DNA of 64,000 nt from Candidatus Poribacteria bacterium (GCA_965208675.1 OZ242351.1:4352001-4416000), one strand, 5' to 3'. Positions 1-64,000 are shown, counted from the stretch's first letter. Made by a program: numbers and translations. Notes: a model not told the origin generated them from the letters alone.

Positions 1-721
1 TCTTTTCTATCACGCTACCAAACGTGCGATTCACTACCTTTCGGTCATTGCTGCGATACACGACAAATTGAACCTTAGTGATTTTCATTGGGGAAAACCT
101 GAACTCAATTTTGCCGCCAGCCGGTTTTCCATAGGAGGCCTGAGTCCTATACTCAATCTTTCCGGTTTTAATTCGACCTAAGGTTTCCCACCGTTTTTCG
201 CGCCAAACTCTGAGAAGTCCCGAATAAATGCCAAATTTCGAAGCTGGATACTCGGATGAATCCAGTGTGTAAATCACAATCCGATTGACCCGTTTTGGTT
301 CAGGAAAATGCACTTCAATCCAAGCGCAACCTTGTGATTCCCCGGGTATGTTGTCATCGAACGGATTTAGGAAGGGGTTGTAGCCGTGAATCCGTTCAAA
401 TTGAAATTCCCAACCGTCCCCCTTGTCCCAATTTTCTGAGGAAGAAATACCGTTAATAGCCGTTGCGGCGTCATGTCCTGGGGTAGAGGTTGAAGTTATG
501 GAGTATTCGATGCCGTCGTGAGTGGAATCGATCATGGATTGAACCCTATGTCCGGGTGTTCCCATTGAAGCAATAACTGTGGCGCCGTTTTCTGCGGTTG
601 CATAGTCGAGTAGCTTTTTGTCCCATGCAACTTCCGGTATCACTTGCGAGAGGCAGCCAATCCCACCAACAGATACCAAAAACACAATCCAAATCCTAAC
701 CAAAGCGTATAGGCTTTTCAT
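1..721 (-). CDS. Putative lipoprotein with discoidin/F5-8-like beta-sandwich, 3' end outside the window
   Basis: Manually translated (absent from ORF track): ATG at 721 with GGGAGG RBS; MKSLYALVRIWIVFLVSVGGIGC (lipobox-like Cys); later AWIEVHFPEPKRVNRIVIYT, typical of discoidin-like domains; open to the window edge. Confidence 0.65.
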   Translation of the reverse strand, partial: MKSLYALVRIWIVFLVSVGGIGCLSQVIPEVAWDKKLLDYATAENGATVIASMGTPGHRVQSMIDSTHDGIEYSITSTSTPGHDAATAINGISSSENWDKGDGWEFQFERIHGYNPFLNPFDDNIPGESQGCAWIEVHFPEPKRVNRIVIYTLDSSEYPASKFGIYSGLLRVWREKRWETLGRIKTGKIEYRTQASYGKPAGGKIEFRFSPMKITKVQFVVYRSNDRKVVNRTFGSVIEK

Positions 722-1154
722 GCCAAGCCTCCCTGATATTGGATCGCCGAAGCGGTTATCTCAACAAAACAGTGTTGGAATATTAATATAGGTACTTTGG
801 AATGTCAAGTAAACGTCTGGTGCATGCTGTCTATCTTATAACACTTGGTGTAGGTGAGGACGCGATTTTTGCGGCTTGGTAACTTAGACAAAGCCGCGGT
901 TAGAAAACGTCTGATTACGGCTGTGAGCGATTGAATAGGGGTAGGACACAAAGAGGTTTGACTTAACCTGCGATAGCGGTTTGCCTTTCTACGTAAACTT
1001 CAAAGTGACATCAGACCTCAATAAGGCATTGCCGGAGCTATTTCAAGACAACTGCGATGATAATGGCCGGTTGGACGAAAAATTGAAACGATGGGGAAAA
1101 TTTGGTAGTGATGATTGGGTGTTGCCTTGTCGTGAAATTTTCACTTCAACAAGT

Positions 1155-1787
1155 TTACCCTTTACTCGGTTGGTAGTAGGGATTTGTACCTGCGGCGTGA
1201 TCCGTGGTATCTACGATTTGAGTAATCTCCGGGAATACATCCTTAATCATTGATTCAATCCCGTGCTTCAATGTGACATTCGCCATGCCGCAACCCTGAC
1301 ATCCGCCTCCCATGTGTATGTAGATTGAATCATCCTTGACGTCCAAAAGGTCAATATGCCCGCCGTGCGCTGCCACCGCGGGATTAATCTGTTCGTCAAT
1401 GAGTTCCTGAATCTTTTGAGCTTTGGCGTTATCCCAAGTTGGCGTGTTTGGATTCTCAACATTAAAACCGCTCGAATTCAGGTTTTCCACATAGTCAATG
1501 GTCGCGCCCTTCAGATTTTCAGCGCTCTCCGGATCAATTAAAACCTTGAAGTCGCCGCAGTCAACGACGACATCGTCCGGAGCTGCCTCTTCTTCAAGCC
1601 CTAGCCCGTATTGGAAGGCAGACGCTGTACGTCCTTCAATGGAAATTCGGAGACCTTCAACTTTTGCCTCTTGTCCATCAATAATCGAATTTACCTTTTG
1701 CCTTGCAGCGTCGGTAACCGAGATGGAAAAACCCCCGTCCCCTGCGTCGGGCTGTTTCATCCTTAGCTTATTCAGCAGATTTTTCAT
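1155..1787 (-). CDS. nfuA: Fe-S cluster biogenesis protein NfuA (A-type carrier-like domain + NifU-C domain)
   Basis: N-terminal HesB/IscA-like domain (LKGATIDYVENLNSSGFNVENPN); C-terminal INPAVAAHGG...GGGCQGCGMANVTLK...DTTDHAAGTNPYY. Confidence 0.9.
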   Translation of the reverse strand: MKNLLNKLRMKQPDAGDGGFSISVTDAARQKVNSIIDGQEAKVEGLRISIEGRTASAFQYGLGLEEEAAPDDVVVDCGDFKVLIDPESAENLKGATIDYVENLNSSGFNVENPNTPTWDNAKAQKIQELIDEQINPAVAAHGGHIDLLDVKDDSIYIHMGGGCQGCGMANVTLKHGIESMIKDVFPEITQIVDTTDHAAGTNPYYQPSKG

Positions 1788-1913
1788 TGTCTTTGAAACA
1801 TTCCGTAGAGAATGCTCTCTCCTTTCGTAGTATGGGAAGTCAAATTTAAAACATGCCGCGGCGCGAAAGCGAATTCCTTCCCGGTAAACCAGTGGTTTTC
1901 GATGGCTGAATTG

Positions 1914-2879
1914 CTACGCTGCAGATCTACACAGGGGTTTGGCCAGCAAACGAAGTTCGCCGTTTTCGTCATACAAACGCTGAAGCCGGGCGATAGCTTC
2001 CGCTTCCAATTGGCGAATGCGCTCTCGTGTAACGTTTAGTTTCTCTCCGATTTCAAGTAAGGTCCTCTCCTCACCATCTTCAAGGCCGAACCTCATTCGT
2101 AGAACGGCTCGCTCTCTTGCCTTTAATTTGCCAAGCAGCGAATCCACTAAATCTCGATCAATCAGTTCTGAAATCAACCCAACCTCCGGGTTTGCCTCCG
2201 AGTCTTCGATCAAATCTCCCAAACTATTCGCGTCTCTTTCATCGGTCAGAGGCAACTCTAACGACAGAATCTCCGAGTTGAATTCGAGAATTTCTTCGAT
2301 CTGTTTATCGGTAAATTCAAGTGATTTGGATAATTCTTCAACTGTTGGCTCCCGTTGCAAATCCTGACTCAGGTTCGCATAAGTCGAGTCAATTTTATTG
2401 ACTTTCGCAACGATATAGGAAGGCAGCCGAATTGAACGAGAACAATTATCTAGCGTTCTCATTATGGCTTGTCTAATCCACCAAATGGCATATGTACTAA
2501 ACTTAAAGCCTTTACGGTAATCGAATTTATTTACCGCTTTCATTAATCCAATATTACCCTCTTGAATGAGATCTTCCAAGGGAACATTGTGCCCTTGGTA
2601 TTTTAGCGCTACGGAAATTACTAACCGCAAGTTTGCCTGAATCAATTCACTACGAGCTGACTCATCCGCTTCTTCAATTCGTTTGGCAAGCTCTATTTCT
2701 TCTTCCCGGGATAAAAGTTCATGATGCGACGCTTCGCGCAACCAGCTACTTAGCGCATCAACCTGAGTGCTGCTCGATTCATCGTCTGCTAACGCGGTTA
2801 TCCATTCCTCGTCGCCCTCCACATACGCTTCTTCTGCCTCCTCAACCAAGGTCTTTCCCCGGACATTATTTTCGGTCAT
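1914..2879 (-). CDS. Alternative RNA polymerase sigma-70 family factor (RpoD/RpoS-like, no region 1.1)
   Basis: LLSREEEIELAKRI, ANLRLVISVA, DLIQEGNIGLMKAVNKFDYRKGFKFSTYAIWWIRQAI, region 4 RTLLEIGEKLNVTRERIRQLE; ATG 2879 preferred (TTG 2897 alternative). Confidence 0.9.
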   Translation of the reverse strand: MTENNVRGKTLVEEAEEAYVEGDEEWITALADDESSSTQVDALSSWLREASHHELLSREEEIELAKRIEEADESARSELIQANLRLVISVALKYQGHNVPLEDLIQEGNIGLMKAVNKFDYRKGFKFSTYAIWWIRQAIMRTLDNCSRSIRLPSYIVAKVNKIDSTYANLSQDLQREPTVEELSKSLEFTDKQIEEILEFNSEILSLELPLTDERDANSLGDLIEDSEANPEVGLISELIDRDLVDSLLGKLKARERAVLRMRFGLEDGEERTLLEIGEKLNVTRERIRQLEAEAIARLQRLYDENGELRLLAKPLCRSAA

Positions 2880-2955
2880 TTCCTTTATTCCCCTCAATCC
2901 GATTTCCGCTCCATTTGAGTATTTTCCATGATCTGCTTCTCACCTAAACGCAGGA

Positions 2956-3040
2956 ATAATATCATCTTATCTAAGTTTAGTCAAGTAAATAACTTAAAAA
3001 ATCATTTTAACTTGTAAATTTTGACTTTTGTTGATATAAT
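2956..3040. promoter_or_regulatory. Back-to-back sigma70-type promoters for the sigma gene and the SufR-like gene
   Basis: Minus: TTGACT(2984-2979)-17-TATTAT(2961-2956); plus: TTGTAA(3012-3017)-17-TATAAT(3035-3040); AT-rich region bounded by AGTCAA...TTGACT inverted repeat (2979-3026). Confidence 0.55.
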
Positions 3041-3067
3041 CTAAATACGTAAATTGAAGGAGGTGCC

Positions 3068-3703
3068 ATGGTGAAATCGCTACCGAAGGAAACACGGGGA
3101 GAGATTGTTTCTCTATTGAAAAAGAGCGATGGTATGACTGCGGGCGAAATCGCTACGAAATTAGACCTCCATTCAATGACGGTTCGTCAGCATCTAACCG
3201 TTCTGGAGCGCGAGGGTTATATCCAATACAACCGAGAGAAAATCGGGCGGGGTAGGCCGACGTATGTATATCGCTTAGCAGAAGGGGCTGAAAGGTTATT
3301 TCCTAGCAACTATCCGCGATTCACGATGGGTATCTTGGATGCATTAGTTATGGTGGATGGTGCAGAGAAGGTCGACCAGATTCTTGCTTACGACATGGAA
3401 GCAAAGATTTCAACACACTTTAAAAACATTGAGGAAAAGAGTTTAGAACGAAGGGTCGAAATGCTCGTGGATTTCTTGAATGAGGAGGGCTACATGGTTG
3501 AGGTTGAAGAAACGCCAACGGCTTTCATCATGAAAGAGCATAATTGTGCGCTCGGTTCGGTGGTTGAAAAGTACAATCAGCTCTGTCAGCAAGAACTGTC
3601 TCTTTTCGAAAGGTTACTCAGTGTTCCGGTTGAACGGCAATGCCACATGGTTACGGGCGATCACCTCTGCAGCTATAAGATTTCCAAAGTGGGCAACGCA
3701 TAG
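3068..3703 (+). CDS. sufR: SufR-like HTH transcriptional regulator with Cys-rich C-terminus
   Basis: N-terminal HTH (TVRQHLTVLEREG...GRGRPTYVYRL); EHNC-x12-C...C spacing as in Fe-S-binding SufR; nfuA nearby. Confidence 0.7.
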   Translation: MVKSLPKETRGEIVSLLKKSDGMTAGEIATKLDLHSMTVRQHLTVLEREGYIQYNREKIGRGRPTYVYRLAEGAERLFPSNYPRFTMGILDALVMVDGAEKVDQILAYDMEAKISTHFKNIEEKSLERRVEMLVDFLNEEGYMVEVEETPTAFIMKEHNCALGSVVEKYNQLCQQELSLFERLLSVPVERQCHMVTGDHLCSYKISKVGNA

Positions 3704-3768
3704 CGTGCGTGAAAACTACAAACTATACATCGCTCCGTCCACACTCCAATCTTCCAAGGATTATTCTC

Positions 3769-4938
3769 TTACCCCAGCGCTTTGCGAATCCGAGCAAGCG
3801 CCTCTTCCAATCGTAAATCGGGAACCGTCAGTGCGACCCGAAAATAGCCTTCACCAAACTCACCGTAGGCTGAACCAGCCGTAATGACAACTGCGGCTTT
3901 CTCAAAGATAAACGTCGCAAAGTCGATCGAATTCATCTCCTTTGGAGTCGGCAACCAGAGGTAAAATGTCCCCTTTGGCGGCGCGTAGCTATCCGGGACA
4001 ATATCCTTGAAGGTATGCAGGATTTTCTCACGGCGCCGCGCATATATTTGCAACATTTGCCCGATGTTATCCTGGCATTGGGACAACGCCGCAATTCCAG
4101 CATATTGAATAGCGTTAAAGACCCCAGAATCGGTATTTTCCTTGACCTTGGCAATTCCAGAAATGAGTTCTTCGTTGCCCATCGCCATACCGATTCGCCA
4201 GCCGGTCATGTTGAACGGTTTCGACAGTGAGTTGAGTTCAACCCCCACATCTATTGCGCCCGGAGTCGATAGAAAACTCAGCGGCTCAGCATCGTCAAAC
4301 ACGATTTCGCTGTACGGATTATCGTGGCAAATTGCAATTTCGTATGTTTTTGCAAATTCGACGACCTCGGCGAAGAATTCTGGCGTTGCGATTGCGCCGG
4401 TAGGATTGTTCGGGTAATTCAGGAACATCGCCGTCGAGCGTTTAGCTGCATCTGGCGGGATTTCTGCTAGCCTTGGAAGAAACCCGTTGTCTACGGTAAT
4501 AGGCACATTATACGGCTCGGCTTCCGCCATCAAAATGCTCGCGCGGTAAGCCGGATACCCTGGATCTGTCATCAACACCGTATCGCCGGGATTAACAACA
4601 GCCAAAATAAAATGATGGCATCCCTCCTTAGAGCCGATTAAGCCCAACACTTCGCGTTCCGGGTCTAAATCAGTGTTGTATCTGGCCGTATACCAATCTG
4701 CGACGGCTTCCCGATACGCAAACATTCCTTTTTCTTCGTCCGTTGGATAACGGTGGTTAGCTGCTTCTGCAGCCGATCGATTGAGTGCGTCAATGACCGG
4801 TTGGGGCGTTGGTTCAACCGGATCCCCGACCGCGAGGCTGATGACATCAATTCCCTCGGCTTTTGCCTTGTTGATTTTGTTGCGCAATTCCATGAACAGA
4901 TAAGGCGGAATCCTCTTTAAACGGTTCGCAATCTGCAT
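3769..4938 (-). CDS. dapL: LL-diaminopimelate aminotransferase-like class I/II PLP aminotransferase
   Basis: MQIANRLKRIPPYLF, LIGSKEG, NYPNNPTGA, SLSKPFNMTGWRIG (PLP lysine). Confidence 0.75.
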   Translation of the reverse strand: MQIANRLKRIPPYLFMELRNKINKAKAEGIDVISLAVGDPVEPTPQPVIDALNRSAAEAANHRYPTDEEKGMFAYREAVADWYTARYNTDLDPEREVLGLIGSKEGCHHFILAVVNPGDTVLMTDPGYPAYRASILMAEAEPYNVPITVDNGFLPRLAEIPPDAAKRSTAMFLNYPNNPTGAIATPEFFAEVVEFAKTYEIAICHDNPYSEIVFDDAEPLSFLSTPGAIDVGVELNSLSKPFNMTGWRIGMAMGNEELISGIAKVKENTDSGVFNAIQYAGIAALSQCQDNIGQMLQIYARRREKILHTFKDIVPDSYAPPKGTFYLWLPTPKEMNSIDFATFIFEKAAVVITAGSAYGEFGEGYFRVALTVPDLRLEEALARIRKALG

Positions 4939-5115
4939 ATTTTCTCCCAGACGTTTGTTGAATTTGGTGTTATGAAATGTTTTTTTTGCCGATTTTACTT
5001 GCTTTTGACAATTAATACGCCGGATTTTTTGCAAAATAAAACTTCACGGCATGTCGAAGTGTATTTTAAGGGAAAGGTCGTGCGTTCTCTTGCATCTGCC
5101 CCTGCGAGGCTGACA

Positions 5116-5958
5116 TCAAATGTCTACGAATTCGGCTTCCACGGAATTTTTGATGATTCCAGATTTATAGCCGCGGCGCAGCAATTCTTTGACGCCGGCT
5201 CTGCCCTTCTCGCCGTAGTCAAGGGTGTAGTCGTTGACATACATACCGACAAATCGATCCGTAAGTTTAGTTTCCATATCACGTGCAAAGGTCATTGCAT
5301 ACGCCAATCCCTGTTCGCGATGTTCCAGCGCGTATTGGATGCTCTGCTTAAGGAGCGATGTAATCTGTTGGATGTCCTCGTCCCCGATATTTCGGCGGAT
5401 TGCATTAGCGCCCAGCGGAAGCGGCAACCCGGTTTCCTCGAACCACCATTCCCCCAGATCTGCAACTTTGCACAATCCTTCGCGTGAATACGTCAGTTGG
5501 CCCTCGTGTATGATCAAACCGGCATCGGCACGTCCGTCTTGGACAAATTCCAATATTTGGTCGAATCGGACTACTTCGGGTTGGAAGTCCGGTTGGAAAA
5601 GACGCATCGTCAGATAGGCTGTTGTCATCTTGCCGGGAATCGCGACTTTTTTGCCGGCAAGTTCACCTCTCGACATGGGTTCTCTAGAGACGACTAGCGG
5701 ACCGTACTGGTCGCCGATGCTTGCGCCGCAGGGCGTCAAAACGTAGTGTTCTGCGACGTAAGCGTAAGCGTGAACAGAAATCGCCGTAACCTCCAATTCC
5801 GCATTGAGCGCACGGCGGTTTAAGCTCTCAATGTCTTCAATAACGTGCACAATCTCAAGATTGTTGGTAGGGATAAGTCCTTCGGCGAGGGCATAAAACA
5901 TGAAGGCATCATCGGAATCAGGGCTGTGACCAATTCGAATTTTTTCAGTTTGCTGCAT
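5116..5958 (-). CDS. mqnD: 1,4-dihydroxy-6-naphthoate synthase (futalosine menaquinone pathway)
   Basis: GHSPDSDDAFMFYAL, GLIIHEGQLTY, DLGEWW..ETGLPLPLG, FVGMYVN motifs. Confidence 0.85.
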   Translation of the reverse strand: MQQTEKIRIGHSPDSDDAFMFYALAEGLIPTNNLEIVHVIEDIESLNRRALNAELEVTAISVHAYAYVAEHYVLTPCGASIGDQYGPLVVSREPMSRGELAGKKVAIPGKMTTAYLTMRLFQPDFQPEVVRFDQILEFVQDGRADAGLIIHEGQLTYSREGLCKVADLGEWWFEETGLPLPLGANAIRRNIGDEDIQQITSLLKQSIQYALEHREQGLAYAMTFARDMETKLTDRFVGMYVNDYTLDYGEKGRAGVKELLRRGYKSGIIKNSVEAEFVDI

Positions 5959-6214
5959 GTCTTCTCCGATTAAACTCCAGAAAGTCAGGAAATTTCGTAA
6001 TATTCGTGACGTTAACGTTCGAAAATCCGGGCTGATTATAGCAGACGGAGACATTTGTGTCAAGACCTAACCGGGCGGGAACGTAGTCCGGGATGCTTAG
6101 CATTGACAGTATCTATTTGGATATGCCAAAATATAAATTATTGACACAGCTTTCGGCGTTATTTTCCGATTAAACGCCGCACATCGAGTAAAGGACAGGT
6201 AGGTAAGAGGTTGA

Positions 6215-6784
6215 ATGAAAATCTACACAAAAACCGGTGACACAGGCGATACAGGACTTTATGGCGGCCAGCGGATCTCCAAGGACGCCAAGCGGGTAGA
6301 GGCGTTCGGCACGATTGATGAAATCAATGCTTGCATAGGGTTCGCGGAATCGCAGATTGAAGACGAGGAAACCTGTACAATCCTGGCTGGCATCCAGAAT
6401 GATCTCTTCGATCTCGGCGCAGATCTCGCGACGCCGAATGCACACCGAAGAGCGGAAGGTCTGAGAATTACTTCAGATTTGACGGTTTCATTGGAGCAAA
6501 TGATAGATAGATTTCAAGAAATACTTCCGCCTATGAGGCATTTTATTTTACCGGGCGGGACCGAGGGCGCCGCCGTGCTGCACCTCGCTCGAACGGTGTG
6601 CCGGCGCGGTGAGCGCTGCGTTGTCAACCTTGCAAAAACGGAATCAGTTAACCCGGAAATCTTGCGGTACTTGAACCGGCTTTCAGATTTTCTGTTTGTG
6701 CTTGCCCGCCTCGTAAACCACCGCAGCGGGATTCCTGAACCAGTTTGGCGTTCTCGGTTAGAGCGAGTTGAAGAGGACTCGTGA
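6215..6784 (+). CDS. pduO: ATP:cob(I)alamin adenosyltransferase, PduO type
   Basis: MKIYTKTGDTGDT, GTIDEIN, QNDLFDLGADLA, FILPGG, RTVCRRGER, YLNRLSDFLF. Confidence 0.92.
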   Translation: MKIYTKTGDTGDTGLYGGQRISKDAKRVEAFGTIDEINACIGFAESQIEDEETCTILAGIQNDLFDLGADLATPNAHRRAEGLRITSDLTVSLEQMIDRFQEILPPMRHFILPGGTEGAAVLHLARTVCRRGERCVVNLAKTESVNPEILRYLNRLSDFLFVLARLVNHRSGIPEPVWRSRLERVEEDS

Positions 6785-6864
6785 GTATTGTTTAATCGTT
6801 GGCAGTATGGGCGCCGTTCTGACCGAGGCGAATTTACCGAAATTCCGGCATGTAAAGCATTGGT

Positions 6865-7578
6865 TCACCCACTCTTCAACAGCCCCGATAATTCCACAAT
6901 TTTGGATAGTTCGAGGACAGTCTGCGGTGCCGAAATTTCTTCTCCAGCAAGCTGCATAGCAAAAAGGTGGTCGCATAAGCGTTGCAATCCTTCTGGATTA
7001 TCCACGTCATACCACGGCGGCAGCAGTTCCAAGCGCGCATTGACGGCTTTGGTCCTTTCTAGAGTCTGTCGGAAAACTACGTCCGTACTCCATGAAACAT
7101 CCTGAAAGACTTTGGGGATCGCCAACGATGCTCCGTGGGCGGAAAACCCAATCAGGTAGTACCCACCATCCATACTCGGTCCAATAACCACATCGCAGGA
7201 ATCCAACAACTTGAACGCGCGCTCTACATACTGGAGCGGCAACGTTGGACTGTCGGTACCCACCAACAGCAATTTTGAATAGTTTTGACTGGACGCCCAT
7301 TGAACAGCGGAGATTAGGCGTTCGCCAAGATTCGATCCAACTTGGGAGACATAAATTGCCTCTAAGCCAATCAGATTTTTCATAGGAATCAGGCTGTCAG
7401 GCGGAGTGTAGGCGATAACAAGCTGCGCGGCAGCAATTTTGTGGAGCGCATTGCACCAATCGACAAGAAATGCACGGTATAATGATGCTGCTCGTTCTGG
7501 CGGCAGGAAGGGAATCAGACGAGTTTTTACTTCGTTGGGAACTGGATTTTTGGCGAAGACAATTATACAATTTGCCAA
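6865..7578 (-). CDS. DUF2064 / TIGR04282-family glycosyltransferase-like protein
   Basis: IVFAKNPVPNEVKTRL, QVGSNLGERL, GTDSPTLP, VVIGPSMDGGYYLIG, WYDVD. Confidence 0.85.
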   Translation of the reverse strand: MANCIIVFAKNPVPNEVKTRLIPFLPPERAASLYRAFLVDWCNALHKIAAAQLVIAYTPPDSLIPMKNLIGLEAIYVSQVGSNLGERLISAVQWASSQNYSKLLLVGTDSPTLPLQYVERAFKLLDSCDVVIGPSMDGGYYLIGFSAHGASLAIPKVFQDVSWSTDVVFRQTLERTKAVNARLELLPPWYDVDNPEGLQRLCDHLFAMQLAGEEISAPQTVLELSKIVELSGLLKSG

Positions 7579-7630
7579 AATTCGTCTCTACGCGAGATGG
7601 TTCAAAAGTTAGCGGGTGCAACGAAGTGAA

Positions 7631-8551
7631 TCAGCCGCCCAAAAAAGAAAAAGTGGTTCTCAAAACCATCGCAACGCAGGCTATGATAACAGCGAGCATG
7701 GCGATGCGGCCTCCCTTCAACGCGCCGCCGCGGGAATTAATATGAAATTTTGCCCCGATTCCGGTGACGATGGCGAGCAGAGACAACCCATACCCGACAT
7801 TCCATTGGAGTTGGAAGTTGGCGGCCAACAGAGAAATTAACGCAAAACCCAAGCTGACTTTGGCAAATACGCTGATTCGGACTGCCGACTCCTCCTGACT
7901 GCTCGTATTTGAAGCCGCCGCGGCGTCCGGTTGTTGATTGCGGCGGCGAGGGGGAGGCACTTCGCGATAGGTTGATTCGGCCAGACGGATGAACTCAGCC
8001 ATTAATTTTCGCGCTTTCAGCCACTGAAAAAGTTGGAAATATTCGTGCCGAAGGAGCATTGAGAATTCTTGACGTTGGGCACTGAGATCGATAAACTCGT
8101 CCCATCGGCTCTCCTCTATTACCCCATAGGGTTCTGGACCGACTTGCAACTCGTATCCCCGGCCCGGGTAATGAATAATCCTGCCAATGCCTTCACGTTC
8201 GGCAATGGTAACCTCTTCAAACACGGCTGGTGCGGCTTTTGGCGGCTCGTTCAAAGTCGGAGGGTTAGGATGGTTAAGTGGGGGAACCTTCGCTGTTTCA
8301 CGTTCAGCGTGTTCCTCATTAGCGATTGCCAAGTTGATTTCGCTTACAATTTCTAATGCTTCGACTTGATCACCACGAGAAACGGAAAGTATAATTTGGC
8401 GTTTTCCGTCCGCGTCTCTCTCGCGTGTGGGTCGGCACTGGATGTGCTGATTCTTAAGTGTAGTCTGAACCAAATTGGATTCCCACTCATCGGTCGTGCG
8501 ATAGATTTCGACCCAATCGACTGTACTGAAGAGTGAATCGTCGTGAGGCAC
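7631..8551 (-). CDS. Hypothetical membrane protein (DUF2007-like N-terminus, C-terminal TM helices)
   Basis: 306-aa ORF with AAGGAG RBS; WVEIYRTTDEWESNLVQTTL start; three hydrophobic segments at the C-terminus. Confidence 0.65.
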   Translation of the reverse strand: MPHDDSLFSTVDWVEIYRTTDEWESNLVQTTLKNQHIQCRPTRERDADGKRQIILSVSRGDQVEALEIVSEINLAIANEEHAERETAKVPPLNHPNPPTLNEPPKAAPAVFEEVTIAEREGIGRIIHYPGRGYELQVGPEPYGVIEESRWDEFIDLSAQRQEFSMLLRHEYFQLFQWLKARKLMAEFIRLAESTYREVPPPRRRNQQPDAAAASNTSSQEESAVRISVFAKVSLGFALISLLAANFQLQWNVGYGLSLLAIVTGIGAKFHINSRGGALKGGRIAMLAVIIACVAMVLRTTFSFLGG

Positions 8552-8759
8552 ACGTTCTCCTTTGCCGATTGCGGTTTAGTCAGCCGCTCCCGGTTTTAAA
8601 CCTGCTAGATTCATCTCGCTGCAAAATCGAACCTAATTCAGATTTTATCACGATTCAAAATTGATGTCAACGGGTGCAATCCTTCTTCCAAGACGGCGTA
8701 TTAAGGCTTCCCAGCACGCCTTTGTGGAAACCGTTGCAGTGCGGCATTCGTATTTATTC

Positions 8760-8788
8760 TTGCATTCACTGGGAAAATAGTGTATAAT
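8760..8788 (+). promoter_or_regulatory. sigma70 promoter of the cold-shock gene
   Basis: TTGCAT-17-TATAAT, ~170 nt upstream of the ATG. Confidence 0.55.
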
Positions 8789-8961
8789 GTGCGCGCTAAC
8801 TGTTGAATGGTTAAACTTAGCATTGTAAGTAAGTAAGTAGTATGAGGGGCAAAACTGAAGCATCTTCCCCAGATTCGCTGTCTTTTTGTACCTCTATGCT
8901 TCTTCAGCTTCATGCGACATTTGCAGTATAGAATCTTACAGAAGAAAGGAGGTGCAACTCG

Positions 8962-9162
8962 ATGGCAAGAGGTCAAGTGAAATGGTTCAATGACCAAAAA
9001 GGTTATGGATTCATAACCACTGATGAGGGGGAAGATGTGTTTGTGCATTATTCCGCCATTGAAGGATCCGGCTTCAAATCTCTTCAAGAGGGACAAGAGG
9101 TCGAGTTCAAAATTGTAAGCGGCCCCAAGGGCTTTCAGGCAGAAGAAGTGATGAAGGTTTAA
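8962..9162 (+). CDS. cspA: Cold-shock protein (CspA family)
   Basis: [37 protein letters not shown]; AAGGAGGT RBS. Confidence 0.95.
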
Positions 9163-9210
9163 TGTGGTAAAGCACAAAACCTGATTCACGATTCTCAAAA
9201 TTTTGTACCG

Positions 9211-9243
9211 AAAGGCTCCCAAGTTTTTGGGAGCCTTTTTTTT
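9211..9243 (+). terminator. Intrinsic terminator
   Basis: AAAGGCTCCCA-agtttt-TGGGAGCCTTT followed by a T run. Confidence 0.8.
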
Positions 9244-9436
9244 GATTGCGGGCAAACGACCGTAGCAATCAATGGTTTTTTGGTCGTAGATGTTATCGAG
9301 ATTTGCTATAATGCAGGGCGAGTGGCCTTTACCAAGAGTATCAAGAAATTTTACGCTGATGAGATGTCACTGTATTTTAACGGTGATGCTGCAAGTTTTC
9401 GGTAATAGCAGTAATTAACGCGTTCTAACAGTACAA

Positions 9437-10450
9437 ATGATAAAGATTGATAATTTAGAACTAGGCGATTTTCCGATTCTGTTGGCGCCCATGGAAGATG
9501 TCAGCGATCCGCCTTTTCGCAAGGTTTGCCACGATAACGGCGCGGACCTGATGTTTACGGAATTCATCTCTTCGGAGGGACTCATCAGGAACGCTGCTAA
9601 GAGCGTATCGAAGCTAGATATCTTCGAGTATGAGCGTCCTATCGGCATTCAGATTTTCGGCAGCGAAATTTCATCAATGAGAGAGGCGGTTGGAATTGCC
9701 GAGAAGGCTGATCCCGATCTGATTGACATCAACTACGGCTGCCCTGTGAAAAAGGTGGCGTGCAAGGGGGCGGGCGCCGGGATTTTACTGGATCTTCCGA
9801 AGATGATTAAAATGACGGACGAGATTGTAAAGTCCACGGCATTGCCGGTAACGGTCAAAACCCGGCTTGGTTGGGATGAAAAGACGAAATTCATTGTGGA
9901 TATCGCGGAAAGATTGCAGGATGTAGGGATTCAGGCAATTACTGTTCACGGCAGAACGCGGGTGCAGATGTACAAAGGTGACGCCGACTGGACTTTGATA
10001 GGGGAAATAAAAAATAATCCTCGCATGAAAATTCCCGTTTTTGGAAACGGCGATGTCGACAGCCCCCAAAAGGCGTTTGAATTACGCCAAACGTACGGCG
10101 TGGATGGCATAATGATTGGGCGGGCTGCGATTGGTTATCCGTGGATTTTCAACGAAATCAAACACTACCTTGCCACGGGACAAAAACTGCCTCCGCCAAC
10201 CCTGAAAGAGTGCCTACACGTCATGGAACAACATCTGAATCTCTCCGTCAAATGGAAGGGGATGCGGTTGGGCATCCTAGAGATGAGAAGGCATTATAAG
10301 AACTATCTCAAGGGCATACCGAACATGAAACCTTACCGCTCAAAGCTAGTGACGAGCGATAGTTATGGAGAAATTATCCAAGTTATAGACGATTTACAAG
10401 AACGTACTGGATTGACCGGATACGATCAAATCGAACAACATGGAGGATAA
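9437..10450 (+). CDS. dusB: tRNA-dihydrouridine synthase DusB
   Basis: LLAPMEDVSD, IDINYGCPVKKV, PVTVKTRLGWD, VHGRTR, GNGDV, GIMIGRAAIGYPWIF. Confidence 0.92.
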   Translation: MIKIDNLELGDFPILLAPMEDVSDPPFRKVCHDNGADLMFTEFISSEGLIRNAAKSVSKLDIFEYERPIGIQIFGSEISSMREAVGIAEKADPDLIDINYGCPVKKVACKGAGAGILLDLPKMIKMTDEIVKSTALPVTVKTRLGWDEKTKFIVDIAERLQDVGIQAITVHGRTRVQMYKGDADWTLIGEIKNNPRMKIPVFGNGDVDSPQKAFELRQTYGVDGIMIGRAAIGYPWIFNEIKHYLATGQKLPPPTLKECLHVMEQHLNLSVKWKGMRLGILEMRRHYKNYLKGIPNMKPYRSKLVTSDSYGEIIQVIDDLQERTGLTGYDQIEQHGG

Positions 10451-10454
10451 GATT

Positions 10455-11207
10455 ATGAAAATCAGGCCAAACCGGGTGAAGCAGAAACTTGCAGCGGGGG
10501 AACTATCTTACACAATCAGCGGCATCACCCACGCGGACGACATTGACGCATTCGGCCCGAACGGATTTGACGGTGTGTGGCTGGAAGCCGAGCACGGGGC
10601 AGTGGACGCGGCGGATCTCGGCAACCTCACCCGCGCCTGCGACATTTGGAATTTGACTTCGGTGGTTCGCGTCAACCGCAACGACCAGGCACTCATTTAT
10701 CGCACACTCGACCGCGGCGCGCAGGGCATCGTCGTCCCGCACGTGAACACCAAGGAGGAAGCCCAGAACGTCGTCGACGGCGGCAAGTTCGCGCCGATGG
10801 GGCACCGCGGCATGTTCACGAGCCGCCAGGGCTACGCAGTGCCCGATTATTACGATGTCGCGAACGATGAGACGCTGCTAATCGTACTGATTGAGGACAT
10901 TGCTGCTATCGGGAATCTTGATGAAATTCTGAGTGTGGACGGAATTGACGTGTTCATGGTTGCCCCGACAGATTTGGCGGCTTCGATGGGGCATCTCGCG
11001 AATATTCAACACCCGGAAGTTCAAGCTACAATTGATGACGCACTCGCGCGCATTCAGACGGCGGGACGGGTAGCCGGCACGCTTGTCAATAACCGAAACG
11101 TCGCCAAATACGTTCAGGCGGGGGTGCGATTCTTATTGACACAAGTTAAACCGTGGCTTGCTGACGGCGCAGCCGAATTCATGACCAACGCCGAGAACGC
11201 TAGGTGA
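10455..11207 (+). CDS. HpcH/HpaI aldolase family protein
   Basis: WLEAEHG, RTLDRGAQGIVVPHV, VLIED, PTDLAASMG; GGAGG RBS before ATG 10455. Confidence 0.88.
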   Translation: MKIRPNRVKQKLAAGELSYTISGITHADDIDAFGPNGFDGVWLEAEHGAVDAADLGNLTRACDIWNLTSVVRVNRNDQALIYRTLDRGAQGIVVPHVNTKEEAQNVVDGGKFAPMGHRGMFTSRQGYAVPDYYDVANDETLLIVLIEDIAAIGNLDEILSVDGIDVFMVAPTDLAASMGHLANIQHPEVQATIDDALARIQTAGRVAGTLVNNRNVAKYVQAGVRFLLTQVKPWLADGAAEFMTNAENAR

Positions 11208-11287
11208 CGCGAGCGAGCGTTCGCCGATGTTTAACCGGTGCGAAATAGTGCATGATTAGATGAAGCTGCGGATTCCTTCAAAAAAAC

Positions 11288-12475
11288 TCACACGACACCT
11301 TGACCCTTCAATCGGGCGACTTCATCGGGGGCCATTCCCAACAATCCGGTTAGAATCTCGCCGGTATGCTCACCGAGATTGGGTGCGGGCGCATCAACAC
11401 TTCCGGGTGTTTCCGATAGCTTAATCGGAACACCCGGAATTCCAACGGCGCCCGTCATTTGGTGTTCGACTTCGACAATCATCTCCCTCGCCAGGACTTG
11501 CGGATCGCTGGCTACCTTGTCCACTGTGTTGACGGGACCGCAGGGCACACCAATCTCTTCAAGCGCAGTCTCCCACTGCTCGGTTGAACGTTGGCGCATA
11601 ATCTCCGCAAGGATTGGGAATAGTTCCTCATGATTCTCGGTGCGCAGCGCATTCGTGCAGAACCTACTGTCGTTGATTAGCTCACGCTGGTTGACATGCT
11701 CGCAAAACTTCTTCCACAGCACATTGTTTCCCATGGCTATGACCACATAGCCGTCTGCGGATTCAAACGCCTCAAACGGCGTTATTGTTGGATGGCGCCT
11801 GCCCAACGGCTGCGGCACCTCGCCGGTAGAGAGGTAGCGCACCATGGCGTTTTCCAGGATTGCTACTTGGCAGTCCAACATACCGACATCAATGAATTGC
11901 CCTTCGCCAGTCTTGTCGCGGTGCCGCAGCGCCGAGAGGATCCCGATCGCCGTAAACAGTGCGGCGGTGATGTCGCTAATCGACGTACCGACGCGAACTG
12001 GCGGACGATCCGGTTCGCCGGTGATGCTAATCATACCGCCCATCCCTTGGATAATCATGTCGTAAGCGCCTCGACCGGCATAGGGTCCAGTCTGGCCAAA
12101 TCCCGAACAGGCTGCATAAAGCAGCGGCGGGTGGTGTTTCTTTAGAGATTCGTAGTCCAAGCCGAGTTTTTTCATGGCGCCCGGTCGAAAATTTTCGAGG
12201 AGTACATCCGACTTTTTCACCAACTCCACGAAGATATCCTTGCCAGGCTGGGATTTGAGGTTCAGTGTCAGGCTTTTTTTGCCCCGGTTTATGCTCATAA
12301 AGTACAGGCTAAAGTCGTTTTTAAATGGGCCGATGCCTCTGGCTTCGTCTCCGACAATAGGCTGCTCAATTTTTATGACTTCGGCGCCGAGATCTCGCAA
12401 GATCATGGCTGCGTAGGGTCCTGCCAAAATGCGGGTGAGATCCAAGACTCGTATGCCTTTTAATGGGCCTTGCAT
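11288..12475 (-). CDS. CaiB/BaiF family (class III) CoA-transferase
   Basis: GPLKGIRVLDLTRILAGPY, LGAEVIKIE, NRGKKS, ENFRPG, SGFGQTGPY, APNLGEHT. Confidence 0.93.
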   Translation of the reverse strand: MQGPLKGIRVLDLTRILAGPYAAMILRDLGAEVIKIEQPIVGDEARGIGPFKNDFSLYFMSINRGKKSLTLNLKSQPGKDIFVELVKKSDVLLENFRPGAMKKLGLDYESLKKHHPPLLYAACSGFGQTGPYAGRGAYDMIIQGMGGMISITGEPDRPPVRVGTSISDITAALFTAIGILSALRHRDKTGEGQFIDVGMLDCQVAILENAMVRYLSTGEVPQPLGRRHPTITPFEAFESADGYVVIAMGNNVLWKKFCEHVNQRELINDSRFCTNALRTENHEELFPILAEIMRQRSTEQWETALEEIGVPCGPVNTVDKVASDPQVLAREMIVEVEHQMTGAVGIPGVPIKLSETPGSVDAPAPNLGEHTGEILTGLLGMAPDEVARLKGQGVV

Positions 12476-12663
12476 GTATTTTCCTTTCTGTCCGTGGTGA
12501 CACGTATTTTAACACGATTCACGTATCTATTTGAATCGAAAACCGATACGGCGGCCTCATGGTAGCGCCGGCAAATTTATGTTGATTTTCCCTCAAACAC
12601 CTGTACAATATAGCGCGTGAAAATTCAGATAAACAGGCGACGCGAGTTTTGGAGGAAGAGATT

Positions 12664-13449
12664 ATGCGACACAACAAATTGCGCGAAATACTGAACACGG
12701 GCCAACCGAGCATTAGCACGCACGTGCACAGCACTTGGCCGAGTGTTGTCGAAGCTATCGGGCATACCGGCATGTACGACTACGTCGAATTCGTCGCGGA
12801 ATATGCGCCTTTCGACCTGTATGCGCTCGACAACTTCTGCCGCGCGGTTGAACTTTTTGACATGTCCGCCATGATTAAAATCGATCAGGAACCTCGAAAC
12901 TTTCTGGCGCAGCGCGCGATCGGATCCGGCTTCCAGAGTGTTTTATTTGCGGATGTCCGGACGGTCGAGGATGCACACGAGTGTGTTCGAGCGGTACGCC
13001 CCGAAACGCCCGAAGCCGGCGGATATCACGGAGTTGCCACGCGGCGCGCCACATATATGGGATATGGCGGCACAAAAGACTATGTAAACGCACTAAATGA
13101 CATCGTAATTGCGTTTATGATAGAAAAAAAGCCTACAATAGATGCCCTAGCGGACATCCTGTCAGTGGATGGCGTAGATATGCTCCAGTGGGGCGGGGCG
13201 GACTTTTCTATGAGTATTGGACGCCCCGGAGAGCGTTACAAACCGGACATCAGAGCCATTGAGCGGACCGTAATAGAAACGGGTCTTAAAATGAACGTTC
13301 CGCCGCGAGCGGAAATTGACAGTGTGGACGACGCAAAATATTACCTAGATTTAGGCGTGCGCCATTTTTCCATAGGTACAGACATTATGGTGCTGCACAG
13401 GTGGATGAAGGAAAACGGGGAGGCGCTGCGTAAAGAGATTTTGGGGTAA
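12664..13449 (+). CDS. HpcH/HpaI aldolase family protein
   Basis: DYVEFVAEY, AFMIEK, GVDMLQWGGADFSMSIG; GGAGGA RBS. Confidence 0.8.
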   Translation: MRHNKLREILNTGQPSISTHVHSTWPSVVEAIGHTGMYDYVEFVAEYAPFDLYALDNFCRAVELFDMSAMIKIDQEPRNFLAQRAIGSGFQSVLFADVRTVEDAHECVRAVRPETPEAGGYHGVATRRATYMGYGGTKDYVNALNDIVIAFMIEKKPTIDALADILSVDGVDMLQWGGADFSMSIGRPGERYKPDIRAIERTVIETGLKMNVPPRAEIDSVDDAKYYLDLGVRHFSIGTDIMVLHRWMKENGEALRKEILG

Positions 13450-13661
13450 GCAGCGTTGGAACAGTTTTTGCGTTAAAAAACATTGCCATCATGGGCAGAA
13501 TAGGGGTGGGGGTTATGACGTGCGGTGTGGATGCAATACGATTTTGCAAAATATCACAGCACGCGGAGTGTGCCGTTATGAGCGGCGAGACGCCGTGCCT
13601 ACTGCGGAGGCGTGGTGAGATGGCGCGCTTTCGGGGGAGGGAAAATATTACAGTTCGGGCA

Positions 13662-14942
13662 ATGAGAATTTTTGTGTTGGCGGTGATAAGCACCGTGTTG
13701 TTTGGACACGCCGTTGCCGACGACTGGCCGCAGTGGCGAGGCGTTAACCGCGACGGCGTATGGCTGGAAACCGGCATTGTCGAGAAATTCGACGAACTTT
13801 CGATTCGGTGGCGGGCAGAGATTGGCGCCGGATACAGCGGGCCCACCGTCGCCGAGGGACGTGTGTACGTGACCGACCGCATCACGAAACCGCAGCAGAT
13901 GGAGCGCGTCCACTGTTTTGACTGGGAAACCGGAAACGAGATCTGGACTTACGCTTACGTCTGCGAATACCGAAATGTCGGTTACACCGCAGGACCGCGC
14001 GCCAACGTGACTGTGCACGAGGGTCTGGCGTATGCGCTCGGCGCCATGGGGCATCTGCACTGCTTTAACGCGGCGGATGGCGAGGTCGTCTGGAAAAAAG
14101 ACCTCAACGGCGAATACAATATTCGCATGCCGACATGGGGGATTACGAGCGCGCCGATTATCGACAAGGATTTAATCATCGTGCAGATCGGCGGTTCTCC
14201 CGGCGCATGCCTCGTTGCCTTCGACCGCAAAAACGGCGAAGAGCGGTGGACAGCGCTCGACGACCGCGCCTCCTACGCTGCGCCGATTATTATCAGTCAG
14301 TCAGGCGAGCGGGTGCTGGTCTGTTGGACCGGCGACAACGTTGCCGGACTTAACCCGCAAACGGGCGAACTACATTGGAAACACCCGTTTGCACCCGACA
14401 AAAGCGTCATATCCATAGCGACGCCGGTATTTCACGGCGGACGTCTTTTCGTCTCCAACTTTTTCGAAGGTTCGCTCATGCTCAGGGTTCACCCCGACCG
14501 ATTGTCGGTTGAGAAGATTTGGCGGCGAAAAGGCGTTGATGAGAAAAATACCGACAGCCTACACGCCATCATGTCGACGCCGCTTCTGATTGGCGACTAC
14601 ATTTACGGCGTTGACAGCTACGGCGAGCTGCGGTGCCTTGAAGCCGACACGGGCGACCGAATCTGGGAAGATGTCACCGCGGTTCCTAGAGCGCGCTGGG
14701 GTACGATTCACTGTGTACGCAACGGCGATAGGGTCTGGATGTTCAACGAACGCGGCGAATTGCTTGTCACCACGCTGTCTCCGGCGGGGCTTAACATCAT
14801 CAGCCGCGCCAATCTCATCGAGCCGACACGCGGCCAACTCAACAGCCGCGGCGGCGTTTGCTGGTCGCATCCGGCATTCGCGTATAAGCATGTTTTTGCC
14901 CGCAATGACGAGGAACTGGTGTGCGCGACGTTGGCGAAGTAG
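13662..14942 (+). CDS. Secreted PQQ-binding-like beta-propeller repeat protein
   Basis: Signal peptide then ADDWPQWRGVNRDG, GYSGPTVAEGRVY, repeated (N/D)xxxGExxW blades, WSHPAFA. Confidence 0.85.
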   Translation: MRIFVLAVISTVLFGHAVADDWPQWRGVNRDGVWLETGIVEKFDELSIRWRAEIGAGYSGPTVAEGRVYVTDRITKPQQMERVHCFDWETGNEIWTYAYVCEYRNVGYTAGPRANVTVHEGLAYALGAMGHLHCFNAADGEVVWKKDLNGEYNIRMPTWGITSAPIIDKDLIIVQIGGSPGACLVAFDRKNGEERWTALDDRASYAAPIIISQSGERVLVCWTGDNVAGLNPQTGELHWKHPFAPDKSVISIATPVFHGGRLFVSNFFEGSLMLRVHPDRLSVEKIWRRKGVDEKNTDSLHAIMSTPLLIGDYIYGVDSYGELRCLEADTGDRIWEDVTAVPRARWGTIHCVRNGDRVWMFNERGELLVTTLSPAGLNIISRANLIEPTRGQLNSRGGVCWSHPAFAYKHVFARNDEELVCATLAK

Positions 14943-15146
14943 CTGAACGTTGGATGAACGTAGTCGCCGTGCCGTGCGCGCCGCCATGCCCAATCTCTCA
15001 CGCCAATTCGCGTTCTTCTCTCAACCCACGATGCGGACAGACGTTCCGGCGAGACAGATTGCATTGGGATATGCGAAACATTTAACATGATATACTTGAT
15101 GGTTCTGTGTTCGATACTGGTATCGAGCCAACGCGAGGTTATTCCG

Positions 15147-16592
15147 ATGACCAACGATTCCAATCAGGCGCATCTAAAGCGGCAGCAGATGGCTGGCGAC
15201 CCATACCGCCCGCTATATCACTTCCTACCGCCGGCGAACTGGATGAACGACCCGAACGGCGCAATCTTTTGGAAAGGGAAATACCATCTGTTTTACCAAT
15301 ACAACCCCAACGGCGCATTCCACGGCACGATTCACTGGGGGCACACGGTGAGCAAGAATTTGGTGCATTGGACCGATCTGCCAATCGCACTGGCGCCGAC
15401 GCCGGGCGGCGCTGACCGGGAGGGTTGCTATAGCGGAGGCGCAGTCGTTAATGACGGCGTTCCGACGCTAATTTACTTCGGCAATCCTGACGGTAATTGC
15501 ATTGCGACCAGTACAGACGATCTGCTGACATGGCAAAAACCGCCCGAAAATCCGGTTATTCCGCAGTCTGCGCCGGGCGCGGAGTGGCGGGCGTTTGATC
15601 CGTGTGCGTGGCGGGAAGGCGACACCTGGTACTCGCTCGCCGGCGGGCGGCTCGACGACATTGGAGACACGGCGTTTCTATTCCGGTCGCCGGACATGAT
15701 AAATTGGGAATTCTTGCACCCATTTTACGCCAGTGAATTGGACAAGGAATCGGAATCGGATTGTGCCGTCCCCGATTTCTTTCCGCTCGGCGAGAAGCAC
15801 ATGCTGTTGTTCGCCAGCCACGAGCGCGGCGTACAATACTATATCGGCAGATATGCAGATCAGAGGTTTTATCCTGAGCGCCACGGCAGGCTGAATTTCG
15901 GGGAATTCGGCGGCAACAGCGGGCACCTGTGTGCAGGCATCACGTTGAGAGACGGCGGGGGAAGGCGAATTTTCTTCGGCTGGGTTTCAGAGGGCCGCAG
16001 CGAAACGGCGCAGCGCGCCTCCGGTTGGGCGGGGGTGATGTGTATCCCGCGGGTGTTGTCGCTGTTTGACGACGATTCGCTGCGCATCGAGCCTGTGCCG
16101 GAAATAGAAAAGCTGCGCGGCAATCATCACCGGACTACCAGTCTCCGCATTAACGGCGGCCGATCGGTACGGCTAGCCGGTATTTCCGGGGATTGCCTTG
16201 AGCTCGACGTTGAACTGGATCCGGGCGGCGCGGAGGAATTCGGCGTCAAGGTGCGCTGCGCGCCCGACGGCGGCGAACAGACGATAATCGCTTATAACCG
16301 TACGGAGAAACGCCTCATTTTGGATGCGGAGCGATCGAGCGTAAATCCTGACGCGGTTAACCGCGGCGTGCAGCGCACGCCGTTTGCGTTGGATGCGGGC
16401 GAACTGTTGAAGTTGCGAATTTTCGTAGACCGTTCTATCGTTGAGGTCTTCGCCAATAAGCGGGTGTGCCTCACAAAACGGATCTATCCGTCGGGGCAGG
16501 ACAGCGTTGGGGTGGAAGTTTTCGCTCGCGGCGGGGACGCTGTAGTAAAGTCGGTTGATGCTTGGCAGATGGGGGCGATTTGGCCGCAGTGA
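15147..16592 (+). CDS. Glycoside hydrolase family 32 (beta-fructofuranosidase-like)
   Basis: WMNDPNG, YHLFYQYNP, HWGH, SGGA, C-terminal LRIFVDRSIVEVFAN; RDP and EC motifs appear as FDP and AVPD. Confidence 0.88.
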   Translation: MTNDSNQAHLKRQQMAGDPYRPLYHFLPPANWMNDPNGAIFWKGKYHLFYQYNPNGAFHGTIHWGHTVSKNLVHWTDLPIALAPTPGGADREGCYSGGAVVNDGVPTLIYFGNPDGNCIATSTDDLLTWQKPPENPVIPQSAPGAEWRAFDPCAWREGDTWYSLAGGRLDDIGDTAFLFRSPDMINWEFLHPFYASELDKESESDCAVPDFFPLGEKHMLLFASHERGVQYYIGRYADQRFYPERHGRLNFGEFGGNSGHLCAGITLRDGGGRRIFFGWVSEGRSETAQRASGWAGVMCIPRVLSLFDDDSLRIEPVPEIEKLRGNHHRTTSLRINGGRSVRLAGISGDCLELDVELDPGGAEEFGVKVRCAPDGGEQTIIAYNRTEKRLILDAERSSVNPDAVNRGVQRTPFALDAGELLKLRIFVDRSIVEVFANKRVCLTKRIYPSGQDSVGVEVFARGGDAVVKSVDAWQMGAIWPQ

Positions 16593-16656
16593 GTCGGATG
16601 CGGCGAGTAATCTTTTGATTAAATGATGGGATGTGATTAAGCTCTTGTAGGTTTGG

Positions 16657-16688
16657 GATCAACCGAGTGAATAACGAGGGCGATAGTT
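16657..16688 (+). repeat. GATC-hairpin micro-element copy
   Basis: GATCAACCGAGTGAATAACGAGGGCGATAGTT. Confidence 0.85.
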
Positions 16689-16690
16689 TT

Positions 16691-17257
16691 TGTAGGTTGG
16701 GTTAAGCGGTGATGACGAAAGGAAGAACATACTCTGCGTGCGTTTCGAAGTTAGAAAGCGTTTGAAATTTTGATAAGATGTAGCGAACCCAACGCTTTTC
16801 GGTAATTGCGAGGTGTTCAGGTCATTGGGCGACGTTCGGAATTACGAAAAGCGTTGGGTTACGCTCTGTGTATCGGGTTTGTACGCGGTTAGGTTTCCGT
16901 AGCGCTATGTAAAATTGTACGTTATTTGGTAATACCCGCTCAACCCAACCTACAAGAAGCTTTATCGCGGCTGGAAGCCGCTCCCACAGTTTTTGTAGGT
17001 TGGGTTAAGCGGTGGTGACGCAAGGAAGAACATACTCTGCGTGCGTTTCGAAGTTAGAAAGCGTTTGAAATTTTGATAAGATGTAGCGAACCCAACGCTT
17101 TTCGGTAATTGCGAGGTGTTCAGGTCATTGGGCGACGTTCGGAATTACGAAAAGCGTTGGGTTACGCTCTGTGTATCGGGTTTGTACGCGGTTAGGTTTC
17201 CGTAGCGCTATGTAAAATTGTACGTTATTTGGTAATACCCGCTCAACCCAACCTACA
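16691..17257. mobile_element. Two tandem ~264-bp REPIN/MITE-like elements (303-bp period)
   Basis: Each runs TGTAGGTTGGGTTAAGCGG...CCGCTCAACCCAACCTACA (16691-16954, 16994-17257), near-identical, with inner inverted pair AGCGAACCCAACGCTTTT / AAAAGCGTTGGGTTACGCT. Confidence 0.85.
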
Positions 17258-17453
17258 AGAAGCTTTATCGCGGCTGAAAGCCGCACCCACAGGGGCGGGT
17301 CGCGATTCGGAGATCGCTCCTACAGGATACAGTGTAGGGTTAAAGAAACGGAGTTTTGAAGAAAAATTCCGTTTCAAGGAAACGCGCCGGTTCGTGTAAG
17401 GTCAAGGTTCTTTTCCTTGCGGCGGGGTGGGTATTGTGCTATAATTTAAGCGG

Positions 17454-17927
17454 GTGAAAAACGTGGCTGCACCAATCAAAATAATCACTGTTAATCGGAA
17501 AGCACGCCACGAGTATCACTTGCAGGATCGGTTTGAAGCGGGGGTTGTGCTTCAGGGCACGGAGGTAAAATCCATCCGCGCCGGCAACTTTAGCCTGACC
17601 GATAGTTACGTGCGGGTTCAAGACGGTGAGACGTTCCTGATTGATGCGCACATTCCCGCTTACACGCACGGAAACCGCGAAAATCACGAACCCAAGCGGG
17701 CGCGCAAGTTGCTGCTGCATCGGCGGGAAATTAAGAAAATCTCGGAAAAGACGAATTCGTCCGGGATGACAATTGTGCCGACCAGGGCCTATTTTAGCGA
17801 CAGTAACGTCAAGGTCGAAATCGCGGTGGCGCGCGGCAAACAAGACTACGACAAGCGCGAAGATATGAAAAAGGATGCGGATAGGCGCGCGATCCAATTA
17901 TACAAACAGCGGTATTCAGCGCGGTAG
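17454..17927 (+). CDS. smpB: SsrA-binding protein SmpB
   Basis: NRKARHEY, EAGVVLQGTEVKSIR, RKLLLHRREI, ARGKQDYDKRE. Confidence 0.97.
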   Translation: MKNVAAPIKIITVNRKARHEYHLQDRFEAGVVLQGTEVKSIRAGNFSLTDSYVRVQDGETFLIDAHIPAYTHGNRENHEPKRARKLLLHRREIKKISEKTNSSGMTIVPTRAYFSDSNVKVEIAVARGKQDYDKREDMKKDADRRAIQLYKQRYSAR

Positions 17928-17973
17928 CAGTGCAAGAACGGGTTTTGACCGCCGGGTTCTTGCGCACCGATTA

Positions 17974-18326
17974 GGGGGTGAAAAGGTTTCGACGGAAGTA
18001 GATGAGATGAAGGTTGCATGCCGAGGTCTCCGCAGGCCTCGTTAAACAGGCGGAACAAACACAACTGCCGATTACGAAGAATTGGCTCTAGCCGCTTAAA
18101 GCGGCTACGTTCGGTTTGCTTGCGGCCCGTCGGGTTAACCGGGCGTCGAGATACGGGCTGTGCGATTTGCTTTTTCTTCAGGGGCAACCCGCGAGATTTA
18201 CTGGGGATAGCTAATGCGAATCCGGCATAAGGGAGCCGCTGCGGTGAAGCATTAAAACTTATGCTAAGCATGTAGTAGCCTTTGTTGAAATGCCTCCGGA
18301 CGCGGGTTCGATTCCCGCCACCTCCA
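17974..18326 (+). ncRNA. ssrA: tmRNA; tag peptide (A)ADYEELALAA* at 18067-18099
   Basis: 5' GGGGGTGAAAAGGTTTCGAC; 3' GCGGGTTCGATTCCCGCCACCTCCA T-arm/acceptor; tag ends LAA; directly after smpB; terminal CCA not encoded. Confidence 0.95.
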
Positions 18327-18666
18327 TCACGTTATTTGGTTCGCTAGTTTGGTTGAAGCACAATCATCATGCGCCGCGCGTGATTACACGCGTTGCGGCT
18401 TGTGCCGTGCCCATTTTTAAGCGCAGTAACAGGATTTAGGTCTAACACTCCTTTTTGGCGTATGATTTACTATATCCATACCGAAAAGGAGGATGCAAGC
18501 CGCGGTTATTTTATGAAAATCGAAAACGATTAGGATTTGCGTTCTCATTTAGCTCACTCGTTCTTTGATAGGCTTGGCAACTGTGCAGCCTAGTTTTGGA
18601 TTTACCATCTGAAAGATTGTTGTGCGTGAATTAGGAAACAACAGTTTCTTGATTAAATGCTGGAGC

Positions 18667-21144
18667 ATGACGGGTGCGGCAATCAAGAGTGCAATTGCGC
18701 TGGCCTTGATCGTCTGCACGATCGGGAGGGTATCCGTTGCCCGCGATCCGGTCGACATACCGGTCGTCACCTTCGATACTGTGGTCGTGACAGCAACCCG
18801 CGTCGGGGAGCCGCTGCAGCAAGTGCCGCTTAGCATCTCGGCGGTGACCGGTGCAGACCTTGAGCAGCGCGCAATCGGGAACCTCACGGAGTTGGCGCGC
18901 TGGATGCCCGGTTTCACCGTGGTCGACCAGGGTGCGCGCGGCAGCAACGCCGTCATTGCCCGCGGACTCAACACGGATTCGTTGAGCGGATCGGAGTTCA
19001 ATGGCAACAACTACAACAATAGCGTCGCCACATATCTCGGGGACATCCCCCTAGCGGTTGACCTGCGGCTGTACGACATTGAGCGGGTCGAAGTGCTACT
19101 CGGACCGCAAGGGACACTGTACGGCGCCGGCACGCTAGCGGGAGCGGTTCGCTACCTGCCGCGCCGGCCCGACACTGGGCGGCGCACGTTCGAGGGACGC
19201 GGCGACCTGTTCGCCCTAGCGCACGGCGGCGTGCCCGGTTCGGATGCCGGTGTCACGTTCAACCTGCCGCTGGTTTCGCGCAAGTTAGCACTACGCGGCT
19301 CGATCGACTACTACGTCGACCCCGGGTTCATAGACTACGACTATCTGCTGCGCACGCCAGGCGTTTCCGAGCCGGAGCCGGACGTGAGCGACCCCTCCAC
19401 GGTGGAGGCAAACCTGCGCAGCGAGCCGGACGCCAACACCGAGGAGACGGTTTCGTCGCGTCTCTCGTTGCTGTGGGAGGCGACCGCGGAGCTGTCGGCT
19501 CTTTTCACCTACCATCTACAGGATCAGCGGGTCGGCGCGCGCCAGATCAACCATGTCAAGTCGTTCGACACCGGCCGCTACGCCGCGGCGCATCGCTACC
19601 TTGAGCCAAACGATCGCAAGAACCAGTTATGGAGCCTGGAACTGACCTGGACGCCGGATTGGGCGGAGTTGACCACCGCCGTCGGCTACTCCCGTTTTAC
19701 GGCGGAGGGTCAGCGCGACCAAACCGACCTGCTGATCCAAGCCTTCGGCATCAAGGGGCTGCTGCCGGCGGAGTTCCCGGCGTTAGCGCAAGCTCAGGCG
19801 TTGGATCCGAACGTCTCCGCCGCCGACCTGACGGCGCAGTTCCGGTCTTTCTCGGCTTACACGCATGAAGACTCCTGGGAGGAGCGTTTCAACTGGGAGA
19901 CGCGGCTAGTCTCGACGGGCGATGGACCGTGGCGCTGGGTCGGCGGCGTCTTTTTCAACAACTACGACAGTAGCGGGACGAGCTTCGAATTCACACCCGG
20001 TCTGACGGAATTTTCGGGCATCACGCCCGTCCGGGGAGGTGTGCCGGTATCCGAGCCGGTCGAGTATTACAGCGTCGACAGCCAGTCAGTAGACGAACGC
20101 GCCCTGTTCGGGGAAATCTCCCGCGGCCTGGGTGACCACTGGCACGTGACGGTCGGCGGCCGCTGGTTTGGCTACCTCATCGACACCGGCAGCCTGACCG
20201 AGTTTCCCTATACGCCGCTGTACAATTCGCCGTTCACCGCCTTCGAGTCCGACGACCGGGGCGTGCTGCTCAAGGCAAGCGCCAGCCACCGTTTCGATGA
20301 CCAGACGAGCGCCTACTTTACCCGTTCGGAAGGCTACCGCATCGGCGGCGGCAACAACTTCCGAATCTGCACGGACGAGGAGATTGCGCTGCTCAGCGAC
20401 GCGGATCCCGGCAACGACCCGCCGCAATCCGGCTGTATCTACGAGGACCAGGCTCTGATTAAGCCCGACAGGACGACCAACTACGAGGTGGGCTTGCGCC
20501 GCTCGTGGAGCAACAGGCGTTTCCTTGCCAGCGGTTCGTTGTTCCACGTGGACTGGACGGACATTCAAGTCGCGGGTGAGACGCCTTTCAGCGCGCAGCC
20601 GATCATTCTGAACGGCGCCGCGGCTATAAGCCGCGGCGTGGAGGTCTCCGGCGCCGCCGGGCTGTCGAGTGCGCTGCACCTGCGCGGGACTTGGTCGTAC
20701 ACGCACGCGGAGCTGAGTCAGGACTCGCCAGGTCTGCTTGATGCCGGCGCGGACACCTTCAAAGGCGACCGCCTGCCGGGCGCGCCGCGGCAGCAAGGCA
20801 GCCTGCTTGCGTCCTACGGCGTGCGGCTCGGCGGCAGAACTACGCTGGACCTGCTGTACGGCTACACCTACGTTGGCGACGTGTTTACACGAATCGGCTT
20901 GCGCGCGGGCGGCGAAGTGCTGCCGGCATACGACCTCCACAACTTCTCGGCGGCAGTCTTGATGGACGGCTGGGCGCTTACGTTCTACGCCGAAAACTTG
21001 TTCGACAAGTACGCCGTAACCGGCGTGCGCCAGACGCCTGATCAGATTGGTACCACGGAGGACGGTTTCCGTGCACGCCGCTACTTCGCCAACGTGCTCA
21101 CCCCGCGGCGAGTGGGTGCGCGCATCCGCTACACGTTTCAGTAA
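18667..21144 (+). CDS. TonB-dependent receptor
   Basis: TonB box DTVVVTATR, plug DIERVEVLLGPQGTLYGAGTLAGAV, ENLFDK, C-terminal PRRVGARIRYTFQ; start uncertain (GTG 18622 alternative). Confidence 0.92.
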   Translation: MTGAAIKSAIALALIVCTIGRVSVARDPVDIPVVTFDTVVVTATRVGEPLQQVPLSISAVTGADLEQRAIGNLTELARWMPGFTVVDQGARGSNAVIARGLNTDSLSGSEFNGNNYNNSVATYLGDIPLAVDLRLYDIERVEVLLGPQGTLYGAGTLAGAVRYLPRRPDTGRRTFEGRGDLFALAHGGVPGSDAGVTFNLPLVSRKLALRGSIDYYVDPGFIDYDYLLRTPGVSEPEPDVSDPSTVEANLRSEPDANTEETVSSRLSLLWEATAELSALFTYHLQDQRVGARQINHVKSFDTGRYAAAHRYLEPNDRKNQLWSLELTWTPDWAELTTAVGYSRFTAEGQRDQTDLLIQAFGIKGLLPAEFPALAQAQALDPNVSAADLTAQFRSFSAYTHEDSWEERFNWETRLVSTGDGPWRWVGGVFFNNYDSSGTSFEFTPGLTEFSGITPVRGGVPVSEPVEYYSVDSQSVDERALFGEISRGLGDHWHVTVGGRWFGYLIDTGSLTEFPYTPLYNSPFTAFESDDRGVLLKASASHRFDDQTSAYFTRSEGYRIGGGNNFRICTDEEIALLSDADPGNDPPQSGCIYEDQALIKPDRTTNYEVGLRRSWSNRRFLASGSLFHVDWTDIQVAGETPFSAQPIILNGAAAISRGVEVSGAAGLSSALHLRGTWSYTHAELSQDSPGLLDAGADTFKGDRLPGAPRQQGSLLASYGVRLGGRTTLDLLYGYTYVGDVFTRIGLRAGGEVLPAYDLHNFSAAVLMDGWALTFYAENLFDKYAVTGVRQTPDQIGTTEDGFRARRYFANVLTPRRVGARIRYTFQ

Positions 21145-21153
21145 ATCTTGGGC

Positions 21154-21208
21154 GATCAACAGAGTGAATAACGAGGGATCAAGCGACTGAATAGGGAGCG
21201 CGATAGTC
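21154..21208 (+). repeat. Tandem GATC-hairpin micro-elements
   Basis: GATC at 21154 and 21177 (23-bp period), ending GCGATAGTC. Confidence 0.85.
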
Positions 21209-21314
21209 CTCTCCTATCTTGTCTTCTTCAGCTTGCCGGAATAATGTGTCGCGATTTGAAGATTGTTCCTACCGTGTTTTGGATGTTTCATTGAGTTAAG
21301 GAGTTTTGGGCAAG

Positions 21315-21701
21315 ATGGCTGAGTTTCAACGCTTGCCATCTCGAATTCGTGATACGGTCACGTCGCAACTGGGCGCAAATGAGCAGATCGAATTATGCTT
21401 TCTCGGTAGATCCAATTTCCTAAGCCCAGATTTTGTTATCATCACTTCACATCGGTTGCTGGTGCTGGAAGAACGCAGTATGGGGAGCTTGGGTGCATCC
21501 TACACCAACATTCGGTGCAACCTTCTGTTTTCTGAAATTTCGGCGGTAAAGCTGAGCCGCGATTGGAAACACCGCCTGTTACGCCAAGCCTGCGTCGAAA
21601 TTGATAAACGTAATAGCGATAGATATCTCATCAATCGCGTGAGTCTGCGTGAAGCCAAGCTGGCGCTTGAATTGATTTCCACACAGATTCAGCCGGGTTG
21701 A
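21315..21701 (+). CDS. Bacterial PH-domain-like protein
   Basis: LGANEQIE...FVIITSHRLLVLE...FSEISAVKL pattern of bacterial PH domains. Confidence 0.6.
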   Translation: MAEFQRLPSRIRDTVTSQLGANEQIELCFLGRSNFLSPDFVIITSHRLLVLEERSMGSLGASYTNIRCNLLFSEISAVKLSRDWKHRLLRQACVEIDKRNSDRYLINRVSLREAKLALELISTQIQPG

Positions 21702-21759
21702 GAATGGGGCTGATTGCCGCCCGAGATGCGCACTGCATTTCAAGTCTGAGATATTAATC

Positions 21760-22428
21760 ATGTTGGAATTTCTCGTTGAACTCACCCGTTGGTATAACCT
21801 GTTTTTCGTCCTACCCGTCCTCGTCGCGCTCATTTATCTATTCTTGCACACAATGACAGCGTCGGACATCGGCGGTTTAGAAGCAGGATTCGGGGATTTG
21901 AGCGTCATAGCGGCAGATCGGCTGCCCGCGGCGCAAGAACGCACTGTATTGGTTCGCTTCTTCACGTTTCTGAATGCGGGCCGTCTCCCTCCATTAATGG
22001 TTGTTGCGCCCTTTTTTCTTTGCTGGGGATTTATCGGGTTTGTATGTAATCACTGGTTCGTCCCGTTGTTCGAGGGCATGATATTGCTAGCCGTACTGGT
22101 TTCAGCCTTGACGGCATTCGTCCTCAGCAGCCTGGTTACGCGGTTGTTGTCGCAAGTCATCGCCTACGTATTCCCGACCGCTCTAGCGGATGAAATTCAG
22201 CGAGCCGACTTGGTGGGAACGGTTGCGACGGTGACGAGCATTGACGTGAATGCGGATTTTGGTATGGCGCGCACGGAAGACGTTCCGTTCAATGTGACGA
22301 TATTCTGCCGGATTGACGAAGGGGAGGCGCGCATTAAACAGGGCCAGCGAGTCGTATTGTGGGATTATGACCCGCAGATGAATTGCTATAAGGTGCAGGA
22401 ATTTAACGAGGATCAACCGACCGAATAG
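21760..22428 (+). CDS. YqiJ/NfeD-like membrane protein with C-terminal OB fold
   Basis: Three TM segments, FLNAGRLPPL, DLVGTVATVT, IKQGQRVVLWDYD; last codons and stop lie in a GATC-hairpin repeat. Confidence 0.75.
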   Translation: MLEFLVELTRWYNLFFVLPVLVALIYLFLHTMTASDIGGLEAGFGDLSVIAADRLPAAQERTVLVRFFTFLNAGRLPPLMVVAPFFLCWGFIGFVCNHWFVPLFEGMILLAVLVSALTAFVLSSLVTRLLSQVIAYVFPTALADEIQRADLVGTVATVTSIDVNADFGMARTEDVPFNVTIFCRIDEGEARIKQGQRVVLWDYDPQMNCYKVQEFNEDQPTE

Positions 22429-22465
22429 GGAGGGATCAACTGAGCGAACAGCGAAGGCGATAGTC
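22411..22465 (+). repeat. Tandem GATC-hairpin micro-elements
   Basis: GATC at 22411 and 22434. Confidence 0.85.
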
Positions 22466-22479
22466 TTTCTTGGTTTTCT

Positions 22480-22686
22480 CTAGGGCGTGTTGACATTTGG
22501 CATCCCGTAGGTTGAATTGAACGGTTAAACGGCAGTCTTTATCAAGTACAAAGGAATCTTTTGTAACACAATCTGTTAGATTGTGATCCGAGCCCGCAAA
22601 CTAACAGTTTGCGCTACTTATATCAGATTATCCAATGGTGACAACGTTTGCCGAATCAGTAGCCTCAAAATGTCAACAGAACCTAG
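22480..22686. mobile_element. ~200-bp MITE with IS5-family-like ends
   Basis: CTAG-GGCGTGTTGACATTT ... AAATGTCAACAGAAC-CTAG: imperfect terminal inverted repeats flanked by CTAG; no transposase. Confidence 0.65.
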
Positions 22687-22898
22687 TTTATAGGCCTGTC
22701 TTCTTCAGTTTGCCGAAATATTATGTCGCGATTCGCAGATCGCTCCTACGGGATACAGTGCTGTGTTAAAGAAACGGCTCATTCAAGAAAAAAATCGGTT
22801 TCAAATACTGAAATACCTCTTGCCTTGTGCATAGTAAAAGGCTTATAATACAGAGCGCATTATTGGTGGACATATTAAAATAACATGGAGGAGCAACC

Positions 22899-23405
22899 AT
22901 GGTAGAGGTAGAAGTTGCACTCATTACTGTTGATACGAGAGTAAATATGCCGATAGTTCTTCTGAAAGAGAAGGAAGGCAGTCCGAAGCGGGTATTGCCC
23001 ATCTGGATTGGACAGGCGGAAGCAACGGCGATCCAATTAAAACTGAAGAACGCGCCCAGTACCCCCCGCCCAATGACGCACGATTTGATGAAGAACCTCA
23101 TTGAAAGCCTTGATGCTCAGGTTGATTCCATTTTTGTTCATTCAGTGATTGCATCGGAGGGCGAAGGCGGCACATACTTGGGCCAGATTAACCTTGAGGT
23201 GGATGGTAAGAAAATCGAGGTTGATTCCCGTCCAAGCGACGCAATCGCACTCGCATTAAGGCTCGAAGCGCCCATTCATGTTGCGGAAAAGATTTTGGAC
23301 GAGAACGGATTTTCCGAAGACGAAATAAAAGAGTCGGGCAAGGAAGCCGCGAAGAACACCCTGGAGAACTTGGACGAGGACGCATTGGGGCGATACAGTG
23401 TGTAG
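22899..23405 (+). CDS. Bifunctional nuclease family (DUF151) protein
   Basis: LPIWIGQAEA, RPMTHDL, VDSRPSDAIALALR. Confidence 0.92.
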   Translation: MVEVEVALITVDTRVNMPIVLLKEKEGSPKRVLPIWIGQAEATAIQLKLKNAPSTPRPMTHDLMKNLIESLDAQVDSIFVHSVIASEGEGGTYLGQINLEVDGKKIEVDSRPSDAIALALRLEAPIHVAEKILDENGFSEDEIKESGKEAAKNTLENLDEDALGRYSV

Positions 23406-23577
23406 TCGTTGCGTTTGGTAAACGGAATCGCTGGAATTTTACGCGTTAATCGAATTAATCAGTTACGTATCATGCAGCTATTCAACCTCTGGTATGGTTT
23501 GAGGTTAGCCGCCGCCGTGTCGTGCGCCGACGGCAAATATATGTAAAACCCCTATTTTTGGCAAGGTGGAAAATCCG

Positions 23578-23763
23578 ATGAAAGTCCTCAGAAATGTCGC
23601 ACTATTAGCGTTAATTTTGGTACTTGTCTATATTGCGCTAGAAATAATTACGACGTTTGTCTTCCCGTTAATCACTTGGGTCATTAACATCGTTATTACG
23701 CTGGTGCTGCTCGTCGCGATTGGCGTTGCGCTTGTTTACCTATACCGAAAGCTTAAGGCGTAG
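23578..23763 (+). CDS. Small two-TM membrane protein
   Basis: Two long hydrophobic stretches with basic termini; terminator-like hairpin downstream. Confidence 0.65.
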   Translation: MKVLRNVALLALILVLVYIALEIITTFVFPLITWVINIVITLVLLVAIGVALVYLYRKLKA

Positions 23764-23845
23764 CGGGTAGTTGGATAAGTACGGGTTCGGAAGCCGAACC
23801 TGCCGGGATGAAAAAAAATATTTTCGGTTGGGATTTGCGGATATT

Positions 23846-23884
23846 GAGCCGAGGGAGCGCGGTTTTCTCTACTCGGCTTTTTTT
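23846..23884 (+). terminator. Putative intrinsic terminator
   Basis: AGCCGAG...CTCGGCT followed by a T run. Confidence 0.55.
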
Positions 23885-24094
23885 GTTGGAGTTTTGGAGT
23901 AAACGGCGCATAAAGTAATAGGCACACGGCGTGTGCCTATTACTTTGATTTTTTGTTTGATTCTCGAATGATAATCTGTTACAATCGTGGTGTTTGCGAA
24001 TTGGATTCTCGAACATCTAATTGATTTTCTACGGATAATTATGCGCGTACACGATAAATTTTCCGTCCTACCAGCCGATGAAGGGAGGCAGTAA

Positions 24095-24526
24095 ATGGAC
24101 GCACGAACGCTGTCGTCACCCATTCATACGCTGAATCTGAATGAACCTTGCTATGTGGACCTCGGCACTCCTGTACTGGAGGTAATCAACCTCATGCAGA
24201 AGGGTCAATTTGGGTGTGCGCTGGTCATAGATAGCCGCGACCGACTTGTCGGCATCGTCACCGAGCGTGATTTTCTTGTCAAAATCATGGGAGTGCAGAT
24301 TGATCCGGAGGATGTGATTGTCGATGAGATTATGACGCCGTCGCCGGAGTGTTTGCGTCCGACCGATACCGTTGCATTTGCTTTGAACCTCATGCAGTTG
24401 GGGCACTACCGTAATATTCCTTTAGTGATACGCGATGAGATAGACAGATATCCTGTAGGTGTAGTCTCGATTAAGGACATCCTGAATCATTTTGCCGCAT
24501 TTTTGGAGACGGGTAAGGAGGAATAA
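24095..24526 (+). CDS. Stand-alone CBS domain protein
   Basis: LVGIVTERDFL, VDEIMTPSPECL, YRNIPLV, PVGVVSIKDI. Confidence 0.88.
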   Translation: MDARTLSSPIHTLNLNEPCYVDLGTPVLEVINLMQKGQFGCALVIDSRDRLVGIVTERDFLVKIMGVQIDPEDVIVDEIMTPSPECLRPTDTVAFALNLMQLGHYRNIPLVIRDEIDRYPVGVVSIKDILNHFAAFLETGKEE

Positions 24527-24529
24527 AAT

Positions 24530-25069
24530 ATGCTTTACGAAGAAATGGTTGACGAAGAGCTGGCGATTATGGATGAAGAGCCCGAGGAACCCTCAAAAAC
24601 CCGGAGCCAACCTGACATTCAGGCGCCGCTTCGTTCTCTGATGCGTGTACCGGTTACAATTGAAATGGGGGCAAGTGTACAGGAGGCAGTCAATCTGATG
24701 ATTGAGAATCGGGTCGGCGCTATCCTCGTCGTATCCGATGGCGTGCTCAAGGGCATTTTCGGTGAGCGCGATGTGCTTTTGAAAATATTGAACAAGCCGG
24801 TGGGCGATATCTCGGAGATTCCGGTCGAAAATTTTATGAAAGTCGATCCACATACGGCGCGGGTTGAGGATTCGCTTGGCGCGGCGATATTGCATATGGC
24901 GCAGGGCGGATTCCGCCATATCCCGGTCGTAAATGAGCTGAATCAACCCGTTGGGATGGTTTCGACTCGCCATGTTGTCTCCAACATCATTGATCATTAT
25001 CCGCAAGAGGTGTTGACGCTGCCGCGCGAACCGGTTCGGAAGGCGATGCAGGCGCGCGAAGGGGCGTAG
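24530..25069 (+). CDS. Stand-alone CBS domain protein
   Basis: VGAILVV, GIFGERDVL, GGFRHIPVV, PVGMVSTRH. Confidence 0.88.
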   Translation: MLYEEMVDEELAIMDEEPEEPSKTRSQPDIQAPLRSLMRVPVTIEMGASVQEAVNLMIENRVGAILVVSDGVLKGIFGERDVLLKILNKPVGDISEIPVENFMKVDPHTARVEDSLGAAILHMAQGGFRHIPVVNELNQPVGMVSTRHVVSNIIDHYPQEVLTLPREPVRKAMQAREGA

Positions 25070-25336
25070 TGTGGAGGATATATGTGAGGGGTGTGCCAAT
25101 GTTGAAGAAACCGAGTTTTGAAGAAAAAACTCGGTTTTAAATGAGGGTCGAGATACGGCGCCTACACCCCCTCCGCCCGTAGGCGCGGCATCTTGCCGCG
25201 CGTATTTCCGAGGTGTGGCGAGATAGCGCGGGTACGTTGAAATTTAGATGAAACTGATGCTTGGTAATATACGTGTTAATCATGGAATCCATATACGCAG
25301 ATTGCGGTTGAATGAACAGAGAGAAGGACACATGTA

Positions 25337-27175
25337 ATGAGAAAGGACGTGCAATCTATTGAGTCGGCTACGCTCCTGTTCGCCGGTGACTCCGGCGATG
25401 GCTCGCAGACGATTGGCACGCAAATGACAGAAGCGTCGGCGATTGCAGGGAACGATGTAGCGACGCTTCCGGACTACCCTGCGGAGATACGCGCACCTGC
25501 CGGTTCGCTAGCCGGCGTATCCGGATTCCAACTGCACTTCTCCAGCGAAACCATCCACACCCCCGGCGATACGTGCGATGTTTTGGTCGCAATGAATCCT
25601 GCGGCGTTGAGAGTTAATCTCGATAAGCTCAAGCCCAACGGCATTCTGATTGTCAACACGGACAATTTTGCAGCGCGGAATCTCAAGCTGGCTGGATACA
25701 CCGACAACCCCTTAGAGGACGGGTCGCTGGTAAAATACCAAATTTTTCCTGTGCCGTTAACGCGATTAACACGAGATTCGCTTAAAGGCACAAGCCTTAT
25801 GCAAAGAGAGGCTGACCGGTGCAAGAATTTTTTTGCGCTCGGAATGGTGTGCTGGCTGTACAACCGGCCGATGGATAACACCGTCAAGTTCATCAGAGAG
25901 AAGTACCGCAGTAAACCGCAGTATGTTGAAGCCAATACGATTGCATTGAAGGCGGGAAACGTCTATTGTGAAGCGACCGAGCAGTTCGCGACCTCTTATG
26001 AGGTCAAGCCGGCGCATTTTGAGCCGGGTACGTACCGCAATATTGAAGGCAACATGGCGGCAGCCTTTGGGCTGATTGCCGCCGCGCAACAGTCGGGGCT
26101 GCCGCTTGTATACGGGAGTTACCCCATTACGCCTGCGAGCTCGATACTCCACGAACTCGCGAAATATAAGAACTTTGGCGTTATCACGATGCAGATGGAA
26201 GACGAAATCGCAGCCATTGGCGCTGCGATTGGTGCGGCGTTTAGCGGCGCATTGGGTGCGACCGGCAGCAGCGGGCCCGGGCTTGCGCTCAAGTCGGAGT
26301 CGATTAACCTAGCGGTGATGGCGGAGTTGCCGCTGGTCATCTGCAACATCCAGCGGTCGGGCCCTTCGACGGGTATGCCGACGAAGACGGAACAGACGGA
26401 TTTGCTCCAGATGTTTTACGGACGCAACGGCGAGTCGCCCGTACCGATTATTGCGGCGTCGCGCCCGGCGGATTGCTTTGAAACCATCTATGAAGCCGCT
26501 CGAATCGCCGTTAAATACATGACGCCCGTGATTTTCATGTCCGAGCTTTATATCGCCTTCGGCGCCGAGCCGTGGCGTATCCCGAAGGTTTCGGATTTGC
26601 CGTCGATCAAGGTAAATTACGAAACCACCGCCGACGGGTTTCAGCCGTACATGCGCGACGAAAAGACGCTTGCCCGCCCCTGGGCTATCCCCGGCACGCC
26701 CGGTTTGGAACATCGGATTGGCGGCTTGGAAAAGGCGGACATTTCCGGAAACGTGAGTTATGACCCCGAGAACCATGAGCAAATGTCGCTGCTCAGGGCG
26801 GAAAAGGTGGCTCGAATTGCGGATGACATCCCGCCGACCGAGATATTTGGCGAACCAGAGGGCGAACTACTTGTATTGGCGTGGGGCGGAACCTACGGCG
26901 CGGTTAGAACCGCGGTCGAACACAAGCTAGGAGAGGGCGCGTCGGTGTCGCACGTGCACCTGCGTTATCTCAATCCGCTGCCGAGCGATCTCGGCGGTAT
27001 TCTCAAGCAGTTTGACAAGGTGCTTATACCCGAACTGAATTTCGGGCAACTGCTCAAACTGATTCGTGCGGAATTTTTGATAGACGCGGTTGGATTGAAT
27101 AAAGTGCAAGGCTTGCCGTTCTATGTTTTTGAGGTTGAAACTAAAATCGATGAGTTGCTAAGGGGCGATGCATGA
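25337..27175 (+). CDS. korA: 2-oxoacid:ferredoxin oxidoreductase alpha subunit
   Basis: FAGDSGDG, PAEIRAPAG, GSYPITPAS, EDEIAA, SSGPG, QRSGPSTGMPTKTEQ, HRIGGLEK. Confidence 0.93.
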   Translation: MRKDVQSIESATLLFAGDSGDGSQTIGTQMTEASAIAGNDVATLPDYPAEIRAPAGSLAGVSGFQLHFSSETIHTPGDTCDVLVAMNPAALRVNLDKLKPNGILIVNTDNFAARNLKLAGYTDNPLEDGSLVKYQIFPVPLTRLTRDSLKGTSLMQREADRCKNFFALGMVCWLYNRPMDNTVKFIREKYRSKPQYVEANTIALKAGNVYCEATEQFATSYEVKPAHFEPGTYRNIEGNMAAAFGLIAAAQQSGLPLVYGSYPITPASSILHELAKYKNFGVITMQMEDEIAAIGAAIGAAFSGALGATGSSGPGLALKSESINLAVMAELPLVICNIQRSGPSTGMPTKTEQTDLLQMFYGRNGESPVPIIAASRPADCFETIYEAARIAVKYMTPVIFMSELYIAFGAEPWRIPKVSDLPSIKVNYETTADGFQPYMRDEKTLARPWAIPGTPGLEHRIGGLEKADISGNVSYDPENHEQMSLLRAEKVARIADDIPPTEIFGEPEGELLVLAWGGTYGAVRTAVEHKLGEGASVSHVHLRYLNPLPSDLGGILKQFDKVLIPELNFGQLLKLIRAEFLIDAVGLNKVQGLPFYVFEVETKIDELLRGDA

Positions 27176-28218
27176 GAAAGCGTACTTCCACTGAGATACC
27201 GGTAGCGGTGCCCACGTTAACCAAAAAGAATTTTGAATCGGATCAGGACGTCCGGTGGTGCCCGGGTTGCGGAGATTATTCGATACTGTCTCAAACGCAG
27301 CGAATTCTCCCGGATCTCGGCGTCCCGAAGGAGGATTTTGTTTTCATCTCCGGGATTGGCTGTTCGAGCCGGTTTCCGTATTACATGAACGCGTACGGTT
27401 TTCATACGATTCACGGTCGCGCGCCGACGGTTGCGGCTGGCGTAAAAGTCGCCCACCCGGAACTTTCGGTATGGGTGATTACGGGCGACGGCGATGCGCT
27501 GTCGATTGGCGGCAACCACTTTATCCACCTGATGCGGCGCAATTTCGACATCAACGTGCTGTTGTTCAACAACCAAATTTATGGGTTGACGAAGGGGCAG
27601 TATTCGCCCACGTCGGAACAGGGTAAAAAGACCTTCTCCACGCCGATGGGGTCGCTTGATAACCCGTTCAATCCGATCAGCCTCGCATTGGCATCGGGCG
27701 CGACATTTGTTGCCCGTTCGCTGGATAGGGACCCGGAACATCTACGGGGCGTCATCAAGGCGGCGTTTGAACACAAGGGCACGTCGTTTGTGGAGATTTA
27801 CCAGAACTGCAATGTTTATAACGACGGCGCGTTTTTCTCCTTTACGGAAAAGGAGACAAAAGCCGAGAACACGGTGTTTTTGGAACATGGAGAGCCGCTT
27901 GTTTTTGGCAAGGACCGCGACAAGGGTATCCGCCTGAACGAGTTTCAACCGGAGGTTTTTTCACTCACCGAGGGCAACTATTCGCCCGATGAACTCATCA
28001 AACACAACCAGTACGCCGAGAATCCAACGCTTGCGTACTTCCTTGCGCGGATGAGCGTGATACCGGATTTGCCGCATCCGATTGGCGTGTTTCGGAGCAT
28101 CCAGCACGCCTGCTATGAAGATTTGATGGCACAGCAGGTTGAGACGGCGAAGCGGCAGCGCGGCGAAGGCGATCTTGAGGCGCTGCTCAACGAAGCCGAT
28201 ACCTGGCGCGTTGAATAG
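27172..28218 (+). CDS. korB: 2-oxoacid:ferredoxin oxidoreductase beta subunit
   Basis: WCPGCGD, SGIGCSSRFPYY, HGRA, GDGD (TPP motif), NNQIYGLTKGQYSPT; ATGA overlap with korA. Confidence 0.94.
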   Translation: MRKRTSTEIPVAVPTLTKKNFESDQDVRWCPGCGDYSILSQTQRILPDLGVPKEDFVFISGIGCSSRFPYYMNAYGFHTIHGRAPTVAAGVKVAHPELSVWVITGDGDALSIGGNHFIHLMRRNFDINVLLFNNQIYGLTKGQYSPTSEQGKKTFSTPMGSLDNPFNPISLALASGATFVARSLDRDPEHLRGVIKAAFEHKGTSFVEIYQNCNVYNDGAFFSFTEKETKAENTVFLEHGEPLVFGKDRDKGIRLNEFQPEVFSLTEGNYSPDELIKHNQYAENPTLAYFLARMSVIPDLPHPIGVFRSIQHACYEDLMAQQVETAKRQRGEGDLEALLNEADTWRVE

Positions 28219-28315
28219 GACGCGGCACGGAACCGCACCGTATTCATTTGCCCTCAAGATACACACATGACTGCGCGGGCCATTTGCTCCCACCCTGAAC
28301 CGGTAAATTGTCAAT

Positions 28316-29371
28316 TTGCACATCAAACCATCCCAGATTCTCATTCCAATCCTCATCATAGTCATAGCGCTGCTCATTAACGCCCTCATCATGCTCGCGT
28401 GCGGTTACCAACCGGCGGCGGCATTTGCCGCGCTGTTTCAGGGGGCGTTGGGCGGACCGAAACAGGTCACAGAGACGTTTGTCAAAACGTGCCCGTTGCT
28501 GCTGACCGGGTTAGCGGTTGCGTTTGCGTTTCGGTGCGGCGTGTGGAACATTGGCGCCGAGGGGCAGTACCTTGCCGCCGCCTTGGTTGCGACGTGGATT
28601 GGGACATCGATTACATACCTGCCGTCAATTTTGCTGATTCCGCTGGTGCTGGCTGCAGGGTTTGCCGCGGGCGGGTTTTGGGCTGCGATTGCCGGGATAC
28701 TCAAGGCGTACCGCGGCGTCGGCGAAGTGATTAGCACCATCATGCTCAATTTCATTGCCATCCAACTGGTTAGCTATTCCGTTGACGGCGGGCCGCTGCA
28801 GGAGGCGTCGAAATCGTACCAGTGGAGCGATCGGATTGTCTCTAACGCGCTGCTGCCGCATCTCCTGCCGAAATCTTTGATTCCCGGCAACCGCTTCCAT
28901 TTGGGCATTCTGATCGCGTTAATGTCCGCATTGTGCTTGTATGTCGTGCTGTTTCAGACTTCGCTGGGTTATCAGATTCGTGCGGTCGGGAAAAACCAAG
29001 TCGCGGCGCGGGCGGCGGGGATTCAGGTTTCCAAGAATATTATCATTGCGATGTTGATTAGCGGCGGGCTGGCGGGGTTGGCGGGCGCCATTGAGTTGAC
29101 GGGGTTAAGCCCGCATCGGCTCGACCAGAGCGCTCCGGGTTACGGTTATACGGCAATCGCCGTGGCGTTGCTTGGGCGTTTGCACCCGATTGGGGTGGTT
29201 TTTTCGGCGCTGCTTTTTGGGGTTTTGCAAGCCGGGTCGGAGACGATGAAGTTGGAGGCGCAGGTTCCCACAAAATTGACGTGGGTGATTCAAGCCACGG
29301 TGTTGCTGCTGGTGTTGGGGGTTAGTATTTATGAGGCGAGGCGGGAGAAGATGAGGCGTTCAACCGAGTGA
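28316..29371 (+). CDS. ABC transporter permease (nucleoside/sugar, BPD_transp_2 family)
   Basis: PLLLTGLAVA, WNIGAEGQY, EVISTIMLNF, GYQIRAVGKN, GYTAIAVALLG. Confidence 0.9.
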   Translation: MHIKPSQILIPILIIVIALLINALIMLACGYQPAAAFAALFQGALGGPKQVTETFVKTCPLLLTGLAVAFAFRCGVWNIGAEGQYLAAALVATWIGTSITYLPSILLIPLVLAAGFAAGGFWAAIAGILKAYRGVGEVISTIMLNFIAIQLVSYSVDGGPLQEASKSYQWSDRIVSNALLPHLLPKSLIPGNRFHLGILIALMSALCLYVVLFQTSLGYQIRAVGKNQVAARAAGIQVSKNIIIAMLISGGLAGLAGAIELTGLSPHRLDQSAPGYGYTAIAVALLGRLHPIGVVFSALLFGVLQAGSETMKLEAQVPTKLTWVIQATVLLLVLGVSIYEARREKMRRSTE

Positions 29372-29695
29372 ATAGCGAGGGATCAACCGACCGAATAGGG
29401 AGGGCGATAGTCTTCTCCTTTCCGGCCTATTCTAATCTTCTCCCAAACCCAGCGATTGTGTAGTATCGAGGCTAGGAAGCCTCTGCTACAGGTGGAGGTT
29501 GTGGTTAGGACGGCAGTAACCGCCCTCAGTCCCCCCTTGGTAAGAGTGAGGTTGAGGACTCCTAATTCCCCCCCTTACCAAGGGGGGGTTAGATCCTGGG
29601 CGTATTGAGGTTTGGGAGTTTCTGTCACGGTTGTTTACCGGAGTGTGCCTACTACTTTATCGCGGCTGGAAGCCGCTCCCACGAGCGGTAGGGGA
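29358..29695. repeat. Mosaic of GATC-hairpin and REP-like repeats between the two permease genes
   Basis: GATC-hairpin tandem 29358-29412; GAGGCTAGGAAGCCTC; CCCCCCTTACCAAGGGGGG; TCGCGGCTGGAAGCCGCTCCCAC. Confidence 0.8.
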
Positions 29696-29700
29696 TTGGT

Positions 29701-30636
29701 ATGGTTCAAGATATTTTTGAGGCGACTGTGCGGCAGGCGACGCCGCTGCTGATTGTGGCGCTCGGCGAGGTTATTGTTCAGCGGTCGGGTGTCATCAATA
29801 TCGGGCTTGAAGGCATCATGATTTTCAGCGCATTTATCGGGTGGCTGGGTTCTTACGCCATTCAGAGCGCATCGCCGGAACTTGCGCCGTGGGCGGGTAT
29901 TCTGTTCGGCGGCGCCAGCGGCTTGCTGCTCGCCGCGTTTTTCGGTTTTTTCGCGCTGCGCTTGAAAACCGATCAGATTGTGACCGGCACCGGCATTAAC
30001 CTGTTGGCGTTCGGACTGGTGGAGGTGCTGTACCGCCGCATCTTCGGCGCGACCGGCAGGTCGCTCAAGGTGCCTATTTTTGAGCCGCTGCATATCCCGC
30101 TGTTGTCGGACATACCGTTTCTGGGCGGCATCTTGTTTCAGCACAATATTCTCGTCTACGGCGCTTTTCTGGCGGTGCCTGCGGCTTACTTTTACCTGTT
30201 TCACACCTATCCCGGATTGTCGATTCAGGCGTGCGGCGAACACCCGATGGCAGCGGATGCCGCCGGTGTCAGCGTGCCCGGGCTGCAAGCGAAATGTGTG
30301 CTATTTGGCGGGTTTATGGCGGGGATTGCCGGCGGTTACCTCTCGCTGGTCGACGTGCCGTACTTCAGCCCGGAGATGACCGCCGGGCGCGGCTTTATCG
30401 CGCTTGCAATCGTGGTGTTCGGCAAGTGGCACCCAGTCAAGGCTTGCGGCGCGGCGCTCTTGTTTAGCCTGTGCAACGCCGTGCTGAATCGGTTTCAGGC
30501 AATACCCGATCTCGGTTTTATCCCCTACCAGTTTTTCCTTATGCTGCCCTACATCTTGACGCTTCTGGTGCTCACGGGGTTTGTCGGGCAGGCGAGACAG
30601 CCAGCCGCGTTAGCCGTACCCTATGAACGGGAATAG
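29701..30636 (+). CDS. ABC transporter permease (second subunit)
   Basis: QRSGVINIGLEGIM, DQIVTGTGIN, GEHPMAADAAGV, MTAGRGFIALAIVVFGKWHP, MLPYILT. Confidence 0.92.
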   Translation: MVQDIFEATVRQATPLLIVALGEVIVQRSGVINIGLEGIMIFSAFIGWLGSYAIQSASPELAPWAGILFGGASGLLLAAFFGFFALRLKTDQIVTGTGINLLAFGLVEVLYRRIFGATGRSLKVPIFEPLHIPLLSDIPFLGGILFQHNILVYGAFLAVPAAYFYLFHTYPGLSIQACGEHPMAADAAGVSVPGLQAKCVLFGGFMAGIAGGYLSLVDVPYFSPEMTAGRGFIALAIVVFGKWHPVKACGAALLFSLCNAVLNRFQAIPDLGFIPYQFFLMLPYILTLLVLTGFVGQARQPAALAVPYERE

Positions 30637-30683
30637 CGTCGCCCCGCATACTGCGCTTGCATACGCTCCGCCCGGATTCCATT

Positions 30684-31724
30684 TTACAACGGCAGGTCGA
30701 CCGATCTGCCCTGTTCAGCCGACAGGTAACAGGCTTGCATGAGTTCAGTCAGGTTGCGTCCATCCTGTATGGTGATAGTGGTGGGTTCGCCGTGCAGGAT
30801 GGCGTTAAACCACTGCTGCATCGGCGGGGGCGGCGGCGGCGGGCTGCAGGCGGCGTATTCCGCTTTTTCTTCGTCGGACAGGTTGCGCGTCTCGAAGTGG
30901 ATATTCTCTTGACCGACGGCGATGGAGTGAAGCGTTTCGAAGTGTTTATCGCCGTAACCGCTGACGATGGCGCCGTCGGTGCCGTAGAGTTCGAGCATGT
31001 TGGGCCCGTGCCGGTGCACCCAAGATACATCAACGACGCCGAGCGCACTGTTCTCAAATTCAATCACGGACGCGCTGTTGTCGTCGATGGGGTAGGTGCC
31101 ACGGTGGTTGTTAATCTTTGCGATAACGCTCTTGGGCGTGCCCATCAGCCACGGGACAACGTCCATTCGGTGGCAGCCGAGGTCAAACAGCGCACCGCCG
31201 CCGGCTCGTTTTGCGTCCGCGAACCAGATACTGGTGTCTCTGAGCCATCCATCGACCGCGGCGGGATGTGCGATACGTCCTCTGCCGAAGGTTAAATCGC
31301 CCAGCAGCCCGTCATTGACGGCTCTTTTGGCGAATAGGAGGCCGGCGTTGCAACGCGATGGCAGCGAAATCATGAATTTGACGCCCGCCTTTTCGACGGC
31401 GGCGATAATCTCGTCGCATTCGTCGACCGTGATTGCCAAGGCTTTTTCGGTGAAGATGTGTTTGCCAGCCTCCGCCGCGGCAATCATGACGCGCGGATGT
31501 TCCGATGTCGGCGCGTTGACGACGACGGCATCCACGTCGTCCAACTCGAGGATGGCGTCGAGGTCGGCGTAAAAGGGTGCGTTAAAGTCGCTCGCAGCTT
31601 CACGCCCGCCGTATTCCTCCTCGTCCCACACCGCAACGATTTGGGCGTCCGGGTTGTTTTGAACATCGTTAGCGTATCCTCTGGCGTGCGTGTGGGCGAA
31701 ACTCAACATTGCGACGTTGACCAT
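30684..31724 (-). CDS. Gfo/Idh/MocA family oxidoreductase
   Basis: VDAVVVNAPTSEH, AGKHIFTEKALA, GGGALFDLGCH. Confidence 0.9.
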   Translation of the reverse strand: MVNVAMLSFAHTHARGYANDVQNNPDAQIVAVWDEEEYGGREAASDFNAPFYADLDAILELDDVDAVVVNAPTSEHPRVMIAAAEAGKHIFTEKALAITVDECDEIIAAVEKAGVKFMISLPSRCNAGLLFAKRAVNDGLLGDLTFGRGRIAHPAAVDGWLRDTSIWFADAKRAGGGALFDLGCHRMDVVPWLMGTPKSVIAKINNHRGTYPIDDNSASVIEFENSALGVVDVSWVHRHGPNMLELYGTDGAIVSGYGDKHFETLHSIAVGQENIHFETRNLSDEEKAEYAACSPPPPPPPMQQWFNAILHGEPTTITIQDGRNLTELMQACYLSAEQGRSVDLPL

Positions 31725-31752
31725 GATTGTGCCTCCTAGTTTTTGTAGTTTT

Positions 31753-32460
31753 TGTAGGTTGGGTTAAGCGGTGTAAATGAGAGGCGCGAAAAATGTCGAA
31801 TGGATATCGGTATTCGAATATGTGCGGTAATTGTTAAAGGGTAGCGAACCCAACGATCAACCGACCGAATAGGATCAACCGAGTGAATAACGAGGGCGAT
31901 AGTTTTCAACTACGATAGTCTTGTTTTAATTGCGAGGCGTTCAGGTCACCGCGCGACGTTCGTAAATACGAAAAGCGTTGGGATCAACTGAGCGAACAGC
32001 GAGGGCGATAGTCTTTTCTTCTCCCGTCTTCGGGTACTCCGTGAATCGGGTTTTGTATATCGTTAGGTTTCCCAGAGCGCAACGTGAATTTGTACGTCAT
32101 TTGGTGGAAACCGCTCAACCCAACCTACAAGAACTACAAGAGTTACTATGTCGCGGCTGGAAGCCGCTCCCACAGGTGGTGGTTGAGGTGAAGACGGCAG
32201 TAACCCCCCTCAGTCCCCCCTTGGTAAGGGGGGAGGTGAAAGAGATGCCCTCCTTGGTAGGTAAGGGTTAGGTTGTGGTCTCCTAATTCCCCCCCCCTTA
32301 CCAAGGGGGGGCGAGGGGGGGGTTAGATTCCGGGCGTATTGAGGTTTGGGAGTTTCTGTCCCGGTTGGTTACCGGAGTGTACCTACTACTTTATCGCGGC
32401 TGGAAGCCGCTCCCACAGCGGCTCCAACTCTAACGGTAGGCGCGGTTTCCTAACCGCGCT
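31753..32460. repeat. REPIN-like element (31753-32129) interrupted twice by GATC-hairpin elements, followed by a REP mosaic
   Basis: Same terminal repeats as the 16691 copy; inserts at 31855-31920 and 31982-32013; further palindromes to 32460. Confidence 0.85.
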
Positions 32461-32465
32461 TGGCG

Positions 32466-33497
32466 TTATTCGTACGTGATTGGAACCGACCTGCCAATCC
32501 GAGCCGACTCGTAGATGGCGTCGAAAATTTTGGTGGTGAGCAGCACCTCTTCCGCCGGCACCGGCGACGGCAATCCTTCGCGGATGGCTTTGTGAAAAGA
32601 TTCGAATTCGCCGGGCGTGTCGGGAGCGAATTCGGGTTTGTATTCGACCAGGTGTCCGTCTTTGTCGGTATAGATGCACAATGGGCGGTAGGTCGCGCCT
32701 GCTAGGTCGCCCATGAAGAATGTCGTACCGGTATTTTCGATGTGAGCCGCCCACGCGGATTCCAATGTCACGGTTAACCCGTCTTCGAATCGGATGGTGC
32801 CCATGGCGAAATCTTCGACATCGTATTTGGCGCGGTCCCAATCGACGGGGTTTACGATATCGTGCCGGTGCCCGAATCGCTGGGCGACCGATCCAAAGAC
32901 TTCAACCGGCTTGGGGCAGCCGATCATCCACAACAGCACATCAAGTTCGTGCACACCGATGTCGATGAGCGGCCCGCCCCCGGAAATGGACTTCACCATG
33001 AACGTCGGCGAAAGGCCCATGCCGCGGCGGCGCATGGTGACGGCGCGGGCGTAATAGACATCGCCGAAAAGCCCCTCCTCCCACAGTTTGCGCAGGGTTC
33101 TGGCGCCCTTCCCGAAACGGGATTGCAGCCCAATCTGCAGGATTTTGCCCGATGCGCGTGCGGCGTTGACCATGGCTTGTCCATCTTCAGCATTGCCGGC
33201 GAGCGGCTTCTCGCAAATTACATGTTTGCCTGCGTTCAGCGCGGCGATAGTCGGCGCGGCGTGAAAGTTGTTCGGGGTGCAAACGCTGACTGCATCAATT
33301 TCAGGCATCGCAATCAGTTGATGGTAGTCTGTGAAAACATGTTCAATGTCGTAATCATGGGCGCAATACCTCGCCCGCTCTTCATCTGTGTCGCATACTG
33401 CGATGACGGAAACGCCTTCGACTTCTCGGTGGCTCACCAGATGTTTCGCTTTCCCGATGCTGCCGACGCCAACGATGCCAACGTTAATTTTTTGCAT
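32466..33497 (-). CDS. Gfo/Idh/MocA family oxidoreductase
   Basis: GIVGVGSIG, IDAVSVCTPNNFH, AGKHVICEKPLA, GGGPLIDIGVH. Confidence 0.92.
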   Translation of the reverse strand: MQKINVGIVGVGSIGKAKHLVSHREVEGVSVIAVCDTDEERARYCAHDYDIEHVFTDYHQLIAMPEIDAVSVCTPNNFHAAPTIAALNAGKHVICEKPLAGNAEDGQAMVNAARASGKILQIGLQSRFGKGARTLRKLWEEGLFGDVYYARAVTMRRRGMGLSPTFMVKSISGGGPLIDIGVHELDVLLWMIGCPKPVEVFGSVAQRFGHRHDIVNPVDWDRAKYDVEDFAMGTIRFEDGLTVTLESAWAAHIENTGTTFFMGDLAGATYRPLCIYTDKDGHLVEYKPEFAPDTPGEFESFHKAIREGLPSPVPAEEVLLTTKIFDAIYESARIGRSVPITYE

Positions 33498-33552
33498 GGT
33501 ATTTCTCTGCTCCTTCCGGCTATGGTGCGTCCAGATTGCCTGTGCAATTCTT

Positions 33553-33572
33553 TGTGGATAATTTGTGGATAA
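33553..33572 (-). promoter_or_regulatory. Pair of perfect DnaA boxes
   Basis: TGTGGATAA at 33553-33561 and 33564-33572. Confidence 0.6.
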
Positions 33573-33632
33573 CTCGCCAAGTGGGTGTGATTAACGCCGC
33601 GGCGCGTTAACGCCTGTTGCCCCCATTATACC

Positions 33633-34622
33633 TCAAATGTGCTGAATTGGAATACCGATTTTTCCGACGGACGCGCCGGTGGCGACCATCGGGTAGCCCG
33701 GGTGCGACCAGAAGATGCCGCTCTCCGGCGCGCGGATAGTCTCTTGCGGATGACCGAAGGCGTCGCAAATTTCGGCGATGGGCTGGTATGCCTCGACGCA
33801 GTCGTATAGGTTGGCTTTATAGTGGACGAATCCGCCGCAGTTGCTCAGGAGGGTGACGAACCGGTCGATGACCACCTGCTGATCAGGAATTTCGGGGTCG
33901 CCGTCGACGAACCCGAAATGTTTGAGAACATTGAGCACGCCGCGCACGCCTTTTGCGATGCTCGCCGGGTTCCATCCGCGGCAGCCGCCGAGTTCGGGAT
34001 CGATGGTTGGGATACCGACCTCCGGCGCGGCTTGCGCCAGTTGCCCCTTGGGTCCTTTTTTATCGAAGATGTAGCCGATGCCGAAGATTCGAGCCAGTGC
34101 CAGACAAGCATCGTGCTGCGGGTGGTTCCGCGAAACGCGGACGCGGACTTCGTCAATCATGGGGTCGATCCCGCCTTGGTGGAGGTCGATGCAGTAGTCC
34201 GATTGTTGGACGAGTCCGTTAAAGAGACGGTGGGCGATGCGTTCGCTCGACGTGCCGTCAGATTTGCCGGGGAAGCACCGGTTCATTTTCATCTGATCGA
34301 CGGGGCTGTGGGCTTGTTGGGCGTGGAATGCGTGGAAATTGACGATGGGCACAGCGATAATGCGGCCCCGCAAATGCGCTGGGGAAATTTTGCGGATAAC
34401 CTCGTGGATAACTGCGATGCCGTTGAGTTCGTCGCCGTCGCTTATGGATTGGAGATAGAGCGTTTTAGCCCCCTGTTTTCCGTTGATGAGCACGACGGGC
34501 AGCCGCACGGGCGTGCCGTCCGGCAGCGATCCGACGGTGATGTAGTCTTCAACGCGTTCGCCCGGTTTTGCGGTGATGGAGCCTACGGAGAGGCGGTTAT
34601 TAGTTATCCACATTTTATCCAC
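33633..34622 (-). CDS. Succinylglutamate desuccinylase/aspartoacylase (M14-like) family protein
   Basis: SDGDELNG, MNRCFPGKSDGTSSER, IDLHQG, PELGG; start uncertain. Confidence 0.85.
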   Translation of the reverse strand: MDKMWITNNRLSVGSITAKPGERVEDYITVGSLPDGTPVRLPVVLINGKQGAKTLYLQSISDGDELNGIAVIHEVIRKISPAHLRGRIIAVPIVNFHAFHAQQAHSPVDQMKMNRCFPGKSDGTSSERIAHRLFNGLVQQSDYCIDLHQGGIDPMIDEVRVRVSRNHPQHDACLALARIFGIGYIFDKKGPKGQLAQAAPEVGIPTIDPELGGCRGWNPASIAKGVRGVLNVLKHFGFVDGDPEIPDQQVVIDRFVTLLSNCGGFVHYKANLYDCVEAYQPIAEICDAFGHPQETIRAPESGIFWSHPGYPMVATGASVGKIGIPIQHI

Positions 34623-34623
34623 A
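34604..34623 (+). promoter_or_regulatory. Pair of perfect DnaA boxes
   Basis: TTATCCACA at 34604-34612 and 34615-34623. Confidence 0.6.
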
Positions 34624-34724
34624 ATTGGGTTACAATTTTTTGGGGGTGGCGGCGTAAATCAAGCTGCCTGGACTGTGATTTTTGTGATTGAATGATGGGT
34701 TGTGATTATAGAGAACACATCTCG

Positions 34725-34945
34725 CTGTAGGAGCGATCTCCGAATCGCGACACACGTCCTGTGGGAGCGATCAACTGAGCGAATAGCGAAGGATCAACCG
34801 ACCGAATAGGGAGGGCGATAGTCTTTCCTAGTCTTCTCCTTTCCAGTCTTTTCTTGTCTTTTCCGAAACCCAACGATTGTGTAATATCGAGGCTAGGAAG
34901 CCTCTCCCACAGGGGAGGGTCGTGATTCGGAGATTGGTCCTAAGG
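34725..34945. repeat. REP mosaic with tandem GATC-hairpin elements
   Basis: GTAGGAGCGATCTCCGAATCGCGA; GATC at 34769 and 34792; GTCTT-rich tail. Confidence 0.8.
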
Positions 34946-34949
34946 GGTA

Positions 34950-35151
34950 AGCGATTGCGATTCCCGGCGATGGTTTCGACCACTGCCGTTTACTTACGGC
35001 GTTCGGCTTCCTTCCGACTGATGAACCTGCCAGTTTATGCATCGCGACCGCCCGGCTTGCTGCCAACAACCTTTTCTACAGCCCGTTGAGCTTGTCTTTT
35101 TGTGAGTTTGCCGCGTTTGGGCGGGTTCTTAACGGTTCTTTCTCGTCCCAC
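34950..35151 (-). pseudogene. Paralog of the small basic protein with two in-frame TAA codons
   Basis: Manual translation MGRERTVKNPPKRGKLTKRQAQRAVEKVVGSKPGGRDA*TGRFISRKEAERRK*TAVVETIAG; AAGGTGAT RBS; colinear with 35305-35556; 3' end approximate. Confidence 0.7.
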
Positions 35152-35304
35152 TATTATCACCTTTTTGAATTATGTTTTAAACAACCGACGGTTGGGCTCA
35201 ATGGGGGTAAAATATGTCCGTTTGCCGTAAGATGGATTTCGGGGAAGACTAACGCCATCGCTATGGACTCCGATGACCCCGCTCCACCCAACTTACAAGG
35301 GCTG

Positions 35305-35556
35305 CTATCCTCGTTTATTCGGCCTCGTGATGGTCTCAACCACCGCCGTATCCTTCCGGCGTTCGGCTTCCTGACAACTGATAAACCTGCCCGTTGCTGC
35401 GTCGCGACCGACCTTAATGGTCGTTACATCATGATTCGCCGAAGACTTGCCGCCGCCGTTTTTGCCGAAAACGACCTCCCGTACGGCTCGTTTGATTTCG
35501 CTTCTTTTGAGCTTACCTTTTTTGGGTGGATACTTGACGATTCTTGGTCTTGCCAC
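35305..35556 (-). CDS. Small basic protein with GRDAxTGRF...TAVVET motif
   Basis: Perfect GGAGGTGA RBS, GTG start; duplicated in degenerate form downstream. Confidence 0.7.
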   Translation of the reverse strand: MARPRIVKYPPKKGKLKRSEIKRAVREVVFGKNGGGKSSANHDVTTIKVGRDAATGRFISCQEAERRKDTAVVETITRPNKRG

Positions 35557-35569
35557 GTAATCACCTCCT

Positions 35570-35633
35570 TGAATTGTGAATCAAAGGGACAATTTAGAAA
35601 GACATTATCATTATAGTTTTTGGGTAAGCTCAT
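35570..35633 (-). pseudogene. 5' remnant of a gene starting MSLPKNYNDNVFLNCPFD
   Basis: VFxNCPFD resembles the start of a widespread hypothetical family (from memory); similarity stops after ~21 codons at the next gene's RBS. Confidence 0.4.
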
Positions 35634-35749
35634 GATTTGCTCAGTTTATCTGTTAAATCCCTTTGGTCATAAAATTCAGGATAATATTATGCCATATTTG
35701 AAGGACATACATCAACGAAAACCAATTGCGAAAAAGCCGGCAATCAGGA

Positions 35750-35921
35750 GATCAACTGAGCGAACAGCGAAGGATCAACCGACCGAATAGGGAGGGCGAT
35801 AGTCTTTTCTTCTCCCGTCTTCGGGTTCTCCGTGGATTGGGATTTGTACGTCGTTTAGGTTTCTCAGAACGCGGCGTAAAATCGAAGGTCACTCGGTGAA
35901 AACCGCTCTACCCAACCTACA
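35750..35921. repeat. Tandem GATC-hairpin elements plus 3' half of a REPIN
   Basis: GATC at 35750 and 35773; ends ACCCAACCTACA. Confidence 0.8.
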
Positions 35922-36594
35922 AGAACTTACGGGCGACGACGACGGCGATGGGGCCTCGGCGCCAAACGCATTCGGCGTCGAATCCGGCGGTGCGGACGGC
36001 GTCGAGTTCAGCCTCCAGCGGGAAATAGGTGTCCTCCTCCGCCCATTGTGCGAAATATTCGCGCGCCCGCGGCTCCGCAATGCCGGAAGCTGCCATGTGA
36101 TCCATCCAGCTTCGCCAAGTCGCCTCGCGTTCCGGGGGCGCGGCTGGCATCGTCGCGTCGGCGTTGACGAAGACGCCGCCGGCTCGGAGCGCACCGTAAA
36201 TCCGCCGGTACAGGGCGCGCTTCTCGCCGATTGCCGGTATATGGTGGAGCGCCAACGACGCTGCGGCGGCATCGCAGGGCGGCAACGGCGCATGGAACGA
36301 CGACTCGGTGAATCGGGCGCGCCCGTCGAATCGCGCGAGCCGCGACCGGGCTTGCGCCAGCATGCCACCGTCGATGTCGATGAGTTCCACCGTCCCGGAA
36401 GCGTTCGCCGAGAGAATCGCCTCCGACAAGGCGCCGGTGCCCCCGCCGAGGTCGAGCGTCAAGCCCGGTTTTGCGCGGACAATTTCACGCGCGGCGACGG
36501 CGATCATCGTCTCGTAACCCGGAATGAAGCGGCGAATACTTTCGTCGTAAGTGCGGATTTCAATGCCGAGGTGGCGGTGTACGGAGTGGTTCAT
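35917..36594 (-). CDS. Class I SAM-dependent methyltransferase
   Basis: YDESIRRFIPGYETM, LDLGGGTGAL, SLALHHIP, LRAGGVFVNAD; stop TAG lies in the REP end. Confidence 0.88.
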   Translation of the reverse strand: MNHSVHRHLGIEIRTYDESIRRFIPGYETMIAVAAREIVRAKPGLTLDLGGGTGALSEAILSANASGTVELIDIDGGMLAQARSRLARFDGRARFTESSFHAPLPPCDAAAASLALHHIPAIGEKRALYRRIYGALRAGGVFVNADATMPAAPPEREATWRSWMDHMAASGIAEPRAREYFAQWAEEDTYFPLEAELDAVRTAGFDAECVWRRGPIAVVVARKFL

Positions 36595-36631
36595 TGGCGT
36601 TTGAAGAAGGATGTGAGGTTTGGGGTTTGAG

Positions 36632-36661
36632 TTGACATTGTAACAAATCCAGTGGTATAAT
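36632..36661 (+). promoter_or_regulatory. Consensus sigma70 promoter, copy 1
   Basis: TTGACA-18-TATAAT with TG extension. Confidence 0.75.
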
Positions 36662-36715
36662 CGCAACCATTAGGGGAGTTGCAGTAGGGCCGCTTTTGGT
36701 TTGGAGGAGTGAAAA

Positions 36716-36942
36716 ATGGAGGTTTTTGCCAGCTACATACCCGTCGTTCTTATCGTGCTAGCCATAATTGCCAGTTATTGGCGAACGAGCACACAGTTGA
36801 GAGTAATAATGATGAATATGGTGACTAAAGACGACATTAGGGATCTGAAAGATGAATTCAGGGATTTAAGAAATGAGATGAAGGACATGAAAAATGACAT
36901 CTAGTAACTGAGGACAATGTAGAACCCGCGCAGCCGAGTTAA
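36716..36942 (+). pseudogene. N-anchored coiled-coil paralog 1, truncated by internal deletion/frameshift (ORF 36716-36904)
   Basis: MEVFASYIPVVLIVLAII start as in the paralogs; stop at 36904; C-terminal LVTEDNVEPAQPS* survives in another frame to 36942. Confidence 0.75.
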
Positions 36943-36984
36943 TCAGCCGTTACCGTTACATGGAATGACCTCTATTGAACCGCC

Positions 36985-37014
36985 AGCCGTTGGTATATGC
37001 CAGCGGCTTTTTTT
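36985..37014 (+). terminator. Intrinsic terminator, copy 1
   Basis: AGCCGTTGGTA-ta-TGCCAGCGGCT plus T run. Confidence 0.75.
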
Positions 37015-37031
37015 GTGGATTGGATAGGAGG

Positions 37032-37320
37032 GATCAACTGAGCGAATAGCGAAGGATCAACCGACCGAATAGGGAGGGCGATAGTCTTCCATCTTGTATT
37101 TGAAACCGAGTTTTTCTTCAAAACTCGGTTTCTTTAACGCAACGGTTGTTTGCCGGAATATGCCTGCTACTTTATCGCGGCTGGAAGCCGCTCCCACAAG
37201 GAATGGCTCGCGATTCGGAAATCGCTCCTACAGAGAAGTTTGCCTCTTAATCATAGCCCATCATTTAATCATACAAATCACAGTTCAGACACTAAGAATT
37301 CCCCTCAACCCAACCTACAA
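37032..37320. repeat. GATC-hairpin tandem and REP mosaic
   Basis: GATC at 37032 and 37055; GAAACCGAGTTTT...AAAACTCGGTTTC hairpin; further REPs. Confidence 0.8.
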
Positions 37321-37338
37321 ACAATATTGGAATTTGAG

Positions 37339-37368
37339 TTGACATGGTATCAAATCGAATGGTATAAT
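37339..37368 (+). promoter_or_regulatory. Consensus sigma70 promoter, copy 2
   Basis: TTGACA-18-TATAAT with TG extension. Confidence 0.75.
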
Positions 37369-37420
37369 CGCGTCCACAAGTCGAGGGGCAGAAGGATTCT
37401 TCGGATTGGAGGAGTGACAA

Positions 37421-37960
37421 ATGGAAGTTTTTGCCAGCTACATACCCGTCGTTCTTATCGTGCTAGCCATAATTGCCGGTTATTGGCGAACAAACATCCA
37501 AATTGGCGGTATGAACATGCAAATTGGCGGTATGATGGCAAATATGGCGACGCAAGAAGACATTAGGGATCTGAAAAATATAGTGGCGAATATGGCGACA
37601 AAAGAAGACATTCGGAATCTGAATAATATAGTGGCGAATATGGCGACAAAAGAAGACATTCGGAATCTGAATAATATAGTGGCGAACATGGCGACAAAAG
37701 AAGAACTTCGGGATATAAAAGAAGACATTCGGGAGATAAAAGAGGAATTCAGGTACATGAGAGATGAAATGAAGGACATAAGAAATGACATCAGGGCGCT
37801 GGACGACCGAATGAATCGTTTTGAAACGCATGTGACTCAACAGTTCGCCGAGATTAAGGGGGAAATCAGCGATTTGAAACGGGATGTCAATACGCTTCAA
37901 CAATCGTATGTAAATCACCTAATTACAGAGCATAACATCAAACCCGCACAGCCGAGTTAA
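37421..37960 (+). CDS. N-anchored coiled-coil paralog 2 with 14-aa MATKED repeats
   Basis: N-terminal TM helix; 42-bp tandem repeats (IVANMATKEDIRNL); heptad coiled coil; GGAGGAG RBS. Confidence 0.85.
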   Translation: MEVFASYIPVVLIVLAIIAGYWRTNIQIGGMNMQIGGMMANMATQEDIRDLKNIVANMATKEDIRNLNNIVANMATKEDIRNLNNIVANMATKEELRDIKEDIREIKEEFRYMRDEMKDIRNDIRALDDRMNRFETHVTQQFAEIKGEISDLKRDVNTLQQSYVNHLITEHNIKPAQPS

Positions 37961-38002
37961 TCAGCCGTTACCGTTACATGGAATGACCTCTATTGAACCG
38001 CC

Positions 38003-38033
38003 AGCCGTTGGTAATATGCCAGCGGCTTTTTTT
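38003..38033 (+). terminator. Intrinsic terminator, copy 2
   Basis: Same hairpin plus T run as copy 1. Confidence 0.75.
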
Positions 38034-38137
38034 GTGGATTGGGATCAACCGACCGAATGCATTTGAAACCGAGTTTTTTCTTCAAAACTCAGTTTCTTTA
38101 ACGCACCGCCAAAACTCCGGTAACGCCGCACGCTGAC

Positions 38138-38166
38138 TTGAAAACTGTTGAATTTTATGGTATAAT
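38138..38166 (+). promoter_or_regulatory. Orphan near-consensus sigma70 promoter
   Basis: TTGAAA-17-TATAAT with TG extension; no convincing CDS downstream. Confidence 0.55.
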
Positions 38167-38499
38167 TTTATCATCATATGCGGCGCCCCGACGCCCTTCA
38201 AAGCGCGGTCGAGTTGCCCATTACCCGCGTCCCCGCCGAACGGCTTCCGAACGGAATGCCGGCAAGGCGCGGGCGAGGTTGACGCCGGTCCCATGCTCCA
38301 CGGTGTACGGAGCTACCTAGGATGGCGGAATCAACACACCCGGCATCCGCTTCAAAAATGAGCATTCTCAACTTATTTTTTTAAATGCTCACAAATGCTC
38401 AACCCCGCAAACCCGCGCCCTGACTAGCCTAAAGCCCATTTTCGCTTATTTTCGCATGTTTCAAATGCTCACATAATGCTCAAAACCAAAACCCAAATT

Positions 38500-38915
38500 T
38501 ACTATCCCTCAACCCGACCTACAAGAGCCCCACCGACCTACAAGAGCCTCAAAAAATCCTCCCCCTTTCCAAGGGGGATCAAGCGACTGAATAGGGAGCG
38601 CGATAGTCTTAACTAGTCTTCAAAACTCGGTTTCTTTTAACGCTTTGCTACACCCTGCGGTCGCGTAGGTTTGGGTGAGGGATTGGGTCGAGTACGCGAC
38701 GGGAGAGTTGCGATTCGGAGATCGCTCCTACAGGGGTGGAGGAGGACAACACATACCGCAAAAATTTCCCCCTTTTTTTATGGACTGTAAAAACTGTAAT
38801 TTTCCTTGAAAATTGTGCGATTGAATGCCGCGCTGTTGATATTCGCCGCTCGCCGCCCTGAACCCTTATAGTTATTGAAAGTTGAATTGCGCGAATCCGC
38901 TCTACCCAACCTACA
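38500..38915. repeat. REP mosaic with GATC-hairpin element (38577-38608)
   Basis: Multiple CCTACAA REP ends and GCGATTCGGAGATCGCTCCTAC. Confidence 0.75.
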
Positions 38916-38934
38916 AACAATACTGGAAATTGAG

Positions 38935-38964
38935 TTGACATTGTATTAAATCGAATGGTATAAT
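38935..38964 (+). promoter_or_regulatory. Consensus sigma70 promoter, copy 3
   Basis: TTGACA-18-TATAAT with TG extension. Confidence 0.75.
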
Positions 38965-39017
38965 CGCGTCCACAAAGTCGAGGGGCAGAAGGATTTCTCG
39001 GAGTGGAGGAGTGACAA

Positions 39018-39350
39018 TTGGAAGTTTTTGCCAGCTACATACCCGTCGTTCTAATAGTGCTAGCCATATTTGCGGCTAATTGGCGAACGACCGTACAGTT
39101 TGGACATATAACGATGAATATGGCGACTCGAGAAGATATTAAGGATTTGAGAGATGAAATCAAGGACATGAGAAGCGACATTAAAGCTCTGGACGCCCGC
39201 ATGAATCGTTTTGAAAACCATGTGACTCAACAATTCGCCGAAATTAGAGGTGAAATCAGCGATTTGAAACGGGATGTCAATACGCTTCAACAATCGTATA
39301 TAAACCACCTAATAACAGAGCACAACGTGAAACCCGTGAAACCGAGTTAA
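39018..39350 (+). CDS. N-anchored coiled-coil paralog 3
   Basis: TTG start with the same RBS; same N- and C-termini as paralog 2 with a single MATRED unit. Confidence 0.85.
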   Translation: MEVFASYIPVVLIVLAIFAANWRTTVQFGHITMNMATREDIKDLRDEIKDMRSDIKALDARMNRFENHVTQQFAEIRGEISDLKRDVNTLQQSYINHLITEHNVKPVKPS

Positions 39351-39386
39351 TCCGCTTGTGCAAGAAATGCCCTGTATCGCACCGCC

Positions 39387-39417
39387 AGCCGTTGGTATAT
39401 GCCAACGGCTTTTTTTT
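39387..39417 (+). terminator. Intrinsic terminator, copy 3
   Basis: AGCCGTTGGTA-ta-TGCCAACGGCT plus T run. Confidence 0.75.
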
Positions 39418-39938
39418 GTGGATTGAGAGCGGCCGACCGAATTCATTTGAAACCGAGTTTTTCTTCAAAACTCGGTTTCTTTAATGCGACGGTTGTTTGC
39501 CGGAGAATGCCTACTACTTTATCGCGGCTAGGAAGCCGCTCCCACAGGTATACGAGTTGTGGGTCGCGATTCGGAGATCGCTCCTACAGGGGTGGCGCAG
39601 GACAACACATTCCGCAAAAATTTCCCCCTTTTTTTATGGACTGTAAAAACTGTAATTTTGGCATTTTTTGTAGGTTGGAATCAGCCGACCGAATTCATTT
39701 GAAACCGAGTTTTTCTTCAAAACTCGGCTTCCATCGCCGAGGTTTGTGCCATGTTGATGCTCATGGCAACCTCCATAGCCTGTCCCTCGCTGCCAAAAGC
39801 GAGAACCTCAAACGCAATGATAGATAATTAACTTGCTACCCGCTGTTTTGTCTTGATTTCTTGTTTACATAGCAAGTATAATTTAGCAATTCTGGTAAAT
39901 CGCGAAACTTTCCTCCTAGCCAAAAGAGGTCTCATACA

Positions 39939-40208
39939 ATGGAAGTCCTTGAAACTATTCGACCTTGGGTTGTACCTATCATTGCTATTGTCTCATTTGG
40001 CATAGCATTTGTTCCGAAATTTAATACGCGGTTTCGGGTCTGGGTAACGGGCCCGTTGGAAACTAAAGTTGATTTGTTGTCTGAAAAAGTCGACAATCTA
40101 TCAGAACAAATGAAAGAGATGCGTTCTGACATGAAAAACGAACATGCCATGTTGCTGAAGGCTTTTACTGACCATCTTATTCACCAGCATGGGCACAAGC
40201 CTGAGTAG
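39939..40208 (+). CDS. Small N-anchored coiled-coil protein with His-rich C-terminus
   Basis: MEVLETIRPWVVPIIAIV TM, short coiled coil, AFTDHLIHQHGHKPE; AGAGGT RBS, upstream TATAAT, downstream terminator. Confidence 0.75.
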   Translation: MEVLETIRPWVVPIIAIVSFGIAFVPKFNTRFRVWVTGPLETKVDLLSEKVDNLSEQMKEMRSDMKNEHAMLLKAFTDHLIHQHGHKPE

Positions 40209-40232
40209 CCAAACGGATTTTCATATCGAATT

Positions 40233-40261
40233 AAGCCGGGGGCAATGTTCCCGGCTTTTTT
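40233..40261 (+). terminator. Intrinsic terminator
   Basis: AAGCCGGGGGCA-a-TGTTCCCGGCTT plus T run. Confidence 0.75.
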
Positions 40262-40344
40262 GTTGACGCAAAGATTCCCGTTTGTTGCGAGGTAGCCCGC
40301 CGCCAAGGCATGTCACTATCCGATATAATTCCCCAAAATGTACC

Positions 40345-41300
40345 ACCCCTCAACCCAACCTACAAGAGCCCCAAAAAATCCTCCCCCTTTTTTTTATGGA
40401 CTGTAAAAACTGTAATTTTGCTTGAAATGTGCGGGTTTGATTTTCGTTCTGGTGATAATAGCCTCTCGACGCCGTGAGCACTCCTAGCTTTTGTAGGTTG
40501 GGTTAAGCGGAATAAATGAGAGACGCGAAAGATGCCGAATGGATATCGGTATTTGAACATGTGCGGTAATTGTTAGGGGTAGCGAACCCAACGCTTTTCG
40601 TTAATTGGGTGGTGTTCTGGTCATCGGGCGACGTTCGTAATTATGAAAAGCGTTGGGTTACGCTCCGTGGATCGGATATTGGATGTCGTTAGGTTTCCCA
40701 GAGCGTCACGTGGACTTGTACATCATTCGGTGAAATCCGCTCAACCCAACCTACAAAAGCTGTCCGTGGTCGTAGGGGCGGGGTTCCCCCGCCCATTGAG
40801 CGGCTGGAGGCGGCGAATTCCCGACCATACACATTTAATATGGGAACAAAGGGTTGGGGAACCCAACCCCTACGAATAATCGAATATTGGATGTCGTAAG
40901 GTTTCCCAGCGCGCCACGTGAAATTGTACATCATTCGATGAAATCCGCTCTACACCAACCTACAAAAGCTGTCCGTGGTCGTAGGGGATCAACCGACCGA
41001 ATAGGGAGGGATCAACTGAGCGAATAGCGAAGGCGATAGTCTTGTCTTCTCCGACACCCATCGATTGTATAGTATCGCGGCTGGGAAGCCGCTCCTACAA
41101 GAACTGGGAAAGTCGAATCGCGGCTGGAAGCCCCTCCCACAGGAGCGGGATTGCGATGCCCGGCGCAACGACAACAATAAATCCACATTTTTATGAAACC
41201 GCGATTTGGGGCAAAGCGTATTTTATTTGTACAATGTCAGGTTCAAGATCTAACTGAATAAAATGAAACCGAGTTTATTCTTCAAAACTCGGTTTCTAGC
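40345..41300. repeat. Large REP mosaic including REPIN 40492-40755 and GATC-hairpin tandem 40987-41041
   Basis: Full REPIN, duplicated 3' half (~40885-40986), GTAGGGGCGGGGTTCCCCCGCCC and GGGTTGGGGAACCCAACCCCTAC REPs. Confidence 0.8.
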
Positions 41301-41356
41301 AGCCAAAACTCGGATTTTGGCATTACTGATATCCTGCGGAACTTGGCAGAAAAGTA

Positions 41357-41500
41357 TTGACAGATGTTAAAATCTGTTGTACTATGTAGCAGATTCTGAA
41401 GGCATGTGTCGGGGCGGTTTCGGCTGGGGCAAAAAGGGGCGAAAAACACCAAAAAAGTCCCAAGAAAAGTCTTGACAACTTGCGGGATCTGTTATATTAT
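41357..41500 (+). promoter_or_regulatory. Tandem sigma70 promoters for the giant surface protein gene
   Basis: TTGACA(41357)-17-TACTAT overlapping an ACAGAT-N6-ATCTGT palindrome; TTGACA(41472)-17-TATTAT. Confidence 0.6.
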
Positions 41501-41864
41501 AGTTATGTGTTGCGTCAGGGCTGCGCGGCGAGTTTGCCGAGTGCCCGGGAGCGGCACGAGAATTACGGGCTTCATTCTAGACAGCTACTCTCTAGAGGAT
41601 CAACAAGCGGCACCCTCCGGAGACACGTTTTGAGTGAGGACAACATTTCAGTCAGTGTGTGGAGGGTGTTTCAACCCTCATGAGTGAGTCCCGAAAACCG
41701 GACGTGCGGGTTTCGGGGTTTTGTTGATTCTGTTGTTATGATTTATTGGAAAGGGAGACTAACCGATTATGGATAGTTCAACTAGGGCTTGCGAATCCAG
41801 CAAGCGAAACAGACTAAAATTCAATTCTTCAACATACAAACAAGCAAGGAGGAAACATAAAGTC

Positions 41865-44800
41865 ATGTTGAGTAGAATTTCGAAAATGAGTGTTTTCGGT
41901 ATCGTTGCGCTCATGCTCGTGCTCGGGCTGACGGCGGACGATGCGTTGGCACAAGAGGCTCCGGCTGCTGGAACTTATGCGATAAGCGTGGCATATGATC
42001 TAGACGGAACAGCGATCACAAATCTGCGCGCAGCGGGCACAGCTACGGTAACGTTTACCCTCACTGTCGCCGGTCGCGAAAATAAGGATGAGGGCGGCAC
42101 CAATCGGCCCAAAACTCCTACGGCGGCGCGGACGGTCCAGATTGACATTCCGGCAAATTGGTCCCCGCCTGCAAAAGCGTTATCCGGCGCTGATGCAGAT
42201 GAAGCGGGCGAGGTGAGGTTCCAAAAGGGTGGCACTACTATTACCAACAATGCCGACGCGTGGATTTCCAATGGCGGACGAACCTTGAATATCAAAATTG
42301 CCGAGGGAAACGCCGGTAACGGAGAATATACCGCCGAATACGCAAATGCGACTATACCTACCCGCAGGGGCAACCAGTACAGATTTTTCGTCAGAAACGC
42401 AGATGTCACCGAGTTGCCGTATGTCGTTGATTACGCAGTGAGCGGGTCGGGTAGAGTCTCGATGGGGCCGTTCAGCCCGTTGTCAGTCAAGGTTGGCGAT
42501 CCGGCAGCTGATCACGCCTATAACGGCGCGTACGTTTTCAAAAGCAAAGATCCAATAAGTCCGTTGAGGTTTACTTACACGGCGGCGGGTTCTTTGCCAG
42601 AGAATGCATACATTACCATAGCTATGGCTAATGGATTCACGCTTCGAGATAAACCAAAGTCGGTAGTGTCCGTGACCGGATCCGGTTCGCCGGAAATTTC
42701 ATTTCCGGATGAAGCCACTTTAGTTACTGAGACTGCGACCACGTTGCGCGCCACGGTAAAATCAAAAGGCGGACTGGGACCCAACCAGTCGTTTACCGTA
42801 ACCATTACAGGGCTTGCGGCACCGGAGGTTACTACGGCGCTAGATATTGACAATACCATTACGGTAAGTTCCGTGTCAGGTAATACGACTGCAGATTCTG
42901 CTCGTACTGCGGTTGTGCTTGAAACTCCTGCTGTGAATGTCCTCAAGACAGGGCAAGCAGCAGATGCGGCAGACGCAGTTAGAGGGAGATTCGACTTCTT
43001 TACGACCGCAGTCCCCGGCACCGGCGAACTCGCAATTATGCAAGGTACGGACGCCCGTCAAAACACGCGCGTCGAGGAAGGGTTTGATTTAGGCACGTTG
43101 CGGTTTGACATAACCGGCACGACCGGTATGGGACCGAATGCCAAATTTCAAATTGTGGTTCCGGGCGCGCCTTGGCCCGCGCCGATTAAAGCGCCTGACA
43201 AGATTGGTGTCCCCGGCAGCGCGGATACCGCTGGACACGTTATCAACGGCGATGTTAACACCGGGGCTCGCACAATCAGCGGAAGCCTTACAACAAACGC
43301 AAATCCTCCCGTGGCTAATACAGAATTGACCAATGCTGGGGGTGGGATTACCTACCGAGTCGGGGCAATATCGGAACATGGCAAGCATGAGTTCAGGCTT
43401 TTGACAAGTTCCGGCCACCCAAGCGCCGACGGCGGTTCCTTGGTAGAGAGAACCGGTGGCGGTTACCGCCGGTATATTGAAGTCACGGCGAAGCACGGCA
43501 GCGGTACGTTTGCTGTTTTGGAGAATGGCGTGCCGTTAGCGCAGTCAAAACCGGCAGCCGAGCATACCCTCCAGTTAGTCTACACCGCCTCTGGCCGCAT
43601 GCCTCAAGGAACGGTTCAGTTTGTGGTTCCGGCGAATTCGGATCCGGTGAGTGACCCGGCGCTGCCGTGGAAACTGCCGCGCCGCGACAACGGCGTTGCC
43701 CCGTTTGAAGAAGGCGAGGTGACGTTTAGCAATAACGCGACGTTTACTGTCGGTACCGACGGGGTTATCACCGCGACAGGATCGTGGGGACCAGGCGCCC
43801 AAATAATAGTTACATACAGGGGCAAGGTGCCGGGCGCTGGGGACTCTACTCCGCAGACATACAAGTTTAGGGCGAGAGCATCGTCGTTTAATTCGGGCGA
43901 TCCTGCCGTGCCTAACTGGCCACAGAATGACGCTAATGAAGATGTCTATCTTGAGCATACGATTGGTCCCAATCGCGCGGCAGACGGCAGCGGTACGCTC
44001 GCAATTGAGCCGCGGACAGCGAATGCCAGCGAGACGATTGATTTGAAGATAACTTACAAAGCCGCGGGCACGATGGATGACGGATCAATTGTTGAGGTTA
44101 CCGTTCCCAATGGTTGGCCCGATCTCGTTGCGTCATCGGTCGGAGTTGGCGTCGAAGGCATCGCGGCAACCTTAAGTGTAGGGACGAGGGCGATTACCGC
44201 TACCACCGCTGATCAGATGAATGCGGATTCCATACTCGTGCTCAACGTGGCGGGAGTTGTGGCGCCGGCTGTCGGCGGGGGTTACCAGTTCACGGCGCAA
44301 TCAAAATCTCACGGAGGGCTGCAGTCTCTTACCGCTGCGCAGATTACCGACGCAGTCGTCACTGTTAGCGAACGGGCTTCCGGTTCCGCCGTGCTTACGC
44401 TGTTGAGGGATGACGGTTCGACAGCGGATTCTGTCGAACCCATGGATTCGTTTGAATCTGCCAAAATCGTTTTCACGGCTGGCGTGGCGATGCAACCCGG
44501 TGCGGAAGTTAAGGTCACGATTCCGGATGGCTGGATGCAAAGGCCTTTCGAGGACAACGGTATGCCGCGCACGAGCGGCGAGGTTACGCTTGAAGGGAAG
44601 GCTGATCTTGATGTCCAAGGCGACGTGCTAGTCGCTAAGGCGAACGCTCAGATTAACGCTGGCGAAACCGTGACGTTCACCTACCATATGCCGATGGCGC
44701 CTGCAGACCCAACAACATCGAATTTCGAAACCGTGGCGTCAATTGTCGAAGGCGGGGGATTACTCTCGGTTGCAAATCAGCAAACGAGCGTGGTCGTCAG

Positions 44801-47800
44801 AAGTAAGGTTGCCGCATTGACGCTTACCGCCGATTCGGCGACGAGCGTATTCGTGGGCGAGTCTGTCACACTCACAGTAATGTCAGATGCGCGCGCTCCC
44901 GTTGGCGGCCTTTCGGTATCGTTAGCGACCGATCCGGCTGATACAGGGATGTTCTCCCTGACCGAAGACGGGGCAGCCGCCACTTCGGTGATGATTGCGG
45001 ATTCGCCGGATTCGATGTCCACCACGTTTTATTACATAGCCCCAAGCTCCATTGACATGGAATCTGTCGATGTCATGCTGACGGCGACGGCTATGGTGGA
45101 TGGCGAAGCCGTTGCATCTGAACCCGTGGCTGTTGAGGTCAGATCCAAGATTAGCATGCTGCAGGTTAACGGCATGGATGATCCCGATCCGGTGGAGGTT
45201 GGCGCCACGATTACGGTGACAGCTATCGGTGAAGATGCAGATGGATCCGTTACGGTGACCGACGCTGACGGCGCGGAAGTCGAAGGTCTAGTAGATCTTG
45301 GACTCGATCCCGACGCCAGTGCTACTGACGTACCGGCAGGAAACGTAGGTCACATGCGTGAAATTAATTTGCCGGACGATCTTCCCGAAGGCATGTACAC
45401 TATTACTTTGACCATTGCCGGCGAGTCACAGTCAATCGATATCAATGTCGTGGCTGCGAGAGCAGCGGTTACCGAATTGACGCTCACCACGTCCGAAATG
45501 AGTTTCTTCGCGGGCGGGTCAATCACTGTCACGGTTGCAGCGGATGCTCGCGCACCGGTTGGCGGTCTTGAGGTGACATTGTCGACCGATCCCGCAGATT
45601 CGGGTATGTTCTCCATGACCGAAGGCGGCGACGCCGTCACAATGGTGATGATTCCGGATTCCGCGGAAACAATGTCTGCAATGGTTTATTACACCAACGC
45701 TGCGTCAGGCGCTGTTACCCTGATGGCTGCGGCGGGCGACGACCTTTCGGCTTCTGTTGAGGTTATGGTCAATCCCACGATTACCGTTCAGGTTAACGGC
45801 ATGGACGCCCCGGAGGGCGTGCAGGCTGGTGACACGCTTGCTGTGACGGCGATGGGTAAAGCCGGCGGCGGTACCGTAATGGTTACCGACGCTGCAGGCG
45901 ACGTAGTCGGGTCTCTAACCGGGCTTGGGCTTAATGTCGATGCCGATGCCGAGGACGTTCCCGAAGGCAGCGTTGCTTACATGCGTGACGTTGAGTTGCC
46001 GGCTGATCTGGCTGACGGCACCTACATGATTACCGTGACCATCGGCAGCGAATCGGCTACAGTTTATTTCAGTATTGAAACCCCGCCAGCGGAGGTTGAT
46101 GCCATCGCTATTTCGGCTGATCCCACTAGCGTGTTTGTCGGCGAAGAGGTTAGCCTAAATATAACGTTGTGGAGCGGCGCCGATGCCGCGAACGCCGTGG
46201 GCGATATGGTTGTGATGCTGACAAGTTCGTCCGATACCAGCGTCCTTGCCGATTCGGTCACGATTGCCGATGGCGAGAACGGGGTAATGACGACCTTCAG
46301 CGATACGTCGGGTGGCATGGTGACAATCACTGCCACATCTGGTGATTTAAGCGCTGAGGTCATCGTCGAGGTCAAACCCACGATTTTCAATTATCAGATT
46401 AACGGCATGGACGATCCAGGCCCGTTGACGGCTGGCGTAACGTTAACTATAACCGCCACCGGTAAAGAGGGCAAAGCCACCGTAATGGTAACTAATTCGG
46501 ATGGTGATGCGGAGGTGCCGGCGAAAGGGCTTACGGGACTCGATGAAGAGCCCGACGAAGACGGCAACATCGCCTACACGCGCGACATTGACCTGCCGGC
46601 TGATCTTGTCGACGGCATGTACACAGTTACGGTTGCCATTGCCGGCTCGACGGCTGACATTGAAATCGAAGTCATAAACGACCAATCGCCGCCGGCGTTG
46701 AGCAACCAGAAGGTATTGCCCGACGTGGTTGCGAGCGGCAGCGTGTTGACGCTTAGCGTTGACGTGAGTTCGAATGTGCCTAATCCCACGTTGTCGGTGA
46801 TGGCGGATGTCAGCGAGATTGACGCCGATGCGGCTGCAGTTCAACTGATGAAACTGCCCGCGTCGGAGAGCACCTATGCCAGCATCTACGTGGTCCAAAA
46901 CAGCGACCCTGCGGACGACGGCATGAAGACCATCACGTTCAAGGCAACTGACAGGATTGGCGGCATGAGCGAAATGACGGCGACCACGTCGTTGAAGAAC
47001 GACGTTACACCGCCGGTGTTAAGCGACGCGGCTGCAATGCCTTCACCAGTTGTGAACGGTATGGACGTTACTATCTCCGTTAATGGCGGCGAATCCGGAC
47101 TTACGGTCACGGCAGATGCTTCCGCAATCGGCGGCGACGCCGCAGCGGACCTGACCGAGGGCATGGACGAAAATATGGCTGGCACGGGCATGTATAGCAG
47201 CATGCCAATTACGGTTTCCGTTAGCGCAGGCGGCGATTATACCGTCTCCATCAAAGCCGTTGACGGCTCCGGCAATGACGCCTCCATGGACGTAACCGTT
47301 ACGGTCGAGGTGCACGAGGTGACAAGCGTGACCTTCGCGCCGGCTAAAGTTAGCACGGGCGAAGATGTTACGGTCACCGCGATGGGCTCGGCTGGTTTGA
47401 CGGCTATGTTCAACGTGTTCGATGCCGACGGTATGAAAATCGTCGATGGGAAATCCATGGACGAGTCCGATGTTGACGGCAGCTATATGGGCAGTTTCAC
47501 GGTTGTTGTTGATATGCATCCCGCCGGTGAGTATTGGGTGTCTGCCAGCATAGGCACAGCCGATGCTATGACGGCTGACGGTTCGCTCACCATCGACCAC
47601 GAGAAACATTTCACCCTGTCAATCGGTGCGGGTACGCATGCGATTCATATTCCGTTGGATGTTGACGGGATTGACACGGTCGGCGATGTCTACGACATGC
47701 TCGGCGACTCGGTCAACTTCATCATCACGTTCATCGACGGCAACCCCGTAAGTTACCTCGGCGACGAGAGCGCGGGCAGCATGGCGGACGCGGCTATCGG

Positions 47801-48806
47801 CGACGATACCGGTCTAATTGCCGTGATGAAGAGCGCTGCGACGCTAGAATTAACGGGTCAAGCGTTAGGTACCGGCGGCACTTCCAGCATTAGCATTGCT
47901 GTCGGGAACAACCTCGTCGGCGTCCCGCTGGATCCGGCCGTCGACATGATGATTAGCGACGCGATAATACCAGGTGTCGAGGCAATCGCTGTCTCCAACG
48001 CCGCTGGCGATGATTTCCACACGATTTACGCAGCCGGCGACGAAGGCGACGGACCGCTCATGGGCGGCGTCGGATACATCGTTGTCGCAAGCGCGGCGGG
48101 AAGTATCCCGATTGTCGGTACAGCGTGGGAGAACGATGGCGCTCCAATGGCGGCGCCGGGAATCGCTTTCAGCGGTTCGCAGACGCCTGTGCTGCATGTT
48201 AGCGGCGGTCTGATAGATGAGTTCGACATGTTGTCACAGATTCCCGAAATCAGTGTCACCGTGAAGAATCTGTCCACAGGCGCATCGCTCGACACGGTTC
48301 TCGGAACGGAAGAGTCGGCGGCAGCGTACAGCGGTACGTTTGTCGAATTCAGCCGCCACGCAGCGAAGGCTGGGGATGTGCTGGAAATCGTAGCGCACTC
48401 GCCAAGCCCGTTCGTCGGCGTACGGCCGGTACCGCAGATTGTCGTTAGCGCGGAAGAGGTGTTGACCAGCCGTATCAGCCTCCCCGATCTGGAACTCTAT
48501 GAGATTCCGTCGGAGACCGAGCTGTTGGCTAACTACCCGAATCCGTTTAACCCTGAAACCTGGATTCCGTACCGGTTAGCGAAAGCTGCCGAAGTGACGT
48601 TGAGTATCTATGACACCAACGGCGCCTTGGTACGGTCCATAGATGTCGGCTTCAAACCAGCCGCTGTGTACGAATCTCGTGCATCGGCGATATACTGGGA
48701 TGGCCGCAACAACTACGGTGAACGCGTTGCCAGTGGCACGTACTTCTACCACTTGACGGCGGGCGAAGATTATGCTTCGACGCGCCGGATGGTGATTCTG
48801 AAGTAA
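41865..48806 (+). CDS. Giant secreted Ig-like repeat surface protein with T9SS-like (FlgD-Ig) C-terminal domain
   Basis: Signal peptide ending ALA-QE; beta-rich repeats; C-terminus ETELLANYPNPFNPETWIPYRL...YWDGRNNYGERVASGTYFYHL...TRRMVILK; AGGAGG RBS before ATG 41865. Confidence 0.88.
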   Translation: MLSRISKMSVFGIVALMLVLGLTADDALAQEAPAAGTYAISVAYDLDGTAITNLRAAGTATVTFTLTVAGRENKDEGGTNRPKTPTAARTVQIDIPANWSPPAKALSGADADEAGEVRFQKGGTTITNNADAWISNGGRTLNIKIAEGNAGNGEYTAEYANATIPTRRGNQYRFFVRNADVTELPYVVDYAVSGSGRVSMGPFSPLSVKVGDPAADHAYNGAYVFKSKDPISPLRFTYTAAGSLPENAYITIAMANGFTLRDKPKSVVSVTGSGSPEISFPDEATLVTETATTLRATVKSKGGLGPNQSFTVTITGLAAPEVTTALDIDNTITVSSVSGNTTADSARTAVVLETPAVNVLKTGQAADAADAVRGRFDFFTTAVPGTGELAIMQGTDARQNTRVEEGFDLGTLRFDITGTTGMGPNAKFQIVVPGAPWPAPIKAPDKIGVPGSADTAGHVINGDVNTGARTISGSLTTNANPPVANTELTNAGGGITYRVGAISEHGKHEFRLLTSSGHPSADGGSLVERTGGGYRRYIEVTAKHGSGTFAVLENGVPLAQSKPAAEHTLQLVYTASGRMPQGTVQFVVPANSDPVSDPALPWKLPRRDNGVAPFEEGEVTFSNNATFTVGTDGVITATGSWGPGAQIIVTYRGKVPGAGDSTPQTYKFRARASSFNSGDPAVPNWPQNDANEDVYLEHTIGPNRAADGSGTLAIEPRTANASETIDLKITYKAAGTMDDGSIVEVTVPNGWPDLVASSVGVGVEGIAATLSVGTRAITATTADQMNADSILVLNVAGVVAPAVGGGYQFTAQSKSHGGLQSLTAAQITDAVVTVSERASGSAVLTLLRDDGSTADSVEPMDSFESAKIVFTAGVAMQPGAEVKVTIPDGWMQRPFEDNGMPRTSGEVTLEGKADLDVQGDVLVAKANAQINAGETVTFTYHMPMAPADPTTSNFETVASIVEGGGLLSVANQQTSVVVRSKVAALTLTADSATSVFVGESVTLTVMSDARAPVGGLSVSLATDPADTGMFSLTEDGAAATSVMIADSPDSMSTTFYYIAPSSIDMESVDVMLTATAMVDGEAVASEPVAVEVRSKISMLQVNGMDDPDPVEVGATITVTAIGEDADGSVTVTDADGAEVEGLVDLGLDPDASATDVPAGNVGHMREINLPDDLPEGMYTITLTIAGESQSIDINVVAARAAVTELTLTTSEMSFFAGGSITVTVAADARAPVGGLEVTLSTDPADSGMFSMTEGGDAVTMVMIPDSAETMSAMVYYTNAASGAVTLMAAAGDDLSASVEVMVNPTITVQVNGMDAPEGVQAGDTLAVTAMGKAGGGTVMVTDAAGDVVGSLTGLGLNVDADAEDVPEGSVAYMRDVELPADLADGTYMITVTIGSESATVYFSIETPPAEVDAIAISADPTSVFVGEEVSLNITLWSGADAANAVGDMVVMLTSSSDTSVLADSVTIADGENGVMTTFSDTSGGMVTITATSGDLSAEVIVEVKPTIFNYQINGMDDPGPLTAGVTLTITATGKEGKATVMVTNSDGDAEVPAKGLTGLDEEPDEDGNIAYTRDIDLPADLVDGMYTVTVAIAGSTADIEIEVINDQSPPALSNQKVLPDVVASGSVLTLSVDVSSNVPNPTLSVMADVSEIDADAAAVQLMKLPASESTYASIYVVQNSDPADDGMKTITFKATDRIGGMSEMTATTSLKNDVTPPVLSDAAAMPSPVVNGMDVTISVNGGESGLTVTADASAIGGDAAADLTEGMDENMAGTGMYSSMPITVSVSAGGDYTVSIKAVDGSGNDASMDVTVTVEVHEVTSVTFAPAKVSTGEDVTVTAMGSAGLTAMFNVFDADGMKIVDGKSMDESDVDGSYMGSFTVVVDMHPAGEYWVSASIGTADAMTADGSLTIDHEKHFTLSIGAGTHAIHIPLDVDGIDTVGDVYDMLGDSVNFIITFIDGNPVSYLGDESAGSMADAAIGDDTGLIAVMKSAATLELTGQALGTGGTSSISIAVGNNLVGVPLDPAVDMMISDAIIPGVEAIAVSNAAGDDFHTIYAAGDEGDGPLMGGVGYIVVASAAGSIPIVGTAWENDGAPMAAPGIAFSGSQTPVLHVSGGLIDEFDMLSQIPEISVTVKNLSTGASLDTVLGTEESAAAYSGTFVEFSRHAAKAGDVLEIVAHSPSPFVGVRPVPQIVVSAEEVLTSRISLPDLELYEIPSETELLANYPNPFNPETWIPYRLAKAAEVTLSIYDTNGALVRSIDVGFKPAAVYESRASAIYWDGRNNYGERVASGTYFYHLTAGEDYASTRRMVILK

Positions 48807-48830
48807 GTGTTCACCTCAGAATAACCCTAT

Positions 48831-48874
48831 TAGCTGCTAGGCGGGCTTGTGTGCCGCCTAGCAGCTAATTTTTT
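48831..48874 (+). terminator. Intrinsic terminator
   Basis: TAGCTGCTAGGCGG...CCGCCTAGCAGCTA plus T run. Confidence 0.8.
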
Positions 48875-48897
48875 GTTTTAGTGTGAATTCCAAATTC

Positions 48898-49180
48898 GGT
48901 AGGCGCGGTTTCAAGGGAATTTTTGGTAGGCGCGGTTTCCCAACCGTGCTGACCGGTTCGGAATATCGCGGCTGGGAAGCCGCTCCTACGGGTGGTTAAT
49001 TTAATTGTATCACGGCTGGAAGCTGTTGCCACAGGTGGGAGAATTGAAAAGGCGGACGGCACACGGAGTGTGCCTGCTACTTTATCGCGGCTGGAATTTG
49101 TAACTACAAAAATCTATTGTTTGGCATCAAAAACGTGAAATTGGCGCCCCATACGGTAGGCACGGTTTCCTAACCGCGCA
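48898..49180. repeat. REP mosaic
   Basis: GTAGGCGCGGTTTCCCAACCG copies, TCGCGGCTGGGAAGCCGCTCCTAC, GCGGACGGCACACGGAGTGTGCCTGCTAC. Confidence 0.75.
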
Positions 49181-49222
49181 AATTAAATCGCCAAATTTTT
49201 CGTTAAAATCGAATAAACAACT

Positions 49223-49251
49223 TTGAAAACCGTTGTTGGCTGTGCTATAAT
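49223..49251 (+). promoter_or_regulatory. sigma70 promoter
   Basis: TTGAAA-17-TATAAT with TG extension. Confidence 0.65.
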
Positions 49252-49423
49252 AGATATGTTTCGACGGCTTTATAAAACATACATTCGATCTGGTGTATTT
49301 TAATGTTTGGAAATTTTGTTGTGTTTGATGAAGTGGTGTGGTTGGTCATGGGTCGGGCTCACTTTCCGAAGCCCGCATGTGAGCAGAATTTAGTGATGAG
49401 CGAAATTTTTGGGAGGTTGAATA

Positions 49424-52400
49424 GTGTTAAACATCATGAGTAGGGGAAGACTCGTATGGTATTTGTTTTTGGTTGCGCTCACAAGCGGATTGATGGTGGG
49501 CGTAGCAGGGTCGGTCGAAGCCCAGACGACGCGGACGTTTATCCTGCACGGTACGGTCACGGATAATGACGGCGGCGTGCTCGAAGGGTACACCGTGGAA
49601 GCGCCGAACGACGCTTCCGACCTTGCAACTGTGGCGAAAACGGACCCATCAGGGGAATACAGGATTGTATATAACGCCATCTTTGCTTCGGCGGTAATCG
49701 GCGTTGGCGACGCAATCGAGATAACGGTCAAAGACCCTGATGAGCAGGTTGTAGCGAGAAAATCGTATACCGTCACACTGGCGGATATAGATAGAGAGCC
49801 GCTCTCTGGCGTAGAAATTAATATCCAGTTGTCGGGCTTGAACGCTGAACTGGAGCCAAGCCAGTTGCCGGCGGATGGCGTTTCGACGACGACGATAACC
49901 GTTTCGGTTGACTCTGGCGGCGCGCCGGTGACGGACGACACAGTGACAATTACGGCGGAACAGGGCAGCGTCGGCGAGGTGACGAATAACGAGGACGGCA
50001 CGTATACGGCAGAATATACGGCGCCGGCGTTGGTGCTCACCGAGTCGGTAATGGACACGATTACGGTTACCTCGGGTACGACAGGCGACACGACGACGAC
50101 GGTGGTAACATTGGATGTGGTTCCAACGGTCATCTCGGTGTCGGTCGATCCGAATGTATTCATCGCCGGTGCCGGGGCGGCTGGCGCGGTTCAAATCACC
50201 GCCAATCGAGGAACGAACCCCGTAGCGGACGCGGACATTTCATTGGGTCTCAGACGCGCCGACGGCGGATCTGATACCGGAACAGTCACGGGCGTGACGA
50301 GGAACGGGGATGGCACATACAGCGCGACATACACGCCGCCGAATACCGCGGGGCAGATTAACATTACCGCGTCGGACGCGGTTTCCGGTGAGAGCGGGAT
50401 GGCGTCGGTTACCGTGAATGCGGGCGCAGCGGCGTCGGTTTCGGTGACTGCGGCGCCGATGACGGTTTCGAGCGGCGGCAGCGCTATGATTACCGCCATG
50501 GTCATGGATGCGTCGGGGAACGGCGTCGGCGGATTGGCTCCCAGCGGCTCGGCGGAGAGCGGCACGGTCGGCGAGTTCAGCGCCGGCGCTGCGTTCGGAA
50601 GCTACCGCGCAACGTATACTGCGGGCATGGTTGAAGCGGCTGGGGTGGATACTGTTACCGTTATCGTCGGCGATTTGTCCGGTCAGGTGTCGATTAGCCT
50701 CACACCGGAACCGCCGAAAGAGGTATCAATTCTTGCGGTCTCCGGCACGGTATACAAAAAAGACGGCACAGGACCTGTCAGCGGCGTGAACGTCGAGGTT
50801 ATGGTCGGCGATATGGCGCCGCAGACGTCGCGGTCGGGCAGCAACGGACACTACAGCGTCACTTTCGTTAATCCGGGCGGCGTTGCGGGACGCACCGGCG
50901 ATATGGTCTCGGTTGTTGTCACAGACGACGCCGGCATGGAACGCGGACGGAACGATTCGATGCCGTTGACGAGCGATGAACTCGGCGACGATACCTCCGC
51001 CAATGTCGTTCGAGATGTAACTACCGATATCTTGGCGCGAACCAACGCGTTGGTGGTCACCGGTTCGGTATTCCGCGAAGAAAGCGCGGTTCCGATTGAC
51101 GACGTGTTCGCGATTACGGTGATGAACACCACCCGCGGGACGGAAATGTCCGGCATGACGGACGCCAACGGTGCGTATAACTTGACCTTCTTCGGTACGT
51201 CGGTGGTTGCGGAAACGGGAGACGAATTAGTTGCGACGGCTTCGAGAGACGGAGGCGAATGGAGCAGCCCGGCGCATGCGCTGTCATCGGACGAGGTAGA
51301 AGCAGGCAGAGCCACCGTGAACGTGCCGACCGACATCAAGGCGTCGACGAACGCGCTGGTGGTGAGCGGTACGGTTTACTTTGAGGACGGAACAGTTGCA
51401 GTTGGCGCCGGCGTGACGGTCACATCAATGAATGCCGGGAAAGGGCAGGAAGCCACCGGCGAGACCGACGGGAACGGAAATTACAGCGTGACCTTCTTCA
51501 ACGCGGATGGACTGGTTGCAGAAACCGCAGATATTATAACGGTGACAGCAGTGCACGGCGACCTAGGAGACGGCACGGCGGAGCATTCCCTCACATCGGC
51601 TGAAGTGGACGCGCAGCGCGCTACGGTAAATGTAACGACCAGCGTGAAGGCGTACACGTCGACATTGGTGGTGACGGGTGCGGCGTACTACGAAGGCAGC
51701 ACGATTCCTGTCGGCGCCGGTAACACGGTCACGATAATGAACACCGCGAACGGCATGGAAATGTCCGGCATGACGGACGCGAGCGGGATGTATAACGTCA
51801 CGTTCTTCAGTGCGGAGGGTGCGGTCGCGGAAACCGGCGACATGCTGACCGTTACGGTGGATGCCGGCGAGGATGGCAGCGGCAGCGCCGACCATACGCT
51901 GACGGCAATGGAGATTGACGCACAGCGCGCTATAGTGAATGTGCCGACGAACATCAAGGCGACTTCGCCGACGTTCCTTGTGACGGGGGTCGTTTACTTG
52001 GAAGACGGCATGAGCGGCGCCCCGGCTGGATTGACCGTTAAAGTCGTGAACGAAACGCGGGGAATTAACGCCAGCGGAATCACAGTAGCGGGCGGCGGAT
52101 ACAATGTAACCTTCTTGGAGACCGAGGCGGCGGCGGTGAAGACCGCGGACGTGTTGGTGCTCGACGTGTACGTAATGGCTGCCGATGATACGTCAGTCGG
52201 TCAGACGACAATAACATTAACATCCGCCGACGTAGTTGGGAACAGAAGAGACGGCGTCGATATCACGACCAGCCTGACGGCTGACCCGACGAACGCATTT
52301 GTGGTAGACGGCATGGTCATGGATCCTTCCGGTAACGCTGTCGGCGCGGGTGTTAATGTGCGCTTAACTTTGAACGATCACCCAACGAAGGAATTGGAAA

Positions 52401-55400
52401 CCTACGCGAACGGTCGGTTTAGCGCCACATATTTTGACTCGGCAGGCCCCGTAGTGAGCGTATACGACGACGTGGTCATTCAGGCGGTCAACCGCAGCAA
52501 CGGCGATTCGGCGTATATGTCGATGCAATTGGCTTCGCACCACGTCATTGCGCAGCGCATCATGATTACCGTGAATCTGGTTCCGGACAACGAGAATCCG
52601 GTAGCGGTGGCGGACGTGAGCCAGCGGTTCCTTGACCCGGATGAGGTCTCGACCTTCGATGCCAGTAAATCGACGGACAGCCCGTTGGACAGCCAACTGA
52701 TTGACACCTACGTATGGGATTTCGGCGACGGCATGAGCGGCAGCGGTATGGTCACCACGCACGCCTATGCGAAACCCGGGCGCTATGTTGTGACGCTGAC
52801 GGTTACCGACCTTGCCGGCAACGCCGGCACGGCGGAGCGTGAAATCTTTGTGAGCACCGTACGGCTGGGCGGTATTTCGATAAACACGCGGCACGCACGG
52901 GAAGTGATTGACAAAATCCTCGGCATGGCAATCGCGGGTACCGATGTTGCGATAGCGAAGGGCGGCTCTGACGCGGTTCTGGATATGATACGCGGGAATC
53001 CTGCGCTTCAGGGGGCTGTGATGGCGGCGATTGGCGACGTGCTGCCGGAGGGCTTCATACCGGCGCAGTTGCTTGACGACGATTTGCCGCTGATATTTGA
53101 ACAGTACGAAAACACCGATTTGGAGAACTTCGGTAACGCCATAACGGCGCGGGTCGGCGCGGAAGGCGGCATCTTGGGGTCCGCGACTCCCGGATTCACC
53201 CGGGTCGTCACGGGCGACAAGTTGGATCTGTACCTCGCCACGCCGCGCGCGGATGTCGGCAGCGCGACCTTCAGGATTGACGGCGTTACGCGCGATGCGG
53301 AAGAGGTTATCGACAGCTTGACGCACACCTTCCAGTTAGAAGAGGAGCAAGCCATACTGCTGGTTCCCTCCTGGGCAGGATCGGGTTCCGACGGTGCGTT
53401 CGCGGCGGTGACGCTGATGTTGGCGTCTGAAGAACTTCCGCCGGCATACCACAATCTGATTTCGAGAAATGCGTGGTCTTACCGGGATACGAGCGATTAC
53501 CAACAGGCAGCCATGAGTCCGCGGATGATTAACGGCAAGCGGGTATGGGATGTCCAAGTGGATATCGAACCCGGAAAAATCTACTACTACTATTACGCTG
53601 TTGAACTGACTTATCCGGTACAAGCGCAATTGGGCGCAGATGGGGGCAGCGTTGACTTGATGCAGTACGCGATAGCTGATCCGCGCAACCTACAGATTCA
53701 GGATCGCGGTCTGGTCGAGGCGTTGTTCACGCCGGAACTTCAGGCAGCCATTGCACCATTGCTGAACCCTGTCATTGCGGGAATTTTGAGCGGGCAGCCT
53801 GCGACAATAGACGATGTGGTGGAGGGTCTTACGCCGGAGTCGCTGTTCGAAATTTTGGGGGCCATAATCAACGCAGCGGCGCCTTTGATTGAGCAGATTT
53901 CAGCGACGATGGATCCGCAGATGATTTCCGTGTTTACGGTTCCGTTGGTGAACGAAGCGCAGTCGCTCTGGCACACAAGTGTCGATTTGTCGGGTTACGC
54001 GGACGGCATGCACACGATTGATGCGAACGCGTTCGATTCTGAAGGGATTCAGATAGATAACCGCCCGGTTTTCGGCAAGACGTTCATGCTGGATAGGGCG
54101 GCGCCGGCTTACAGTGTGTCGGCTGCACCGGGTCAAAATTCGTCGATGTACATGACCAGCGACGGCGTGGCGGTTTCGACAGGCTTGCCGCCGGTCGGCG
54201 AGGGCAGCCCGATGGCGACGTTGATGTTATCGGCGAGCCCGAACGGCGACGTGAGCGATGTTGCGGACGGGCTGTACCAGATTATCAAGTACAGCGACGT
54301 CCCGGCTGTGCAGGGGTCGCAGACTTGGGTAAACATCCTTTCGAGCGACATGGCGCCGGTGTTCCAAGGGTTGACGCTCGACGATTTCACGGCGTTCCTG
54401 ACCATGTTCCCGAATCTGCTGTCGTTGAATGCACCCGCGATGAACGTCGGAGTTGCAGATATGATGGAGATGCTGATTCGCGGCGCGAACGGCGATCCGG
54501 CTTTGATTGTCGGTGAATACGGCGTGCGCGTTGTGGCGCGGGATACGGTGTTTAACATGTCGACGGACACGGCGCCGATACGGCTGAACATTGTGCCGCC
54601 GGATCCGGATCAGGCGATGGTGGTGCGGATATCGCTCGGCGATTGCAACGGCGACGGCGATACGGACGACCTGTATGAGACCGGCGCACCTGCGGACATG
54701 ATTCTGTTCTCGGATACGCCGAACGTGATGTTGACGGCGGAGGTGACGAAGCAGGTTCACCCCATAACGTCAATCATGTTCCAGTACAGGCAGGGCGAGG
54801 GCGAATGGCAAGATATCGGCATGCTTGAGGGCGAGATGGTGGCTGGCGCTGCCGAGGGTTCGCAGTACGATGTGGCGTGGAGCATAGACAACTTGGGCGC
54901 CATGATTCAGGCGGGTATGCCGGTCATGCTGCGCGCGGTCGTCACGAATGCGCTCACCATATCGGACGATGAAGCTGCGGAAGCGGCGCTGAATGTGAAA
55001 GACCATCCGTGCCCAATCGAGGCGGAGATTCATGCGCTTAACCACACGGTTAATGACCGCAACCCCGACAGCAACGCACCGCGCGGCATGATTTCGCTTA
55101 TGGCGGTAACGCGCGAACTGACATCGCCGCACACGGCGAGCGTGGTTTTTGAAGTGCGCCGGATGCAAAGCGAGGAGTGGCAGGCAGTCCGCGAAGTGGA
55201 AATAGCGGACAGCGTTGTCGAAGAAGCCATTCTTGAAGCCATAGAAGAGGCGTTAGAAGAGGTCGTCGAGGGCGAGGAGAGCGCGGTATTCGTACCGACT
55301 CGCCGTGTATGGTCGGTTGAATTGGACAGCAATGAACTGGACGATACGATAATGGTGGGCGACGCCGCTGAACGCGATATGACGTTGGATGAAAATCCGT

Positions 55401-58400
55401 ACGTGCTGCGCGCGGTGGCGGTAGACGACACTGGCGCCCGGTATGCATCGTCCGAAGACATGTCACAGAGTTTCTCGGTGGACAACATTGACGATGTGCC
55501 GCCGCTCACGGGTACCGCGATAGTCCAGATTTCGGATGCCGCGGGCGCGATTGAGATGATGGACGGCGTATTTACGGTTGGCGGTATCGTTGACGAGAGC
55601 GTTGACTCACCGTTCGCAATGGTGATGTCCATGCCGATAGCCGATCCGATTACGTATGACCGCGTCGATCTCCTGATTAACCGCCGCAATGAAGACGGCA
55701 GTCTAGGCGACATGGTCAGCGAGATGCAGGCGGAGATGGGAGAGGAGAATTACACCGCGACGGTTGATGTATCAGCCCTAGAGAACGGTATGTATTTCTT
55801 CCAAGCCTTGGCGATGGACGAAGTCGGGAATCAAGAGGTGCGAGACATCGCATTTGCGGCTATGATTGATGTAGCCAACTTCATACCGCCGCCGGTTATC
55901 GATCTGAGCGGGCAAATGCTGAGTCGGCAGCCGGTTGAGGAAAGTACGGTTGAGGCGGTTACTGAAGCATATCCGGGCGGATTTCCAATATCCGGGGATT
56001 ACGTATTCATGGCAGGCGGCATTGCGTTGAACGCCGGTGATATCGACGTCCTAGTTGATGGGGCTTCCGCGAATGCAATGGGGGCGCTCACGGTAACGGC
56101 GATTGAAGAGGGCGCGTCTAGCACGTTTATGTTGACGCTTGACACGACCATGTATGAGTTGGGTTATCACGAGTTGGCGTTACAGATTACGAAGCGGAAC
56201 GGCAGCATCAGCTTCCCGTTGGCGCCGCTGTTTATTGACAATGAAGCGCCGCAGTTGGCGGTTAATTCGCCGATTGCGAACGACGAGGTCAGTGCGTTGC
56301 CGACGACGCGCGCGGCGTATAATGACGGCGCAGGCGCGGGGATTGAACTGTCGTTCGTTACCATTAGCTTGATGAGGTTGACGCCGCCGGATATGATGCC
56401 GGTCGAAATCAACATGAGCGAGGTTCTGACAGACCTGACCGACCTTGTGTATACACGCCGCGCTGATATGCTGCCGGCTGGTGTATACCGCGTGATGGTC
56501 ACGGTGACTGATATCGTTGACAATACGAGCGAAGCATCGGCTGACTTTACGGTGGTGACGACGTTGCCGTCGGTGGCAATCCGATCGCCGAATTCGGGCG
56601 AAATCGTTGGCGTGTCACAGCCGCTCATCAGCGCGGAATTCTCGGGCATCGGCGCGAGTGTGACATCGTTCACGATTGACGCCGGCGAGGAAATCACAGA
56701 TGCGGCGATTAGCGGAAACCGGTTGGAATATACCCCCGACGTTTTACCGGACGGCGACCACACGGTTGCGATTATGGTTACGGATGGCGAAGGCAATACG
56801 GCTGACGACAGCGTGACGTTCACGGTCAAGACTGCGGATACGACGCCGCCGTTGATAACGGAAGCGAGTCCGCAAGGCGTTGTGAAGTCTGCGTCCGCTA
56901 TGTTGTCGGTTGCAGCCTCCGACCCGGAATCCGGAATTGCCAACGTATCATACGCCATTGACGGCGGCGACGCCGTTGACGGCATGACCCGCGAGGTTAG
57001 CGGCTTGGAATCTGGGACGCACACGGTTATGGCGGTTGCCACGAACGGCGCCGGTCTGCAAAGCACGTTCAGTTGGACGTTCACAGTCGAATTGGATACG
57101 ACACCGCCGGTAATTTCCGAAGTTGCGCCGCAGGGCATTGTTAAATCTGCCGAAGCGACCTTGTCGGCGACGGTGACCGACGAACAGTCGGATGTCTCAA
57201 ACGTGACGATTGCGCTTGACGGCGGCAGTGCGGAGTCTGTCCCAGTTGACGGCGGCGGTGTGAGCCGCAGCGTCAGCGGACTGACGCCGGGCACGCATTC
57301 GGTGACGGTCGTCGCAACGAGCGGCGGCGGTTCTTCGACGCATACGTGGACGTTCACGGTCGAGTTGGATACGACACCGCCGGTCATTTCCGAGGTAGCG
57401 CCGCAGGGCGTCATCAAAGAGGCGTCTACGACGATTTCGGTGGCAGTCGGCGATGAACAGTCACCCGTCACGCGTGTCAACATTGACGTAGACGGCACCG
57501 GCGCTAGGGCTGTTTCAGTACGAGAAGGCCGTGCGAGCCGCGTGGTGAGCGGGCTTACTCCGGGAACGCACACTGTGACGGTTACGGCAGAGAGCGCTGG
57601 CGGCACGTCGAGGCACACGTGGAAATTCACGGTTGAACTGGATACGACACCGCCCGTTATCTCGGCGGTTTCTCCGCAAGGGATTATTCGAGTGGATTCG
57701 GCGCGGATTTCAGCCGCAATCGGCGATGAGCAGTCGGATATCACGAACGCCACGATTGCGATTGACGACGGTTCCGCTGGAACCGTGACGGTGAAGGAAG
57801 GGCGTGCGAGCCGCACAGCCAGAGGCCTGGAATCGGGTACGCATACTGTGACGGTGACGGCGACGAGCGCCGGCGGTACTTCGACGCATAGCTGGGCGTT
57901 TACGGTTGATTTGGACACCACACCGCCTGAAGTTTCGGCGACATCTCCGCACGGCACAGTGCTTGTCGAGATGCCGGAGATTTCAGTTGCGGCGAGCGAT
58001 AACCGCGGCGGACCGCTAACGATTCGGATTTCCGTCGAAGACAGCGCAGGGGTTCAGGTCGGCGGCAATGCCGAGGCGAGCGATGACGGAAGGTCATCGA
58101 CCTTTGTCCCGTCGGCAGGGCTATCCACCGGGACGTACTCCGTCAATGCGACCGTCAAAGACGAGAGCGGGAACGAGTCTTCCGCGAACTGGAGTTTCTC
58201 GGTACTTATCGATACGACGCCGCCGAGCGTCACGGGTGTAACGCCTGAGGGCGAAGCGCGGGTATCCGAAGAACGCAGACCGATGATTACAGCGAGCTAC
58301 ACCGACAGCGGGGCGGGGATTGATATGAGTTCCGTGGTGATGATGCTTAACGGGAACCCAATCGTCCCAACTTCAGTATCGACGACTCAGGCGGTTTACA

Positions 58401-58819
58401 TGCCGCCGGCGGACCTCGATTTCGGTCGGCACACGGTTCGGTTGGAAGTCTCCGACATTGCACAGCCGTCCGCAAACACGGCGGTGCACGAATGGAATTT
58501 CGTGCTTGAGGACGGCAAGGGGCCAATCTTCCGCGGCGTGCTGCGGAATTACCCGAATCCGTTCAAGGATAGTACGACCGTTTCCTTCACACTGGCGCGT
58601 GAAGCGACACTGACGATTGAAGTTTACGATATCACGGGGCGGCTAGTTCGAGTCTTGGCGCAAGACGAGGTTCGGGAAGCCGGTCATAATGAATTCCCGT
58701 GGGATGGTAAGACATCGGCAGGCGACGTGCTGGCACGCGGTGTGTACTTCGCTCAGATTATGGTGACAAGCGAACCGGAGCCAGAGGTAATTGTCCTGAG
58801 AATGGCGCTGTTGCGCTAG
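49424..58819 (+). CDS. Giant adhesin-like protein (invasin-type Ig, carboxypeptidase-regulatory-like repeats, PKD, Big repeats) with T9SS-like C-terminal domain
   Basis: Signal peptide VEA-QT; LPADGVSTTTIT / DGTYTAEYTAP; ~100-aa VVTGxVY..TDAxGxYNVTFF repeats; PKD YVWDFGDG; repeated ELDTTPPVIS; NYPNPF...WDGKTSAGDVLARGVYF. Confidence 0.9.
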   Translation: MLNIMSRGRLVWYLFLVALTSGLMVGVAGSVEAQTTRTFILHGTVTDNDGGVLEGYTVEAPNDASDLATVAKTDPSGEYRIVYNAIFASAVIGVGDAIEITVKDPDEQVVARKSYTVTLADIDREPLSGVEINIQLSGLNAELEPSQLPADGVSTTTITVSVDSGGAPVTDDTVTITAEQGSVGEVTNNEDGTYTAEYTAPALVLTESVMDTITVTSGTTGDTTTTVVTLDVVPTVISVSVDPNVFIAGAGAAGAVQITANRGTNPVADADISLGLRRADGGSDTGTVTGVTRNGDGTYSATYTPPNTAGQINITASDAVSGESGMASVTVNAGAAASVSVTAAPMTVSSGGSAMITAMVMDASGNGVGGLAPSGSAESGTVGEFSAGAAFGSYRATYTAGMVEAAGVDTVTVIVGDLSGQVSISLTPEPPKEVSILAVSGTVYKKDGTGPVSGVNVEVMVGDMAPQTSRSGSNGHYSVTFVNPGGVAGRTGDMVSVVVTDDAGMERGRNDSMPLTSDELGDDTSANVVRDVTTDILARTNALVVTGSVFREESAVPIDDVFAITVMNTTRGTEMSGMTDANGAYNLTFFGTSVVAETGDELVATASRDGGEWSSPAHALSSDEVEAGRATVNVPTDIKASTNALVVSGTVYFEDGTVAVGAGVTVTSMNAGKGQEATGETDGNGNYSVTFFNADGLVAETADIITVTAVHGDLGDGTAEHSLTSAEVDAQRATVNVTTSVKAYTSTLVVTGAAYYEGSTIPVGAGNTVTIMNTANGMEMSGMTDASGMYNVTFFSAEGAVAETGDMLTVTVDAGEDGSGSADHTLTAMEIDAQRAIVNVPTNIKATSPTFLVTGVVYLEDGMSGAPAGLTVKVVNETRGINASGITVAGGGYNVTFLETEAAAVKTADVLVLDVYVMAADDTSVGQTTITLTSADVVGNRRDGVDITTSLTADPTNAFVVDGMVMDPSGNAVGAGVNVRLTLNDHPTKELETYANGRFSATYFDSAGPVVSVYDDVVIQAVNRSNGDSAYMSMQLASHHVIAQRIMITVNLVPDNENPVAVADVSQRFLDPDEVSTFDASKSTDSPLDSQLIDTYVWDFGDGMSGSGMVTTHAYAKPGRYVVTLTVTDLAGNAGTAEREIFVSTVRLGGISINTRHAREVIDKILGMAIAGTDVAIAKGGSDAVLDMIRGNPALQGAVMAAIGDVLPEGFIPAQLLDDDLPLIFEQYENTDLENFGNAITARVGAEGGILGSATPGFTRVVTGDKLDLYLATPRADVGSATFRIDGVTRDAEEVIDSLTHTFQLEEEQAILLVPSWAGSGSDGAFAAVTLMLASEELPPAYHNLISRNAWSYRDTSDYQQAAMSPRMINGKRVWDVQVDIEPGKIYYYYYAVELTYPVQAQLGADGGSVDLMQYAIADPRNLQIQDRGLVEALFTPELQAAIAPLLNPVIAGILSGQPATIDDVVEGLTPESLFEILGAIINAAAPLIEQISATMDPQMISVFTVPLVNEAQSLWHTSVDLSGYADGMHTIDANAFDSEGIQIDNRPVFGKTFMLDRAAPAYSVSAAPGQNSSMYMTSDGVAVSTGLPPVGEGSPMATLMLSASPNGDVSDVADGLYQIIKYSDVPAVQGSQTWVNILSSDMAPVFQGLTLDDFTAFLTMFPNLLSLNAPAMNVGVADMMEMLIRGANGDPALIVGEYGVRVVARDTVFNMSTDTAPIRLNIVPPDPDQAMVVRISLGDCNGDGDTDDLYETGAPADMILFSDTPNVMLTAEVTKQVHPITSIMFQYRQGEGEWQDIGMLEGEMVAGAAEGSQYDVAWSIDNLGAMIQAGMPVMLRAVVTNALTISDDEAAEAALNVKDHPCPIEAEIHALNHTVNDRNPDSNAPRGMISLMAVTRELTSPHTASVVFEVRRMQSEEWQAVREVEIADSVVEEAILEAIEEALEEVVEGEESAVFVPTRRVWSVELDSNELDDTIMVGDAAERDMTLDENPYVLRAVAVDDTGARYASSEDMSQSFSVDNIDDVPPLTGTAIVQISDAAGAIEMMDGVFTVGGIVDESVDSPFAMVMSMPIADPITYDRVDLLINRRNEDGSLGDMVSEMQAEMGEENYTATVDVSALENGMYFFQALAMDEVGNQEVRDIAFAAMIDVANFIPPPVIDLSGQMLSRQPVEESTVEAVTEAYPGGFPISGDYVFMAGGIALNAGDIDVLVDGASANAMGALTVTAIEEGASSTFMLTLDTTMYELGYHELALQITKRNGSISFPLAPLFIDNEAPQLAVNSPIANDEVSALPTTRAAYNDGAGAGIELSFVTISLMRLTPPDMMPVEINMSEVLTDLTDLVYTRRADMLPAGVYRVMVTVTDIVDNTSEASADFTVVTTLPSVAIRSPNSGEIVGVSQPLISAEFSGIGASVTSFTIDAGEEITDAAISGNRLEYTPDVLPDGDHTVAIMVTDGEGNTADDSVTFTVKTADTTPPLITEASPQGVVKSASAMLSVAASDPESGIANVSYAIDGGDAVDGMTREVSGLESGTHTVMAVATNGAGLQSTFSWTFTVELDTTPPVISEVAPQGIVKSAEATLSATVTDEQSDVSNVTIALDGGSAESVPVDGGGVSRSVSGLTPGTHSVTVVATSGGGSSTHTWTFTVELDTTPPVISEVAPQGVIKEASTTISVAVGDEQSPVTRVNIDVDGTGARAVSVREGRASRVVSGLTPGTHTVTVTAESAGGTSRHTWKFTVELDTTPPVISAVSPQGIIRVDSARISAAIGDEQSDITNATIAIDDGSAGTVTVKEGRASRTARGLESGTHTVTVTATSAGGTSTHSWAFTVDLDTTPPEVSATSPHGTVLVEMPEISVAASDNRGGPLTIRISVEDSAGVQVGGNAEASDDGRSSTFVPSAGLSTGTYSVNATVKDESGNESSANWSFSVLIDTTPPSVTGVTPEGEARVSEERRPMITASYTDSGAGIDMSSVVMMLNGNPIVPTSVSTTQAVYMPPADLDFGRHTVRLEVSDIAQPSANTAVHEWNFVLEDGKGPIFRGVLRNYPNPFKDSTTVSFTLAREATLTIEVYDITGRLVRVLAQDEVREAGHNEFPWDGKTSAGDVLARGVYFAQIMVTSEPEPEVIVLRMALLR

Positions 58820-58920
58820 TGATCCGAAAGGATTCCTTTGTGATTGCGGGAGCGGGTTGAACCTCGCTCCTGCAATTGCAATCATGAAAAGTAGATACGC
58901 AATACGTTAAGGAGGAAAAC

Positions 58921-59859
58921 ATGTTTCAAATGAAGCAGAAGTTGATTATTAGCGCAGTAGGGTCTATGGCGCTCTTACTCGCCTTGGCACCGATTTGTCT
59001 TGCGAGCGGCAATGCTGCCCCGTATCTTCGGGACGGCGTCGGCGCACGGTCAATCGGGCTGGGCGGCGCGTTCACAGCCATCGCCGACGACGCCACCTCC
59101 ACAATTTGGAATCCTGCGGGCTTGCCGGCGACTGAGACGCTCGATTTTACGTTGTCCCGTGTACCGATGGCGTTCGATAGCACAAAGAACTTCATGGCAA
59201 TCGTAAAAGGGCTGGGCGAGAACAGCTCAATCGGTTTTTCGTGGATGAATGTCGGCGTTGACGATATCATGGAAGTCAGCGCGAACAACGAAATTACCGG
59301 GAATCGCTTTAACTACGATTCGAATGCCCTCGCGTTGTCGTTCGGGCATGCGTTGGAGAGTTTTAATCTCGGCGCGAGCGTGCGCGTACTTTCCGATGCG
59401 GTCGGTCTTGATGCGTTCGACGGCGTCACGAGTTTCGGGGGTGTTGATGTGGGTATGTTGGCGCGCCCCGGCACGTCGTTCAGCTACGGCTTGGCAATTC
59501 GGAACTTGGGCGGAGTGGTCGGAGACGAGAGTGTGCCAATACTCGTTGGCGGCGGCGTAGCCTTCCATATACTGGAAGGGCACCGTGCGACGTTCGCATG
59601 CGATGTGGAGCACGAAATCGGCATTTTGGACGAAAGCCCGACAAGCGTTCGAATGGGTACGGAATACCGCATAGCGCGGACCTTCGCGGTACGCGGCGGT
59701 ACACAGGCGTCCAAAGACCGTCAAGCGCTCTTTGTCGGGTTTGGCGTTGACGTAGGCGGGCTCCAACTCGATTATGCACTGAAAGCTCTGGAGCGCGCGA
59801 GCCGCAGTTTGCAAGACGCTGGCGAAACCCATTACGTTTCACTGTCTTACGGTTATTAA
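58921..59859 (+). CDS. porV: PorV/PorQ-family outer-membrane beta-barrel
   Basis: Signal peptide; YLRDGVGARSIGLGGAFTAIADDATSTIWNPAGL plug motif; amphipathic strands; C-terminal HYVSLSYGY. Confidence 0.75.
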   Translation: MFQMKQKLIISAVGSMALLLALAPICLASGNAAPYLRDGVGARSIGLGGAFTAIADDATSTIWNPAGLPATETLDFTLSRVPMAFDSTKNFMAIVKGLGENSSIGFSWMNVGVDDIMEVSANNEITGNRFNYDSNALALSFGHALESFNLGASVRVLSDAVGLDAFDGVTSFGGVDVGMLARPGTSFSYGLAIRNLGGVVGDESVPILVGGGVAFHILEGHRATFACDVEHEIGILDESPTSVRMGTEYRIARTFAVRGGTQASKDRQALFVGFGVDVGGLQLDYALKALERASRSLQDAGETHYVSLSYGY

Positions 59860-59959
59860 ATTATACTTAGACGCAAGCGAATTTCATCGCAACTCGGCGT
59901 GAAAGGTGTGCTTACGTTCTTATACCGATACAATTTTAACGTACAAAGGAGAATGCCCG

Positions 59960-60838
59960 ATGAAGATGATGAAATCCACCTTTAGCTTGGCGATTATTCT
60001 TTATCTTTGTGTCTATCTGACGGGTGCGCCGTTCGTACTCACTGCTTCCGCAAAGATTACGCCGATAGATGTGGATGAACCGACACACTTTTACGAGATT
60101 CAGAAGGGCGATACGCTCTGGCATCTCGCGAAAAAATACCGAAAAGATGCGCTGTTGTGGATGGAGTTTAAGAAATATAATATCTTTACGAACCCGAATC
60201 TGATTTATCCGAAGGAAATGCTGCAGGTCAAAAACGGTTGGGGATTCCCCGGCGATGAGCCGGTAATGATGGAAGAGCCGCCAATGATGGAAGAAGGCCC
60301 GTCCGAGATGGACATGCTCAAGATGAGCATGGATGAGAAATTGGATGCTGTGTCGAAGGCGATAATGAAGCTCAAACACAAGGCGGGGGAATTCGACGAA
60401 CATCACAAGAAGCTTAGCGGCGATGTCGGCAAAATCAAGGGTATGCTTAAAGCGCACGACAAAGCGTTAGAGGGGCTCAGTAAAGCCGCCATGTCGCACG
60501 CTGAAGAGACCAAGAAGGGGTTGTCGAAGGTTAAGGGCAAGATTAAAGACTTGAATAACGACCTGAACGCAAAGGCTGAGAAGCTGGGCGAGAAGCAGGC
60601 AAAGACCATGAAGATGCTCGGCGAAACGACTGAAGCCATGAACAGCGAATTCGCCAAAAATGCGGAGCGGGTTGACAAGCTGCAAGCCGGCGTTGATGAG
60701 ATTCATTCGGAACTTCATCACTGGAGAGGTGAATACAGAGATTCGAACAACACGGAACGGAAATTGGGTAAACTAGCAATCTTGCTTGGCGGGATTGCTG
60801 TGTTTACGCTGAATTCGCTCGGTGAAAGTTTCGATTAA
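59960..60838 (+). CDS. LysM domain + coiled-coil protein with C-terminal hydrophobic segment
   Basis: Signal peptide; YEIQKGDTLWHLAKKY...NPNLIYPKEML; Lys-rich heptads; LAILLGGIAVFTL. Confidence 0.82.
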   Translation: MKMMKSTFSLAIILYLCVYLTGAPFVLTASAKITPIDVDEPTHFYEIQKGDTLWHLAKKYRKDALLWMEFKKYNIFTNPNLIYPKEMLQVKNGWGFPGDEPVMMEEPPMMEEGPSEMDMLKMSMDEKLDAVSKAIMKLKHKAGEFDEHHKKLSGDVGKIKGMLKAHDKALEGLSKAAMSHAEETKKGLSKVKGKIKDLNNDLNAKAEKLGEKQAKTMKMLGETTEAMNSEFAKNAERVDKLQAGVDEIHSELHHWRGEYRDSNNTERKLGKLAILLGGIAVFTLNSLGESFD

Positions 60839-60865
60839 GGCGAAGTATTACACCAGTAAAAATTT

Positions 60866-60924
60866 GCAGGGGCGGCGCCCGAGGCAACAGGATGTGCCCG
60901 GGTGCGTTGTCCCTGCTTTTTTTT
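60866..60924 (+). terminator. Intrinsic terminator
   Basis: GCAGGGGCGGCGCCC...GGGTGCGTTGTCCCTGC plus T8. Confidence 0.65.
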
Positions 60925-61014
60925 ACCTGTTAACCGGAGACACCGCTACATGACGCAAGCGGGGCAAGATGCCCCGCCTACGGTGGGAGGCTGTTCGCCG
61001 GCGGAATTAGTATT

Positions 61015-61277
61015 TGTAGGTTGGGTTAAGCGGAGTAAATGAGAGACGTGAAAAATGTCGAAGGAATATCGGTATTTGAATTCGTTTGGAATTGTTTTAG
61101 ATGTAGCGAACCCAACGCTTTTGAATATTGCTGGGCGTTTGGTTTATCGGAAACCGTTTGTAAATACAAAAAGCGTTGGGTTACGCTCCCCGAATCGGGT
61201 CTTGGACGTCGTTCGGCTCCGAGAGCGAAACGAAAAATTATACATCATTCCGTGAAATTCGCTCAACCCAACCTACA
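61015..61277. mobile_element. REPIN/MITE-like element
   Basis: TGTAGGTTGGGTTAAGCGG...CGCTCAACCCAACCTACA with the inner inverted pair. Confidence 0.85.
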
Positions 61278-61443
61278 AGAATCTTGACTTGTGGGTAATA
61301 GTAAGCCTGATAAGGGGCGCTAGGGGGGTTGCCGTCACGTTTTATTCGGATTAAAATGTATAATTTTTAGTTGTAGTGACTATAACGGTAGTCGTGGTTT
61401 CCAACCGCACGGAAGGCAGCGGACAGCTAGGTATTGGGACGGA

Positions 61444-62043
61444 ATGCATTCGGAAGGATTAGACTGTACAATCACAAAATTCATTGAACTTTACGGCGAC
61501 CGTACCGGGCAGAAGGGCGATGGCGTCCACGGCGGGGTGGCGTGGATAGGCGGCGAGAAATTCGTGCTGCTCGCATCCGGCAGGGAAGGCGCCGCCGATG
61601 CGGCGGATTGGCGGCGAATGTCTCGGCTGGCAGCGCTGGCGCAACACCTTCGGCGTCCGGTGCTTCTGTGGGATATGCCGCTGCAGGTCGTTGCGACCGC
61701 GTTGCAGAAGCAGCCGCTGGTGATTAACGAGGCGATTCAGGATTGTAAATTGGCGCTTTTAAGAATGCGTGTTCCGGTCATTAGCGTTTTCAAGGAACGC
61801 TTTCCGGTTGTGTTGACGCCGGAGATTGCCATGGTCGATGGCGCGGTGATTGTGTCGGATCATCCGGAGTTGCTCGCCTCAATAGGCGAAGATTTGCCGG
61901 CTATCACCATGGCTGGCAATGGGAAACATAACCTGACGCAGGAGATTTTGGCGCTTTTTGAAAGAGTATCGAAAATCTGCGGGGAGGAATTGGAGCGGCG
62001 GCGCGTCGAGCAGATTCGAAAAATCACGATGCAAAGAGATTGA
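61444..62043 (+). CDS. Degenerate AccA-like (carboxyltransferase alpha-like) protein
   Basis: FIELYGDR...GGVAWIGGEKFVLLA, RLAALAQHLRRPVLLWD, MRVPVISV, ELERRRVEQIRKI follow AccA order; Gly-rich catalytic loop absent. Confidence 0.55.
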   Translation: MHSEGLDCTITKFIELYGDRTGQKGDGVHGGVAWIGGEKFVLLASGREGAADAADWRRMSRLAALAQHLRRPVLLWDMPLQVVATALQKQPLVINEAIQDCKLALLRMRVPVISVFKERFPVVLTPEIAMVDGAVIVSDHPELLASIGEDLPAITMAGNGKHNLTQEILALFERVSKICGEELERRRVEQIRKITMQRD

Positions 62044-62219
62044 ATTACGGGTGCGTTTGTGTTACCATAGGTGGCGCGGCTAGGGTGTCAAAGAGGGCTG
62101 CCCCTACAACCGCGGGGAGCCGAAGCGGACTGCGGCAAGCGTGCGCAACGGCTTGTGGTAATCCAACGATTCACAGCCGTATTTCCGTGTTCCACCGGGG
62201 AAAGTGTTAGATTCCTCTC

Positions 62220-62846
62220 ATGCTAGAACGTATATTCCGAGGCAAAATCAGCGTGTTTCTTTCGCTCGTTGCGAGGAAGTTGGTATCAATCGGCGTGACG
62301 GCGAACATGATTACCTTGATCGGCTTCTGCGTTAATGTACTTGCGGCATTCTTTCTGGCGACCGGGCGGTTGGTGCTTGCGGGTGTATTGATATTGTTCG
62401 GCGGCACTTTCGATATGTTGGATGGCGCGGCGGCTCGCGCGGCGCCCAAGTCCAGCGATTCGGGGGCGTTGTTGGATTCGGTGGTTGACCGGTATTCGGA
62501 GGGGGCGGTCTTTCTCGGAGCGCTCATCTATTTCTACCTTAACGACAAACTTTACGGAGTAATCCTGGTTTTCGCCGCAATGATAGGATCTATCCTTGTG
62601 AGCTACGTCCGCGCACGAGCGGAAGGGCTGCGAATCGAATGCAAGGTTGGATTTATGCAACGTCCGGAACGAATCGCGGTTTTGGCGTTCGGTACGTTGA
62701 TACAGGGGATTGTTGGAAACCACTTCGAAGTCGTCCAGTCAAGCGGGCTGATTCTCATCGCTGTAATTGCAATTCTCGCCGTTACCTCCCACATCACTGC
62801 CGTCCATCGGCTTGTTTTTTCTCTTTGTGAATTAAGTGATCGATGA
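62220..62846 (+). CDS. CDP-alcohol phosphatidyltransferase family protein
   Basis: TANMIT, DMLDGAAAR...GALLDSVVDRYSE, SYVRARAEGL, GFMQRPER. Confidence 0.92.
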   Translation: MLERIFRGKISVFLSLVARKLVSIGVTANMITLIGFCVNVLAAFFLATGRLVLAGVLILFGGTFDMLDGAAARAAPKSSDSGALLDSVVDRYSEGAVFLGALIYFYLNDKLYGVILVFAAMIGSILVSYVRARAEGLRIECKVGFMQRPERIAVLAFGTLIQGIVGNHFEVVQSSGLILIAVIAILAVTSHITAVHRLVFSLCELSDR

Positions 62847-62873
62847 ATTGATGCGATGTCCGGGATGAGTGAT

Positions 62874-63210
62874 TCGCGATTCGGAGATCAATCCTATCCA
62901 ACCCTCAGAGACTGTCTGAACTGTGATTTATATGATTAAATGATGGGCTATGATTAGGGGGTGCATGGTTATTTGGTTAATCGGAAGGCATTTGGGTTAT
63001 CGGAAGCGGTACAGATATATGAAAAGCGTTGGGTTCGCTGCTGTAAACACGTGATGAGCGTTGCCGAAAATCTGGAAAGTGATTTTTCGCATGGTACGTA
63101 TTAGCAGTTACCCGCTTAACCCAACCTACAAGCGCTATCGTATCATTCCCCTCCTTACGAAGGAGGGGTTAGGGGAGGTTGAGGATGGTGTTGCGATTCG
63201 GAGATTGGTC
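62874..63210. repeat. REP mosaic
   Basis: GCGATTCGGAGAT; REPIN half ending CCGCTTAACCCAACCTACA; CCCCTCCTTACGAAGGAGGGG. Confidence 0.7.
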
Positions 63211-63277
63211 GTTGGCAGTGTTGATTGATTTGGCTAAGCAAGGGAGCGGGGTTGTTTTTTTGGCGGGGCTGAAGGTG

Positions 63278-64000
63278 TTAACCGCTTAATGTGTGTATTT
63301 CCGGGTCGTTGATGTGATCCGAAATTTTCTGGTCAATTACATTCACCTGTTCGGCGAGTTTACGGTGTGCCGCACTCATTTCTTCGCGTAGGTCGTTTAT
63401 CCGACTGTCAATACCATCAATGCGTTTGTCAAGGAAATCTCGCATGACTGTCGACGCCGCATACATTTCTTCCTTGGTTGGCACATTCGCAAACTTCGCA
63501 TCAAGCAGCTTTTCAAATTGCTCGGATCTCGCAATTGATGATTTATCGAGTTGTTCAACGCGATCAACTGAAGATTTTTCGAGCTGGGCAATGAGTTTGT
63601 TTGTCGCTTCTTCAGAGTGTGCAATCCGATCATTTAAGGATTTATCGAGATGCGCAATGAGATTGTTTGACGTTTCTTCATAGTGTTCAATGCGATCATT
63701 TATAGATTTGTCGAGTTGCTCGTAGCGGGCATTTAAGGAATTTACGAGCAGTTCAAAGCGATCATTTATGGATTTGTCGAAATGCTCGAAACGAGCATTT
63801 ATGGAAATTTCGAATATTTCCAAGCGATCATTTATAGATTTGTCGACATGCTCGAAACGAGCATTTATGGAATTTTCGAATATTTCAAGCCGATCATTTA
63901 TGGAGTTTTCGAATATTTCAAATCGCGCATTTAATGAATTTTCAAATATTTTCAAGCGATCATTTATAGATTTGTCAACATGCTCAAATCGAGCGTTTAT
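63278..64000 (-). CDS. Coiled-coil protein with tandem 11-aa repeats, 5' end outside the window
   Basis: Frame open to 64000 (INARFEHVDKSINDRLKIFENSLNARF...); 33-bp repeats; VPTKEEM; C-terminal ISDHINDPEIH. Confidence 0.8.
   Translation of the reverse strand: MNARFEHVDKSINDRLKIFENSLNARFEIFENSINDRLEIFENSINARFEHVDKSINDRLEIFEISINARFEHFDKSINDRFELLVNSLNARYEQLDKSINDRIEHYEETSNNLIAHLDKSLNDRIAHSEEATNKLIAQLEKSSVDRVEQLDKSSIARSEQFEKLLDAKFANVPTKEEMYAASTVMRDFLDKRIDGIDSRINDLREEMSAAHRKLAEQVNVIDQKISDHINDPEIHTLSG

Follow-up and report, generated by a model that had tools for sequence, protein, structure and literature searches.

Together, REPs and RAYTs form the best-known long-lived, vertically inherited mobile DNA of bacteria. 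The ends of IS200/IS605 elements, a left and a right one, carry an imperfect hairpin that is recognised on one strand, and they lack terminal inverted repeats; the linker motifs of E. coli BIMEs and the pneumococcal BOX elements are short modules lying between or beside REPs, with variable numbers of internal modules; IS1397 is a full insertion sequence with a transposase, which targets REPs. According to a study of TnpA-REP, this enzyme requires an imperfect hairpin, correction of the mismatch abolishing binding; it cleaves single-stranded DNA and, once cleaved, any 3'-OH end could in principle be joined (PMC3479197).

Investigating 64 kb of a Candidatus Poribacteria bacterium genome (GCA_965208675.1, OZ242351.1:4352001-4416000; the whole stretch is called the window and the genome G000), we observed a micro-element of 23-32 bases that appears related, as a new and very small form, to the REP mobile elements, which rely on transposases of single-stranded DNA. 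In the window, 12 loci hold 19 complete units of it plus a partial one, every copy being on the + strand (Table 1). A sequence-only reading of this DNA had counted about 19 copies at 12 loci, and both searches bear it out: the pattern GATCAANNGANNGAAYANNGA, with up to 2 mismatches allowed, gave 19 matches, all + and at coordinates identical to those of the reading (chance expectation 0.26 +/- 0.50, maximum 2 in 100 shuffles), and an nhmmer profile built on copies from other genomes returned the same 19 units, the partial unit at 38043 and no further match in the 64 kb. The 23-nt unit consists of a GATCAA head and a 17-nt hairpin, the latter composed, in this order, of two base pairs, a tandem G.A, two further base pairs and a GAAYA loop, which is GNRA-like plus one extra base. 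An array contains one to four unlike units and then a single GCGATAG tail; ATC/GATC of the head would pair with GAT of the tail or with GATC of the next unit, thereby closing the hairpin. Further details of the reading also proved correct: a GTTC head opens the element at 29358, the unit at 21154 has an A.G mismatch, that at 31855 is truncated to 18 nt, tandem units recur every 23 nt, and AGTCTTC-like pyrimidine-rich repeats follow the GCGATAGTC tail. The unit at 38043 is interrupted by a copy of a terminator-like hairpin repeat (AAACCGAGTTTT..AAAACTC(A/G)GTTT), and the ORF ending at 22428 owes its present stop to the TAG within the GAATAG loop of the element.

Table 1. Copies of the micro-element in the window and the REP parts adjoining them
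Feature	Position	Strand	Remarks
Single unit (GATCAA + CCGAGTGAATAACGAGG) + tail GCGATAGTT	16657..16688	+	Truncated REP1 head (GTAGGTTTGG) before unit; full REP1 after
Two unlike units + GCGATAGTC tail	21154..21208	+	Starts 10 nt past stop codon of TonB-dependent receptor
Two units + tail	22411..22465	+	First unit overlaps end of ORF 21760-22428
Two units (first head GTTCAA) + tail	29358..29412	+	Overlaps 3' end of permease gene
REP1 R-arm (GTAGCGAACCCAAC) without its CTAC	31841..31854	+	Abuts element at 31855
18-nt truncated unit + full unit + tail GCGATAGTT	31855..31904	+	
Single unit + tail	31982..32013	+	Joined to GCGTTGG, a REP1 arm fragment
REP2 head CTGTGGGAGC	34759..34768	+	Ends where the hairpin of REP2 itself would start
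Two units + GCGATAGTC + long AGTCTT-like pyrimidine tail	34769..34864	+	Followed by REP1 R-arm fragment (34865-34874), then inverted REP2 (34886-34912)
Two units + tail	35750..35804	+	Aligns with doublet flanking RAYT gene in G001
Two units + tail	37032..37086	+	Pattern and profile match
Partial unit, 16 nt	38043..38058	+	nhmmer profile match
Single unit + tail	38577..38608	+	
GTAGGG (REP head) + two units + tail	40981..41041	+	Inverted REP2 at 41074-41101

An adapter or assembly artefact is excluded, as elements are present in, or coincide with the ends of, contigs that were assembled independently for the probable source sample and for other studies' sponge metagenomes (contig X5, from another sponge metagenome, covers the 29358 locus); these contigs, which break at elements, gave no clean case of a joined, empty-site form. 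Several candidate identities were dropped: hammerhead core, K-turn, promoter hexamers and Dam/SeqA sites on sequence grounds, religated GATC restriction fragments because arrays would then show both orientations, and peptide coding because a period of 23 nt is not divisible by three. Integron attC sites and CRISPR repeats do not fit either, since the loci are scattered among ordinary housekeeping genes and the units abut at their 23-nt period, with no spacers. Affiliation of the GCGATAG tail with the repeat family AAGCCCCAGCGGGGCGACAGGT was likewise rejected; 233 of the 947 GCGATAG sites come after the hairpin, and the others look like background.

That the element interrupts other repeats, as had been claimed, holds at each junction described in the window: GATCAA directly follows GTAGCGAACCCAAC at 31855, GCGTTGG at 31982, CTGTGGGAGC at 34769 and GTAGGG at 40987. 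Genome-wide, the commonest unit variant stands first at 43 loci and has at least nine kinds of 5' context, mostly REP-type hairpins, and the REP1 context ending in GAGC precedes 18 different units among its 34 loci. The element thus is a separate module, sharply bounded on the 5' side, which assorts independently of its host repeats. It occupies the apical region of other REP hairpins or adjoins their 3' foot directly, sites that would be exposed on REP extrusion, and its 5' junction cuts the host repeats at several different points. The preference before GATCAA is weak (A-R-S: A at -3 in 129 of 227 loci, G/A at -2, G/C at -1) and comes from loci that are non-independent because of shared host repeats; the motif resembles the element's own 3' end, GA-NN. 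With the BIME linkers and BOX elements our element shares the short conserved module between or beside REPs and the variable module number, but it has its own covarying hairpin and assorts independently of the repeats around it. As for IS1397, the hairpins of other repeats serve as landing sites; the element, however, is non-coding and only 23-32 nt long.

The hairpin itself, described before as covarying around an invariant tandem G.A, is confirmed, for one strand only. Among 111 distinct units from other Poribacteria records (444 stem cells), 94.8% of the stem cells pair, compared to 60.3 +/- 1.6% after shuffling (none of 500 shuffles reached the observed value), double-sided changes amount to 187 stem cells versus 41 in the shuffles, and compensatory changes are seen at all 4 stem pairs; sliding the 3' partner by 1-3 columns as a control reduces pairing to 22-58%. 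In G000, the 760 stem cells of 190 strict units comprise 660 Watson-Crick pairs, 58 G.T, 12 A.C and 30 others. The excess of G.T over A.C (49:11 in the 111 units, 58:12 in G000) implies that only the written (top) strand forms the hairpin, which is strand-specific and under selection. Sequence information reaches background just 5' of GATCAA and about 12 nt past the hairpin.

Such a hairpin could also be an RNA element, in which a transcribed tandem sheared G.A with a GNRA-like pentaloop would bind a protein and stabilise, process or mark transcripts, its spread being secondary. With RNA energy parameters, the structure of lowest energy is exactly this hairpin (-5.9 to -6.4 kcal/mol for elements taken singly, -13.4 for a doublet), DNA energy parameters do not predict it, and wobbles of the G.U type are tolerated in the stems. 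Against rough ORF-based gene calls, 220 of 227 good loci are extragenic; the upstream gene reads into the element at 147 of these 220 loci, and sense outnumbers antisense by 112:40 in co-directional gene pairs, so that orientation follows gene direction moderately. For many REPs, transcription and a role as RNA have been called plausible (PMC3733652). We nevertheless regard this explanation as rather unlikely: one third of the loci are antisense or lie in divergent promoter regions, which, with 33 loci, are about as frequent as convergent regions (35), and the RNA fold z-scores are weak (-0.85 to -1.8). The canonical terminator hairpins of G000 belong to another repeat family, and no Rfam family matches the element; with Rfam 15, the tmRNA was the sole match at gathering scores in the whole window, and a search of 34600-35100 at E up to 10 gave two matches at chance level. 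Furthermore, the loci are not conserved at orthologous genes of sister species, which argues against a gene-specific regulator.

In the whole of G000, 381 matches fall into 308 loci, 61 of them head-to-tail arrays of 2-4 units. Compared to the REP/REPIN-RAYT system (E. coli BIMEs, Pseudomonas REPINs), the similarities are manifold: the hairpin is short, imperfect and extragenic, numbers hundreds of copies and forms on just one strand, it has an obligatory non-Watson-Crick imperfection in the stem and conserved unpaired sequence at its foot, and it occurs in mosaic arrays with other REPs and, in some genomes, beside RAYT genes. Some copies form inverted doublets, too, although these are not the main form of the element (an inverted copy within 110 nt at 14 of 227 good loci, tail-to-tail and mostly at a fixed offset of 34-35 nt). 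On the other hand, the unit has only 23 nt and an interrupted stem of 4 bp; instead of a GTAG or CGTC tag it carries the GATCAA head and the GCGATAG tail, GTAG being present only in the adjoining host REPs; unlike units stack head to tail with one shared tail; and the stems vary by compensation within one genome, whereas REPs form a near-identical population. Moreover, the element is found inside or against REPs of several families, which are tied to different RAYT clades, and no single cognate RAYT co-occurs with it. With IS200/IS605 ends and their miniatures it shares the imperfect hairpin on one strand, the lack of terminal inverted repeats, the absence of a visible target duplication and the weak tendency to follow a short motif (A-R-S); it differs in being one hairpin rather than a left and a right end, in the lack of any full-length copy flanked by TnpA(IS200) and in an orientation without GC-skew bias.

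As to orientation, the sequence-only reading had all copies on one strand regardless of gene direction and related this to the replication strand. The former part stands inside the window, since the minus-strand genes between the copies (encoding GFO/IDH/MocA oxidoreductases, an AstE/AspA-type enzyme and a methyltransferase) are real, but not genome-wide, where 212 matches are + and 169 are -. The latter part fails on the reading's own terms: besides this near-even ratio, there is no association with local GC skew at scales of 2.5-50 kb (a weak test, as the cumulative GC skew of G000 has no clean two-arm shape), and the elements of the syntenic cluster in G003 are mostly in the opposite orientation to those of the window. 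Strand polarity is a local coherence of neighbouring loci only; 60 of 68 pairs of loci less than 3 kb apart have the same orientation, far beyond the 39.0 +/- 4.2 simulated from gene direction (0 of 2000 simulations reach 60).

High copy numbers are restricted to the four genomes of genus g1 and the ten of genus g11, which belongs to another family; in the rest of the 176 Poribacteria genomes we found 10 copies in G024, one or two in five genomes and none in 156, and viral contigs gave no match. REPs and RAYTs, unlike the element, are widespread in the phylum. Turnover between close relatives is fast, a conclusion supported by G002, which is syntenic with G000 and roughly 90-95% identical: it has 3 elements across the stretch in which the window has 12 loci, and along 400 kb of synteny only 4 of its 17 real matches have an element at the aligned G000 position. 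Shared junctions show one-versus-two-unit differences and, at one junction, unlike units; where the window has 21154, G002 has a single unit of different sequence, and at the 35750 site it has the second unit only, a difference of 23 nt. The element at 22411 is absent from G001, G002 and G003, and that at 29358 from G002 and G003. Polymorphic empty sites, to which the sequence-only reading had looked, did not emerge: comparing G000 with G002, G001 and G003 we found no clean empty/filled pair, as the flanks diverge wholesale, and where one genome only has the element, the downstream intergenic DNA is replaced too. The nearest case, position 4040171 of G000 versus G002, shares only TTAGG after the insert.

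These data lead to the question whether a dedicated enzyme is necessary at all. Template switching at stalled forks, gene conversion or illegitimate recombination between REP clusters could spread the module among intergenic regions rich in repeats, hairpins persisting only because the copies that form them are the ones that get copied. This would be compatible with the wholesale swapping of element-bearing intergenic regions in place of simple insertions, with the junctions cutting host repeats at several points, with the co-orientation of neighbours and with its mostly reversed direction in G003. We are doubtful of this explanation, because the GATCAA edge is sharp, the element is confined to two genera despite the phylum-wide REPs and RAYTs, and, between two families, the head, the G.A pairs, the loop and the tail hardly vary while the stems change by compensation, a hallmark of specific protein recognition.

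Spread by an HUH nuclease or a reverse transcriptase had been proposed, and the HUH part gained support. In G001, a classical RAYT gene of 180 aa (201.6 bits on NCBIfam NF047646, REP-associated tyrosine transposase, cut-off 80; E = 3.9e-40 versus E. coli TnpA-REP, PDB 4er8) is flanked by inverted elements, 118 nt away on one side and 129 nt on the other, whose heads face the gene, and at least the left-hand flank is a composite of REP1 and element. Its ortholog in G003 has four elements on one side, 256-800 nt away, and the RAYT genes of G032 and G038 (45% identical) have one-sided elements at 62-150 nt. None of the four Y1/HUH genes of G000 is flanked in this way, the only copy nearby lying about 680 nt from an L009-type gene and embedded in a different repeat; L009-type and L010-type Y1 genes were rejected as cognate enzymes, being widespread, also in element-free genomes, and without co-occurrence. 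Genes between head-in element pairs in G000 encode no nuclease or transposase. The part concerning reverse transcription was not upheld: RVT_1 (Pfam) has no match in G000, a single contig of 96.4% completeness, whereas control genomes did match. Templated or telomerase-like addition of short hairpin units would account for the 23-nt period and the stuttering AGTCTTC tails, but a single array holds different variants, unexpected from one template, and we consider it very improbable. Searches of G000 for TnpB and for the IS91-type Y2_Tnp gave no match either, the latter being a weak blank since Y2_Tnp matched in none of the control genomes. HUH enzymes are the only plausible agents found.

However, no gene strictly co-occurs with the element. 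The G001-type RAYT, found in 12 of 41 genomes, was not found in the element-bearing G000, G002, G024 and G035, the last of which has 543 matches at up to one mismatch, and it is present (72-73% identical) in the element-free G011, G012, G018 and G023 of genus g5, where it is flanked by plain REP1, so that its actual substrate may be REP1 and not the micro-element. The differences between G000 and G002 at most loci, in spite of both lacking this RAYT, point to another enzyme or to recombination, the latter agreeing with the enzyme-free explanation above. Given that neither a clean empty/filled site nor a strictly co-occurring gene was found, mobility and its enzyme are what we infer. Our preferred reading, for and against which the evidence seems about evenly balanced, is that of a non-autonomous, REP-like single-strand hairpin on the written strand, copied by RAYT-type HUH enzymes. 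Such a Y1 enzyme would copy the element on single-stranded DNA, either by carrying the composite of REP and element as a REP or by linking the 5' terminus of the element to a different exposed 3' end. The RAYT genes of G001 and G003 lie in the region syntenic to 33.6-41.9 kb of the window; since RAYT is present there in the sister species and missing in G000, the dense same-strand cluster of the window probably remains from local copying around such a gene. A bolder version, which we put forward tentatively and would sooner doubt than accept, sees in the element a hyperparasite of REPs, a mobile 23-nt hairpin of single-stranded DNA that lands in exposed REP loops and feet, borrows whichever RAYT binds at these sites and has crossed between two families sharing sponges; landing after mimics of its own 3' end would then explain the arrays of unlike units.

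In literature searches on Poribacteria REPs, which gave one unrelated review, and on RAYT, REPIN and tandem G.A, we found no description of the element, and none of the REP papers found includes a tandem G.A. In practice, its repeats break short-read assemblies of the genomes that bear them. If the hyperparasite version were true, no mobile unit seen in bacteria to date would be smaller; in any case the element is far shorter than known REPs and bears on how RAYTs choose and move their substrates. Its natural covariation exposes the features of recognition, namely the invariant head, tandem G.A, pentaloop and tail, with the stems left free, and an element so short, defined by covariation and residing inside several REP families offers a defined 32-nt substrate for tests of RAYT recognition. 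Beyond that, it is a possible example of one repeat exploiting another, and it marks gene flow between uncultured sponge symbionts.

A pattern search for GATCAANNGANNGAAYANNGA with up to two mismatches found 19 matches in the window, all on the + strand, against 0.26 ± 0.50 expected from dinucleotide-preserving shuffles of the window, and a profile made from the copies of other genomes returned the identical 19 together with a 16-nt partial unit, and nothing further in the window. The matches lie where the sequence-only reading had placed its copies, and its particulars on single units and REP junctions (see the table) were correct, as was the 23-nt period of the tandem units. It had also described the orientation as irrespective of gene direction, which is true inside the window, since the minus-strand genes interspersed with the copies contain clear Pfam domains. 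The adapter or assembly artefact it had considered is contradicted by independently assembled contigs from the probable source sample, in which the flanks are identical and the breaks fall within elements, and by a sponge-metagenome contig of a different study, which covers the 29358 locus. Two genes, one for a YqiJ-like protein and one for a component of a branched-chain permease, end within the element, and their C-termini differ from those of the counterparts in three relatives (G001, G002, G003), where the element is absent.

Each unit consists of a GATCAA head and a 17-nt hairpin, x-GA-y-GAAYA-y'-GA-x', and between one and four unlike units form an array, closed by a single GCGATAG tail; of 308 loci in the genome holding the window, 247 contain one match, 50 two, 10 three and one four. 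The tail is extended by TCTT(C), often with more AGTCTTC-like repeats, in this genus (g1) and by AGATCC in genus g11 of another family, and sequence information is at background directly 5' of GATCAA and about 12 nt past the hairpin. Head, both G.A pairs, loop and tail are nearly invariant in a profile search even without being forced, and the proposed covariation of the stem around the G.A tandem was borne out. We aligned 111 distinct elements from Poribacteria records among the matches listed, retrieved by a pattern leaving the stem positions free: pairing is found in 94.8% of 444 stem cells compared to 60.3 ± 1.6% after shuffling (0 of 500 shuffles as high), 187 cells are changed on both sides (41 in shuffles), and shifting the 3' partner by 1-3 columns gives a pairing of 22-58%. 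Three to five pair types occur at all four stem pairs. Within 190 strict units of the window's genome, 660 of the 760 stem cells are Watson-Crick, 58 G.T, 12 A.C and 30 other, and in the 77 distinct hairpins of the 111-element set the ratio of G.T to A.C is 49:11, an asymmetry indicating that the written strand and not its complement folds. RNA parameters give as minimum-energy fold the hairpin as first read plus a closing stem, formed in single elements by head ATC with tail GAT and in arrays by the palindromic GATC heads of consecutive units; with DNA parameters the hairpin is not predicted.

The strand polarity described earlier holds within the window and locally, but not genome-wide, where 212 matches lie on the + and 169 on the - strand and orientation does not follow local GC skew on scales of 2.5-50 kb. 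In this genome the cumulative GC skew is lowest at 3.27 Mb and highest at 4.79 Mb without a clear division into two replichores, and skew and gene-strand bias switch jointly in roughly 100-kb blocks. Element orientation is moderately related to gene direction: by rough ORF-based gene calls, the gene preceding the element is directed towards it at 147 of the 220 intergenic loci, and between co-directional genes sense and antisense stand at 112:40. A function of the element at the RNA level seems to us rather unlikely. Local coherence of orientation is strong: of 68 neighbour pairs up to 3 kb apart, 60 lie on the same strand, where gene context predicts 39.0 ± 4.2 (0 of 2000 simulations came as high), and in the syntenic cluster of G003, 10 of 12 matches are on the opposite strand. 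The one-strandedness of the window is therefore a property of the local cluster and not of the replication strand.

Exact matches in 176 Poribacteria genomes are abundant in all four genomes of g1 (103-123 each) and all ten of g11 (145-494 each); 10 are found in G024 and one or two in each of five genomes, and the remainder have none. No match was found in viral contigs. Turnover is rapid: G002, syntenic with and about 90-95% identical to the window's genome, has three elements against the 12 loci of the window, and in 400 kb of further synteny just four of its 17 real matches have an element at the aligned position, four align to element-free sites and nine lie in unalignable intergenic blocks (four extra matches, inside conserved genes, are due to chance). 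At common junctions the units can show compensatory differences, or an extra unit is present in one genome, on either side of the shared one. Wherever only one genome has the element, the downstream intergenic DNA also differs, so that no clean empty site opposite a filled one was found among the compared relatives. Enzyme-free recombination or template switching is in our opinion rather unlikely, to the same degree as a function at the RNA level.

The 5' edge of the element adjoins many host repeats, nesting in the exposed parts of REP hairpins. Twelve loci of the window's genome have the REP1 forward arm 5' of the element, with the reverse arm following 14-25 nt past the hairpin.

Host repeats of the element and coordinates of features (window positions unless a genome is named)
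Feature	Location	Sequence or identification	Relation to the element
REP1 host		GTAG-GTTGGGTWGAGCGG	after several points of the forward arm, or directly after the reverse arm
REP2 host		GTRGGAGC + hairpin	5' edge abuts
131-copy hairpin family host	window's genome	CCCCTCCTTACCAAGGAGGGG+TTAGGGGAGGTT	directly after ..AAGGAG(G), replacing the usual continuation, at least 18 copies
GTAGGCGGG-type and GTAGGGTGG-type REP hosts	g11 and G003		both host arms kept, element at apex
Terminator-like high-copy repeat	25105-25140, 38066-38098, 41260-41298	AAACCGAGTTTT..loop..AAAACTCGGTTT	cuts off partial unit at 38043
Unit	21154	A.G mismatch	
YqiJ-like gene end	22411-22433		gene ends within element
Unit	29358	GTTC head	
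Permease gene end	29358-29371		gene ends within element
Unit	31855	18-nt truncated unit	REP junction
Further REP junctions	31982, 34769, 40987		
tmRNA gene	17974-18329 (+)	Rfam RF00023, 184 bits	between two element loci
2345-aa ORF	41769-48806 (+)		immediately 3' of last element locus
Degraded second RAYT copy	G001:C1:3184721-3185031	two pieces, 86-95% identical	
L009, IS200-like Y1 gene	G000:C1:2029831-2030328	arrays of AAGCCCCAGCGGGGCGACAGGT / complement on both sides	

The 131-copy family reads genome-wide, in both orientations, as ATTCCCCTCCTTACCAAGGAGGGG followed by TTAGGGGAGGTT, a hairpin with a conserved 3' extension. The terminator-like repeat looks like a canonical intrinsic terminator, and its summed contig depth is very high in each of the four runs. 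Hairpin variant and host repeat assort independently, the commonest variant standing first at 43 loci, which span at least nine contexts, and 18 different units occurring among 34 loci in the REP1 ..GAGC| context; this favours the earlier proposal that the module enters other repeats over its being part of one composite. A weak A-R-S preference 5' of GATCAA, seen over loci that are not independent, is similar to the GA-NN with which a unit ends and might explain the arrays of unlike units, which is only a lead. The element resembles REPs overall, but is much shorter, lacks their GTAG/CGTC tag, stacks as unlike units beneath a single tail, varies by compensation inside one genome and resides within other REPs; our literature search found no earlier description of it.

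Regarding the HUH or RT genes flanked by the motif that the sequence-only reading had suggested looking for, none of the four Y1/HUH genes in the window's genome is flanked by the element, and RVT_1, Y2_Tnp and TnpB have no match there, leaving no other candidate enzyme class; RT-templated addition of the element is accordingly very improbable. Such a gene is present in G001, whose 180-aa gene is by homology a classical RAYT (REP-associated tyrosine transposase), with a score of 201.6 bits for NCBIfam NF047646 (cut-off 80) and E = 3.9e-40 against E. coli TnpA-REP (PDB 4er8). Elements lie 118 and 129 nt off its two ends, inverted, with heads facing the gene, for which the chance is roughly 4e-5 before allowing for clustering (181 matches in 4.7 Mb). 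About 1.5 kb separate the degraded second copy from the intact one. Around the G003 ortholog (81% identical) there are four elements, all to the same side, and genes of G032 and G038, 45% identical to the G001 RAYT, have elements within 62-150 nt. Synteny places the G001 and G003 genes opposite 33.6-41.9 kb of the window, where the doublet at 35750 aligns with that adjoining the G001 gene, and no such gene is present in the window's genome or G002; by this synteny the window is a former RAYT neighbourhood, which may explain its dense cluster.

Four genomes of g5 have a 72-73% identical RAYT with plain REP1 flanks and no element, and the element-bearing G035 and G024 have no match of the G001 type. 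The L010-type RAYT of the window's genome is flanked by REP2-like repeats, a truncated L010-type gene of G003 adjoins GTAGGCGGG-type REPs carrying the element, and g11 L010-type genes are likewise near composites of REP and element. These findings tell against a strict pairing of one element with one enzyme, and place the element inside REPs that accompany two RAYT clades or more. The L009 protein, from the window's genome (G000), is 81-86% identical to full-length g11 copies and 68% to the copy of G001 in its own genus; this suggests a transfer between g1 and g11, genera which also share the micro-element.

The recognition pattern is strand-specific and protein-like, and the element lies close to RAYT genes. 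We consider it an even chance that RAYT-type HUH enzymes copy the element on single-stranded DNA. Composites of REP and element would then move as REPs, or the enzyme would join the 5' end of the element to other exposed 3' ends, a joining deemed possible for TnpA-REP by Messing et al. (PMC3479197); the same paper shows imperfection of the REP stem to be essential for binding, which the invariant tandem G.A would fit.
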